From: Stegostoma tigrinum
Taxonomy: Eukaryota
Reading direction: 5' to 3'
Assembly: GCF_030684315.1 (NCBI RefSeq)
Contig: NC_081377.1
Span: 17,608,001-17,672,000, forward strand
Length of the DNA: 64,000 nt
This document shows positions 1-64,000 of this stretch, in pieces. How positions within the stretch are numbered: the first letter of the stretch is position 1; every line of letters starts with the position of its first letter. The translations under genes and the position numbers were made by a program. The notes under the pieces are model-generated. The model did no database searches. It was not told the origin of the DNA and saw nothing but the letters and a program-made list of their open reading frames with translations.

Positions 1-94
1 CACCATGCCACTTTAAAACAATAATATCCTTTTATTAACCAATCTCAATTTTTGTGTAAAAATGTGAAAGATTTTGAAATATGAGTCAGGATTT

Positions 95-958
95 TATTAC
101 CTCTGAATGTAGGATAGTAGGTGAGGGAGGCTGTAAATTAACACTGCTGACATAGCTACCAAATTAAGAGGGACATTGACAAGTTGGGCAAACAGGCAGA
201 CAAATTTCAATACATAGGAATGTATTTTTGTAGAAGAAACACAGAGAGACAATGCAGGCTCATGGTATAACTTTAAGAGGAGTACTGGAGCAGAGAGACC
301 TCAGGGTGCAGGTGCATGATTCTCTGAAAGTGGCCAGGCAATTTGATCTGTTGTTTAGAAGGCTTATAGGATCCTTGGGTTTGTAAACAGAGGCAAGGAA
401 GTAATGCTTTACCTCTACAAATCATTGGTCAGACCATATTTGGAGTATTGTGTACAGTTCCAGATACTCGGTTTAGGGAAGGATGTTTAAGCCTGGAGAC
501 AGTTAAAACGAGATTTACCAGAAAGAGACGAGCAATGAGGAATTTTAGACACAAGGAAAGATCGGAGAAATTAGGCTTATTTTTCTTGGACCAGTGAAGA
601 ATAAGAGGTGACCTTGAGGCGTACAAAATTATGAACAATTTTGACAGGTTAAAGAAGGATATTCTGTTTCCTGTAGTTAGTATTTCAGTAACTAGGGTTC
701 ACAATTTCAAAATTGTCAACAAAAGGGCCTGTGAAATGAGGAGAAACTTCTTGACTCAGAGTTGTTAGGATTGGAATGCGCTACCTGGGAGATTGGTGGA
801 GGAGGATTCCATAGGGCATTTCTAAAGGGAGCTGGAAATACATTGAAAGTGATGAATTTAGAAGGCTGCAGAAATAGGGCTGGAGAATGAGACTAGCTGG
901 GTACCTCCTTCAGGAGCTGATATGGACACAATAGGTTGAATGGCCTCCTGTGGATCTC
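95..958 (+). mobile_element. Degraded CR1-clade LINE, 3' part of ORF2 and 3' UTR
   Basis: ttggagtattgtgtacagttc (LEYCVQF), ttcttgactcagagttgttagg and the end ggttgaatggcctcctg parallel the younger CR1 at 56561-58002. Confidence 0.85.
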
Positions 959-1689
959 CAACCAAAGCTAATAAACAGGCGGTTTATTGGCTGTGGGGTG
1001 AACCAGTCAAGCAGAGACATGCTTACCCCTGTCTTTTATGCGAGCAGGAGGAACCACTATGCCAAATATCAAATTCACCCTATTGTTTTCTGATTGGTGC
1101 TCAGGGATTTATGAAACTCCTGCCACTCTTCGCTGAATGGCAATTAGACTGCCACCCGAGGATACACTTGCTGCCCCAGTGGTCTTGTGCTCTTCCTCAT
1201 ATCCCCTTATGTCTTTGAGAGAGATAATCTGCTACAATGAAGAGCACCTGCATTTCCAGCTTGTACATAAACACTGTTCTCAATTCCAGCAAGCGACAAA
1301 ACTCATTATAGATACTGTGGTTGAAGATTGAGTTTGAACACTTGCTGTCCTTATACCACTGCTTGGGCATATAATGGATTTTTGCATTAATCAACTGTAA
1401 CACTTTCTCCCTGTACACAAGATGTTTTGGGATCTATTGAAAACAGAATGAGCGAAAACTTTGATGAACTCTGATGGCTCAGAAATGACAGAGGTACCAG
1501 ATGGGATAGGGAGACATTCAGTGCTTCCTTGTATATTCTGTTTGTGCTAAACTTGCTTTGAACTTAATGAGGTTTTCCCAGCTGCTTTGTCCTGTTTCAA
1601 CATGAACAAAGCAGTTGTCATGCAAATCAAGTATGTATGATATGAAAACATTGACCACCTGATTGATGGAACTATTTTATGTGTTTGCT

Positions 1690-2640
1690 GAACAGCTGAG
1701 AAAGTAGATTGTGCCTGAGTGGAGCATTGTATCGGCGCCGGGGTGGTTCACGATGATGCTAGCAGGGTAATGGCAAATTGGCAATCCCAATAATCTCAAC
1801 CATTGACCTTCTGCCTGACCTATTTCCTGGACTTCTGCCTTCATCCTTCCCCCGCCCCTCCCAGAATCCTTGTCCTCAATTTTCAATCCACTGGCCTCCA
1901 TGTCCGAAGGATCATCCTTCACCATTTCTGGCACCTCCAGCAGGATACCACCTTCAAGCATATCTTCATCTTCCATTCACTGTCAGCATTTTGAAAGAAC
2001 CGTTCCCTCTACGAGACCCTGCTCCACTTTTCCGTCACTCCTGATACTTCCTCATTCCTGCATGGCAACCTTTCCGTGCAGCTGCAGAAGGTGCGACACT
2101 TGCCCATTCACATCCTCCCGCCTCACTAACCAAGGGACAATTCACTTTCCAGGTGAAAACATACTTCACATGTGCATCTTTCCATCTTGTTTATAGCATT
2201 TGCTGCTCGGAATTCAATCTCCCTTACATTAACCTGATAAGACACAGACTGGATGATGGCTTTGCAGAACACCTCTGCTTAATCTGTAATATGACCCTGA
2301 CCTTCCAATTGCTTTCTGTTTCAAGAAACCTCCTTGCTCTTAACCATCATTTCTATCCTGGGCCTGCTACAGTCTTCCAGTAAAGCTCAAGTCAAGCTAG
2401 AAGAACAACATCTCATTTTTACAAAGGCAATATCCAGCCTCTAGGACTTTATAGAAGTGCACAACTATGACCTCTGTCCTCCATTTTCACCATTTTCAAA
2501 GCCATTTGGTTCTGAAGAAGTGACATATTGGACTCGAAGCATAAATCCTGTTACTGTCACCCCAGATGCTGCCAGACCCGCTGAATTTCTCCAGCACCTT
2601 ATTTTTATTTCAGATTCCCAGCATCTGCAGGATTTTACTT
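1690..2640 (+). mobile_element. Old Penelope-like element (Neptune-type), 3' fragment with terminal repeat
   Basis: Remnant CSCRRCDTCPF and FTCASFHLVYSICCSEFNLPYI (Cys linker plus GIY-YIG start). Ends in a degenerate hammerhead core ctgaagaag..gactcgaag at about 2511 and the gatgctg..cagcatc tail. Confidence 0.8.
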
Positions 2641-2837
2641 TTAATTAGCCTGCTGTAACAACTGGCAAAAAGTGCAGTGAGAAATCTCTTTTCCATTGCA
2701 AATTGAGGGTCTAATGAAGTGATAATTGGACCCCGCTGGCAACTCAAAGGGATACAATAGCAGAATGTTCAGTCGTTCCACTGTACCCATGTCTACCTGC
2801 ATTCCCCTTCAGAAAGAACCATGAAATTTTTAAATAG

Positions 2838-2936
2838 TTTCGGAAGAAGGGCCTAGGCCCGATACGTCAGCTTTCCTGCTCCTCTGAAGCTGCTTGGCCT
2901 GCTGTGTTCATCCAGCTCTACACCTTGTTATCTAAG
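2838..2936 (+). mobile_element. Short PLE terminal-repeat insertion (family A)
   Basis: gaagaagggcctaggcccgatacgtcagc..caccttgttatc; TSD atttttaaatag at 2826-2837 and 2937-2948. Confidence 0.85.
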
Positions 2937-3107
2937 ATTTTTAAATAGCCTTTTTTTCTACATATTCCTCCTGACTCCATAAAAATAACTTAAGTGCTGT
3001 CTTCCCTCAATGTACATCAGCTCAAGCTAACATCACCAACACCCCTCAAAGGACCCAGGACTCTGCTGGCAGTGCATTCCCAAAGCCAAGGGTGGGAAAG
3101 ATGCTTT

Positions 3108-3282
3108 AGGAGAGCAAGCTAACGTTTCGAGTCTAGGTGACTGTTCATCAGAACCAAGGCCAGCTGTGATGAAGAGTCATCTCGACATTAGCTTCCTGTC
3201 TCTCCATGGATGCTGCCTGACTCACTCTGATCACTAGCATTTGTTATTTTCAGCACAGATTCCAGCATGTACAGTAATTTGG
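3108..3282. mobile_element. Short inverted PLE terminal-repeat insertion (family C)
   Basis: Minus-strand hammerhead core CTGATGA..GACTC GAAACGTT at 3121-3151, followed by a + strand degenerate copy with gatgctg..ccagcat tail. Confidence 0.7.
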
Positions 3283-3527
3283 TACTTTAGGATGCTAATT
3301 TCTTGTCTGTACCTCACCTGTTAGATCTTAATGGCATCAAAGCCACAGAATGCAAATATCCAGCCAGCACCTTAACATATCAGATGCTACAAGGTTGCAA
3401 ATAGGGAGCTCAGAAAATGCTCAAAGAAAACCTATTCCAGATTCAGACAAATTATTGTTCATTTATTTCATCTGATTCCAAGTTCCAAAGTAGATTTTTC
3501 CATTTGTTACTTTTCTATTTTTTATGG

Positions 3528-3881
3528 AGTGAGACAGTGGCTCAGTGGTTAGCGCTGCTGCCTCACAGCACCAGGTTCGATTCCACCCTCAGGCGACTGT
3601 CTGTGTGGAGTTTGTATATTCTCCTCATCTCTGCTTGGGATTTCCTCTGGGTGCTCCAGTTTCCTCCCACAGACCAAAGATGTGCAGGTCAGGTCGACTG
3701 GCCATGCTAAATCGCCCTGTGGTGTCCAGGGATGTGCAGGCTAGGTGGATTGGCCATGGGGAATGCAGAGTTAAAACGATACGGTGGGGAGTGTGGATCA
3801 AAATTGGATGCTGTACAGCGGGGGTCATTGTCAACTCGATGGGCTGAATGGCCTGCTTCCACATTGTAGGGATTCTATGAT
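3528..3881 (+). mobile_element. HE1-type tRNA-derived SINE
   Basis: A box tggctcagtgg, B box ggttcgattcc, V-domain-like tgtgtggagtttg..ttcctcccaca, CR1-like 3' tail gggctgaatggcctgcttcc..ctatga. Confidence 0.88.
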
Positions 3882-4189
3882 TTGTATCCTGGAATCTGTC
3901 GCTGAGACATATGGAAACACTTGGTCAGCATTTTCATCATTTGGATATGTGTACACGTTCAGCCCTGAAAGATGGGATTTATCTCTGCTTAGAAACCAGT
4001 CCATAGGTTTTTATTTTCATTTACAAGAACTTTGAATGGGTCATGGAGCTCTCACTCATTCCAGTAACATGGCACTTGTTTTGAGATTAAATACATTAAA
4101 AACAGATCAGCTGTTAGAGTAACATAGTGACCTGTGAAAATTGTGCCCCCCCCCACCAAAATCCCAAAAAGGCATCCAATGCAAGCCCT

Positions 4190-4285
4190 CGAGATAACAC
4201 AGTGTGGAGCTGGAGGAACACAGCAGGCCAGGCAGCATCAGAGGAGCAGGAAAGTTGATGTTTCAGGTCAGGACTCTTCTTCAGA
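4190..4285 (-). mobile_element. Short PLE terminal-repeat insertion (family A)
   Basis: gagataacacagtgtggagctggaggaacacagcaggcc..ctcttcttcaga; hammerhead core on minus strand at 4257-4284. Confidence 0.85.
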
Positions 4286-5528
4286 TAATTTGGTTTCATC
4301 AGGCTGTATTCCTGGTTCTTGAAGTCTCCCCATAACCGCCAACCACTTCCCATACCCATCCCACCATCACCTGAGTGAGGAAGTGATTTGAGTGCTCCCT
4401 GGGAATCAGAGGAAGTGGAAGGGAAAATGGAAAATATTGTTTTAATTTATAATTTGCAAGTATTGTTTTGATAAATAATTGGCAAGCACAGGTGTAATGA
4501 ATTGAGGCATATGAAAAATTAAGGATTTGTTTGACCAAATGTCTGGGGATCAATGGTTGCATGAGATTGACTAATACTCAGGTATTTACAGGTATTGGAA
4601 GTCCTCTATATGTGTGCAGCTATACACATCACAGCAAGCAGTCAATGAAAAACAGCAAATTCAAACTTCCTGCTGAAAATCCCAGTATCTGAATTCACAA
4701 CATAGAGTGTTCAAACATTCTGCATGTATGCCAAAATTATAGTAACAGTTTTTTAAAATATTGAGTAGGTTGAAGATTAGCTGATAAATATGGTGGCTGC
4801 ATGATGGTTTATGCATAGTATAAATTACAAACAGCAACTTAATGATAAAAGCGAAAGTAAACATATTTTAGTATGTGAATTTATGTTAATGGGAATGAAT
4901 GCCAATGAGGTTCTGCAGTTCAAGATTGACGGTAGTTACAGTTCAGTGAGATTATATTCATACAGTTCTTAGATGAAAATGGCCATGAAGTAGGAAATGT
5001 ATTATTAATCTGCACTACCACAGGATCTAGATGCCATGAAGGGAGATAACTCAACATACATTAATGTTCCTTAGTCATTTTTATTCACCATTTATATGCC
5101 TTAACAATTGCTCTCTGAAGCATCTTATTAGCAGACTTGAATTCAACTTAGCAACTTCTCCCCCCCACCCCAAGCTGTGAACAAAGAAGGGAGTTCTTTA
5201 TTTTCACTCTCTATATGTCATTCCCCATGGCCTGATGGTTTTACTATGGGGTATTGAAGGAAATAAGGCCCAAGAATTACCCCAGTCACTGAAGTGACCC
5301 CCTGTGCTATTTTTACCAAATCCGAACACTTTTTTTTGAGATAAAGGTACAACTCAGTTTGGGCATGAGTTTGCTTGATTACTGTTGAAGGACCATGAAC
5401 ACATCTAAAACGAGAACTTCACTCCACTAACCTGTATGACCCAGTAACCTACGTGACAGACAAGGAAGAGGAAACAGAATAAAACTCCCTCAATATCCAT
5501 CTGTTCACTGAGTGCTCATGCAGTGTAT

Positions 5529-6653
5529 TGTTGTGAAGGTAGATGCATGTGTTTTGAAAACCTCCATTAGTTTGTTGTCAATTTAAAATTACCAACAGCA
5601 GATTTTAATGGATTTAAGCAAAGGGAATTATTTATTTACATACTCACCCAAAGCATCAAAAGCTACATCAGCCATCTACCACTCGTTCAAGAATGATCCA
5701 ATTACAAAAGTGTATTTCTATCAGAATTAACCATAAGGGTTGGTAACAATCTAATATCCTTGTGAGTTCAGTGAAGCAGGAAGCTTTTTCCCATTTTAAA
5801 ATTGTATTTCAGTTAAGCTCAGGTGGCCAGAGTTGAATATCTGGATTAGCTGCAAGATTCCTGTGAAGAGAAGGCTGCGCAGCAGGTCCTGTGGACGGGT
5901 AAATAAGGTTGTTGCATCAGGAGGACCAATTTTGTTACATTGGAGCTTCAGAATCAGGCTAAGAAGTTTTCTTTTAGAAAGACTCTCAGTTTCTTGGGTA
6001 TTGTAAAATAACCGTGGCACAGCCTTTCTCTGCAGCTGTTGTCTTGTTGCTGTCATTCTACACACAGCCCCAAGTCTGTTCATAGTTTTGGGATGAAAAG
6101 ATTTCAGGAACAGAGAGCCAGATCCAGCTGAATTGTCAATGATATTCAATATCAAGTGAGTGGTGGTCTTTCACACTTGTGGTCTAATCAGAACTGCAAC
6201 CTAGAGATTTGGATTGTAGGGATCTATTGCTCTGGATGTTGGAATAAGCTGCAAACCAGGGCAGGTATAAGGTCCTCAAAGGGGCACTCTTAGGCACGTA
6301 CATTGGTTATTTTTTTCTCTGAACTATTTCAAATTCAATTTTGAATTTGGATGGCTAAAACTGCCTGTGTTTTCTAGCTTCCTTAATGAGTCACTGTGGT
6401 CTAGGCCTTGCTAGGCTTTCTTTAAACCAGGCCATGCCTATTATATTTCAAGTTGTAGAAGTAGCCTTAAATAGACACTGTTACTTTTCTAGTCTGTTTG
6501 AAATCTAGTTTCTCAATTCATTTTGCCCTTGATTCTTCTGATATCACCAAATTGGCTTTTTCAAACCCCCTTGCCACCACATTCTTGCTTTTTTTAAACT
6601 TCCCTGAGATCAGTTGTAATGATGCAATTATTCCTCCAATCCTGGGTTTGACA
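5529..6653. repeat. Possible solo LTR-like repeat
   Basis: TG..CA candidate ends and LTR-like composition; no TSD or ORF seen. Confidence 0.25.
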
Positions 6654-6684
6654 AATCATCAGGTTAGCAAACAGCTCTAATCAT

Positions 6685-7042
6685 ATAATCCGTATAGTAT
6701 GAAAGCAGGCCATTTGGCCCATCGAGTCTCACCAAAGTCCTCCAAAGACCATTGCACACAGACCCAAACCCCCTACCCAGTTTTCTAACCCTGTATTTCC
6801 CATGGCTAATATGCCTAGCTTGCACTTCCCTAGACACTATGGGCAGTTTTACCATGGTCAGGCCATCCAATTTGCACATCTTCGGACTTTGGGAGGAAAC
6901 TGGTCTACCCAGAGAAATCCTACAGAGACATGAGGAGAATGTTCAAACTCTTTACAGACAGTTGCCCGAGGATGGGATCGAACCCGGGTCCCTGGCGCTA
7001 TGAGGCTGCAGTGCTAGCCATTGAGCCACCGTGCCACCGTGC
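6685..7042 (-). mobile_element. HE1-type SINE
   Basis: Reverse complement has cacggtggctcaatggctagcactgc, B box ggttcgatccc and the same body as 3528-3881. Confidence 0.88.
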
Positions 7043-7157
7043 TGTGCTGTTGGGAAGAATTTAAACCGGCCTGATAGGAGGAGGGGAACCTGAAAGAGTA
7101 TTCACATAGGCCAGTAAGAAAGCTGATATGATTGAAAGAAAACTAGTATGCAAAATT

Positions 7158-7315
7158 AGAACAAAAACAGAAGTTGCGAAAAGCTGGGCAGGTATGTCAG
7201 CATCTGTGATGAAAATGTCAGAGTTTACATTTCAGGTCCAGTGACCTTGAGCTTTTCCAGAAACTTCTGATCTTGTTCCTGATTTGCAGCATCTGCAGTT
7301 CTTTTGGTTTTTATT
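7158..7315. mobile_element. Short inverted PLE terminal-repeat insertion (family B)
   Basis: Inverted arms aacaaaaacagaagttgc / gaaacttctgatcttgttc, tail cagcatctgcagttc; TSD tatgcaaaatt at 7147-7157 and 7316-7326. Confidence 0.75.
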
Positions 7316-7924
7316 TATGCAAAATTGGAAGACCCTAAATAAATGACAGCATCACACTTGTCATAAAAATGGAAAGCTGCTATCAATGCAAAATTAAGAG
7401 CACTTTATATGAATGGTCGCAGCTTTTACGACAAGGTAAATGGGTAGACAGCAAAAGCAGACGTAAATAAATATGATCTGTTTGCCATTGGAGAAACATA
7501 GCTGCAGAGTAACCAAAGCTCACAACTGAGTGTTCAAGGATATTTGACATTTAGGAGCAAGAGGTTAAATAAAGAAAAGATAAAATAAAGAAAACACTGT
7601 TACGAGAGGATAAAACCAGTGCATTGGTGAGAGAGGATCTTAGATCGGAAGGTCAAGATTTTGAATTAGATTGGAGAGAACTGCAAAACGTCCAGGGATA
7701 GCTAACATTCGTGGGAGTTCTTCATAGGTCACCAAACAATCATGATAAGGTAGGACATGGTAAGAAAGAGAAAAGTAGAGCTGCATTTAATAAGGGTAGT
7801 ACAGTAACCACAAGCACTTCACTGTACATTTAATTAGCTCCAATTCTGTAAATGACAAATTCTTGGAACAAGGTCATTTGTGTAGAAAGAGTGACCATAA
7901 TATGATCGAATTTTATGTTAAATT

Positions 7925-8260
7925 GTGGGAAGGCAATGGCATAATCCAAAGTCATTGGACAAATAATGACTCATCCAAGCATGGCACAAAATGCATCTAG
8001 AATTCAATAAAACAACATTGAATTAAAAGCTGGGCAAATGGCAACCATATAACCACTGTTGATTATCATAAAAATCCATCAGGTTCTGTAATGTCATTTA
8101 AGGAAGGAAATCTTCTGATCCTATCTGGTCTGACCTTCATGTGACTCCTCATCGTGGCTGACTCTTAACAACAATCTGAAACGGGAAAGTACTCAGTTGC
8201 AAGCCACTTAGCGATGGGCAATAAATATTGGCTCTGATCCCATTAACAAATATAAATAAA
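7925..8260 (+). mobile_element. Elasmobranch SINE whose 3' tail matches the LINE ending at about 36313
   Basis: ggaaggaaatc..catgtgactcc..gatgggcaataaat; related copies at 25895, 28058, 30835 and 56098. Confidence 0.7.
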
Positions 8261-8847
8261 AGTTTGTAAGTGTAGAGTTCAATTCAAAATGATGGCTTAA
8301 CTCTAAACAGAAATAACCTGTGGTAGATTAGGATAGGTAATTGTGAGATTCAAAGTATTAATACACATTTTATAACAAGCATATATTTCTTCGTGACACA
8401 AAACCCCAACAGGAAATGTGATCCATCAGTGGCGAACAAGAAAGGTTAAGGGAGGTTTAGAAAATTGCCAAAACATGTGGTAAGACTGAAGGTTGAGTAT
8501 TTCAGAATTTAGTAAAGGAGAACCAAGAATCTTATAAATGAACAGAAAATAGAATATTAAACTAAACTAGTGGAAAACATGAAGCTCATTATAAAAGTTT
8601 CTATTTGAATGGAAAAACATACAAAAATAACAAGATTAGCACATACAAATGTGGTACCATTACAGGAAGAAAGAAGGTACTTATGAGGGATACTAAGGAA
8701 ATGGCAGAGATAGTAAACAAATACTTTGACCCTTTCTGGAGGCAGATGCAAAAGGATTACCAAAATTACTGGAGAACCAAGGGACTGATGAGACTGAGGA
8801 ACTGAAAGACATCAGCATTTGTGAAACAAAGCGATACTGGAGAAATG

Positions 8848-8972
8848 TGATAATGGGAACTGCAGATGCTGGAGAATCCAAGATAATAAAGTGTGAGGCT
8901 GGATGAACACAGCAGGCCAAGCAGCATCTCAGGAGCACAAAAGCTGACGTTTCGGGCCTAGACCCTTCATCA
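8848..8972 (-). mobile_element. Short PLE terminal-repeat insertion with intact minimal hammerhead
   Basis: Minus strand CTGATGA AGGGTCTAGGCCC GAAACGTC (8946-8973); 15-bp TSD gatactggagaaatg at 8833-8847 and 8973-8987. Confidence 0.9.
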
Positions 8973-9161
8973 GATACTGGAGAAATGAATGGGATTGAAT
9001 GTTGGTAATTCCCCTAAACCTGATGATCTACATCCCAGAGCATTAAAAGAGACGGCTGATGAGATAGTGAATTCATAAGTAGTTACCTTCCAAACTTCCA
9101 CTGATTTTGGAATGATTCTTTTAGATCAGAAAATAGCAAATGTAATCCTGCTATAGAAGAA

Positions 9162-9163
<2 letters not shown>

Positions 9164-9197
<34 letters not shown>
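9164..9197 (+). repeat. (GA)n microsatellite inside CR1
   Basis: About 17 GA units at the purine-rich KKGGRE-coding position of the CR1. Confidence 0.95.
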
Positions 9198-9200
<3 letters not shown>

Positions 9201-9387
9201 TTGTGAACTAGAGATCTATTAGCCTAATATCATTAATAAGGGAAATTTTGGAAATCTATTGCGCAGGATCTGCTAACTGGAAAGGCACACAATAAAGGCA
9301 ACATTAATAGTTCACATTGATTTATGAAAAACAAATCATATTTGACAAACCTTCTGGAGTTTTCTGAGGATGTAACTAGCAGTTTAG

Positions 9388-9607
9388 GAGATAGTAGGAA
9401 CTGCAGATCCTGGAGAATCTGAAATAACAAGGTGTAGAGCTGGATGAACACAGCAGTTCAAGCAGCATCATAGGAGCAGGAAAGCTGACGTTTCGGGCCT
9501 AGACCCTTCATCAGAAGAAGGATCTAGGCCCGAAATGTCAGCTTTCCTGCTCCTATGATGCTGCTTGGCCTGCTGTGTTCATCTAGCCGTACACCATGTT
9601 ATCTCTT
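9388..9607. mobile_element. Palindromic PLE terminal-repeat insertion (family A)
   Basis: Two head-to-head arms meeting at cccttcatcag/aagaaggatctaggcccgaaatgtc; TSD taactagcagtttag at 9373-9387 and 9608-9622. Confidence 0.9.
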
Positions 9608-12600
9608 TAACTAGCAGTTTAGCTAGGGGGAAGCAGTGGATGTGGTGTATTTGGATTTTCAGAAAGCTTTCAATAAGGTCCCGAACATGAGGTTGCCAAA
9701 CAAAATTAGAGCGTGCAGAATTGAGGATGGTATACTGAATTGTGAACTGGCTAACTGGCAGAAAACAGACAGTAGGAACGAACAGGTAATTTTCAGGTTG
9801 GCAGCCTATAATAGTGTTCAATATAGACATCAATAATTGGGACACAGGATCCAAAAGTGACATTTCTGCAAAAGAACTAAGTGGTAATGTGCATTTTAAG
9901 GGAGACGCAAAGAGACTTCAGCAGGTTTAGAACGGGCTAAGCAGCTGGGCAAAAATGCACAGATCCAACATACTGTGGAAAAGTGTGAAGTTATCCACTT
10001 TGGTGGCAAAAACCAAACTCTCAAACTGTCAGAGATTCAGAAGTATTGATGTCCAGTAGGATCTTGGTGTCCTCATTTGTGTATCTCTGAATGCTGCAGC
10101 TAGCAATTGAGAAGCTAAGTAGTAGATTGTTTAATCAACCCGTCCAGGCATGTTATGACACATCTTTGAAGCAGTTGGGACTTGAACCCTCCATTACCAA
10201 TGTGTCTCAAGAAATCCAGAATGTAATTGACATGTTGGTCTTCAAAAGGATTTGATTACAGAAGTAAAGAGGTCTTCCTTCATATGTATAGAGCTTTGGT
10301 GAAACTGCTCCTGGACTATAGGGTACAGTTTTGGTCTAATGACTGAATGAAATATATACTTCCATAGCGGGGTTGCAGTGCAGATTCATCAGCCTGACTC
10401 CTGGGTTGGTGGGATTTTTCTGCCAGGAAATATTGAGGAGACTAGGTCTGTATTGTCTTGCATTTAGAAGAATAAGAGGTTATCTGCTTGAAGTTTTAAT
10501 AAAGTTTGGCGGTGTAGACGGAGGAAAGATGTTTACCCTGGCTGGGAGAGTCTAGAGCCAGGGGACACCAGCTCAGAATAAGGGGTAATGTATTTAGACC
10601 TGAAGTGAAGAGGAGTTTTTTTCATTCAGAGTTTGGTGAATCTTTGGAATTCTCTACCCAGTAGGCAGTGGATGCTCAGTCATTGGGTATGTTCAAGAAT
10701 GAAGGGATATGAGCATAATGACAGAAAATGGTGCTGAGATAGAAGGGCTGCCATGATGTAGTTGAATGACATAGCAGGGTAGAGGGCTGAATGGCCTACT
10801 CCTGCACCTATTTTCTATCCCAGCGATAGAATTCTCAAGGAGAACAATCACTTACTTATTAATGATTGAGAGACAAATTGTCTGTCATGCGGTAAATGAG
10901 CAGCCTCACACTTAGCTGTTTATCATATTTGCTTCACCTCAGTTAGCACAAATTTGAAAATGAAAATTCTCAAAATGCCAAATGATTCGATCAATAGAGC
11001 ATCACCTTTCTCTCTGGCTAGACTAACAAGCATGTGCTTCTAACTGAGCAACTGGCAGCCACAGTAATTTCCATCAGCAATGCCATTTATCATCATGTAA
11101 TGTGTCTCATACACAGTGCTCTGATCCCTTCAAACAAAACAGCCACTTCTTTACTTTGACAAAAGAAGCTAATTATTAATGTTTTAATTAAATTACCCTG
11201 CTTGGTAAAGGAGAAGAAATTGAGAGCAGTGTGAGTCCACAATTTAATATCTTTTTAATTTCAAACCATCATTGAGGAGGCTGATATACAACACCTGAAG
11301 CCTCGGATTAAATGATAGCTTATTATTCACTTTCCATCAGCTATAATTTCGTATTGTGTGGGCTCAGATATTAATAAGGTAGAAATCAAGCTGAGTGTAC
11401 ACAAAGTGAAGAGATCTTGATTAAAGATTGTGAGACATTATAAGAATAATGGCAACTCCCGATTAAGGGAATGGTAACATAAGAATATGACTTGTATTTC
11501 CAGTAGAGAAGTCTAATGGAGTTAAAGGTCCAATTTAAATGCTCCACACTTATCCCAAATTTAGCCATAGCAGGGCGTCGATATTTTCTAACTAACCTGT
11601 TCAGAGACGCTATTACTCACCTGAGTAAGTGAGACTTGAACTCAGGCCTCCAGGCTGATATTGCCACTGGGGTATTCAGATACTTGCCAGTCATGGCTTT
11701 CAATCCCTCAGTTGAGAGTGTGAAGCCTCATCCAAAGGCCTTATTTACAAGCATATGTTTGATGGCCTCTCTCAGACTTCAGCAATATTTGCAATCATGC
11801 AGTTGCATGTTTGACACCAAGTTTGGGGTCCAACAGAATGCCAATCACCAATAAGAAAGAAACTGAAGAAAATTAGTAAAGCATAAAAATGATTGACATT
11901 TGTCAGAGTTGGGTCACAGCTTAAAATCAGACCACTGATCCTTGCTGTCTGTGTTTAGGGTTACTGGGAACCACTTTGGCTAATCTCTAGTGCTGGTCTT
12001 CTCCCATGATCATACAATCTTACCTGCCAGCAGCAGATCATTGACATTGGCTAGTCAATCGGGAACCAGAGCTAAGTTACTTAAATAGGGCACAGGAGTT
12101 AAGAAAATCCAGTTCTCTGTAAGCTGGACCTAATGCTTAACCAGTCCACACCAGGCTCTCCCCTTGCCCTCAGTTAAACTTATTTCAGACCCAGACAAAA
12201 CACATTGGAGCCAGATAAATATATTTACATGCAATAAGCCTGTCTGAACAAGGAAGTCTGAATCTGGAGCCAGATTCTCTTCTATGAAGTCATTTTCAGA
12301 TAAAAATTGAACTGCCTTCTGTAGAAATGGGGTTGCAATTGGGTCAAGGCATCTATAAAACTGCAGATAAAAAAAAGTAATTGGAAAATGTATGTACTGT
12401 AGTCCAGTCCCATCATTCATTCAGCTGTGAAAAATCCAGCAGCAACCTATATTTCACACAGAAATGATTAAGACATGTAAAATCTTCAAATGGCTCTTAC
12501 TGATTTTTGGCAGTGGGTTCACTATATTTAATGCACTGAGCATTAAAAACAGTATAATGTATTGCTGCTTTCTCCATGGATCAGAATTATATTTAACATT

Positions 12601-13599
12601 TCTGCATGGATCAGGAATCCAGTATAATTGGCAGTGGTTTGCTAAATGAAAATTTGCCACTGGGATCTCAAATGTGCTGGATTCAGCAAGCCTTTGGATT
12701 TTACCTAATTTGTGCATTTGCATCGGAGGTTCCAAGAATGGCTTTACTTGAGCATCTGGGGCTCAGTAAAGGCTCAAAATGGTGCGATGTGTGACAAGGT
12801 TCACTGTGGGCCTCCTGAAAAGGTACTTTTCTTTTAATAAACTGAACACGAAAAGTACAGGGCTGGCTCTTCACTGGAACCTGAAGTTGTGTGTGCCCAG
12901 AAAACTTAAAAATCTCATCAGGAAATGTCCAGATGTACAAGCAAGTCACAATAAAATTCAGACTTCAGGCCCCTGGAAAAGGATGGTTTCTTAAAGCCAA
13001 ACATATCCAATGGATTTGCAATAGGTCATGGAAAATGTTGTGACTAATTGAAGATAATGGGCAATAGCTTGGGATGGTGTTCAGGGTTTTGACCACCGGT
13101 TAGAGAGGGATGAGAGCCTACTTGTATGCTCATGTGCCTGGCAATTGCTCAGCATCGATATTTCCTGCTGGATTCCCACCTTGTTTTACTCGATAAGTTC
13201 CAGGAAGCCTAGAAAATCTATACACTCAGAGATAAAGTCAGATTTTTAGCTTTAAACAGTAACTAATGCTCACTTTAAAATTCCAAATATTATGGAGTAT
13301 ATGTACAAAGGAAAAATACACTAATACTTGAATGCACCAGTCATACTGGAGTTCCATTTTCAAGTTTGTAAGATGAGCTAGACCCAAATGTCTCATTTGC
13401 CAGTTTTACCAGACTGCCTTCTGGTCATCCACAGAGATCACTATGTAGAAAGGAACACACTTGAGTTAAAGGTAGAAGTGTGTGTTCATTACAGCTTCGA
13501 CCTAATATTATGGAGTGAGAAAAAATTAATTAATAACCTTGTTGTAATGAACGATTATGGAATAGTAACCATAGTATTACTGAATTTTTCATTGAGTTT

Positions 13600-14997
13600 A
13601 AAACTGATGTAGTTCATTCTGAAACTAGGGTCTTGTATCTAGAGGGCAGTTATAGAGGCATGAGGAAGATGGGGTGGATTGGAAAAATGCCTTAAAACGT
13701 TTTACAATAGATTGACAATATTTAAGTATTAGTGCTTGGTTTTCAAAAAAAAATTCTGTTAAAGCACAAAATAACCATCAGAAAAGGCAAGACAGCATTG
13801 CTAACACAGGAAGATTAGGATAGCATTAGATAAAAGGAGGAGAGTTAAATTTGCCAGATAATGTTATAAGCCAAGGAGGCTAAGAAATTGGTAAAGAAAG
13901 GAAGATTGAAAACAAATTCAAAATATCAAGGATATAAAAGTAGATTATTGATGTCTCCATAAGTATGTAAAACGGAACAGATGAGCAAAGGTAAACATGG
14001 GATAGAAACAGGAGAATTTATAATAGGAACTGAAAATATTAGCAGAGAAGCTCAAGAAGTATCATAGAACCCCTACAGTGTGGAAGCAAGCCATTCAGCC
14101 CATTGAGTCTACACCAACACTCTGAAGAGCATCCCAACCCACTCTCCCACCCCCCATCCGTGTACCTCTGCACTTCACATGGCTCGTCCACCCAGTCTGC
14201 ACATCCCTAAACTCGATGGAGCAATTTAGCATGGCCAATCCACCCAATCTGCACACCTTTGGACTATGGGAGGAAACCGGAGCACCCATAGAAAACCCCT
14301 GCAGACATGGGGAGAATACGCAAGCTCCACACAGACAGTCGTCCAATGGTGGAATTGAATCCAGGCCCCTGGAGCAGTGAAATAGCAGTGCTAACCATTG
14401 AGCTACACCTATCATCACAGAGGAAGATGCAAGCGATCTAGTGAGAGTGTCTAGTGAGAGTATGGAACTGAAATAATGTAATATTAGTAAAAAGTAGAAT
14501 GGAGGAATTAATGGCACTAACAGATGACAAGTCCCTGGGATCTAGTGACCTTTATCAGTGTTGATCAAGATGGCTACAGAAATAGCAGATGCTTTGTTAT
14601 TATCTTTCAAAATTTCATTAATTCTGCAATGGTGCCTGCAAATTGGAAGGGTGCAAATGTAACCCCGGACTTTAAGAAAGGAGGAAGAGAGGACACATGG
14701 AATTGCAGACCTGTTAGCCTGGCAACAGTGGTAGTGAAAATACTCGAATCTATAATACAGGATGTAATTACTGTCCCTTTAAAATAGTCGTCCGATTGGA
14801 TAGAGTCAACATGGATTAATGAAAGGGACATCTTGTTTACAAAACTTGAAGATTTTTGTGGATGTTACAAATAGAATCAATAAGAGAAAATAAGCAGAGG
14901 TATTGCATTTAGGTTTATGGAAGGCCTTTGATCAAGAGAATTAGCAAACAAAGTTAAAGCGCTTTGGATTGAGGATAATATCTTAGCATGGATTGGT
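13600..14997 (+). mobile_element. Degraded CR1 LINE fragment
   Basis: ORF 14524-14787 VPANWKGANVTPDFKKGGREDTWNCRPVSLATVVVKILESII, the typical CR1 ORF2 pre-RT motif. Confidence 0.85.
14062..14409 (-). mobile_element. HE1-type SINE nested in CR1
   Basis: Same body and tail as the other HE1 copies. Confidence 0.88.
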
Positions 14998-15041
14998 CTT
15001 CCAAGTGACTCAGTCGTAGTAGGTTTGTTTAAAGAGTGTTC

Positions 15042-16111
15042 TGTAACTGAATTCGCATAGCTGATTTTGTACCTTTTTACTTTTTCAAGTGCTCCATTTT
15101 AAAAATAAGCAGTAGCAAAGCTTTACTCTTTAACAAAATTAAAGGTTAGTTTGTACACTGTTGATGAAAGATATTAAGTAAAAAGTGATACACATTTCAG
15201 CCAAAATACAGTTACAAAGATTAAACATAAGTACAGGTAAAATATACTTATAAAGACTGAAGTAAGAGCAGACTCAGTTATTGTTGAAGAGAGATAGGTA
15301 GGAACTGCCGATACTGGAGAATCTGAGATTGTGAAGCTGGATGAATACAGCAGGCCATGCAGCATCAGCGGAGCAGGAAAGTTTGACGTTTCGGCTCGAG
15401 ACCCTTCTTCAGAAAGATTCTTGTTGTTGAAGACTTGTCTTGTTTGAAGAACTTTTCTTCCTGAGGGGAAGCAGATGAAACCTTGAAGCCAGAATTCAGC
15501 AGCATGATTGATCTATTAATTGAATAGTTGGAGTTTGTTTCCACAGGTGGAAAAAGCAGAACAGATTTTGAGAGAGTGATTTGAAGGATCTAATGTTGTG
15601 ACCTTCAGTATCCTTGTTCAGCTTAGCAGTCCATTAGCTCGTTTATGCTTCTCTCATCTCTCTCTCGGAAACCCTTTTCCTCTGATGGTGTTTTTCAGAG
15701 TTCCTGGAGTTCTGTTCAAAATAGGCTCTCACAGCCTGCCTTATCCAGATCAAAACTTCAGATGGCTGTTATCCTAAAACTTTGATGAATGATTGTCCCA
15801 CAAACCAAGGTCAGGTTTGCTGGAATTTCCTGTGTTGTTCTTCCAGTCTCCTGTTCTCTCAGAAGCCTTGAATTCTCACAACTTTAAAAGGACCCATTGT
15901 GTGTACAAGGGTGAGTTGAATTCCAAATGTCACCCTTTGTGTTACTTACTGAGATAGTATGTCTCCTGGGCTTTGTTTAGCTGTAATGAATCAACAAGAG
16001 CAGTTAATTGACTTCTGGGAGCCACCTTCTAAGATGCTATGCAAGTTTTAAAAGCCAATTTTAGTTTTCTTTTCAGAACTTGAAGTAATGTAATAACACA
16101 ATTGTGTTACA
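15042..16111. repeat. Possible solo LTR-like repeat
   Basis: TGTAAC..GTTACA inverted termini; no TSD confirmed. Confidence 0.25.
15291..15415 (-). mobile_element. Short PLE terminal-repeat insertion (family A)
   Basis: gtaggaactgccgatactggagaatc..; intact minus-strand core CTGAAGAAGGGTCTCGAGCCGAAACGTC at 15385-15412; imperfect flank duplication ttgttgaaga. Confidence 0.85.
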
Positions 16112-16114
16112 GGT

Positions 16115-17140
16115 GTGTAGAAGGTTACAAATACATAGGCAATATTAAACTGAAAGTAGACCAAATAAATTGACACTTCACCATGAAGGAAGAAATGTCT
16201 AAGGCATTGGACATTAGGAGGGGAGCAGGTGAAATGGTACTGTTTCTGTTCTTGTACAGGAAGTTGAAATGGAAAACATTGTTGGGGACTATTGAACAAT
16301 AAGCCTGAGTGTTGTGCAGTGAATGGTACCTTCAGAATGCTGAAAGAGGAAGGGAAAGGAAGATGAATTGGTAACAGTGTCACACTGGCAACGGCAGAAA
16401 TATTGAAGTATCGTTCATTGACTATGAAGACTAATATGATGGAAGCTGAAGGTAAGGGAAATTCTATGCATCCTAATGTGATTTTGGGCTAGAGGAGAAG
16501 GAATGAGAGCAGAACTGCAGGTAATAGAATGAGCACAATCACAGGAAAAACAGTCAACATGGGTGGGAATTCTTCATTGAAGCAAAAGAAAGCTCTGTTA
16601 AACTTATTTCTTACGTTATATGTCCACATATCAAAAAATATTTTATTATCTGTAAAACATTTAGAGTTGTTCTGCCAGTGGTGAAGGACAGAAGAGAGAT
16701 GTAAGTATTTCTCTTTGTATCTTTTCATGGATGGAAGGTAAAAGGTGACATTGTCAGAATAGATGCAACAGACGCAGAAACTGAAATAACAAAGTGTGAA
16801 GCTGGATGAACACAGCAGCCAAGCAGCATTTCAGGAGCACAAAAGCTGACATTTCGGGCCTAGACCCTTCATCAGCGAGGGGGATGGGGAGAGGGAACTG
16901 AAATAAATAGGGAGAGAGGGGGAGGCGGACCGAAGATGGATAGAGGAGAAGATAGGTGGAGAGGAGAGTATGGGTGGGGAGGTGGGGAGGGCATAGATCA
17001 GTCCAGGGAGGACGGACAGGTCAAGAAACTGAGATGTTGGAACAGAATCCGGATAAGGAACAGATTGGAAGAAAGTGTAATCAAGGAGCTTTTCTGCTCA
17101 AAGTCCACTGCCTCAATCAGTGATGTTAGGTTCAGGCTGC
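16115..17140 (-). mobile_element. Old PLE (Neptune-type) internal fragment, interrupted by younger repeats
   Basis: Minus ORF 16048-16383 resembles the degenerate Cys-linker/FTC region of the PLE at 1690-2640. Confidence 0.45.
16785..17023 (-). mobile_element. PLE 3' UTR plus terminal repeat (family A)
   Basis: Matches 51640-51910; hammerhead core at 16848-16875; TSD agaaactga at 16776-16784 and 17024-17032. Confidence 0.88.
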
Positions 17141-19582
17141 TTCTCTGATAGTCAATGAGTGGCAAAATTAGCAATTTCATCGAATAAATTGGATTTTCAG
17201 CTTTATTCACTTTAATATAAAATCTTCACTTATTGTGCATTCACCACAGTGGAACGGACTATGTTTTCAATTTCTAGTCCATTCTGTTAAATAGGTTACA
17301 ATAGGAGAAAAAATATTTTCCTGATTTTTTTAACACGCATTGTTCTGTGACAAGGTAATCATTTGATGTAATTAAATTCCCATTGCATTTGTAATTGCCA
17401 CAGGTGAAGCTTTTAGTATGATTGCAGGCTTTTATTTACCTATTCATGGGATTTTGAGTGCTGAACAATGGAGGATATTTGTTTCTTACAGATTAACAAC
17501 AGCCATATTAGCTGCTGGTACACAAATTATTTGGGTGCTCAACTCAAAACATGAAGATAAACTTGCACCATTTACAGGATCCATAAGAAAAGTAACATTA
17601 GTTAAGTCAATGATTCTGAAGTTGAGTCTATTTGAGTTTGAACCACTCAAGGTAAAGAATAGTGACTTAAAATGGCATCTTGCTGCTTCGTAAGAGGGAG
17701 GGAGCAAGAGACTGCTTGGGATTAAGATGGTATGCTGTCTGCCAAGTGACCTCAACTGGAGCAACAATTCATCCTTTTCTTTTGTCCTTAGTGTAAATGA
17801 GTTCAAAGAACGCTTTGTGAAATTTGAAGTTATACATGCCTTACTTACAAACATTATATACGTTCTTAAATTTCTAGTTTGTTCAGACTCCAAGTTAGTG
17901 GCTTGAGATCTCTAAAAATGTTAGCAGTGTGCCTTTTGCCAGGCTATTTTTTGCTGCTTAGTCCTCTTTGTTTGTTTTTCGAGAAGCCCTTAGTTTTTTA
18001 CAATTTGTTTGTATATGTTTTTTAATGACTAATACCAAAATATACAAATCCCATCAGAGATCTAAGTACATAAAAATTCATGTGGGATGACTAGATGAAC
18101 AGACCTTGCCAGCATGTTGGTCAACATTCCTTCCTGAATCAGTGTCATGAAAAATAAATAATGCGGTTGATGTCAGTTTGCCTCCAATGGGATATTTTCC
18201 CTGATCTGGCAATGCTGATGTTACCTCCCATAAATAAGAAAGTGGGCATGGATATCATAGGATTGACAAATCAAACAGATGTTTATAGCTAATAGCTTTA
18301 TATACAAACATTGCAATCGCAGGTACATAAATAATGATGTTAATATTAAGTTAATGAATTACAACATTGATGGGTGCTTCCAGTAGAGTGCCATGCTTCA
18401 AGTGATCCGGGGTAGAGGACCCTCAAGTCCCATGCTATGATATAGTGATGATATCATGAGCATGTCTCGAGAAGGCATATTGTCTTATTGACTGTGAAAC
18501 ACAACACAACTCTCCCCTTTTTCCAAACATGATAGCTTGTCTCCAGAAATGTACAAAATTGTACAAGAGCATGTATTGTTAGTTCAATAGTTACACAAAC
18601 AAGTAAAACAGATTTAACAAGAACATTTTAAACTTTACAGTAGTGCTTTAGTAGTCTGACATTTTGTCTAGATTGGTATACCACATCTAAAGAGATCTGT
18701 GTTCTTCTTTGTTACACTTCCCTGATGAATAGCTGCTGGTTGTTGCCTCTCATTGTCACCACACCATCATCATCTCAGTGTTCCTTCTTTATTTTCTTTG
18801 TGTATAGTTTTATTGTGTTGGGCAATAGTTTGAGCTGGCTTCTGTTCCTTTGCAACAGAGCACCACAATCACTAAGGCTTTCCTGCGATCTGCGCTGAAT
18901 GCATATTTTAGAAACCTTCACTGGTATCCAAGTATTTGGATTTCTAACTTGCCTTCTCTGCCCAGTGCTCAGTTTTGGTAGTTCTGTACTTGCTCTCTTA
19001 TTGTGTATCTCTTTCAATTTTTATCACTGAAGAAGAATGACTTGTGTCTTGGAATGATCAGACAATTGGTTTTGGGGTGAGGTCATTCCTACTTGTTTTT
19101 AGCATAAGTTGTGCAGAAGATGGTGATCCCTTCTTCATTGAGAGTGCATGAAAATGCAGCAATACAATATAAAATCTTTCTTTGTTTCTCAACACCTAAT
19201 AACATTTATTTAATAGTATGTTCATACGTTCTGCTAGAGGAAGGGGGGGTAGGGTGATGATGTGTGTCATTTCTACTTAGAATTTATGTCTTTAAATTGA
19301 CAGCGTACTGCAACTCATTGCCAGACACTATCTGATCCAGAATACTGAATAAACTGAAAATAGCATTCTTCATATCAACAATGCTTGTACTTGTGTTGCT
19401 AAATCCTCAAACAATGGGAAATTTAGAGAAGTACTGTACACCTCATGAACTCTGAATAGCTCTGATTTTACTTTAATCCAAGAAATGAATTGGATATTCT
19501 GAGGCTTTAGAGACACCTTTGCCTACTAGAGCTGATTAGCTTGGCAAAAGTCACGTGCAATCATGAGTTTTTGAATATCCTG

Positions 19583-19697
19583 CCTAGGCCGGAAACATCA
19601 GTCTTCCTGCTCTTCTGATGCTGCTTGGCCAGCTGTGTTCATCCAGCTCCACACTTTGTTATCTCAGATTCTCCAGCATCTGCAGTTCCTATTATCT
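19583..19697 (+). mobile_element. Short PLE terminal-repeat insertion nested in Gypsy
   Basis: cctaggccggaaacatcagtc..ctcagattctccagcatctgcagttcctattatc. Confidence 0.88.
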
Positions 19698-20176
19698 CTG
19701 ATGGAGGGCATGTGTCTTGAGCAAACCTGACAGCTGAAATACCTTGTCAGCAGAAATACAAATGCATTGTGAAAACAAATTTAAAAATCTGAGACAACAT
19801 GTCAGATTCTCTTTATCGTATAGGATCACATGGTAAATGAAACAACCCGTACCATCAAAATAGTGTTCTAAATGTTGTAAACTCTTGGGACTCTCCTGCG
19901 AAATGGACAAACTTGTATCCATGCTTCACATCTAGTTTGAAAAATAATTTTGCTCCTGAAAATTAAGCATTTAGTTCTTCCAGCATCAGTATTTTGGGTG
20001 GGCACCTTTTAAGTGGAAGATGAAAGCTCCTTCAGTTAACACTTTTTATATGAGGATAATGACAGAGTTACAACAATCTGTAAGTTGGATGAGTTTCTAA
20101 ATTTTACCATTTTTGTTCAATCGCATCGCTGTCTGCTCGAAGCATCCCTTGAATGTGCAGACTGCACTTCCTTAGA

Positions 20177-20497
20177 GGGCAGCACGGTGGCTCACAGTGT
20201 CAGGGTCCCAGGTTTGATTCCACCCTCAGGTGACTGTTTTTGTGGAGCTTGCATATTCTCCCTGTGTGTGTGTGTGGGTTTCCTTCAGGTGCTCTGGTTT
20301 CCTCCCACAGTCAGAAGATGTACAGGTTAGGTGGTTTGGCCGTGCAAAATTGCCCAGAGTGTCCATGGATGTGAAGGATATGTGGATTAGGCATGGAAAA
20401 TACAGGATTAGGGCAGGGCAAGTGGGATGCTCTTCGGACGTTTGGCGTGGACTCGATGGACAAAATGACTTGCTACCTCACTGTATGGGTTCTACGG
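20177..20497 (+). mobile_element. HE1-type SINE nested in Gypsy
   Basis: gggcagcacggtggctca..ggtttgattcc..ttcctcccacagtc. Confidence 0.85.
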
Positions 20498-22999
20498 AGG
20501 ATCAATCAATGGGATTGCATTAACTTTCACATTGACAATTGCCCAATTTCTGTCTGTACAGTCATTTGAGACTGATTAGATTGGGTCATTTGTGGTCTGT
20601 TCTGCCACCATGAGTGTGGTTTGAATGTGAAACGTTGTGATTATATTGAGATCTGTGTGTAATGGTAATCCTGTCGGTGCTCAACCTTTGTCTATCTACC
20701 AAGTAGAAATTGTCAGGTGTGATTCTACCAGAGAACACAGTTGTTGATCTGTTTTACTCTGTGAGACCCTTTTGTAAGCTGTGCTGGAGTGCACTATATG
20801 GTGAGATATGCAATTTCCATGATGCGTTGTGGTAATAGGTTAGTTTTAGCCTTTGTGTTGATTTTAGCTTTTTGAGTGCACTTTCCTGTCCTTTCAAGAT
20901 GTATGGTAATAATAGTTGTAAAAGTTTCTCATTGCCTTACACTGTTGGCATGGTGTATGAAGTCAACAATATGGAAAGGTTCTTGGTCACTTTCTGAAAT
21001 TTGCCTTTCACTTTATTGTCTCTGAACCACCTTGATGTCTATGCATTTGTGTGCCTTCGTAATGTTTCCTTTGCCAGTGTCATAACATCATCTCAGTTAC
21101 CTGTGTTTTGTTCTGGGGTTTAGCTTAGCCTTTAAATCACATCTTTAAATCACAAATTTAAATCACATGACAGGCAACATTTCTTACTGATTTGTTGGTT
21201 TGGTATGCACACAAAGCATGTAATTACTGTTGATTTTATGCTTGCATCCGTCCTCAAGTACTGCACCAATAGTATGACCCTTTGTCTTGCCTGAAATACC
21301 GTTGCAAAATGTTTTGTCGGTGTGGAAGCAATGACGAACTCACTGAGCCTCTTTGAAAATCATGCCGTTTGCTGTGACATCCCAAGACAAACTGGCCAAT
21401 AGACCCCTGCTATCTGTGTATGAATTGGGGTCTGTCAATGCTAAAGTTAAATTTTACCTTGAGCTAGTCATCAATAAACTTTTAGATCTTTTATGGATCT
21501 TCCTGATCAAACATGAAAGCAATTATATTAACATGTCAACAGCAAGCAAGATTTTTATAGCTCTTTTTCTTGGGAACAGCTTTTACTTGGTATGTAATGT
21601 CGGACCATATTCACTAGTTGAACAGTTAGGTTCAGTCATGATGCCATGGATGCCTAATCCAAATGAGGTTTCCGTTAACCAAGATTCCACCTTAAAAACA
21701 TTGCACTTTACTTCTTTCAGTCATGTGTCCTGACTTTGTCAGTTTACATTTAAAATACCATTTTTTTAATTAACAAGACTTTACAGCTATTGTTTTGAAT
21801 GACTTGCCATTAATAGAGCATTCTAACCTTTCAGACGCCTGTACGAGACTAGACTTGCAATTTGTCTCTGCTCAAAAGTGCTGGTCAGCCTTTATGAATA
21901 ATACCACCTCTGCAGTTTGTTTTGTCTTTAAGGAGCTTACATTTTAATCAAAAACAAAGCTGCTGTATTTTTTTAGTGGTTAATGCCCGTATAGAAATCT
22001 CTCTAGCTGTCTGTATTCATAGAAAGTAATGTTGCTTAAGGATGAAAAACTCTCCCTCTGTCTGACTTCTCCAGTATCCAAGGCTAGTCACCAGTTGGTC
22101 TTCAATCAGTTTTCCAAATATCCACCACAAAAGTATTAGAACTTTTTACGGATGGCCACTGCTACCATCTTGCTATGTGTTTGCCTTCAAATGGGGCTTT
22201 TACCTGATGTGATCATGCTGGTATTACCTCCCAAATAGGAAGTAGGGGTAGATGTCTTGGCATTGAAGAATCCAACAAACATATGTTACAAGCAGCTATC
22301 ATATACAAACATTACACTCCTCAGAGAAACAATTGTCTGGGCAAACATTAAGCTATTAGGTTATAAAAAAAAATGAACATGCTTCAAGTGATCTCAGGTA
22401 AACAGAATTTGAGACCTTTATTCCCTGAGGTCACATGCTTTTCGACAGTGATGATACCATGAGCATTTCTCTTAAATGCACACTGACCATCATACAACAG
22501 CGGTCATCAATTCACTTGCTTGGCAGGCGATCTTACAGAACATTGAGCAGCCAGAAATCTGAAAATTTCATCATCTGAGAAGGACTTAACATATTGCCAG
22601 CCATTTTCATGTTTATGGTTCATTTTTACTGGCAAATTGCAGACAGGGTCAGTTACAAAGAAAGGAAAGTTATCTTGAAATTCCAGAAAGGAACAATTAT
22701 TGAAACAGGAGGTGATATTCCAGTCAAAGAAATACTCCAAGGCAACACATGGTGTAACCGTGTTCATTTGCAAAATATTAAATTCATAAGAAGCCGTCAA
22801 CATTGCCTTTTAAAGAATTGATTGTGAATTTGTTGGCCCTAGTTGAAATGGTCAGTAAATTATTAAGTCTCTATGTCTGAACTAAGAGGATTGACATTGA
22901 TGAGCTTGATTGAAAATTGTTTTAGTCATGGAAATCTGAAACTTATGCTTAATAGGAAAGATTTAGATGGGGAGAAATGTATGTCTGGTTAGAGATTTC

Positions 23000-23665
23000 A
23001 CAGCTACAGAGATTGAGTATTGAGGTTGGTTGGCTCGCTGAGCTGGTTTGTTGTTTAGAAGACGTTTCATTACTGTGCTGGGTAACATCCTCAGTGCAGC
23101 CTCCGATGAAGCATCGGTGTGTTTTCGGGGTCGAGCTCAATGTGTTTATTAATAGCATGTTTCGTGGCGTGCTTTCATGAAGTCGTGGTTCTCCCTGACC
23201 ATGTGGATTGAGTTGAGTGAGTATTGGTCATGTCTTTTTGTAGCCACTTGGTGTTCATGTACTCTCGTTGTTATTTTCCTTCCTGCTTGTATGATGTAGT
23301 GTTTCTTGCAGTCTCTGCAGGGGATTTTGTAGATGACATTGGTCCTGACCATGGCAGGGAGTGGGCCTTTAGATCGAGTGAGCAGTTGTCGTGGGGTTCA
23401 CGTGGGCTTGTGTGCAACTCTGATGCCCAGTGGTCATAGGAGTCTTGTAGTGAGTTCCAATGTGTTCCTGATGTAGGGTAGCATGATGAGTGTGTCGGGG
23501 CGTGTAGACTCTTTCTGATGCTGTTCGTGTATGCATCTTCTGATCTGACCAGTTCTTTGGATATCCATTGTCCTTGAACACTTGGAAGAGGTAATCTTCT
23601 TCCTCATGGCGTAGTTCTATGTTGTTGCAGTGTGTTGTTGCCCATTTAAATAGTGTTTGAACACA
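23000..23665 (-). mobile_element. Penelope/Poseidon-type PLE 3' fragment
   Basis: GIY-YIG remnant NVIYKIPCRDCKKHYIIQAGRKITTRVHEH (ORF 23149-23352), FKDNGYP motif, hammerhead-like core CTGAGGA TGTTAC..GTAAT GAAACGTC at 23061-23094. Confidence 0.85.
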
Positions 23666-24552
23666 TCAGGGTCAGGGCTCACTGCGCTCGGGGACAGAGT
23701 CAGGGCTCACTGTGCTCGGGGTCAGGGTCAGGGTTCACTGTGCTCAGGGTCAGGGTCAGGGCTCAATGCACTCTGGGTCAGGGCTCACTGTGCTCAGGGT
23801 CAAGGTCAGGGTCAGATCTCACTGTGCTTGGGGTCAGGGTCAAGGCTGACTGTGCTCAGGGTCAGGGCTCGCTGTGCTCGGGATCAGGATCAGGGCTCAC
23901 TGTGCTCGGGGTCGGGGATCGCTGTGCTCAGGGCCAGGCTTAGGGCTTGCTGTGCTTGGGGCTGGGGTCAAGGCTCGCTGTTCTTGGGGCTCGGGTCAAG
24001 GCTCACTGTGCTCAGGGTCAGGGCTCGCTGTCCTCGGGATCAGGGTCAGGGCTCACTGTGCTCGGGGTCAGAGCTCGCTGTGCTCAGGGTCAGGGTCAGG
24101 GCTCGCTGTGCTTGGAGTCAGGGCTCACTGTGCTCAGGGTCAGGGCTCACTGTGCTCAGGGTCAGGGCCAGGGCTCACTGTGCTTGGCGTCAGGGCTCGC
24201 TGTGCTCAGGGTCAGGGTCAGTGCTTACTGTGCTCGGGGTCAGGGCTCGCTGTGCTCAGGGTCAGGGTCAGGGCTTACTGTGCTCGGGGTCAGGGCTCGC
24301 TGTGCTCAGGGTCAGGGTCAGGGCTCGCTGTGCTCGGGGCCAGGGTTAGGGCTTGCTGTGCTCGGGGCCGGGGTCAAGGCTCGCTGTGCTTGGGGCTCAG
24401 GTCAGGGCTCGCTGTGCTCGGGATCAGGGCCAGGGTCAGGGCTCACTGTGTTCTGGGTCAGGGCTCACTGTGCTCGGGGTCAGGATCAGGTCTCGCTGTG
24501 CTTAGCGTCGGGGGTCACTGTACTCAGGGTTAGGGATCACTGTTCTCGGTTC
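23666..24552 (+). repeat. G-rich minisatellite, 22/28-bp units GGGTCA(GGGTCA)GGGCTC(A/G)CTGTGCTC(A/G)
   Basis: Roughly 35 imperfect tandem units visible directly. Confidence 0.97.
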
Positions 24553-25320
24553 AGCACCCTTGATATCTCTCCCTGCCCCAATCAACAGCAGGAGGATGGT
24601 GTTGATTCACAGCAGGCCCCACATTCCAGGTGACTCGTGTCTTTGAAAAGGGTCCCCTCACCCGCATCCTCTGCCACTGGAAACCAGAACATTACCTCAA
24701 AAGTGTTTGGTTTTCAGGCTTCCAGCCATGACTGCTGAGTGAATGATTCAGTAGCAGCAGGAGATGAAGCCTATCCACAACTTTCCCACTCAAGATTTAA
24801 TCAGGGCAGAAATAGGACGACAGCGGGTTCACATTACCAGTTTACCAGGAGATCGAATTGAATCCCACTCATTAAGTATGTATACACAGCCGTCACAGCT
24901 GCATTTCTGATTAATATTCTTGTGCGTTCTGTAAATGTTATATATGGATTCCAAATGGCCAGGTTTGGTTTTGACATTTGATGTCCTTCATTAAATTTTA
25001 TAAAGTTTCCAATGGTTCTGAGTGGTTCCTCAGTGTAATGCAATTCAGTATTGGAACCCAAAAAGGAAAACAGATTAAAATAAAAGAAACTAGTGACTTT
25101 TGACATCTAATGTGTAATGTCAAAAGGGAGCATACAGTTTGCTTTGGGATACACTCTTAGCTTGACGATTTTAGCTGAGCATTTGTGTTTACAAATCATG
25201 ATGAAACTAAGAATATAAATGTGCCAGATGAAAATAGGGGTGATATCCATTCGAGGTAAATGTGGAAAAGGATGTGGTTCCAAAAACAGTTTGCTGAACT
25301 TGCTGGATAAACCATGAACC

Positions 25321-25450
25321 ATCTTAGGAGCACAAAAGCTGACGTTTTGGGCCTAGACCCTCCTAAGATGCTGCTTGGCCTGCTGTGTTCATCCAGCTCT
25401 ACACTTTGTTATCTCGGATTCTCCAGCATCTGCAATTCCTATTATCTCAG
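25321..25450. mobile_element. Short inverted PLE terminal-repeat insertion (family A)
   Basis: Truncated inverted arm tcttaggagcacaaaagctgacg joined to cctaagatgctgcttggcc..tail; imperfect duplication ataaaccat/ataagccat. Confidence 0.82.
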
Positions 25451-25894
25451 AATAAGCCATTAGTTTGTCATGGAATATATTCCAACTCATAATGAAAGGA
25501 GTCTGCAGCTTGGATATAACTCCTCAACTTTCTCAGATGAGCACCTGGAGGGTAGCTAATCACTCACCAAAGGACAGAAAGATAACCTAAGTATCAGCAG
25601 GCAAGTTAGCTTACGGATCAGTTGTGGCAAACTCTACAAACCCAAATTTCAAAATCAGTGTGTTTAAAACCTCAGAAAGTAGTAAATGATAGCCACCATG
25701 GGTTTAACAAAGGGAAACAATATTGGATTTCTTTACCGCACAAGAACTGTCAATAAAGGGCATGTAGTAGTTGTAGTATCTAAAAGTTTTACACAGTTAG
25801 ATAATTTATATAAGCAGAAGTATCAATGTGAAGAAAGAATAGAGGTGATCTACATTGATATGGCTACTAGCCTGACATTTAGGAAAGGGCCTTT

Positions 25895-26475
25895 TAACTT
25901 ATTATTTCATGGATGTTGGTTATTGTTGTCAGGACCAGTTGCCTGTCCTTAATTACCCGTGAACAGAGTGGTTTGCTGAATCATTTCAGAGGACAGTTAA
26001 GAGTTGACTACAGTGCTGCTGATCTGCAATCACATGTAGGCCTGCCAGGTGAGAGTGGCAGATTTCCTTCCTAAAGGACATTAGTTACAACATAAACAAA
26101 ACCAGAGATTGCTGTAAAAACTGAGCAGGTCTGGCAGCATCTGTGGAGAGAAGGTAGAATTAATGTTTCAACTCCAGTGACCCTTCTTAAGAACAAGTCT
26201 ATTCTGAGGAAAGGTCATTGGACCCAAAACGTAAACTCTGCTTTCTCTCTACAAATCCTGCCAGACCTGCTGAGTTTTTCCAGTATATTTTGTTTTTGTT
26301 TCTGGTTCATAACGTCCACAGTTCTTTTGGATTCAGGTTTTTATTACGATGATGATCAGTGATGGTGACCATGAAATTAGCATACTGTTCCAGATATTTT
26401 TTCCATTCAGTTTGTAATTCCACCATGGGGAAGCTTGAACCTGTGTCACTACAGCATTAGCCTTAGCTTGTGAAT
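25895..26475 (-). mobile_element. Elasmobranch SINE (same family as 7925) interrupted by a PLE repeat
   Basis: cacatgtaggcc..ggcagatttccttcctaaaggacattag. Confidence 0.7.
26095..26335. mobile_element. Inverted PLE terminal-repeat insertion (family B)
   Basis: Arms ctgagcaggtctggcagcatctgtggagaga / tctctacaaatcctgccagacctgctgag; degenerate core ctgaggaaaggtcattggacccaaaacgt. Confidence 0.8.
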
Positions 26476-26859
26476 AATTACCCAATGTTACTATATTACC
26501 ACCTCTGCCAGACTATGGTACTGCTGACTCAGCTATAACATGGTCTCATGAAATGGTGCCCAAGGAGCATGTTATTTAAAGCAATGCCCCAGTGTTCTTT
26601 GTTACCTGTTCTGCTCTGTGACTATTGAAGGAGAAAGGTAGTGAGCATTTACTTGATTGGTTAGATTCACAAGGATCTGGGACAAGAGCAGAGTAGTTGG
26701 AATAATTCAATCACTCTTGCAATGCATGATCATGTTGGGGTCAAATGGTCACTTCCTGTACTGTAAGAATCTGAGCCCAGTTAAAATACGCCAGGTGCCA
26801 AACTACCTTCAATACTTAAAGAGGGAACGTAGTTAGATGTAAAACCCTCTTTGTGGATT

Positions 26860-27160
26860 CGAGATGCTTCACAACGAATGGTTTACTTCTGTTTTGTCAT
26901 CCAAAGTGGTAGCTAATTTTGTTGCAACAAGGTCTCACAAAATGAAATGTGATGAACAACAAGTTCAGTTGGGGGATGTATGCTTCCAACACAAACAACG
27001 AGATAAATGCCTCAGTTTCTCTCATCTGAGGGATAGTGCCTCTGACAGACCAGTATTTATACTGCAGTGTTAGCCTAAATCATTTGCTTAGGTCCTACAG
27101 TGGGACTTGAACCTCTAACCTCTGATTCAGGCAAGGGAATGCTCATACCAAACCGAGCAG
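26860..27160 (-). mobile_element. Deu-domain SINE fragment
   Basis: gcaacaaggtctcacaaa Deu-like segment and tRNA-head gtgggacttgaacc. Confidence 0.55.
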
Positions 27161-28057
27161 GTTTAGAGCATGGTAGACATATTACAGAAAAGTCAAAGAA
27201 CATTTGATGTCAATGTGTTTCTGTGTTTCTCAAATATAGCACAAGAACTTTCTATGAATAAAGTAAATAAGCATTCACTTCATTTTAGCAATGTGGCACT
27301 TCCTGCAATTTTAATATACACCTTAACCCATTTAAGATTCACAAATATAGAAGATAGAGGAATGTCATTTGAATGCATTACATTTTCATTTAACAAATGC
27401 CACAAGCAGCAATCCCTAGATTCAACTCAATTGAAGTTTGTAAAACTGTAGATTATGGTCTGTATTGCACATTCATAAATTTAATATCTTGTATGAGTTT
27501 TCACATCAAAATAATGCATTTTTGACTTTGATGCCTCTTTGCTGCTGCCTGCTATTCTAACTCAATTCTAGAAATCTCACGTATTGACTGTAAATACTGG
27601 CACCTACACTCTCATTAAAGATCAGCCCAGGCTTGGAGAGCTGTCCATGCAGTTCTCTGTGTTAGCTTTCTAATTTCTGTAATTTTTGGACTGTATATGT
27701 TTAACCAATAATTGAAAAGTTGGATCCTCAAATTGGGAACACTTGCCAACCACACACCTTGGAATATTTTTGTCGGTCAGCATTCCAAATCATGTGTCAC
27801 TGAGAGCAGTGATTTCGATCAATAAATGCTGGCCAATAAATGCTTGCAGCTGGAACTCCAATAAGAAGCCTTTTGGACAGATGGTGCTTTACAGAGATTG
27901 TGAGAAAACATAAGGCCAAGCTGCAGGGAATTATACAAATATGCAATGCACAATATCTGGATCCGGACCAACAGCAGCAAATTAGACCAGACAAGTTGGC
28001 TGGTACCAAGGGCTGGACAATTGCTGCAACATTGTATGACAGGGAACTAAAACAAAC

Positions 28058-28265
28058 TTTCTTTATTCACTCACAGGATGAGTGCATTGCTGTCCAGGCG
28101 GTACTGATTGCCCATCCCTAATTGTAGTTCAGAGTCAACCACATTGATGTGGGTCTAGTGTCACATGTAGGCCAGGCCAGGTAAGGATGGCAGTTTCCTT
28201 CCCTAAAGGACAGATGGGTTTTTCCGACATTGACAATAGATTCATGGTCATCATTTGGTTCTTTA
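28058..28265 (-). mobile_element. Elasmobranch SINE (7925 family)
   Basis: attgcccatccctaatt..gtcacatgtaggccagg..tttccttccctaaagga. Confidence 0.75.
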
Positions 28266-28719
28266 TTGACCAATTAAGTGCCACTTACTGCCACAGTTTT
28301 CAGTCAACAGGAGGAGTCATAAACCAAGGAGGAGCATGTTACATCACTCTGCACTGTCCTCTGACTGGAAGTAGGGAGGGGAGAGATCATCCTATAATAC
28401 TGGCTTCCTTACAATGTTCAACACTTGTCTACCATCCAACCCCTACCTCCCCAAAGCATGCCCCCACTTCCTTCCTTGCTCCTGAATTTGAACCTGAACT
28501 GAAGATAACTTCCAGCAGTGGGTGCTATTCTTACTGGTGACCCCAGGACAGTAGGATCAGCTAGCAATTCTCTGAGGCTGGACCTCCTCCTGAGTGAGAG
28601 GCAGAGATCCTACCTCCAGCTCATTAACTGCCCTCGGAGTGTTAAACATTATGGGATGCTGACATCAGGTGGAGTTGCAATCCTTATTCTCTCTTCAATT
28701 GGGGAAAGGTTACTGCCAC

Positions 28720-29190
28720 CTTAAAATTCAGCCCCAAATCCCCATCATCGCCGAGATCACCTACTTTCACCTTCTGTAACATCATTTGTCTGTATCCCTG
28801 CCTGAGCCCATCTGCTGTTGAATGACTCCTTGTGTGCAACGTCTTGCATGGTCTTGACAAACCTACCTCTGTAACATTCCCCAGACTTACTATCCTCCAA
28901 GGTATCTACCCTCTGCGAATGCTGACCTCTAATACATCCTTCATCACTAATGGTGGCTGCACCCTTCTGCTGGATAAATGCCAAGTCTGTCAATTCCTGT
29001 CCTAAATGTTGCCAGCATTCCAACTCTCTCCTCTCCTTTAAACCATTCTTAACACCTACATGTTTGCCCAAGCTGTTGATCAACTGTTTTAATATCTCTT
29101 TGTCAGGCATATGGTCAGATTTTCTTTGAAAAATCTCCTAACGATATTTTGCTGTGTACGAAGTGCTACATAAATGTAAGATGTTAATCT
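28720..29190 (+). mobile_element. L2-clade LINE 3' fragment
   Basis: Pyrimidine-rich ccatctgctgttgaa..cctttaaaccattcttaacacc and the L2-type end tgctacataaatgtaag. Confidence 0.6.
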
Positions 29191-29229
29191 TTACAGCGAA
29201 AAGTGCAAGACATCCACCAGAATGGTGAA

Positions 29230-29930
29230 CATACAAACGTATACTTTCGGAGCAGAAACAAGCCCACTGGCACTTTGAGCCTACTCCACCCTTCAGTAAC
29301 ATCCTGGCTGACATGAATACTCGATACTCCCACCCACACTGATCGCCTTTCTCCACCTTGTTTGTCAAGAATCTATTTACTTTCACCTTAAAAGTATGCA
29401 GAGACTTTACTTCCACTTCCTCTGGTGGAAGAGAGATCCAAAGACTTCTGACTAAAAACCGAATGAAGATGTTGTAAATCAGGAACAGAAGGGGGTCTGG
29501 CAGCAACTGTGAAGAGAAATCAGAGTTAACATTTTGGTCCGATGGCCCTTCCTTCCTCGAGGAAGGGCTGCCAGACCTGCTGAGCTTTTCCAGCAATTTC
29601 TGTTGTTGTTGCCAAAGACTTATGAACCTTTTTGTGAACAAAAAGCTTATTATCTTGGTCTTGAATGGATAACATTTAGTTTAAGAAGTGACCACTAGTT
29701 CTGAATCCTCCCACAAGAGAAACATCATTTCCAACCCACCCTGTCAAGACCCACAAGGATCTTTTATTTTCCAAACAAATCACCTTTTACTCTCATGAAC
29801 TCGAGTGAACACAAAGTTGTTCTCTCTCTCTGTAAGCCAACTCAGGCAGTAGTCTAGTAAACCTTCTCTAAACTGCTTCCAATACATTTACATCTTCCTA
29901 AAATATGGAAGCATATACTGTACAAGTAAA
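29230..29930 (-). mobile_element. CR1 LINE 3' fragment
   Basis: Minus ORF 29138-29641 includes VRSLWISLPPEEVEVKSLHTFKVKVNRFL, the CR1 ORF2 C-terminus. Confidence 0.8.
29448..29611. mobile_element. Inverted PLE terminal-repeat insertion (family B) nested in CR1
   Basis: Arms ggtctggcagc / gctgccagacc; TSD ccaaagactt at 29438-29447 and 29612-29621. Confidence 0.8.
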
Positions 29931-30623
29931 GCCATTATCAATCTTAGTATGAAAATAAGATGCTTGCAGGAAAGTCTAACCCACAGTGATTTCTGTTGAA
30001 AAGTGCCTGCAGTAAATTAGCCCACAGTCAGATTGAATATCTGCAATGTGACAGTTGCTGCTGTGATGTTATCAATCAACAGTGATCAATTGAACAAACA
30101 TATTGAGACAATTCAGGCTTCATAACCTAAGCTTTTATTGCCTTTTAGTTTGAATTCCTTTCTGAAGATGTTGTCACAACATCCTGAATGGGCAGAAGCA
30201 GAAGTAGAAATCTAAATTCAGCATTTGGAAACAAATTATTCCTCTTAATGACGCTAAATGAAAATCTAAATGGATGTTTTTCAAGTCAGCTACAATATAA
30301 AGGTGCTTGCATCTGATAAAACAAAGTTGCCTCTAACATTCAGGACATTGTGATATTCTTTTGCATTTATTTTGCTGTGTCTTTTTCATTTGCACTATTT
30401 TTGTTTCACCAACATAATTACAATTGAACGTGCATGCATCTGACATTATAGCATATTTTTATTACTGCACAGAAGTGGCAGCCTAGATCATATGATCAAG
30501 TTACTACCCACAATTGAACCCACAGTCTTCTGATTCAGGGGTAGATCACCAGCAGCTGAGGCAAACCAACAGTGTTTGAAAACCAGAATCTGCCAAACAT
30601 CTTTTGGAGGCACTGGGGTGGAC

Positions 30624-30722
30624 AAAGACAGAAGCCACATGACACCAGATTATAGTCGAACAGATTTATTTGAAATCACAAGCTTTCTAAGCACTGCTCC
30701 TTCGTCAGGACTTCTGACTTAA
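30624..30722 (-). mobile_element. Short PLE-type terminal repeat (family D) with hammerhead core
   Basis: Minus strand CTGACGA AGGAGCAGTGCTTA GAAAGCT at 30681-30708. Confidence 0.6.
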
Positions 30723-30834
30723 TTAAATATGTAATCAGTGCGTAACTTTATTTCTTTTTCATGGGGAATGACCGTTACTATGATGTCATTTCTGATGTCC
30801 TCATTTGTCACTTATTATTTTTCCTTGAACAGAG

Positions 30835-31100
30835 TTTACATTAAGAGTCAAGTGTCAGCCACATTTGGAGCCACATGTAGACTGATTGGTAGATTCCCTT
30901 CCTTCAAGGGCATGAGGCAAATGGATCTATACAGCAGTGGAGGCTGGTTGTTATGTTCATCGTTAATGAGACAAGCTTTACATTTCAGATTTACTAATTG
31001 AATATGAATTCTGCCAAAAGCCATGTTAAGATATGAACTCACTTTCCAAAGCTTTAGCCTGAGCCTCTGGATTGCTAGGCTAGTGACACTAACACAACCT
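30835..31100 (-). mobile_element. Elasmobranch SINE (7925 family)
   Basis: ggagccacatgtagact..agattcccttccttcaagg..cctgagcctctggattgctagg. Confidence 0.65.
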
Positions 31101-32191
31101 CCTTAACATGTGGAATTTTCTTATAAATGCCTTTTGCATCTGTGATAACAAAGTTTATTTTCTGAACAAGGAGCAATAGAACAGACAAGTGGATGGACAG
31201 GCACCTGAAAATTGCATATAGTTGAATTGTGTTTCGCTATGAAACATCTGGGTGTCTTGAAATCACTTGGATAATTGTGGGGTAGATCTGCATTGGATTG
31301 ATGTGTGTATATTTTTAAGCATTCTGCTTTTGAGAACTATACACTGAACTGGAATGAGAAACAGAAACATTGGTTTAATGCTGATGAATTAGATCCTTAT
31401 TTTCAAGGATTACTATTCTGGGCTTGTATCAATTCCTGATGTATATAAGTTGGTTCTGATGAAGTTGGCTCACTTGCAACAGCAATGAGATCACGGCTAA
31501 AGTTAGTTTCCAAAGATTTAAACAGGATTTTAGAAATAAAGAGTTTTCAATAATAAGAGAGTTTAAAAAGCCATTTTTGTTTCTAAATAATGCGTTCATG
31601 GAATTTGAATGCTGGCAAGGTTAGAATTTACTGACTATCTGTATTTAGCCTTGAAAAGAAGATGGTGGACCACCTAGAAGTGCTGCACTGTTTAAGGTGA
31701 AAATGGCCCCATTATGCTACTAGTGAAGAATTTTAATATGTTAATGTAGTGACAATGAAGGAAGGCAACATGTGTTCAGAAAATCTACAGAGCAGAGAGC
31801 AATGCCCCCACTGACAGGGCATCAACAGGCTGTTAAAATGATAAAAGCTTACACCCCATAAATGACAATGTTTCCCTATTGCAATGGCATTTCCTCTCAC
31901 TGATTAAGTGCAAGAATATTGACATATTTTCCAAAGCCAGGCTGAGACCTTTATCTATGTCCTTGTTACAAAACTTAACAATGTTCTGTCTACATACCTT
32001 TTCAAAAAGGCCCTCAAGTTGCTAAAATACCATACAAGTATAATTTGTCATGCAATGAAAAACAACTAGTCAAAAAGAAAGGGGAAGATGTGCCCATATT
32101 GCTCAAAAAGACATATTCTTTCAGTCAGAAATATTCATCACAGTATTTGGTTTAACTCCTTCATCTGTTCTGTTTTGTATTGATTGTTCAG

Positions 32192-32412
32192 GTGCCCCAG
32201 GATGAATGGGGTGGTGGCTATCCAGGAGTGAACAAGGATGGTGAAATCCCTTGTCGGAGAATGCGCAGTGGCAGCTACATCAAAGCAATGGGCGATGACG
32301 AAAGTGGAGACTCTGACGCAAGCCCGAAAATGTCACCCAAAGGAGCTTCTCGGCATGAGACCTATCCAAAGCTGTCGGGTTCGGGAGGCAGCAGTGAACC
32401 GAGTCGCTCAAA
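32192..32412 (+). CDS. DLGAP3: Internal coding exon of DLGAP/SAPAP scaffold gene (GK-binding repeat region), best match DLGAP3
   Basis: Acceptor ttgttcag|GTG, donor AA|gtaagg (phase 2). Encodes VPQDEWGGGYPGVNKDGEIPCRRMRSGSYIKAMGDDESGDSDASPKMSPK, matching the DLGAP motif IPCRRMRSGSYIKAMGD; KDGEIP is DLGAP3-like. Confidence 0.93.
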
Positions 32413-32763
32413 GTAAGGTTAATACCATGGGCTATGTGGTCATGCTTTTTTCTTGTTGGGTTTTGTAACATTCATTCCAGAAACGTGTCATATAGTTAAG
32501 ATATAAACACATGCCATGACTGTTTCATGAGAATGGCACCTCAGAGATGCACATCCAATTCAGAAACAAAAGACGCATGGTTTGTAGGGAAGCTTTCATT
32601 GATATAATTATTGTCATTATCTGGGATGGCAAAACTATCAGAACTCAGCGGGGAATATGGGTTGGTACTGTGGTCCTCAATTTCTCCCTGGAGTATGGAC
32701 AGGAATCACAACTAAGGTTTTCACTTGAGATTGCATTAACACTCTGCATTTGTCGATGGTCAT

Positions 32764-33278
32764 TGTTATGGACCAGACCAAACCGTCTCAAAATATATTA
32801 AGAAGATAGCCAAGGCCCTAACTTTTCTTTTAAAGGTAAGTGCAAGGTGTTGAGTTGCAGATAAGCTTTGATAGGTCACATTACTCGACTTTAACCAAGC
32901 ACATTTTTACACTACAGTTAAAATACAGACAAAATAAAAAGATTTGGTTTAACTGAACTCTACTGAAATGCTTATCAAAATAATATATCTATTAACTATT
33001 ACTAATTAACTATTCTGATATGGTAACATCTTATAAACAGTCCTTTGGCAAAGGCAAATGCAGTAAAATAGATTGTCTCACATGCAATTCTAAGAGCAGG
33101 AAGAGAACCCCAGCTTTTAGCTGTAACAGCGAGAGGAATAAGAGCTTCCACGTTTGACTTAAAGATCCAGCAACTGCTACTGAAAACTAAGACTAAACAT
33201 TCTGGTTCTTTGGGAGCTTGAGCCCACCCATTCAGGCCACCTGTATTGCTCCAACTTTAAACAAAACCTTTCTTCACA
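32764..33278. repeat. Probable solo LTR-like repeat
   Basis: Begins TGTTATGG and ends TCACA with LTR-like composition; no TSD found. Confidence 0.35.
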
Positions 33279-34377
33279 AAAAAAGGAAAAAATACACTTT
33301 GTAAAGCCATAATATTGTCACACTAAAAAGATCAAGATTGTATTGAATCCAATGCTCGAGTGCTTCCTGCAGATGGATAGCTACATAGTGGCAGATGTAA
33401 ATAAATTCTCCGGGTTTCCAGTTTGAAAAATTGCACTTAAAATGTATTGTGTTGATTAGGGTCATAGATTTAAGAGTAAACTAAAATTCATTTGCGTAAT
33501 CTCAAATGCATTATTTCATGATTCAGCACAATTGGCCAGTGTAACAAAACCTAATTTTTTTCTTTTTCCTTCTTTCCACTTAAGATATGACCCTAATACT
33601 TTGATAACTTGGTGTAATTTTATTAGCACAGCAGAAAGAAACCATATGAGCAGAATTAAATTGTTGCAATAATTAAGTACAGCAGTCCTCCAACTGCAAA
33701 TAATCTGATTTTAAGTCATTGAAAATGATTTTCAGAATGCTTTAATGGATCATTTAATAGTTTAGTTAGTGTAATCCAGGCAGTTTCTTAATAAATTCAA
33801 TAGCTTTTCAAATGAAAAGCAATTCAAAAGTGCTTAACAATTGACTAGTGCTCTTGGACCAGCATGATTGGTTGAAATCACAATTTTGACCGGCTTTTGG
33901 AAAAGGCCTGATCTAGAAACATTGAATTGTCAAACTGTGTATACCACACAGGCTTAAGTGGCTTTTGCATAAAACTGATGCATTTAAAGTGGGAGTGAAT
34001 CCTGTGCTGCTTGATCTGATACTACCAACATTGTATTGCTGGTGGTCATGGTTCAAGTGGAAATTCAAACCATTGTCCTTATTTTGATTCACTGGATAAA
34101 AATTAGCGACTTGAGAAACATTTTTTGACTTTTCCAACTGTGCAGTATGTTCATTCATCAATGATTAGGGAAGGCAATAAAATGATCTGCACTTGTGTAT
34201 CTCTACGGTTTCCCTGAACATTTGATGCTTCATATCAAACAACTGAGTAGGGTAGAACAGAACTTATTAATAATAACGTGCTTCTGCTATCTATTGCTTT
34301 TGCATTCAATGCAGCATCCACTGTTCATAGAGTTTTTCAAAATTCATCCAGTTCCTGTCACAAATGGTTTACTTTGT

Positions 34378-34478
34378 CGTGAAAACAAAAAATGCTGGAA
34401 ATTGCAGCAAGTCAGTTGGTGTCCATGGAGAGAGAACAAACTATCGTTTGGCTCGAGATGACTCTTCTTCAGAGATGA
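34378..34478 (-). mobile_element. Short PLE terminal-repeat insertion (family C)
   Basis: aaatgctgga..ccatggagagag..gatgactcttcttcag; TSD ttactttgt at 34369-34377 and 34479-34487. Confidence 0.7.
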
Positions 34479-35124
34479 TTACTTTGTTACCAACTTTGGC
34501 CTTGCAATGACAGACTAGTTACTGGACAGTGGAAGTGGACACATGATTGCAAGGGCGCACACTGTTTATGGGGAAAAAAATCTCTACACGAAGCTAAACG
34601 CAAAAGATGTGTATAAGTTGCCACAACTTGGCATCATTTTAATTACAGAAATTATAAGAAGAAAAAGTTGAGACAAAGTTAGGACAAAGTTCAACTTTTA
34701 TTCCTTCCTCCACTCCTGGGGGGTTCTACGGGATGCTGCAGCGGAAGCCACACCTTAGGCTGCCAAAGGTAGGATTTCTGGACCAGACCCACCACGCTGC
34801 CATCACCAAAGCTGACGCTGAGGCTATTGCATCACTGCCGTTGCAAGGAGGGCCAGACTGGGCACACCTCATTGCCAATGCTGAAGAGATCACTCAAGCC
34901 ATTGCCACTTCACTCGCCATTTGAAGCCGCCACATTGACGCCATGGCCGTGAGGAACGAACTGGAACCACCATGCTGCCTCGGCTGAAATCACCACACTA
35001 TCACCAGGAGAAATGTCGATAAAGCTACAGCCACAAACAATGGACATCTGGGTCCTCCATGCTCCTGTCACCGCCACAATGGGGTCCTTGTGACCGACCT
35101 CCTCCACTGGAGGCCGCAGAAAAG

Positions 35125-35253
35125 AAGATGAAGGGTCTAGACCTGAAACATCAGCCTTCCTGATCCTATGATGCGACTTGGCCTGTTGTGCTCATCCAGC
35201 TCTATACCTTGTTATCTCGGATTCTCCAACAACTGCATTCCTATCATCTCTGA
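35125..35253 (+). mobile_element. Short PLE terminal-repeat insertion (family A)
   Basis: gatgaagggtctagacctgaaacatcagc..gttatctcggattctcc. Confidence 0.85.
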
Positions 35254-35814
35254 TACAATCTTCTGATAATGTTGGAAGTTCACGTTGCATGAAATCTAGA
35301 CATAATTTCTTCTAATACTTTCATACATCTCTTGGTCTCCGTGCCTAACTGTCCTCATGAGGGCAGTGCTGAAACCCCATCTGAAACAGCTGCCATCCTT
35401 GTGTTGTAAATATTGTGTTGTTAGGAGGGGAGTCCCAGCTTTGTGACTTGGAGATGGTGGAGGAATGTCAATCAAGTCAGGAGAGTGTGTGACATGGAGG
35501 AGAACTTGGAGATTGTATCTTTCCCATGCTTTTATACCCCTTGTCATTTAGGTAGTTGAGGTGGTAGCTTTGGGAGGCACTGTCTAAAGACACTTGTTGT
35601 ACACTGTTGCTACCATCTGCTACTGGGGAAGAGAGTGAATGATGAAGATCGAGTGTAGGGTGTCGATCAAATGGATTTTATTTTTTCACTCACATTGAGC
35701 TTGTCAAATTTGTCAGAACTGCACTCGTCCAGGCAAGTAGAAAGTATTCAATTGCGCACCTGACTTGTGCCTTGTAGATGTAAACAGGCTTTGGGGAGAC
35801 AGGAGGTGTTCTTT

Positions 35815-36275
35815 TAGATATAGAGATTAGGAGTTGGTCATCCCTAAACCTTTAAGCCTGACCTGCTATTCAGTATGATCATAGCTGACCCTCAGCCTCA
35901 ACCCTACATTCCTGCTTTCTCTTCATACCCTGTGATGCCTTTAATATCTTTAAAGAAAAATCAGTCTCTTTCTTAAACCTCAGCCTTCTTTGGCAGTGAA
36001 TTTCATAGGTTGGCCACTCACTGAATGTAGAAATGTTTCTTCCTTACAGTTCGAAATGGCCCATCCTGTATCCTGACACCCGTGGTTCTAGTCTTCTCAA
36101 TAAGGAGAAACATTCTCCCTACATTTAATCTGTCCAGCCTTGATAGAATTGTATATGTTTCAAGCAGGTCTTCTTTCATTCTTCTAAACTCTAGTGAATA
36201 CAGGTCTCATTGAACCAATCTCTCCTCATGTAATAATCCTACTGCTCCCCCCCGACCCCGATATCACCCTGGTGA
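35815..36275 (-). mobile_element. CR1 LINE 3' fragment
   Basis: Reverse complement of a CR1 3' end (cattcttctaaactctagtgaatacagg). Confidence 0.75.
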
Positions 36276-36309
36276 AAAGCCGATTGGCTTTTCAAATGAA
36301 TTGTTTGTT

Positions 36310-38800
36310 CACTCATGAAACATGGACATTGTTGGTTGGCCAGCTTTTATTGCCCATCCCTAGCTTCCCTTGAGAAGGTGGTGGTGTGCTACATTCTTGA
36401 ACCGCTGCAGTCCATGTGCTGCAGTGGCCCACATTGTCCTCAGGGAAGGAATTCCAGGATTTTGACCTAATGACAGTGAAAGAATGGCGATATATTCCCA
36501 AGTCAGAATGGTGTGGCTTGGAGGGGAACTTGCAGATAGTGGTGTTTCCATATATCTGTTGCCCTGTCCTTCTAGATTGAAGTGGCTGTGGGTTTGCAAC
36601 ATACTATCTAATGATCTTTGGTGAATTTCATGGTGAAATACCAAGATATTTATCATGACCGTTCCAGTTTCTGGTCAATGGTAATCAGCAAGATGTGAAT
36701 GGTAGGGAAATCTGCAATCCTAATGCTATTTAACTCCAAGGGATATGGTTATTACTGGGCACACGTGATATGAATATTATATATCACTTCCCAGCCCAAG
36801 CCTGACTGTTGCTCTGGCCTTCAGTATCTGCGGAGTCGTGAATTGGACTGAACACTTTGCAATTATCAGTGAACAGTCCCAGGTTGACCTTATAGTAATG
36901 CGAAGTCATTGATGAATCCAGTGAGGATGGATGAGCCTAGGAAACTACACTGAAAAGCTATCCTGGAGCTGAGATGACTGACCTCCAACAACCACGGCCA
37001 TCGTCCAGTGTGCTTAGTTAGTCTCCATTCAGTTTCCCCTTTGGATTTCCATTGATTCCAGCTTTACTAGAGCTCTTTGATACCACACTTGGGTCCTTGT
37101 TGTCGCTTTTATCTCACCTCTGGAATTCAGCTCTTTTATCCAGGTTTGAATATCAAAGCTGTAATGAGGTCAGGAACTGCATGGAGCTGATGAAACCTAA
37201 AATGAGTTCAAGTGAGCAGGTTATTGCTGAGCAAGCACTGCTTGATAGCACTGTTTGATTAACCTTTCCATCACTTTACTGATGGTCGCCCATACCCAAA
37301 ACCCAAGAGAGAATTTTTTTAAAAAATCGTTGAGAGTAGTCTCACAGGACAGCACTTGGCCAGTATGGATTTATCCTGCCTTTTTGGGTAGGCCACACCT
37401 GGGTAATTTTCTATATTGTTGTAGCCATACTGAATCAGATTGGTTTGGGGTGTGGTTGGTTCAGGAGCATGTCTTCAGTGTTTCAGTCTTCAATATTTGC
37501 TGGAATGTTGTAAAGGCTCATTCCTTTGCAGTGTCAGATGCCTCCAGCTGTTTACTGAAATCATGTAGAATGAATCAAATTGGTTGAAGACTGGCATCTA
37601 CAATGTTGGGGACCTCAAGAGGGATCACCCAATCAGCACCTCCGGTTGAAGGTGTTTGCAAATGCTTCAGCCTTTTGCTTTTGTACTGTGCTGGTCTCCA
37701 TGTTTGGGAGCTTCTTCTTCCTGTTAGCTGTTTAATTGTTCACTATCATTCACAACGGCATATGGCAGCACTGCAGAGCTTAGACTAGATCTACTCATTG
37801 CATGATCTTAAAAAATCTGTCACTTGTTGCTGATGCAGTTTTGCAGGCAAGTAGTTCTGTGTTGCAACTTCATTAGTTTAACATCTTAGTTTTAGCTATG
37901 CCTGGTGTAACTCCTAACATGCCCTCCCGCACCCTCCATTGAACCAGGTAACATCCCTTGGCTTTATGGTAATCATAAAGTGGGAGAATATGCTGTACCT
38001 TGGTGGTACAGGTTGTGGTTGAAAATAATTCTGCAGCTACCAGTGGCCCACAATGTCTCATGGATGCCTAGTTTTGAGTTGCTGGGTCTGTTTGAAATGT
38101 TGTGCAGTGGCCATGCCGCACCACACAATGTGAAGTATTCTCATTGTGAAGGAGGGATTGCACCTCCCCAGGGGTAGTCACTCCTATCAGTTCTGTCATG
38201 GACAGTCTGTGGTAAGCTAATAAGTGAGGCCAAGGTCAGGTAGATTTTTTTCTTCTTCTTGATTCATTAATCACTTGTCACAGATTTGGTCTCATAGCTA
38301 TGTCCTTTAGCACGCGGCCAGCTGGGCCAATCATGGCGCTGCCAAGTTGCTGCTGGTGCTCAACATTGAGGATCCTGCACAGAGTACATTCTGTGCCTTT
38401 GCCACCCTCAAATGCTTTGTTGAAGTGGTATTCAACATGGAGGAATATTGATTCATCAGCTGAGGTGTGACAATACGTGGTAATCACCATGATGTTCCTT
38501 GCCCATGTTTGCCCATAAAAATTCATGACGTCAATGTTGAGGACTCACAGCTCAGTTCCTTGCCAACCCCTGTCCCTGTTGGAATGAAACAAATTGGTTG
38601 AAGACTGGATCTACATTGCTGGGTAAGTCTTCCCTGCTGATGTGTACAGGACATTCCCAGGGATGTTTCCAGTGGTGCCTGGGACATTGTCCGTAAGATT
38701 TGACTGTGTCAAACTGTTGCCTGAGTACTCTATGGGACAGCTCTCCCAATTTTCACAGAAGTTTCCAGTTGGTAGTGAGGAGGACTTTGCAGAATGGCTT
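36310..38800 (-). mobile_element. Degraded non-LTR LINE (CR1/L2 group, second family); further fragments at about 31580-31770, 35390-35810 and 58130-58230
   Basis: Minus ORF 36360-36656 PPSHTILTWEYIA..QRFKNVAHHHLLKG; its 3' end ttattgcccatccct is shared with the 7925-family SINEs. Confidence 0.7.
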
Positions 38801-38887
38801 GTTAGGCCATTTCAGGGGCATTAAAAGTCAGCAACATTGTGTTGGATTTGGAGTCACATGTGGACCAGGACAAGTCAATTATGAGCT

Positions 38888-39290
38888 TATAGAGTCATAA
38901 AGTCATACAGCATGGAAACAGACCCTTTGATCCAACTCGCCCATGTGAACCGAGTTTCCCAAACTAAACTAGTCCCACTTGCTTGCTTTTGGCCCAAATC
39001 TCTCTCAACGTTTCCTATTCACATACCTGTCCAAATGTCTTTTAAATGTTGTAACTGTACTTACACCAATCACTTCCTGTGCAGTTTTTTTCAGCATAAG
39101 AACCACCCTCTGTGTGAAAAAGTTGTCTGTTTTGAATCTTCCCCCTGTCACCTTAAACCTATGTTCTTTACTTTTGGACTCCCCTACCCTTGGAAAAAGA
39201 CTTTAACCATTCACCTTATCCATGCCCCTCATGACTTCATGAACCTCTATAAGGTCACCCCTCAACCTTTAACGTTCCAGGGACAAAAGT
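38888..39290 (-). mobile_element. CR1 (HER1-like) LINE 3' end
   Basis: Reverse complement of sequence matching 62350-62765. Confidence 0.85.
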
Positions 39291-40544
39291 CACGCACACA
39301 TACACTCAGAAATACACTCTCGCAAATGCACTCACTGTTACACTCCTGACACTCTTGCCACCAATGTTGGAGAATCCCATGTCAATCTCCTTCCACTGTT
39401 TGGTTTAACCAGACGAGTTTTGCCACCACCAGGAGACTCTGGGGATTAAGTGCATCAAGCTGCCATTCTGGCCTCAATGAGCTTCATAAAATCCAGCCCA
39501 TTCATTGCTCATGTGAAGTTGGAAGTGGAATGAGCAGTTAGTGTGTTCATTCATTGTTGACTGCAAAGCCAGGCCACTATATTAATCATGGGATGGATAG
39601 GAGCTTGTCTGTGCCCACTTGCAATTTTCTACTTTATTAGCTACAACTACATTGTTACGATGCCAGAAAATTCAAGCTCTGCTGGAACATTAGCTTTACA
39701 GATCTCCCATTGACGAGATCTGGAATCTTCTTGTTTATTGGACCAAAGCGAGAGATACTTTGGTGTCATGGCAGGATTTGATGATGTAGTACACAGCCAA
39801 CGTTTTATTGTTGAGTTGATACCTTTATGACATTGGGAGACTTCCTTGTTTTGAGAACGAATCATTAATTACCACACTGTGGTAAAACTCCCTTAGCTTT
39901 GGATTAATTGCTTTTGTTTATACTGAGAAATGATCCTACATTTTTGATCACTCCTCTGTCAGTATTCTGTATGTTATTTGAGGGAATTATCAGCATTTTT
40001 GTCAGTCTCACTCTGATATCATTCTTTTAACATGTTCAGTTTATTTTCATTCTCATTAACATGTGGTTCTGTGCTGCCACCTGAAGGCAACAGTTGAAAA
40101 TGAATACCCTGTATGATCCTGAGATTTTTGAGGATATTAGAATGGCTGGTTGAATTGCTGTAATATGATTATTGGTTACAAAACGGTTCCATTTAGGATC
40201 AAGCGTCTAATCCATTTCCTAATTATAATTGTGCCATTACACACAATTGAAATGAAAGAGGAAAGCATCTTTATAGCTGACTCCAGTAATGCAAGAAACA
40301 GTGAGGTTTTTGGACAAATCCCAGCCCTGTCATTTTAAGAGACATTTAAGTATTGTAAGTGTACTTACGGGTGACAGTAATAATATAGCTGTCATCTGCA
40401 ATGTTTATTTTAGGACCTGTTATGAATGAAATAGACCCATTCAGCTGACATTTTACCTGACACTTTCTCCACAGGCTGAAGATGTTGCACATGCTTGAAA
40501 TGCTCTGATTTTGTTTTGAACTCCCACTGCAAAAGAACAAAAAG

Positions 40545-40960
40545 GAGTTGCACTTATTGCCCATTCCCAATGTGCCGGACGTGTTCCAAAATACCTGACA
40601 GCCAGCAAAATATTTTTGATGTGTACTGATGATATTAACAGAAGCCAGCTTTCTCACAGCAAGATCCCACAAACTGCCAAGTAATAGACCAGGTATTCTG
40701 TTATCTAATGGCTTTGATTGAGGGACAAGTATTAGCCAGAACAACTGGGGAGAGCTCCCTTGCTTCCTCAAAATAGCTGTCTTTTACAGCCACCTGGGAG
40801 GACAGGCAGGCCCTTGGTTTAACGCCTCTGTCAAAAGTCAGCATGACTGATAATGCAGCACTCTCTCAGCACTGCACTGAAGTCCCAGCCTATCTGATGG
40901 ATTCAAGCCTCTGCAGGGCTCCAACAAATAGTCCTCTGACTCAGAGACATGACCTTGCAA
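40545..40960 (-). mobile_element. Deu-domain SINE
   Basis: Reverse complement contains tgtgggatcttgctgtg, the Deu-domain core. Confidence 0.7.
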
Positions 40961-41618
40961 ATGTTGATCACTCAGAGTCACGCTGTCTGGTCTCATGGTT
41001 CCTTGCTGTCTGGTCTCATTGTTCCCTACCAATTGTTTAAAAGTGACTGTGTTATTTTTACTCTCTTACCTTTGTTTAACCATTCTTTATTTTTGCCATG
41101 TCTAGCTGCGTTTAGAAATTACATGCATGAGGGGGTTGGTGAGAGCTGATGAACTGCAAACAAAGTGCCAATGCAGTTAAATAGTCAGCAGCTGACTTCT
41201 GCTCACTTGAATTATTTTAATGATTATAATTTTGAAGCTAAATGTAGAGAAGTCACAGGGTCTGATTAAATCTTGCCAGAATGTGTGAGTGCTTTTGGTA
41301 TGTTGCATTCTAAGATTGATCAGTACTATAACAGCTCCACAAAAGCTTCTTTCATTGTGAGCAAACTGAAACCCAAAAAGTTAAAAATTGTTTCTGGAGT
41401 ACATTACTACAATTTGAAGAAAACCATGCAAGTCACACAGGTAGTGTCCTACGGTACTGCCTGCTCCATAGGAATCAGTGTTGTTTTGATAGAATCAGAG
41501 CAGTGCAAAAAAACTCTCCTACAAAGTATCTAACACTGACATTATGAATAATTGAACCAAGGGCTGGATTTTTGTGGAGTTGGTCTGACTCTGTTGAAAA
41601 ACTGGCAGCAGAACTCAG

Positions 41619-41909
41619 ATCATAGAATCCCTGCAGTATGGAAACAGGCCCTTTGGCCCAACAAGTCCACACCAACCCTTGGAAAGTCCCACCCAGACCC
41701 ATCCCCCTCTAATCTACACATCCCTGAACACTATGGGCAATTTAGCATGACCAATCCACCTCGCCCGCGCATCTTTGAACTGTGGGAGGAAACCCATGCA
41801 GACACAGGGAGAATGTGCAAACTCCACACAGAAATTCGCCCGAGGGTGAAATCGAACCTGGGTCCATGGTGCTGTGAGGCCGCAGTGCTAACCACTGAGT
41901 CACCGTGCT
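41619..41909 (-). mobile_element. HE1-type SINE
   Basis: Reverse complement has cacggtgactcagtggttagcactgc and a ggttcgattt B box. Confidence 0.88.
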
Positions 41910-43024
41910 GCTCCTGAAGGGGATTGATTTTCTGGGTGGTTTTGAGCCACCAACCTTCCAGTTAAAGGTGCCAACCAATTGCGCTACAAAGGCAGCTGAC
42001 TTTTCCACCACTTTTCCAGCAGATCTCACTTTTGCCAGTGAAGGAAGATGCAGAGCACCAGGGAATACCTGGATATAGCACAGCGCTGATTCCAGTTCGA
42101 GCTGAATTCAAAAAGACCCCGTTTTGCCAGTTGCAAGGACCTTAATCCCTAGTGTAGCTTTCATTTAATTTATGGAGGAGGTGTAAATGCTTGTGAAAGA
42201 TGGATAAAGTCAGCTTTGAGTGTTATGATCTGAAGTTATTCAAATCCTCAGCCTTTTAAACATGGAAAATAAAGATGTCCCTGGAGTTCATTGATTGATA
42301 GACCATCTAATGCTACTTAGTGAAGAAACTATTACCATCCGTTCCGACAGCGTGGCTAAAATTGAAAATCTCACATGCCTGTCACAGAAGTTAGGAGACC
42401 GTGAGGTGAGTTCATATTTTGATTGACAGTTTTAAGAGGCCGTTAAAAGATTTGCCATCATTGATGTAGCTACTGAATAGGAGTTTGCTTTTATGGAAGA
42501 TTGATATGTATTCCTTACATGGATCTCTTTGCAATAGTGACAGCTTTGAAACAGAGGAGAACAGTACTCTACAGAGAGAAAATATCAACTATCTTGTGGT
42601 CAGGAATGGAATTTGATGGGGTTGAGAGTTGCTGGAGTCAATGGTGATCAGTAGTTACGTGGGAATAGTTGGAAGAACAGAATGTAGACCACATATTCAA
42701 GATAAATTTGGAGACACCATGAGAGTTGAAATGAGAAAAGTGAAGATATGAATTCAGGACTAAGGGAGGACAGACATGAGAAGTTTTGCTTGGTGGATGG
42801 GAGGGAGGCAGAAAAAACAGCTGAATGGCTGAACTGATCTTAGTTAATGAGTTTCCTACATTTGTAACAGGAAATTAAATTGAGGAGAGAGATTTTAAAA
42901 ATATGCTTTGTAGTGCAGGAAGTGAAGTTGTGATTATCTTTGCATTCTAGGTTATAAGAAGTTTTGCCCAATAGTGCTTTATGTGGTCCAGTCAAATTTG
43001 GCCACGGAGGGCAAAACTATTTAG

Positions 43025-43320
43025 ACTCATAGACATTTCCATAACAAAAGGAGACCATTTTGATCAATCTTGTCTGTGCTGATCAACAAAAATCTGACAA
43101 CACTAACCCTATTTTTCACCTTAGTGCCCTTGGGCCTGGAGGCTATGGCAATGCAAATGAATGTCGAACTGCTGCTTAAATTTTCCAAGAGTTTCTGACT
43201 CACCCAGTCTTTCAGGCAGTGGGTTCCTGACTGTCCCCCACCCTCTGAGTGAGAAGATAGCTCCTCGAACACTCCTCTTAGCCTTCTACCTCTTACCCTA
43301 AATCTAGCCCTGCTAGTTAT
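43025..43320 (-). mobile_element. CR1 3' fragment
   Basis: cccagtctttcaggcagtgggttcc..ccctctgagtgagaag, the reverse of the CR1 'FFTQRVV.WN.LP' region. Confidence 0.7.
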
Positions 43321-44514
43321 TATTTTTCTGCCTTTATATTTTTCTGTCAGTTGAACAGAAGACGAAGATCTATTTAGGTAATTTGTTTTTATTCATTTTG
43401 TAATCCAAAATGGTACTGGGTTGTGGTGATAAAACACTTTTCACTGTATTTTCCCAAATACGTGTGACAATAAAATCATTAATTCATTCATTCAAACTCA
43501 GCAGGTTTGGCAGCATCTGTGGAGAGAAAAACAGAGTGTGGAATGATTTTTCTTCAACCTGAAGAAGAGCATTTTCTATTTTTATGCCGTTATTCTTCCC
43601 ACTGCTTTGATACGGATTTATCTGCAAGTCACTGCTCCCAACTGACGTGGACTAAATCATATCTCATTGAAGTAAAGTGAGCCTTTCCCCAGTTTAGAAC
43701 GTTTATTCTTGGCCTTTTTCAGTAACTATTCTAAATTCCATCTGAGATATCCATGATAAGCATTCAGGTCTGTAGGTCTTGAATTGAAGTTTACAGCCCT
43801 GAGTGTTGCAAGATTAATGACCAGATTGAGGTGGAGTAATGATTTTCATGGTAACAAGGCCATCAGTGATGGAGATAGGGGTCTGATACCAACAGAAATG
43901 TTGTAGTGAATGCTGTGCAAAACTTCAGCAGTTTTCTCCAGGCAGGTGCAAAAGGAATTGGTGTTGAGAGTGGATGATGAGTGACAGCAATGCAAGGAAG
44001 CGATCAGACTAGCCTCATCTGTGATTGTCACTGTGGAAGCAGAGAATCCACTTGAGATTAGAGAGGATGGATGTGTTTGTGGATAGTGGAGCTTATCTCG
44101 AGCACAAGCCACAACATAAGGAAGAAAACTAAGATCAATATACTCTTTAATGAAAACAAGCCTCATTGTCTACAACCTAATTGATCCGTTTGAAGAGCTG
44201 TGTGTTGGTGCAGTGAAACTCATGTTGCTGCTTTCTCAATCCTTATCTTTACAAAAATATTGAATGTTACTGTTACCAGACTCCCTGCAGTGTTTTAATG
44301 GTGATCTGCCATGCATAAAGAGTGGGAGAACCTGGTCCCTGCCCTGTGTTTATATCAGTAAGATGATGAGTTTGTTACTCAAAATCAGAAAACAAAAGTG
44401 TAGATACCAGTTTCCGTCTGTTTCTTCCTTGCTTTATCTGACTATCACATGGTACAGCCTTACAGCACATTGCCAATCTGTTAGCACTGAGAGATTGAAC
44501 TTGAATCTTGTTTT

Positions 44515-44717
44515 CAGTTATGGTCGGTTTAGCTCACTTGGCTGGACGGTTAGTTTGCAAAGCAGCGTGATGCAGACACTGGCTGAGGTTACCAAGGAGG
44601 GCCAAACTTCTCAATCTCTCTCCTCACCTGAGATATGATGACCCTCAGATTAAATCATCACCAGTCATTTCTCTCTAATGAGAGAGCAGCTGTCTGGTCT
44701 GGTAAGCCTATGACAAC
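44515..44717 (+). mobile_element. tRNA-derived SINE, unassigned family
   Basis: A-box-like tagctcacttggc, body ggctgaggttacc..ccctcagattaaatcatcaccagtc. Confidence 0.5.
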
Positions 44718-44850
44718 ACAATACCAAAATGCTTTCATTAAAATATGAAAGCTTTGCAAAGTTTATATCAACTACATGACAGGCATGAGTTAACTTTGTG
44801 CACAAGCTGGAAACTGGTTGGCCAACAATTGACCTGCTTGGACATTTACC

Positions 44851-45052
44851 TGTAATAGTAGGAACTGCTGATCTGGAGAATCTGAGATAGCATCAATCAG
44901 GTGGGTAAATGTCCAGAGATGACATGGTGCGAAGCTGGATGAACACAGCAGGCCGAGCAGAAGAAGGGTCTCAACCCGAAAGGTCAAACTTTCCTGCACC
45001 TCTGATGCTGCTTGGCCTGCTGTGTTCATCCAGCTTTGCACTGTGTTATCTC
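44851..45052. mobile_element. Inverted PLE terminal-repeat insertion containing an inverted copy of target DNA
   Basis: TSD tggacatttacc at 44839-44850 and 45053-45064; 44894-44915 is the exact reverse complement of flank 45053-45074. Confidence 0.9.
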
Positions 45053-46309
45053 TGGACATTTACCCACCTGATTGGACTGTCCGAAAGAATTTTTACTTCA
45101 GGTAGCAATAGTGCTTGGCCAAAACCAGCCTGCTCCTTTTGAGCACGTTGCTGGAATGCCATCAGGCCCTGACTGTATCACTCAGCCCGAGTCATGAGTG
45201 GGAAATGGTGGCCAGTTTGATGGCAAGACAAGACAGTGTATGAGTGTGTGGATTGAGGAAGGAGGGTCCCAGCTAAAGGGATCTTAAAATTGGTTTCCCT
45301 GAAGGCAAGGGGACTCTATGATGAAGACCTTCTACCTCTGGGCTTGCTTGTACAATTTTTACAGGTACATTGGTCACCTGTTTAATGGTCTTTGCATTCT
45401 TTGTTCCTCCTTGTGAAGTCCCTTTAGGGGGCCTGGAAACCAGCATTAGCATAATAACCAAAAGAGCACTGGAAGCCCTGAGTGCCAGAAGAAGGACTGT
45501 ACTGACTATCTGTCCCGCAGGGATGGCTACAAAATAACAATGTCTTTGTACCCATTCCAGAATTGCATGGATGCAGCCAATCTGAAACTTTCCAAATTGT
45601 TGTCAGAAGTGGATTTCTATTTTACGGATTTGTATTTTTTACTGATTTGTATCATGTCTTGGTCCTGAATGTAAAAACAAGCAACTGCATTAAATTGACT
45701 CAAAAATGAAATTTAGCCTTTAACAGTGGGACCAACACTTGTGCAGATCGGGCACAGATTGTTCGGTGGATAAGTTGGCATACTTTTCACCCATTTCACA
45801 CTTGACGTATGGACACATACTTACAAAGCTACCAGCATATCGTCGTCCAGACTAACAGAAAGCTATCGAGAATGTATTGAACAAAAAAAAGACACCCCTG
45901 ATGAGCATTCTGAGCCTGCAACAAGTCACCAACTGGCATTACGAAGCAATGGGTAATAAATAATTTGATTAGATTATTTTCTCATAAAGTGTGAACTGCT
46001 GGCTTCCATCAAACCTACCAGGAGGCGCAGCTAATATTTCCTCCACCATTCTGGCCACTTCAACACAACTTTCCAGATAGCGCAGAAATTGTTGTCAGTT
46101 ATATATCTCCAGCAAAATCTTCTCAGACTGAGTATTTTGAAATATATTTGGTATTTTAAGGTTTGCATTCAGGGCACATCTCACAAGTTTCAAGATAAAA
46201 GAATGGTTGTAGCAACTTGGAACAGCAGGAAATATTCAAAAATTAGCTTTCTGCTTTTGCCTATCACAGTACGATGTAGAACAGTATTCTGTTCCTCCCT
46301 TACTGTTGC

Positions 46310-46606
46310 AATGAACCTTGAGAATACTGACCTCAGTCGTGGACAAAAATATGCAAGTCCAGCCTCAGTATGACACAGTTCAAGAAGCTATCTTTTGAAT
46401 GCCCTGGCAAAAATTTATCTCTCAACCAGTTCCAACAAAACAGCTTACATAGTGGTTTGTGTCATTGTTATATGAGGGAACATGCTATACACAATTCACC
46501 CTTGCATTTGCCTGCAAAACAGTAGTGGCTACAATATAAGAGTCCTTCATTAATGTGCTCTACAACATCCTGAGGCCAAGAAAGGCACTGGATAAATGCA
46601 AGTTCT
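46310..46606 (+). mobile_element. Degraded Deu-domain SINE
   Basis: tttatctctcaacc..catcctgagg..aaaggcactggataaatgcaag L2-type tail. Confidence 0.55.
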
Positions 46607-46873
46607 CTTTTTTTCTGTACCAAAGTAGTTGATTATCCTCCATTAGCTTAGAATCACATTGCCCACAATTGTAAAACTAAACATTATAATGCTTTCTGAA
46701 TCAGAAAAAAATGAGTGAAATTAGAATTGGGTGGTAGTGAATCAAAAACCTCTGCTCACTTACCTTCTCCGTAAATAGCCTGTTGATTTGCTTTGATCAA
46801 TTTCACGCCAGTTACAAAGAACACTCTGGAAGTTATACCTTTCCCAATAATGCATTTCTGCTTTCCTACATAG

Positions 46874-47045
46874 ATACAGCTGTAAGCACTGCTCTGATCC
46901 ATACATTTGCAGCCACTCCTACCTGCAAGGACAAGCTACAATGAACTACAGTCTGGATAATCTGCACCGGTCCAGTCTCCGTACTCCACCGAAGCTTCTA
47001 CCCAGGAGTCAAGGTTACAGTCGACTGCTCAGTGCCAACAATCAG
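46874..47045 (+). CDS. DLGAP3: Next DLGAP3 coding exon
   Basis: Acceptor ctttcctacatag|A, donor CAG|gtaaga. The first base completes AAA(K) with the phase-2 previous exon. Encodes YSCKHCSDPYICSHSYLQGQATMNYSLDNLHRSSLRTPPKLLPRSQGYSRLLSANNQ; PPK..PRSQGYSR resembles DLGAP3 PPRIHPRSSIPGYSR and SHSYL..SLD.L resembles DLGAP1. Confidence 0.85.
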
Positions 47046-48979
47046 GTAAGAGCAGGTATGAATTTGTGCAATAAGCGGCCAATGGACTATTTGTTATTTC
47101 TTCAAATGGGTCAAACACTCCCTGCAGCATCTTAATATAGTCTTTCAATGGGAACCGACCTAAAGGAACAAGATTTTGAAGAAACTGTCCAAAATAATAA
47201 GTTGCCTCTGGTGACTGAATGTCTTTTCTTAACACAGTATGTAATTCAGTTGCTGGAAGCTAAGAGCTGTAGGTTGTATGAATTCTTACATTTAGCAATA
47301 TCTGTAAACTGTGAGTAAACTAACTAAATTCCTAAATGGGCTGCTGTCTCCAAGTGACTTGAGGGAAGTTTGAGTGCTGTACAAGGTGTGCTGAGGGTGT
47401 GCTGTATTGGTTGATGTGTTGACCTCTTCATGAGGTGTTAGAATGAGATTCCATCTGACCATCCAAATGAAATTCCTATGGTAGTACGTGAAGAAAAGTA
47501 GAACATGTTGCCGATTATTTGACAACTTCTGATCCTTTAAAGGAAAGGTGCTTATTCATCTCATTGATGTCTATGAGATGTTTTAGTACAAAAATGACTG
47601 TTGTCTTTCTATCCAGTTGTTCATTGTGTGAACTGCTTTGCGACAGTTCAACATGTGATAAAGTGTTAAATGTACAAATGGTGAGTTCTCATTTGGTTTC
47701 TGGTAATATGATCATGCAAACTTAATCTCTTCAGAGTGGTTCAATATTAGTAGTGCTTGCTGTGATGAATTGTAAATGTTTCAGAATAGCCCAGTGCTTT
47801 TTTGTATTTTTTAAAAGAAGTACAAAAATGGTAGTGAAAGTATGTTGTCAGGGCATAAGAAACAAGGTTTTTACAGAAGAAAAGTGATGGAAATCATTTT
47901 AGGGGCACAATTAAACATTTTGCACTATTATAAATTAAATCAGACTGGATAATTGCTCCATTTTTTAGCACATACACTCATGTATAAATTCAGTCACCAA
48001 TGAATTCTGGGTGTTTTAGACACATTACAATCAACAGAACTTTCAAAATGACAATAATGATGGTCAGTCACCTAGTGTCCACCTAAAATTGAACCAAAGA
48101 AACACACATCAACTTCAACCCAGAGGCTCTTGCAGGCATGGGAGGAGGTCAAGTGGAAGATCATCACAGCTCCATTGTGCTCCAAAGGTTTTGGCAATGA
48201 AGCCGTTTGATTTAACCTCCAAGGTAAGCAATTGGAAGCACGAAAATGATCTTGTATTGTTACATTTGGAATGTTACAATGGCTTGATCTCTGGGTGACA
48301 ATCAGCCATAATTAATAGAAATTTCTATCAAGGTACTTTAGTGGCCACATTTTTGAATGTGTTAACACCAGAACATTAGAATCCTAAATGTAGTCCTATC
48401 TTGCTGAAAGTGGAACACAAAAGAGATCGATTCCCACAGACTAAACAAGCCAGACCTTTTACTGTTACTGGAAGAAAGCCGCTCACTTGAAAACGTCTTC
48501 ACAAATAGAAGTGACTACTTGAAAGTGTTTGTGCTGCTTTTCTATCTGCGGGTAGCAAGATAATATTGTATTTCATTCTACTCGACTTAATAACTGATAT
48601 GGTATTGTGTCATACGGACTTTGATTCTGACTGTAAAATAACTTATCAAAGGCTTACAGAAGCATGTGGCCTTCATATGCTACTGTTCTAAGATAGTAAA
48701 TATCATGTACCAAATGAAACTTCCCATTTGCTGTGATCATATGGTGAAGGAGATTATAAACATGTATAGGTTAGCAGAATTTTGAAGTACATCATGACAA
48801 GAAGGGCCCTATTTGTACAATGATAATCACTGTGATAAGAAATTTAATTTTCAATCTTTTGTATTCCACTGCAAAGCAAACTCAGTGTGACAATAGCATC
48901 TTATCAATTCTAATCAGCTAATGTGTGTTATCTTTATTTCCAGAAATTCCCTAAGCCCAGGAGGAAGATGTGGTTGTGG

Positions 48980-49124
48980 NNNNNNNNNNNNNNNNNNNNN
49001 NNNNNNNNNNNNNNNNNNNNNNNNNNNNNNNNNNNNNNNNNNNNNNNNNNNNNNNNNNNNNNNNNNNNNNNNNNNNNNNNNNNNNNNNNNNNNNNNNNNN
49101 NNNNNNNNNNNNNNNNNNNNNNNN
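48980..49124. other. Assembly gap (145 N)
   Basis: Run of n characters. Confidence 1.
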
Positions 49125-50375
49125 GCCAAAAACTGATGCAAAACATTCACATACGTGATGCAATCTACATTCCAAATAATCACCAGCCAAAATATGTTAA
49201 CATTTTGAAGGAGTTTGAGAGTTTGATGAGTGAGTCAATGGTCAAAGATCAGGAGCAAGCAGAGGTAGCAAGTGAAGAAACATTGATGCACAGGTTTTCG
49301 TCATTGCCTTCTGCCCCTTTATAGTTCTGACCTCACAGGGCCACCAAAGAAGCATAAACATGAACACCCGAAGAAATTATTTGTTTCAAAGTAAAATTAT
49401 GTCTAGATTGAAGTGCAAATTCTACTATTCATTTGTAAAACTATCATTGAAAAGTATATCAGCAAGACCCATGCAGAGATGAAATACAGTGACAATATCT
49501 TTCAGGAATTGTCCCTCTAAAGCTGCCAAGACTATCCAAGATGTTTTGAAGTATGTAAAGGCATTTTGGAAGGAGCGTCAAAAAGAAATTAAACAACACT
49601 GAAGCTCATCTGTTCCCTACAGACAGGAATTATCAGCCCTAGGCTGAGTAGTGACCATCAGAAGCATAGGAACAGGAGAGTAGTTGAGCATTTGCTCTCA
49701 GTCTCTCTCCTCTAGGCAAGAAGCAAAATAAGTTTTTTGAAGTATGTAGACCTCTTGAAAGCCAGGTGTAGGTTAGAGAAAGGAAACCACACTTGCATAG
49801 CATTTTTAAAATAGCAAAGCATCCCAAAGTGGTTCACAATGGAATTTAGAAATTAACTATTGAGTCGGAGTTAGAGAGTTTGAGGCAAGCGAATAAGTGT
49901 GACTTGAAGTGGTGGTTAAAGAAGATTCGAGCAAAGATATGGAGAAAGCCTGAGGAGTTCAAGGAGAGAAGTGCAGTGTGTGTACCCTGACAGAGTATAT
50001 AATGTGGAGGACAATGGAATATGAACAACAATGCAAAATCAGAAGATATACAAAAGAGAATGCAAACAGGTCCTTACAATATTTCACCAGAATCCTCTTT
50101 GCCTATTCTTGCTAATGGAGGCTGATTTGGAGTTATATCAGAGGATCAAAAGATGCACTGATGCACGAGGCACAAATGGACAGGACAGAAATATATCACA
50201 TCAGATGTAGCAAATTGCACATACGTACTTAAATTTATAAAAACTGAGTGTTGCAAAAACTGGATACAAGTCACTTTTTATTAGAAGATGAATATTTAAT
50301 GAATTGTACATTAAAATGGTAAATAAATTTCTCATCTTGTGCCAAACATCCATAGCTAGGTAACTCCAGTTATAG

Positions 50376-50470
50376 GAGATAACAAGATGTAGAGCTGGAT
50401 GAATACAGCAGGCCAAGGGCATCAGAGGAGCAGGAGTGCTAACATTTTGGACCTAGTCCCTTCTTCAGAA
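50376..50470 (-). mobile_element. Short PLE terminal-repeat insertion (family A)
   Basis: gagataacaagatgtagagctggatgaatacagcagg..cccttcttcaga; duplication gttatag at 50369-50375 and 50481-50487. Confidence 0.85.
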
Positions 50471-51604
50471 AAGCATATAGGTTATAGAATATTTGTGCAG
50501 TTCTTTTCCCCCTGCTCTGTAAGGGCCACATGTTTCTCAGTTACAGTACTCATCCCAGTATTCCTTGGTATGATGAGGAGTTACATTTATCAAGCCCCTT
50601 CCCAGAGATCAGCTGGCGTGAGGTGGAAATGCTGATTGTGTAGGAACATCTTTCAGTTGTAATATTATGCACCATCTTATTAGGAATGTATGGTTAGTTC
50701 ACTCCAGTTCATAGTACAAGCAGCTCACATTGTACTATAGAAAGGAAACTTTGTTTTTGGAAGGCAATGGTTCACGTGGCTCATAAATACACACCCGTAT
50801 CCTCCCGTGTGGGACTGAGGACGATGGAAGTGACATCAACCACCTTTGGAACCAATGAACCACCTGCTACATAAACCAAACCTGCATTGTGTCTTCACAT
50901 GAGTGCTGTATTCTTCACTTGCCTTCGGGTGCATGCACTGTAGTGATATAGGGGAATTGACTTCTAACTCCTAATATTTCTTGCCAGTCAATGGTCACAC
51001 ATCTGAATATTCAGCAAACAGTTCCGGGTTTCTGCTGCCCCAATGACGTGTTTGCAGGTGAAGAAATGATTTTCATGCAAAAGTAGGACTTTCACCTCAT
51101 GATTTAGCCCATTTTCTAGAACAATCCAAACCAAGCCTCATAAACCCGTTTTTCTCCCCCTCAACTTCAAATACATGATGTTAAAGTTAGTGTGGTCAAT
51201 AAAGACTGTGCTTTGAGAATGCTTCAAAAATCATGATATTGAGTTATAACCTCCAGCCAGTTGTGTGTGTAGCTGTTGAACTTGCTGTATTGTCACCTGT
51301 AGCAGAAAACAACAGTAATTGTCTCAGTAATAAGTGGTGAATGCATTGTTGGTGAACCCAGTGATATCTCTTAGGAAAACCTTGAAAATACCCAGATTAG
51401 CAACAATCTGTTTTCATTTACCTTGAGCATGGCACCTATAGTTTGCATCTTGGTGCAGATCAGGTTTATAATTTAACGACTAAAGTGATAATCCTCAGAT
51501 AGGCAGCTACAGACAATGAATCTTAGCTGAAATCAAATTTCTTTTCTTCAAAAATGATAGGTTCTGAGTGATAAGTTCCTTAGAAAACCACAATACATTG
51601 AACA

Positions 51605-54600
51605 GAGACTGTAGGAACTGCAGATGCTGGAGAACCTGTGACAACAAGGTGTTGAGCTGGATGAACACAGCAGGCCAAGCAGCATCAGAGGAGCAGGAAA
51701 GTTGATGTTTCGGGTCTAGACCCTTCTTCAGAAATAGGGGAGAAGAAGGGGATTCTGAAATAAATAGGGAGAGAGGGGGAGACGGATAGAAGATGGATAA
51801 AAGAGAAGGGAGGTGGTCTCAAAGAGGCGGGGATGGAGCCAGTCGAGGTGATTGCAGGTGGGGAGGTAGGGAGGGGATAGGTCGGCCCAGGGAGGACAGA
51901 CAGGTCAAGGGGGCAGGATAAGGCTAGTAGATAGGAGATGGGGATGGGGCTTGAGGTGGGAGGAGGGAATAGGTGGGAGGAAGGACAGGTTAGGGAGGTC
52001 GGGATGAGCTGGGTTACTTTTGGAATGCGGTCGTGGGAGGGGAAATTTTGAAGCTTGTGAAGTCTACATTGATACCATTGGGCTGCAGGGCCCCTAAGCG
52101 AAATGTGAGGTGCTATTCCTGCAACCTTTGGGTGGCACTGCAGGAGGCCCAGGATGGACATGTCGTCTGAGTTGTGGGAGGGGGAAGTTGAAATGGTTCG
52201 CGACTGGGAGGTGCATTTGTTTGTTGCGAACCGAGCGTAGGTGTTCCACAAAGTGGCCCCCAAACCTCCACTTGGTTTACCCGATACAGAGGAGGCCACA
52301 TCAGGAACAGCGGATACAGTATACCACATTAGCAGATGTGCAGGTGAACATCTGTTTGATGTGCAAGGTCTTCTTGTGGCCTGGGATGGGGGTGAGGGAG
52401 GTGCTGTAGTGGCAGGTGTAGCACTTCCTGCGGTTGAAGGGAAAAGTACTGGGTGTGGTGGGGAGTGTGGAGTTGACAAGGGAGTCACGGAGATAGTGGT
52501 CCTTCCGGAAGGCAGATAAGGGTGGGGATGGAAAAATGGCTTTGGTGGTGGGGTCAGATTGCAGATGGCAGAAGTGCCGGAGGATGATGTGTTCGATTTG
52601 TATTGCGTTGTTAGGGTAGTACATGAGGATGAGGGGAATTCTGTTTTGGTTCTTATTGCGTGTAGGGGGTGTGAGGGATGAGTTGTGGGAAATGTGGGAA
52701 ACACAGTCGAGGGCGTTTTCAACCACTGTGGCGGGGAGGTTGTGGTCCTTGAAAAACAAGGACATGTGGGATGTCTGGGAGTGAAATCCCTCTTTCCAAG
52801 AGTAGATGTAGCGGTGGTGAAGGAATTGGGAATGGGGATGGCATTTTTGCAGAAAGGTCTGTGGGAGGAGGTGTATTCTCGGTAGCAGTGGGAGTGTGAC
52901 ATCGGTGAAGTGGATATTGGTTTCCAGGTGATTGCCAGAGATGGAAACAGAGAGGTGCAGGAAGGAGAGAGAGGTATCAGAGATGGTCCAGGTGAACTTA
53001 AGATTGGGATGGAAGATGTTGGTGAAGTGGATGAACTGTTTGATCTCCAAACACCAGCTCTCTGACACCTCCTCCTACCACCCCCTTGATCATGACCCAA
53101 ACCCTGACCACCAAAACATCATCTCCCAAACCATCCAAAACCTCATCACCTCAGGTGACCTCCCACCCACAGCCTCCAACCTCATCATTCCCTAATCCTG
53201 CACCACCCGTATCTACCTCCTTCCCAAAATCCACAAACCTGACTGCCCTGGTCAACCCATTGTCTCCACCTGCTCCTGCCCCACTGAACTCATCTCCACT
53301 TATCTCAACTCCATTTTCTCGCCTTGGTCCAGGAGCACCCCACCTATGTCCGTGACACCACCCACACCCTCCATCTCCTCCAAAACTTCTGATTCCTTGG
53401 TCCCCAACAACTCAACTTTACCATGGACGGCCAGTCACTATACACTTGCATTCCCCATGCAGATGGCCTAAAGGCCCTCCACTTCTTCCTGTCCTGCAGG
53501 CCCGACCAGCCCCCTTCTACCGACACCCTCATCCGCTTAGCTGAACTCATCCTCACCCCTAACAACTTCTCCTTCAATTCCTCACACTTCCTACAGACAA
53601 AGGGAGTGGCCATGGGTACCCGCATGGGCCCAAACTATGCCTGCCTTTTTGTAGGTTGTGCAGAGCAATCCCTCTTCTGAAGCTACACTAGCCCTACCCC
53701 CCAGCAGTGACTGTATCAGCGCCGCCTCATGGTCCTATGAGGAGCTCAAACAGTTCATTTACTTCACCAACACCTTCCACTCCAACCTTAAATTCACCTG
53801 GACCATCTCTAACACCGCCCTCACCTTCCTGGACCCCTCTGTCTCCATCTCAGGCAACTACCTGGAAACTGATATCCACTTCACGCCTACCGACTCCCAC
53901 AGCTACCTAGAATATACCTCCTCCCACCCACCCTCCTGCAAAAATGCCATCCACCATTCCCAATTCCTTCGCCTCTGCTGCATCTACTCCTGAAATGAGA
54001 CATCCCAAATGTCATCGTTTTTCAAGGACTGCAATGTCTCCCCCTCAGTGGTTGAAAAAGCCCTCAATTGCATCTCACACATTTCCCAGAACTCAACCCT
54101 GACACCCCCTAAGCAATAACAACCAAAACAGAATCCATCACATCCTCACGTACCACCCCACCAACCTCCGGATCCAATGTATCATCCTCTGGCTCTACCG
54201 CCACCTGCAATCCGACCCCACTACCAAAGACATTTTTCCCTCCCCACCCTTATCAGCTTTCTGGAGGGACCACTCTCCCTGTGACTCCCTCATCCAGTCC
54301 ACACTCCCCACCACACCCAGCACTTTTCCCTGCAACTGCAGGAAGTGCTACACCTGCCCCTACACCTCCCCCCCTTACCCCCATCCCAGGCCCTAAGAAG
54401 ACCTTCCACAAAACGGATGTTCACCTGCACATCTGTCAATGTGGTATACTGTATCTGCTGTTCACGATGTGGCCTCATCTACATCGGGGAAACCAAGCGG
54501 AGTCTTGGAGACTGCTTTGTGTAGATGAGCAGAGAGATCTCGGTGTCCATGTACACAGATCCTTGAAAGTTGCCACCCAGGTTGACAGGGCTGTTAAGAA

Positions 54601-55843
54601 GGCATACAGTGTTTTAGCTTTTATTAATAGAGGGATCGAGTTCCGGAACCAAGAGGTTATGGTGAAGCTGTACAAAACTCTGGTGCGGCCGCAATTGGAG
54701 TATTGTGTACAGTTCTGGTCACCGCATTATAAGAAGGATGTGGAAGCTTTGGAAAGGGTGCAGAGGAGATTTACTAGGATGTTGCCTAGTATGGAGGGAA
54801 GGTCTTACGAGGAAAGGCTGAGGGACTTGAGGCTGTTTTCATTAGAGAGAAGAAGGTTGAGAGGTGACTTAATTGAAACATATAAAATAATCAGAGGGTT
54901 AGATAGGGTGGATAGGGAGAGCCTTTTTCCTAAGATGGTGACGGCGAGCACGGGGGGGGGCATAGCTTTAAACTGAGGGGTGAAAGATATAGGACTGATG
55001 TCAGAGGTAGTTTCTTCACTCAGAGAGTAGTAAGGGAATGGAACGCTTTGCCTGCAACGGTAGTAGATTCGCTAACTTTAGGTACATTTAAGTCGTCATT
55101 GGATAATCATATGGACGTACATGGAATAGTGTAGGTTAGATGGGCTTGAGATCGGTATGACAGGTCGGCACAACATCGAGGGCCGAAGGGCCTGTACTGT
55201 GCTGTAATGTTCTATGTTCTATGTCCCTACGCCCGGTTTGCAACAAACGACTGCACCTCCCATTAGTGAACCATTTCAACTCCCCCTCTCACTCCTCAGA
55301 CGATTTTTCCATCCCAGGCCTCCTGCAGTGCCACAACGATGCCACCCGAAGGTTGCAGAAACAGCAATTCATATTCCGGTTGGCAACCCTGCAGCCCAAT
55401 GGTATCAATGTAGACTTCACAAGTTTCAAAATCTCCCCTCCCCCTACTGCATCCCAAAACTAGCCCAGATCTTCCATGCCTCCCCAACCTGTCCTTCCTC
55501 CACCCATTCCCTCCTCCCACCTCAAGCTCCATCCCCAGTTCCTACCTACCAGCCTTATCCCGCGTTCCCCCCTTGACCACCCTGGACTGACCTATCCCAC
55601 CCCTCACTCCCCAACTACACTCACCTTTACTGGCTCCACCCCTGCCCCCTTGACATGTCTGTCTCACCTCCACCTGTCTTCTCCTTTTTCCACCTTCTCT
55701 CCATCTCCCCCTCTCTCCCTATTTATTTCAGAATCCCCTTCTCCTCCCCTATTTCTGAAGAAGGGCCTAGACCCGAAACGTCGGCTTTTCTGCTACTCTG
55801 ATACTGCTTGGCCTGCTGTTTACATCCAGCTGGACACCTTGTT
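51605..55843. mobile_element. Neptune-type Penelope-like element, single inverted insertion (minus arm 51605-53045, plus arm 53046-55843)
   Basis: RT motifs LFTMDGQSLYT-like and QTKGVAMGTRMGPNYACLF (ORF 53423-53680), NLKFTW..FLD, Cys linker RKCYTC, FTCTSANVVYCIRC and YIGETKR (GIY-YIG); hammerhead cores at both outer ends; TSD aatacattgaaca at 51592-51604 and 55844-55856. Confidence 0.92.
54519..55224 (+). mobile_element. Young 5'-truncated CR1 LINE nested in the PLE endonuclease region
   Basis: RDLGVHVHRSLK..LYKTLVRPQLEYCVQFWSPH; (ATGTTCT)n tail; near-identical to 57297-58002. Confidence 0.95.
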
Positions 55844-56097
55844 AATACATTGAACATTCTGTTTATATTTCAGACATCAACTTACCAAGTTTGGTGTGAT
55901 TACACTAGAACCAAGGCTTATTTGAGTACTAAAAAAATGGGAAAGGTTTTGAAGGATATGGGCCAGGAACAGGCATGTGGGACCAGTTTAGTTTGGGATT
56001 ACATTCAGAGTTGACTGGTTGCATCAAGGGATTTCCATGCTTATATGACTTTAGGACTCAATAAATGTCTGCAACGCAAGCTTCTAAATCTGGATTT

Positions 56098-56490
56098 TGT
56101 TTTCTTTATTATTTGATGTGATAGAGCCAATACTGAATATGCCCTGCCCCATCCCTGATTATCCTTGAACTTAATGACCTGTTAGACCCTTTCAATGAGC
56201 AATTATGAGTCAACCACATTGTCACAGCTGAGGAATTACATGTAGAATAGACCAGCTAAAGGCAGCGGATTTGTGTCTGTCAGGGACAGCAGAGAACCAG
56301 ATGGGTTCTTAAAACAATTGATGATAGCTTTGTGGTCATTATTACTGGGATTAGCTTTTAATTACAGACTTTTATTGATTATTTGATTCATATAAACTGA
56401 TTAAATCTAAATCCCACCAGCTTCCCCAATGGGTTTTGAACCCATGCATCCAAAGCATTAATCAACGCCTCTGTATTACCAGTCTACCTC
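56098..56490 (-). mobile_element. Elasmobranch SINE (7925 family)
   Basis: gccccatccctgatt..gagtcaaccacatt..tttgaacccatg. Confidence 0.7.
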
Positions 56491-56560
56491 CCCCCTCTCC
56501 TGGAGAATCTCAGTTAACAATTAGAAATGTTATAGCTACTATAGAAACTTCACAACTTAA

Positions 56561-58002
56561 TTATCTACAGGAATAGTGCCAGACGACTGGAGGATAGCAA
56601 ATGTGGTTCCCCTGTTCAAGAAGGGGAGTAGAGACAACCCTGGTAATTATAGACCAGTGAGCCTTACAAAAAGGAAAAGGTTATAAGGGACAGGATTTAT
56701 AATCATCTAGAAAAGAATAAATTGATTAGGGATAGTCAGCACGGTTTTGTGAAGGGAAGGTCGTGCCTCACAAACCTTATTGAGTTCTTTGAGAAGGTGA
56801 CCAAACAGGTAGATGAGTAAACCAGTTGATGTGGTGTATATGGATTTCAGCAAGGCGTTCGATAAGGTTCCCCACAATAGGCTATTGTACAAAATGCGGA
56901 GGAATGGAATTGTGGGAGATATAGCAGTTTGGATCGGAAATTGGCTTGCTGAAAGAAGACAGAGGGTGGTAGTTGATGGGAAATGTTCATCCTGAAGACC
57001 AGTTACTAGTGGTGTACCGCAAGGGTTGGTGTTAGGTCCACAGCTGCTTGTCATTTTTATAAATGACCTGGATGAGCGCGTAGAAGGATGGGTTAGTAAA
57101 TTTGCAGACGACACTAAGGTCGGTAGAGTTGTGGATAGTGACGAAGGATGCTGTAGGTTGCAGCGAGACATAGATAAGTTGCAGAGCTGGGCTGAGAGGT
57201 GGCAAATGGAGTTTAATGCAGACAAGTGTGAGGTGATGCACTTTGGTAGGAGTAACCAGAAGGCAAAGTACTGGGCTAATGGTAAGATTCTTCGTAGTGT
57301 AGATGAGCAGAGAGATCTCGGTGTCCGTGTACACAGATCCTTGAAAGTTGCCACCCAGGTTGACAGGGCTGTTAAGAAGGTATACAGTGTTTTAGCTTTC
57401 ATTAATAGAGGCATCGAGCTCTGGAACCAAGAGGATATGGTGAAGCTGTACAAAACTCTGGTGTGGCCGCACTTGGAGTATTGTGTACAGTTCTGGTCAC
57501 CGCATTATAAGAAGGATGTGGAAGCTTTGGAAAGGGTGCAGAGGAGGTTTACTAGTATGTTGCCTGGTATGGAGGGAAGGTCCTACGACGAAAGGCTGAG
57601 GGACTTGAGGCTGTTTTCATTAGAGAAGAATGTTGAGAGGTGACTTAATTGAAACATATAAAATAATCAGAGGGTTAGATAGGGTGGATAGGGAGAGCCT
57701 TTTTCCTAAGATGATGACGGCGAGCACGAGGGGGCATAGCTTTAAACTGAGGGGTGAAAGATATAGGACAGATGTCAGAGGTAGTTTCTTTACTCAGAGA
57801 GTAGTAAGGAAATGGAACGCTTTGCCTGCAACGGTAGTAGATTCGCCAACTTTAGGTACGTTTAAGTCATCATTGGATAAGCATATGGACGTACATGGAA
57901 TAGTGTAGGTTAGATGGGCTTGAGATCGGTATGACAGGTCGGCACAACATCGAGGGCCAAAGGGCCTGTACTGTGCTGTAATGTTCTATGTTCTATGTTC
58001 TA
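56561..58002 (+). mobile_element. Young 5'-truncated CR1 LINE (RT domain to 3' end), inactivated
   Basis: DVVYMDFSKAFDKVPH, KFADDTKVG, (ATGTTCT)n tail; in-frame stops at about 56818 and 56993 and a frameshift at about 57630. Confidence 0.96.
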
Positions 58003-59701
58003 TCTCCCCATTTCCTGAATTATCACTCAACTAATATTGTAATTCACTGTACTAAGTGGAGCCCTGACAAAGCTGGAAATCATGACAACTCAACGATAGT
58101 CGACCCACCTTTTATTTTGTTAAAGGTTCATGCTATGTGAGTGTCCCTGGGAAGGACAACAGTAGTTGCTCATTCAAATTACCTTTGGTAAGATGGCACC
58201 TCCTTGTGCCATTGCAGTCCATCTGTCTCGGTGAATGGATTTTCATTATTTAGGGAACCTGTTTCTGAGATGATTCACCATATAAAATAATATTTCATTT
58301 CTCCACATCCTGTGTAATTGGCCTCTACCCTGTGATCTATAACCTTTAACATACTATCACTTTTGTAAGTTGATTATCATTTGATGAGTAATGGGAATTA
58401 CATTACAGCTGTACTATTTTGCCATGGCCATTGTCCGAGTTTTGACATTAAAATCCTTTGATAGTAAGGGCTACGCAAAGTCAACATTTCATTAAACAGA
58501 TAAAGCTGGAGCAACTGGTTCAGAACAGGCAACAAATTAACTGAATCTCTCAATGTGATGACAACTTAGTGGGTGTCCAGTGTTAGGAAGAAATCTGTCT
58601 TTCACTCTCAGTTGCTCGCTGACTCAATATAATCAAGTCAGAACGTGTTCCCGTTTATGATTTTTGGACACAAGATCTTCCATCAGTTCTGAGCTCACTG
58701 TCATCTTGCACAAATTCCAGCCAAATTTCCTACTTATCATCACTATGAGAAAAAACCAGAGACCAAATTTGGATATTTTAAAATTAAGAAATGTTAATTA
58801 AAAATGAAACTATATTTTGAAGTACTTTGTTTACTATGTTTGCTGAATTTTGTGCAGGTAGGTAGCTTCAACAGGAGATTGATAGAAACCCCAGTGACAT
58901 CAACATTTTTCTGCAGAGATTTTGCCAGTGACTCACCATTGATTCACTATAGAAATTCCAGGCAGGAATTTGTTTTGTATTTTGAGTGCCAAGTGTCAGC
59001 ATTAAGCATTTCACAGATGAAAGAAAGAAACAATACAGGCTGACATGAAAATGGTTGAAAATGCTGGGAATTGACAAAGGATCTGTCAGCATTTCAGGTC
59101 ATTCCCAAAAAAAATGTTCACCTGTCTTTTCCCCTTATTGATGTTGATGTGCCTGCAATGTACTTTGAGCATTTTTAGCAAGAACTCGCAGATATGGTGC
59201 AGGTCTCGAAGGATTGCATCCTTAACACCAGAGTGACACTTTCTCACGTTCCCAATTCTTCCTCTGGGCTCCAAGACAAGATTTCTAAGTTAAATGTCAA
59301 TTTACTGAATTGCTTAAGACTGGATGGAGATTGCTAGGTTTCACAGAACTCATAGAACTAAAGGACAGTGGACTGTTTTATTCCATCGATTGGCCTTAAA
59401 TTTGAACCCATATTATAGAAATTAAATGTCAGTGTGTAATCCACTCTGCCACCTACTGCCCTTAAAATGTACTCAAGTATGGTTTGGAAAAAAACTACTG
59501 CTGGGAGTTCTAACCTGAAAAGAGTGGGAATGCAGAATGGGAGAATAAAAGCATTTTATAAAGATAATGTGAAACAGTAAGACCATGGTGCAACTTGCAT
59601 GTACTCTGCATTTGGTGTATTTTTAAATGTTTAATCAGACAATCCAACATGAGAAAAAAACTGTGTCTTGATTAATGAGGAATGTGTATGCTTTACTGCA
59701 G

Positions 59702-59939
59702 ATTGGCGAGGCTGATCAGAACAGACAGTTCGAAGTGGTGTGTGAGTCAGTCTTTGGAGAAATGGAATCTCAAGCTGTGGAGGCTCTCGACCTGCCTGGC
59801 TGTTTCCGAATGCGAAGTCATAGCTATCTGCGTGCCATTCAGGCTGGATGCTCACAGGATGATGACTGCTTGTCTGTATTTTCTATGTCAGCACCCATGA
59901 TGCCTGCCACGAGTGTCGGTGCTATTAAATCCAGCACTT
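59702..59939 (+). CDS. DLGAP3: Third DLGAP3 coding exon in window
   Basis: Acceptor tttactgcag|ATT (phase 0, fits previous exon), donor T|gtaagt (phase 1). Encodes IGEADQNRQFEVVCESVFGEMESQAVEALDLPGCFRMRSHSYLRAIQAGCSQDDDCLSV, nearly the DLGAP3 signature ALDLPGCFRMRSHSYLRAIQAGCSQDDDCL. Confidence 0.93.
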
Positions 59940-61499
59940 GTAAGTACTGACAGTCAAGATGCTGAAACCAAGTGCTCATCTTTAATTGAAGTGTTTCGAG
60001 CATTACCAATTCTGCAGACCAATCCTCCAGACTCAGTTTTGAGCTATCAGTGTTTTAACGGGAGACAGTTGCCATGGAAACAGGGTTTACAACACAAATT
60101 GCTATGTTTAGAGGTGGCCTAATGCAATTAGCAACAGGACAATATTGCATAATCACGCTTGGCACAATGCATTTTTGTGTAGGGCTATAGCGATCAAGGT
60201 AGGGACTGGTAAAAGATTTCCCTCAGTATAAATCATTAATATTTTGAATTCTTATTGCTTTATCCCTCAAAAATCATATTAACCATTAATTCCTGTGAAC
60301 ATGTATATTCATTCAGGTGTTGAGCCAAGAATTGTCAACGTAGCCACTCTTTGCCAATGATGGCCAAGGAAGAGGACTATCCGTTTACAGTCTGATAGCT
60401 CATCATTTCTGATTCAGCCTGTATTGGGCATTTGTTCCATCACTCACAAATTTATCCTGCTCTGAAGCACGTCAATGCTGTAATTGCAAACTCTTGTAAA
60501 TAAGATGCAAAAATTGATATAACTTAAAAACGTACTTCAAGGATTAATTCAGATCACTGCAGATATATTCTAATTTAACCAGTCCAGCAAGCCTAGTGAC
60601 AAGGCTTGTGATGGATTACACCTGACTAAATCACATCAGTCATTGAATCAAGGCAGCCAGTTATGCATTACAATTTATCAAAACTGATCATCCAAATGCA
60701 GGAGCACAGCAAGGTTATCAGCACGGGAAGGACAGGCTGAATTAAAGCAAGTGTCAATGTCCACCCACTTTCCCAATCTGCCTCCTCCCTCGATCACATC
60801 TTGGGAGAAGGTCAATTCCCATTACTTTTATTTTCTTGCATCAATTCAGGTGTGGTGTAAAATAGAGCAAGCAGTCTGCTGTCCTGATTTTGTACTGTCA
60901 TACCTTGTCATGAGTTCCAAGAAAATGTTTCTTGTTAACTGGAAGGTTTGGGTTAAAATGATTATGAATGACAGAGGATGTGACTGTGCCAGTTGCTTGT
61001 GGCATGATTCCCATGTTCTTTGCTCCTTTTTAAACAAAGTAATTCATCTGGCTAAGTGTTTCTTTACTAGGTGGATATATTGGTGATCTAACTGAATAAT
61101 CACACACACATTATCCCTATTCTCTGCAGATTTCTTGTTAAATCAACCCTGAATACAGTATAAGTGGGACATTATAATATATATCCATGTACAAATCAGA
61201 CTCTTGAGACCATTTTTTCCGAAGGTCATGGGTCAGATATTTAACAGTAATGACTTGTGCACTTCATTTGAGCTCAGGAATGACCATCACAACGGAATAA
61301 AGTAAAATATCACAATGACACAATTCTGTAACATTACAAACTATTAACACATCAACTAAGTCTATCAACATGTATCAAATCAACCAAAACAGTTCATGGA
61401 ATTGTTCAAAATCACTCTGATTGCCACCTGAACAATCCATTCCAGTACCTGCTGTATGCATCAGCCTATGGATCTTCTTCATCATCATCTCCATCATAA

Positions 61500-62765
61500 A
61501 GAGGATTGTTGAGGACAGAGTGGTGATGTGATCTGTATGGACTTCAGTAAGGTGTTCGACAAGATTCCTCATGGTAGACTGGTTAGCAAGGTTCGATCAC
61601 ATGGAATAGAGGCAGAACTAGCCGCTTGGATACAGAACCAGCTCGAAGGTGGGAGACAGAGGGTGGTGGCGCATGGTTGCTTTTCAGACTGGAGGCAGAG
61701 AATTGGGATAATGTGTATGTGATTATTCAGTTAGATTACCAATATATTCATCTAGTAAAGAAACACTTAGCCAGATGAATTGCAGCTGGGTCCACAGCTT
61801 TTTGACATTTATGTAAATAATTTGGATGTGAACAAAGGAGATATGGTGAGTAAGTTTGCAGATGACACCAAAATTGGAGGTGCACTGGACAGCAAAGAAT
61901 TTTACCTCAGAGCACAATGGGATCTTGATCAGATGGGCCGAGGAGTGGCAGATGGAGTTTAAGTAAGATAAATATGAGGTGCTGCATTTTGTGAAGGCAG
62001 GACATATACACTTAATGGTAAGGTCCTGGGTAGTGTTGCTGAACAAAGGGACCTTGGAGTGCAAGTTCATAATTCCTCGAAACTGGAGTCACCGATAGAT
62101 AGGATAATGAAGAAGGTGCTTGGTTTGCTTTCCTTTATTGGTCAGTGCATTGAGTATAGGAATTGGGAGGTTATATTGTGGCTGCACAGGACATTGGTTA
62201 GGCCACTTTTACAATACTATGTGCAATTCTGGTCTCCCTGCTATAGGAAGAATGTTGCAAAACTTGAAGGAGTTCAGGAAACGTTTACAAGAATGTTGCC
62301 AGGATTGAAGGGTTTGTGCTATTGGGAGAGGCTGAATAGGCTGGGGTTATTTCCCCTGGAGTGTCAAAGGCTGAGGGGTGACCTTAAAGCGGTTGATGAA
62401 ATGATGAGGGGCATGGATAGAGTGAATAGTCAAGGTTTTTTCCCCAGGGTAGGGGAGTCCAAAACTAGAGGGTGTGGGTTTAAGATGAGAGGAGAAAGAA
62501 TTAAAAGGGACCTAAGGGACAACTTTTTCACACAGAGGGTGGTGCATGTATGGAATGAGCTGCCAAAGGATGTGATAGAGGCTGGTACAATTACAACATT
62601 TAAAAGGCATCTGGATGAATATAAAAATCGGAAGAGTTTAGAGGGATATGGGCCAAATGCTGGCAAATGGGTCTAGATTAACTTAGGCTATCTTGTCAGC
62701 ATAGATGAGTCGAACTGAAGGGCCAGTGTCCATGCTGTACAAGTCTATGAACCTATGACTCTATG
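61500..62765 (+). mobile_element. CR1 (HER1-like) LINE 3' part
   Basis: MDFSKVFDKIPHGRL, KFADDTKIGG, ORF 62059-62676 YYVQFWSPCY..FFTQRVVHVWNELP; ctatga tail. Confidence 0.93.
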
Positions 62766-62949
62766 GTCATCATTGGGAGTACTGGTAACTTTGGCATCAT
62801 CATTTCACAAGTAATTTTCCTCACTACTGTCAAGTACATTCAAAACCCCACATTTTAGAAAGGATTTCTGATTATATTGGAATCAAGTATATTCCATATA
62901 TCTACGTCCCATTGGCACAATGCTGCTAGTGAGGTCGCTCACGTATTTC

Positions 62950-63760
62950 CACCGTCAGTCGATGTTTTCTCACTTTCCAACTTCCAGTCATTCCACATCT
63001 TGCAAGTTCTGTCCTTCGGCTGAGAAACACTAAAGACGACTTTTGCTCCCACAATGTTGTTGGTTGATCTTGCAGCACAGACTGGTTTGTGGAGAAGATC
63101 GGGTTTGAGCATGTCCAAGATGAGAAAATATTTTCTTTGCATTGTCCAGCTGGTCTGAAATTCTGCCCGTTGATCATTTCTTACAACCACTTTTATCCAT
63201 CCTGGCCTTTCTTGTGAACATGGGCGATGAAATCTTCTTTGAAATATCTCTTTAACAAAAGTTTACTCTTGAATATCACCATTGTACTAATTTTGTGCCT
63301 TTTACCATGTGAGAAGAAATCATTTTGAACCATCTGTTCTCATGGCCAGTCATTTTTACAAGGACGATTTTTCTTCACGAGTTTTGGGAAAGATGTTGTT
63401 TGTTTTGCAAGTCAAAATTCATCAGTGTTCATGTTTCAAAGTCAATGTGCATTCATCTCCCAAGGGAACTGACAAAATGATAAAATTTAATAGTTTTATT
63501 GTTGTGCCCAGGTAGTAGATGTTGTTAATTTTCTTTTTTCCGATTTTTTTTTCCCCGAATCGTCAGCACTGGTCTTGACTTCTGACATATCAACTTTCTC
63601 TCAGAGTGCACAGTCAGATGTTTCCCTGGGTGATGTAACTATTTTGCCAATGCCCATTAACCCATACCACCTCTTTTTCATCCCGAGTATAAATTCAGCT
63701 GCATACTAGTTAACCTTTCTTGATGGCATCGTGATAAACCGCACAGTGCATATTAGTCTT
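62950..63760 (-). mobile_element. Fossil pogo/Tigger-family DDE transposase
   Basis: Frameshifted minus-strand remnants KIVLVKMTGHENRWF (~63325-63373), GTKL..MVIFKSK (~63250-63298), HVHKKG.MD (~63195-63222) and YFLILDML (~63105-63130), in pogo order (cf. VKTTGHEK, GTKLPPMVIFKRK, HEKGWMD, LLVWD). Confidence 0.72.
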
Positions 63761-64000
63761 GCCAGTTGGTTTGGAGATTGCACCTTGAATTAGTGAAGGA
63801 CGGATCTAAAGATTCCTAAATGTGCCTTTAAATGAATGAACCAGTGTAATTTCCAGTAATTTATTGATGATGTGATCACTGAAAAATGAGGACTGACTTT
63901 TACATGAGTATACCAAAAATGATACTTCCTCAGGCCAAACATCATAGGTCAAACATTCGCAATAATATTTGTGGTAAATGTGCTGTACCAGTGCCAACAT

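What the first reader, a model, noticed from the sequence alone, without database searches (positions are those of the whole stretch)
2505..55843. Swarm of hammerhead-ribozyme-bearing PLE terminal repeats moving as tiny TSD-flanked units
About 20 insertions of 90-240 bp consist essentially of a Penelope-like terminal repeat: CUGANGA, an extra base, stem II, GAAAC-GUC (minimal type I hammerhead with palindromic stem III), then a structured tail. At least five sequence families differ in stem II: A GGGUCUAGGCCC, B GGUCAUUGGACC, C AGUCACCUAGACU, D GGAGCAGUGCU, E GUUAC..GUAAU. Many sit between clear 7-15 bp TSDs (2826, 7147, 8833, 9373, 16776, 29438, 34369). Hammerheads in PLE repeats are established. 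Their density here suggests either extreme 5' truncation or ribozyme-released, non-autonomous retrozyme-like SINEs in sharks (inference).
Basis: partly seen in the sequence, partly recalled or inferred. Interest (0 to 1): 0.7.

Follow-up and report, generated by a model that had tools for sequence, protein, structure and literature searches.

The report
Penelope run-off stubs marking transcript start
These 90-130-base repeats are real, very abundant end pieces of ordinary protein-coding Penelope-type jumping genes; their front ends pile up about 30 bases behind a TATA-like box and only rarely at the ribozyme's predicted cut, so most are likely dead-end copies of the first letters of the element's RNA rather than self-released mini-elements.

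Summary
In detail: 21 insertions, five hammerhead families, and all seven claimed TSDs. The density is genome-average (16 family-A arms against 13.6 expected). The units are the hammerhead-plus-tail module of autonomous PLEs (RT + GIY-YIG, frames to 988 aa); the window itself holds a 4.25-kb TSD-flanked copy. In 1.39 Mb of sampled genome, 68 of 248 family-A copies start at -8..+2 of CUGA (6 expected); 10 start at the predicted cut (3.8 expected). No short-only subfamily exists and stubs are not tandem. Long copies of A, B and D carry a TATA-like box 29-33 nt upstream of the pile-up, with an initiator-like motif on it. Best reading (inferred, 0.7): reverse transcription primes at two sites near the RNA's 5' end and runs off at the transcription start. 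A minor class joined at the cut site exists (710 against 5,929 loci). No RNA start or cleavage was shown. This scan reported the same reading before on other DNA.

The parts
1857..2420 (+). Decayed RT/GIY-YIG fragments of a second PLE family (44-61% identity to the family-A protein)
   Evidence: tblastn
2505..2632 (+). B/C-like hammerhead module with tail; 3' end of the longer PLE remnant above, not a free stub
   Evidence: no TSD found
2838..2935 (+). Family A stub, starts -3, no tail; 12-bp TSD 2826-2837 / 2937-2948
3112..3284 (.). Family C head-to-head pair; 8-bp flanking repeat 3104-3111 / 3285-3292 (weak)
4191..4287 (-). Family A (old subfamily) stub, no tail, no TSD found
7162..7315 (.). 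Family B head-to-head pair; 15-bp TSD 7147-7161 / 7316-7330
8847..8974 (-). Family A1 stub with tail, intact core; 15-bp TSD 8833-8847 / 8973-8987
9388..9607 (.). Family A head-to-head pair, one arm tailed; 15-bp TSD 9373-9387 / 9608-9622
15290..15420 (-). Family A stub with tail, starts -4; 13-bp TSD (1 mismatch) 15278-15290 / 15421-15433
16785..17023 (-). Family A copy with about 150 nt of 3' UTR, including the TATA-like box (16903-16909); 9-bp TSD 16776-16784 / 17024-17032
19584..19702 (+). Family A stub starting +12, with tail; no TSD found
22985..23111 (-). Family E copy (Penelope/Poseidon-type parent), starts near -17 or further upstream
25312..25448 (.). Family A head-to-head pair, arms start +7 and +38
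26094..26329 (.). Family B head-to-head pair, one arm tailed
29452..29611 (.). Family B head-to-head pair; 14-bp TSD (1 mismatch) 29438-29451 / 29612-29625
30596..30714 (-). Family D stub
34378..34478 (-). Family C stub; 9-bp TSD 34369-34377 / 34479-34487
35127..35252 (+). Family A stub with tail; no TSD found
43494..43580 (-). Decayed family B fragment
44851..45052 (.). Family A rearranged head-to-head pair with a detached tail piece; 12-bp TSD 44839-44850 / 45053-45064
50376..50476 (-). Family A stub, no tail; 7-bp flanking repeat (weak)
51603..53048 (-). Minus arm of a long inverted family-A insertion: decayed RT thumb/GIY-YIG, 3' UTR with TATA-like box (51760-51766), hammerhead module with tail
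53051..55844 (+). Plus arm of the same insertion: decayed RT to GIY-YIG, interrupted by a LINE piece (about 54520-55230), 3' UTR with TATA-like box (55720-55726), hammerhead module from 55755 without tail; whole insertion in a 13-bp TSD 51592-51604 / 55844-55856

Best explanation
The tiny units are individually inserted copies of the hammerhead-plus-tail module of autonomous Penelope-like retrotransposons, and most are likely run-off cDNAs that copy only the first 95-130 bases of the element's own RNA. Shown: the same module closes RT/GIY-YIG elements and also precedes their ORF; 3' ends fall at two sites (+89..94 and +124..130); 5' ends pile up at -4 to -7; a TATA-like box lies 29-33 nt upstream in long copies. 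Inferred: Pol II starts at the pile-up, so the hammerhead is the 5' tip of the transcript; the RT primes on nicked target DNA at either of the two internal sites close to that 5' end, as the anole PLE does in vitro, and stops when the template ends. One such cDNA gives a solo stub; two, one from each site, give the head-to-head pair with one tail. The stubs lose the upstream box and the downstream ORF-start region, so they are probably dead on arrival. The template is mostly uncut RNA; a minority appears to be cut at the hammerhead.
For: Parent elements: 206,627 candidates for the window's RT fragment and open frames to 988 aa, with RVT_1 and GIY-YIG matches; module 97-98% identical to window 8846-8973 lies about 230 nt behind the stop and again upstream of the ORF, ATG near +167. 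Breakpoints: 68 of 248 start at -8..+2, hazard 0.047/nt against 0.003-0.004 in the +13..+25 and +31..+60 bins and 0.001-0.003 upstream; holds for young copies (37 of 156) and for copies not head-to-head (28 of 157). Family B 48 of 121, D 6 of 10 in the same bin. Genome-wide 5,929 head-to-head joins at the front edge; read by eye, 28 of the 50 listed loci have an arm starting exactly at -4. TATWWAW occurs once in 300 nt upstream, at -34 in 39 of 42 A1 long copies and at -34/-35 in A2 and A3; TATAAA at -33 in a B copy and -37 to -40 in 3 of 4 long D copies, whose stubs start near -7. These spacings and the motifs at the pile-up fit the published TATA, Inr and TCT positions. Head-to-head pairs: 48 of 51 have one tailed and one tail-less arm. 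TSDs of 10-20 bp in 21 of 83 solo short copies, 0% in controls; 3' junction microhomology 1.4 nt against 0.33 random. In vitro precedent: two internal RT start sites, both target strands extended, product shortens with the template's 5' end, and sequence downstream of the start sites is required (PMC11167929).
Against: No RNA 5' end was observed. The family-A box (TATTTAT) does not match the strict TATAWR consensus, only 1 of 7 long B copies shows a perfect TATAAA and the scan pattern itself hit none at that place, and initiator motifs are short and easy to match in pyrimidine-rich DNA. An untemplated G before the predicted +1, expected from a cap, is only weakly enriched (10 of 23, p 0.076). 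Family E fits poorly: a box at -46/-48 predicts starts at -16/-17, but only 4 of 55 start there while 11 start at -39..-57, and 4 of 28 random-sample copies align only from -2..0. Of 30 loci with the ORF start, 15 have a module that reaches well upstream of -4 (read by eye), which needs read-through or a template jump. In A, B and D the pile-up also roughly coincides with the ribozyme's 5' edge.
Confidence: 0.7

Rival explanations
1. The 5' pile-up is set by structure, not by transcription start: the folded or protein-bound hammerhead domain protects RNA from 5' exonucleases, or a hairpin at the cDNA end limits trimming or triggers joining.
For: Pile-ups lie at or near the start of stem I in A, B and D. 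The lowest-energy fold of an A copy is a hairpin whose base is CUGA paired with the GUC region (-11.4 against -3.6 kcal/mol for the open core).
Against: An RT moving 3' to 5' would meet that hairpin at +29, not -4. The edge tracks the TATA-like box (A1 box -34, starts -4; A2 box -35, starts -5/-6; D box -37 to -40, starts to -7). None of 55 young E copies starts at -15..+7 although E has an intact core.
Confidence: 0.13
2. One reading: ribozyme-released, non-autonomous retrozyme-like SINEs with their own short masters account for the swarm.
For: 10 of 248 A copies start at +26..+30 (3.8 expected, p 0.006). 710 loci are joined head-to-head near the cut site, 39 of the 50 listed exactly on it, against 4 of 50 on the neighbouring palindrome (read by eye). 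One tandem array of three 440-nt units in 139 loci (L173).
Against: Front-edge joins outnumber cut-site joins about 8 to 1 (the patterns differ slightly in subfamily range). The cut site lies on a 4-base palindrome that favours joining by itself. All four A clusters of 3 or more copies hold long and short copies; smallest allele p 0.016 over 124 positions. Only 9 same-strand neighbour pairs within 500 nt among 295 units. B shows no excess at its cut site over the stretch just upstream (0.020 against 0.022/nt). Family A has a 2-bp stem I.
Confidence: 0.06
3. Same run-off chemistry, but the template RNA comes mainly from short internally deleted derivatives (box + module + ORF start joined to a 3' end, 230-900 nt) mobilised in trans, not from full-length elements.
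For: 21 of 30 loci that carry the ORF-start region leave the reference within about 510 nt, most by joining a 3' fragment; arrays such as L173 and L125 keep box, module and ORF start.
Against: That sample was drawn with a query from such a derivative, so it is biased; two attempts at an unbiased query returned nothing. Stubs carry no sequence that tells the sources apart.
Confidence: 0.08
4. Ordinary random 5' truncation of PLE insertions.
For: 89 of 259 copies extend 60 nt or more upstream and a background of scattered starts exists; heavy 5' truncation is typical of PLEs (PMC8557442).
Against: 68 starts in an 11-nt bin against 2.2 or 6.2 expected from the flanks, repeated in B and D.
Confidence: 0.03

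Closest known systems
Endonuclease-positive PLE insertions, Neptune/Nematis-type linker (PMC8557442, passages; PMC3846280, passages)
   Same: RT + GIY-YIG in one ORF, CX4CxxC linker, pLTR from partial tandems, adjacent inverted copy, 30-40-bp tail on one end, TSDs; a TATA box plus Inr-like motif was already noted in one rotifer pLTR.
   Different: Here about 4 in 10 copies start in a 20-nt zone at the hammerhead's front edge; the passages read do not describe such a fixed 5' end or tie it to the promoter.
Minimal hammerheads of metazoan PLEs (PMC4209133, parts 1-2 of 4)
   Same: CUGANGA, one extra base, G-C opening stem II, palindromic stem III, many sequence families, mostly single motifs or opposite-strand pairs 'probably related to truncated PLEs'.
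   Different: Family A has only a 2-bp stem I (as in D. virilis Penelope) rather than 4-5 bp; that paper gives no breakpoint map.
Poseidon element of Anolis, PAc (PMC11167929, parts 1-2 of 4 and passages)
   Same: Two internal RT start sites that define the tail, both target strands extended, uncut RNA as main template.
   Different: There the ORF begins inside the hammerhead; here it begins about 165 nt downstream. Priming was non-homologous in vitro; here 3' junctions show 0-5 nt of microhomology.
Metazoan non-LTR retrozymes (PMC7229834, passages; bioRxiv 10.64898/2026.07.22.740005, parts 1-3 of 5)
   Same: Type I hammerhead, pLTR origin, many 'monomer' homologues dispersed over chromosomes.
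   Different: Retrozymes are head-to-tail arrays of 150-450 nt units; the stubs are solo or head-to-head, bounded by start site and RT priming sites, not by the cut.
Minus-strand strong-stop DNA of retroviruses and LTR elements (recalled, no call)
   Same: Works like it: priming near the RNA's 5' end gives a short run-off cDNA.
   Different: Primed by nicked chromosomal DNA, not tRNA, and integrated as such; strand transfer is not shown.

Membership tests
EN+ Penelope-like element (family A parent) | Single ORF with RT and C-terminal GIY-YIG | tested here: met
   Frames of 785-988 aa; RVT_1 E 3e-7, GIY-YIG E 0.002, the latter below Pfam's cut-off
EN+ Penelope-like element (family A parent) | pLTR formed by partial tandem; hammerhead inside it | tested here: met
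   Module behind the stop codon and ahead of the ORF start
EN+ Penelope-like element (family A parent) | Adjacent inverted copy and 30-40-bp tail on one end | tested here: met
   48 of 51 head-to-head pairs have one tailed arm
Neptune/Nematis clades | CX2-5CxxC motif between RT and endonuclease | tested here: met
   Present in the A frames (definition); not seen in the 260-aa E frame, which points to Penelope/Poseidon for E
Neptune/Nematis clades | Placement in an RT tree with named references | not tested
   No reference PLE proteins were on hand
PLE parent for families B, C, D | RT/GIY-YIG coding sequence upstream of long copies | tested here: inconclusive
   B: 3 of 66 copies have it within 900 nt; D: 0 of 7 and no coding frame recognised in 30 more loci; C: no direct link
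Minimal type I hammerhead | CUGANGA + extra base + stem II + GAAA + palindromic stem III + NUH | tested here: met
   125 hits against 2 in control, 78 of 131 still palindromic; family table
Minimal type I hammerhead | Stem I of 4-5 bp | tested here: inconclusive
   B and D up to 4 bp, E 3 bp, A 2 bp
Minimal type I hammerhead | Self-cleavage as dimer or with protein help | not testable with these tools
   Only indirect: excess of joins at the predicted cut
Non-LTR retrozyme | Head-to-tail array of two or more hammerhead units | tested here: not met
   9 same-strand neighbour pairs within 500 nt among 295 A units, one true array
Non-LTR retrozyme | Unit bounded by the cleavage site | tested here: not met
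   10 of 248 start at +26..+30; 68 at -8..+2
Non-LTR retrozyme | Unit-length linear and circular RNA | not testable with these tools
   Only assembled contigs were offered
SINE | Own master lineages distinct from the partner element | tested here: not met
   No short-only cluster of 3 or more copies, no private allele
SINE | Pol III head or internal promoter kept in each copy | tested here: inconclusive
   ARAGORN finds no tRNA gene (a weak test); the candidate Pol II box lies outside the stubs; internal elements not assayed

The most novel reading that the evidence does not exclude
PLEs copy themselves retrovirus-fashion: the RT starts by default near the 5' end of the RNA, makes a 95-130-nt strong-stop cDNA, and then transfers to the RNA's 3' end, where hammerhead cleavage in the downstream repeat leaves a 32-nt terminal redundancy (-4 to +27). 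The pLTR would be rebuilt by that jump, the ribozyme's job would be to define the redundancy, and the hundreds of thousands of stubs would be failed transfers. Modules starting at -5 and -1 that are joined directly to ORF sequence (L135, L150) show that jumps from this point occur.
Probability: 0.2. Interest if true: 0.75.

Novelty: new variant of a known kind. Interest (0 to 1): 0.43.

Why it matters
The elements are of a known kind. What is useful is that their fossil ends appear to record both where PLE reverse transcription starts and where the RNA starts. That gives base-level, testable predictions for an unsettled question: what the PLE template looks like and what the minimal hammerhead does. 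It also warns that most of the roughly one million hammerhead-bearing arms estimated here (extrapolated) are by-products, not retrozymes or SINEs, which bears on counts of retrozyme 'monomers'.

Tried and rejected
Rfam: no hammerhead family matched; the best hit (mir-3923, below its gathering score) is the palindrome at 9472-9554. Folding of five monomers gave no unusual stability (z -0.15 to 0.79). Pfam on three decayed window PLE frames found nothing; identity came from tblastn and intact relatives. RNA: no RNA holder listed, only contigs with small shares; laying four such runs showed loose ends with unlike flanks at -1 and +130..132 of the module, the same boundaries, but contigs cannot show an RNA start, strand or level, and no GT-AG joint appeared among the 15 of 17 joints shown. 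A splice-acceptor reading of the pyrimidine tract and AG at -22 was dropped because starts do not cluster there. A tail-to-CUGA circle was dropped: the bases after the tail are simply the element's continuation. Apparent 4-kb tandems in L116 and L122 were separate insertions. Whether both arms of a pair come from one RNA is unresolved (mismatch at diagnostic sites 0.127 to the partner, 0.194 to matched others, 39 pairs). Cap-derived G: 10 of 23, not significant. DNA searches of the genome for the ORF-start region and for family E came back empty because common words are skipped; one search added nothing. One of 140 sampled loci was all N and was left out; 47 of 295 A hits were dropped before the hazard count (identity under 0.85, 3' end before +80, or under 340 nt of upstream sequence). 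The paper on dimeric cleavage of PLE hammerheads (Lunse 2017, recalled) is not held. No supplements were opened; those of PMC11167929 (Fig. S2) and of the bioRxiv paper may show 5' ends of short copies.


Full report
Positions are given with the C of CUGANGA as 0; the predicted cut in family A falls between +27 and +28. The genome is 3.2 Gb.

Observation. Self-comparison and direct reading find 21 insertions of the described type in the window. A strict minimal-hammerhead descriptor gives 6 hits in the window and 125 in 1.39 Mb of evenly spaced genome samples, against 0 and 2 in Markov controls. One family-A core pattern of 29 letters has 100,590 exact matches genome-wide and 0 for the reversed control. 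Extrapolated arm numbers are about 680,000 (A), 300,000 (B), 106,000 (E), 23,000 (D) and 12,000 (C); the window's 16 A arms match the 13.6 expected, so the swarm is the genome's normal state.

What the units belong to. Two of the window's A modules close a 4.25-kb inverted insertion (51603-55844) that carries decayed RT and endonuclease sequence inside a 13-bp TSD. Searching with that fragment gave 206,627 candidates and frames up to 988 aa. Fetched copies show RT, a CX4CxxC linker and GIY-YIG, with the module 97-98% identical to window 8846-8973 about 230 nt behind the stop. The linker marks Neptune/Nematis (PMC8557442, passages). In tandem copies the module continues into the ORF, with the first ATG near +167. 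Family B has RT/endonuclease sequence upstream in 3 of 66 copies; family E ends a GIY-YIG frame without the linker; parents of C and D were not found. The 2505 unit trails another PLE remnant at 1857-2420.

3' ends. Family A ends cluster at +89..94 and +124..130; B and E also show two clusters. This is the PLE tail, which in the anole element lies between two internal RT start sites (PMC11167929, parts 1-2 of 4). Of 51 head-to-head pairs, 48 have exactly one tailed arm. TSD-bounded solos show 1.4 nt mean microhomology at the 3' junction against 0.33 at random (n 21).

5' ends. Among 248 sampled A copies, 68 start at -8..+2 and 28 at +3..+12; the stop rate is 0.047 per nt at the peak, 0.003-0.004 in the +13..+25 and +31..+60 bins and 0.001-0.003 upstream. 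The peak persists in young copies (37 of 156) and in copies that are not head-to-head (28 of 157). B (48 of 121) and D (6 of 10) behave alike. At the cut site A has 10 starts against 3.8 expected. Genome-wide, exact patterns count 5,929 head-to-head joins at the front edge and 710 near the cut. Read by eye, 28 of 50 listed front-edge loci have an arm starting exactly at -4; 39 of 50 listed cut-side loci are centred on the cut-site palindrome and 4 on the adjacent one. So the bulk keeps the whole core, and a minority may derive from cut RNA.

No short masters. Clustering 232 copies gives four subfamilies of 8 or more copies (divergence 5-10%), each with long and short members (79/53, 15/39, 6/17, 3/5); the smallest allele difference has p 0.016 over 124 positions. 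The eight leftover clusters have one or two copies. The share of short copies rises with age, which I did not explain. Stubs are not tandem: 9 same-strand neighbour pairs within 500 nt among 295 units, including one real array of three 440-nt units (L173).

Why -4. Long copies carry an AT-rich box 29-33 nt upstream of the pile-up. In A1 TATWWAW occurs once in 300 nt, at -34 in 39 of 42 copies; in A2 and A3 at -34/-35; TATAAA stands at -33 in one B copy with weaker variants in the others, and at -37 to -40 in 3 of 4 long D copies, whose stubs reach -7. The bases at the pile-up match the TCT motif (A1, A2) or the Inr (A3, B, D) and the spacing matches the published -32..-28 (PMC5580651, passages). 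A TATA plus Inr-like pair was noted in a rotifer pLTR (PMC3846280, passages), whereas D. virilis Penelope uses an internal TATA-less promoter (PMC2377424, passages). Against: the A box is not a strict TATAWR; cap-G is weak (10 of 23); family E gives 0 of 55 starts at its ribozyme edge, 4 at the predicted -16/-17 and 11 around its box.

Mechanism. Shown: parentage for A (and, less fully, B and E), two 3' sites, sharp 5' edge, tail asymmetry, TSDs, no short lineage. Inferred: the RNA starts at the edge; the RT primes internally near that end and runs off, as PAc products shorten with the template's 5' end in vitro; single events give solos and paired events give palindromes; stubs lack the box and the downstream region PAc needs, so they should not spread further. 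Long copies arise from priming in a downstream repeat of read-through RNA or by a template jump; L135 and L150 show modules starting at -5 and -1 joined straight to ORF sequence. The family-A ribozyme has a 2-bp stem I and an inactive hairpin 7.8 kcal/mol below the open core, in line with low or protein-assisted activity (PMC4209133, parts 1-2 of 4). An antisense self-priming origin of head-to-head palindromes was proposed for rotifer PLEs and is not excluded for the pairs.

Known and new. Solo and opposite-strand minimal hammerheads from truncated PLEs are in print, as are pLTR-derived retrozymes and their monomers (bioRxiv 10.64898/2026.07.22.740005, parts 1-3 of 5; PMC7229834, passages). 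Seven searches on this subject and the texts read showed no account of a fixed 5' end at the transcription start; subscription papers, Repbase entries and supplements were not seen. I logged the run-off reading and found the boxes, before seeing earlier notes; those notes reach the same reading on other DNA and are not independent support. Notes on cut-site joins prompted.

Verdict. A real, ordinary component of this genome: stubs of autonomous PLEs, not a new retrozyme or SINE system. The fixed ends are an informative fossil record of the PLE template. Interest 0.43.

Noticed in passing
L173:7014-8434; L125/L132: Tandem arrays of 430-450-nt units (3' UTR with box + module + ORF start), with an inverted copy: retrozyme-like derivatives of family A that keep all predicted cis elements.
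   Followed up: partly
L123-L152, about +266 to +510 of the element: 21 of 30 copies with the ORF start leave the reference early, 8 of them at +266..271; may be a third end or only the bias of the query.
   Followed up: partly
family E loci L243-L272, -39 to -57: 11 of 55 young E copies start around the TATA-like box, several as head-to-head pairs; unexplained.
   Followed up: partly
modules of A, B, C: The tails share a CAGCATCTGCAG-like motif that is complementary to a GATGCTG motif near +45; possible conserved helix around the first RT start site. Not tested for covariation.
   Followed up: no
window 9388-9607, 26094-26329: Head-to-head pairs form about 90-bp near-perfect hairpins; one scores 69 bits on an Rfam miRNA model (below threshold). 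Possible small-RNA source.
   Followed up: no
window 23666-24549: Array of mixed 22- and 28-nt repeats, about 880 bp, with long open frames.
   Followed up: no
window 54520-55230, 57035-57998, 61789-62335: LINE RT pieces (RVT_1 in 56996-57640); the first interrupts the PLE endonuclease region and is 94-95% identical to the second.
   Followed up: no
window 3534-3884, 6679-7034, 14061-14406, 20181-20494, 41616-41908: Five copies of a 300-350-bp SINE-sized repeat unrelated to the hammerhead units.
   Followed up: no
family A subfamilies: The share of long copies falls with age (79 of 134 in the youngest, 15 of 56 and 6 of 23 in older ones).
   Followed up: no
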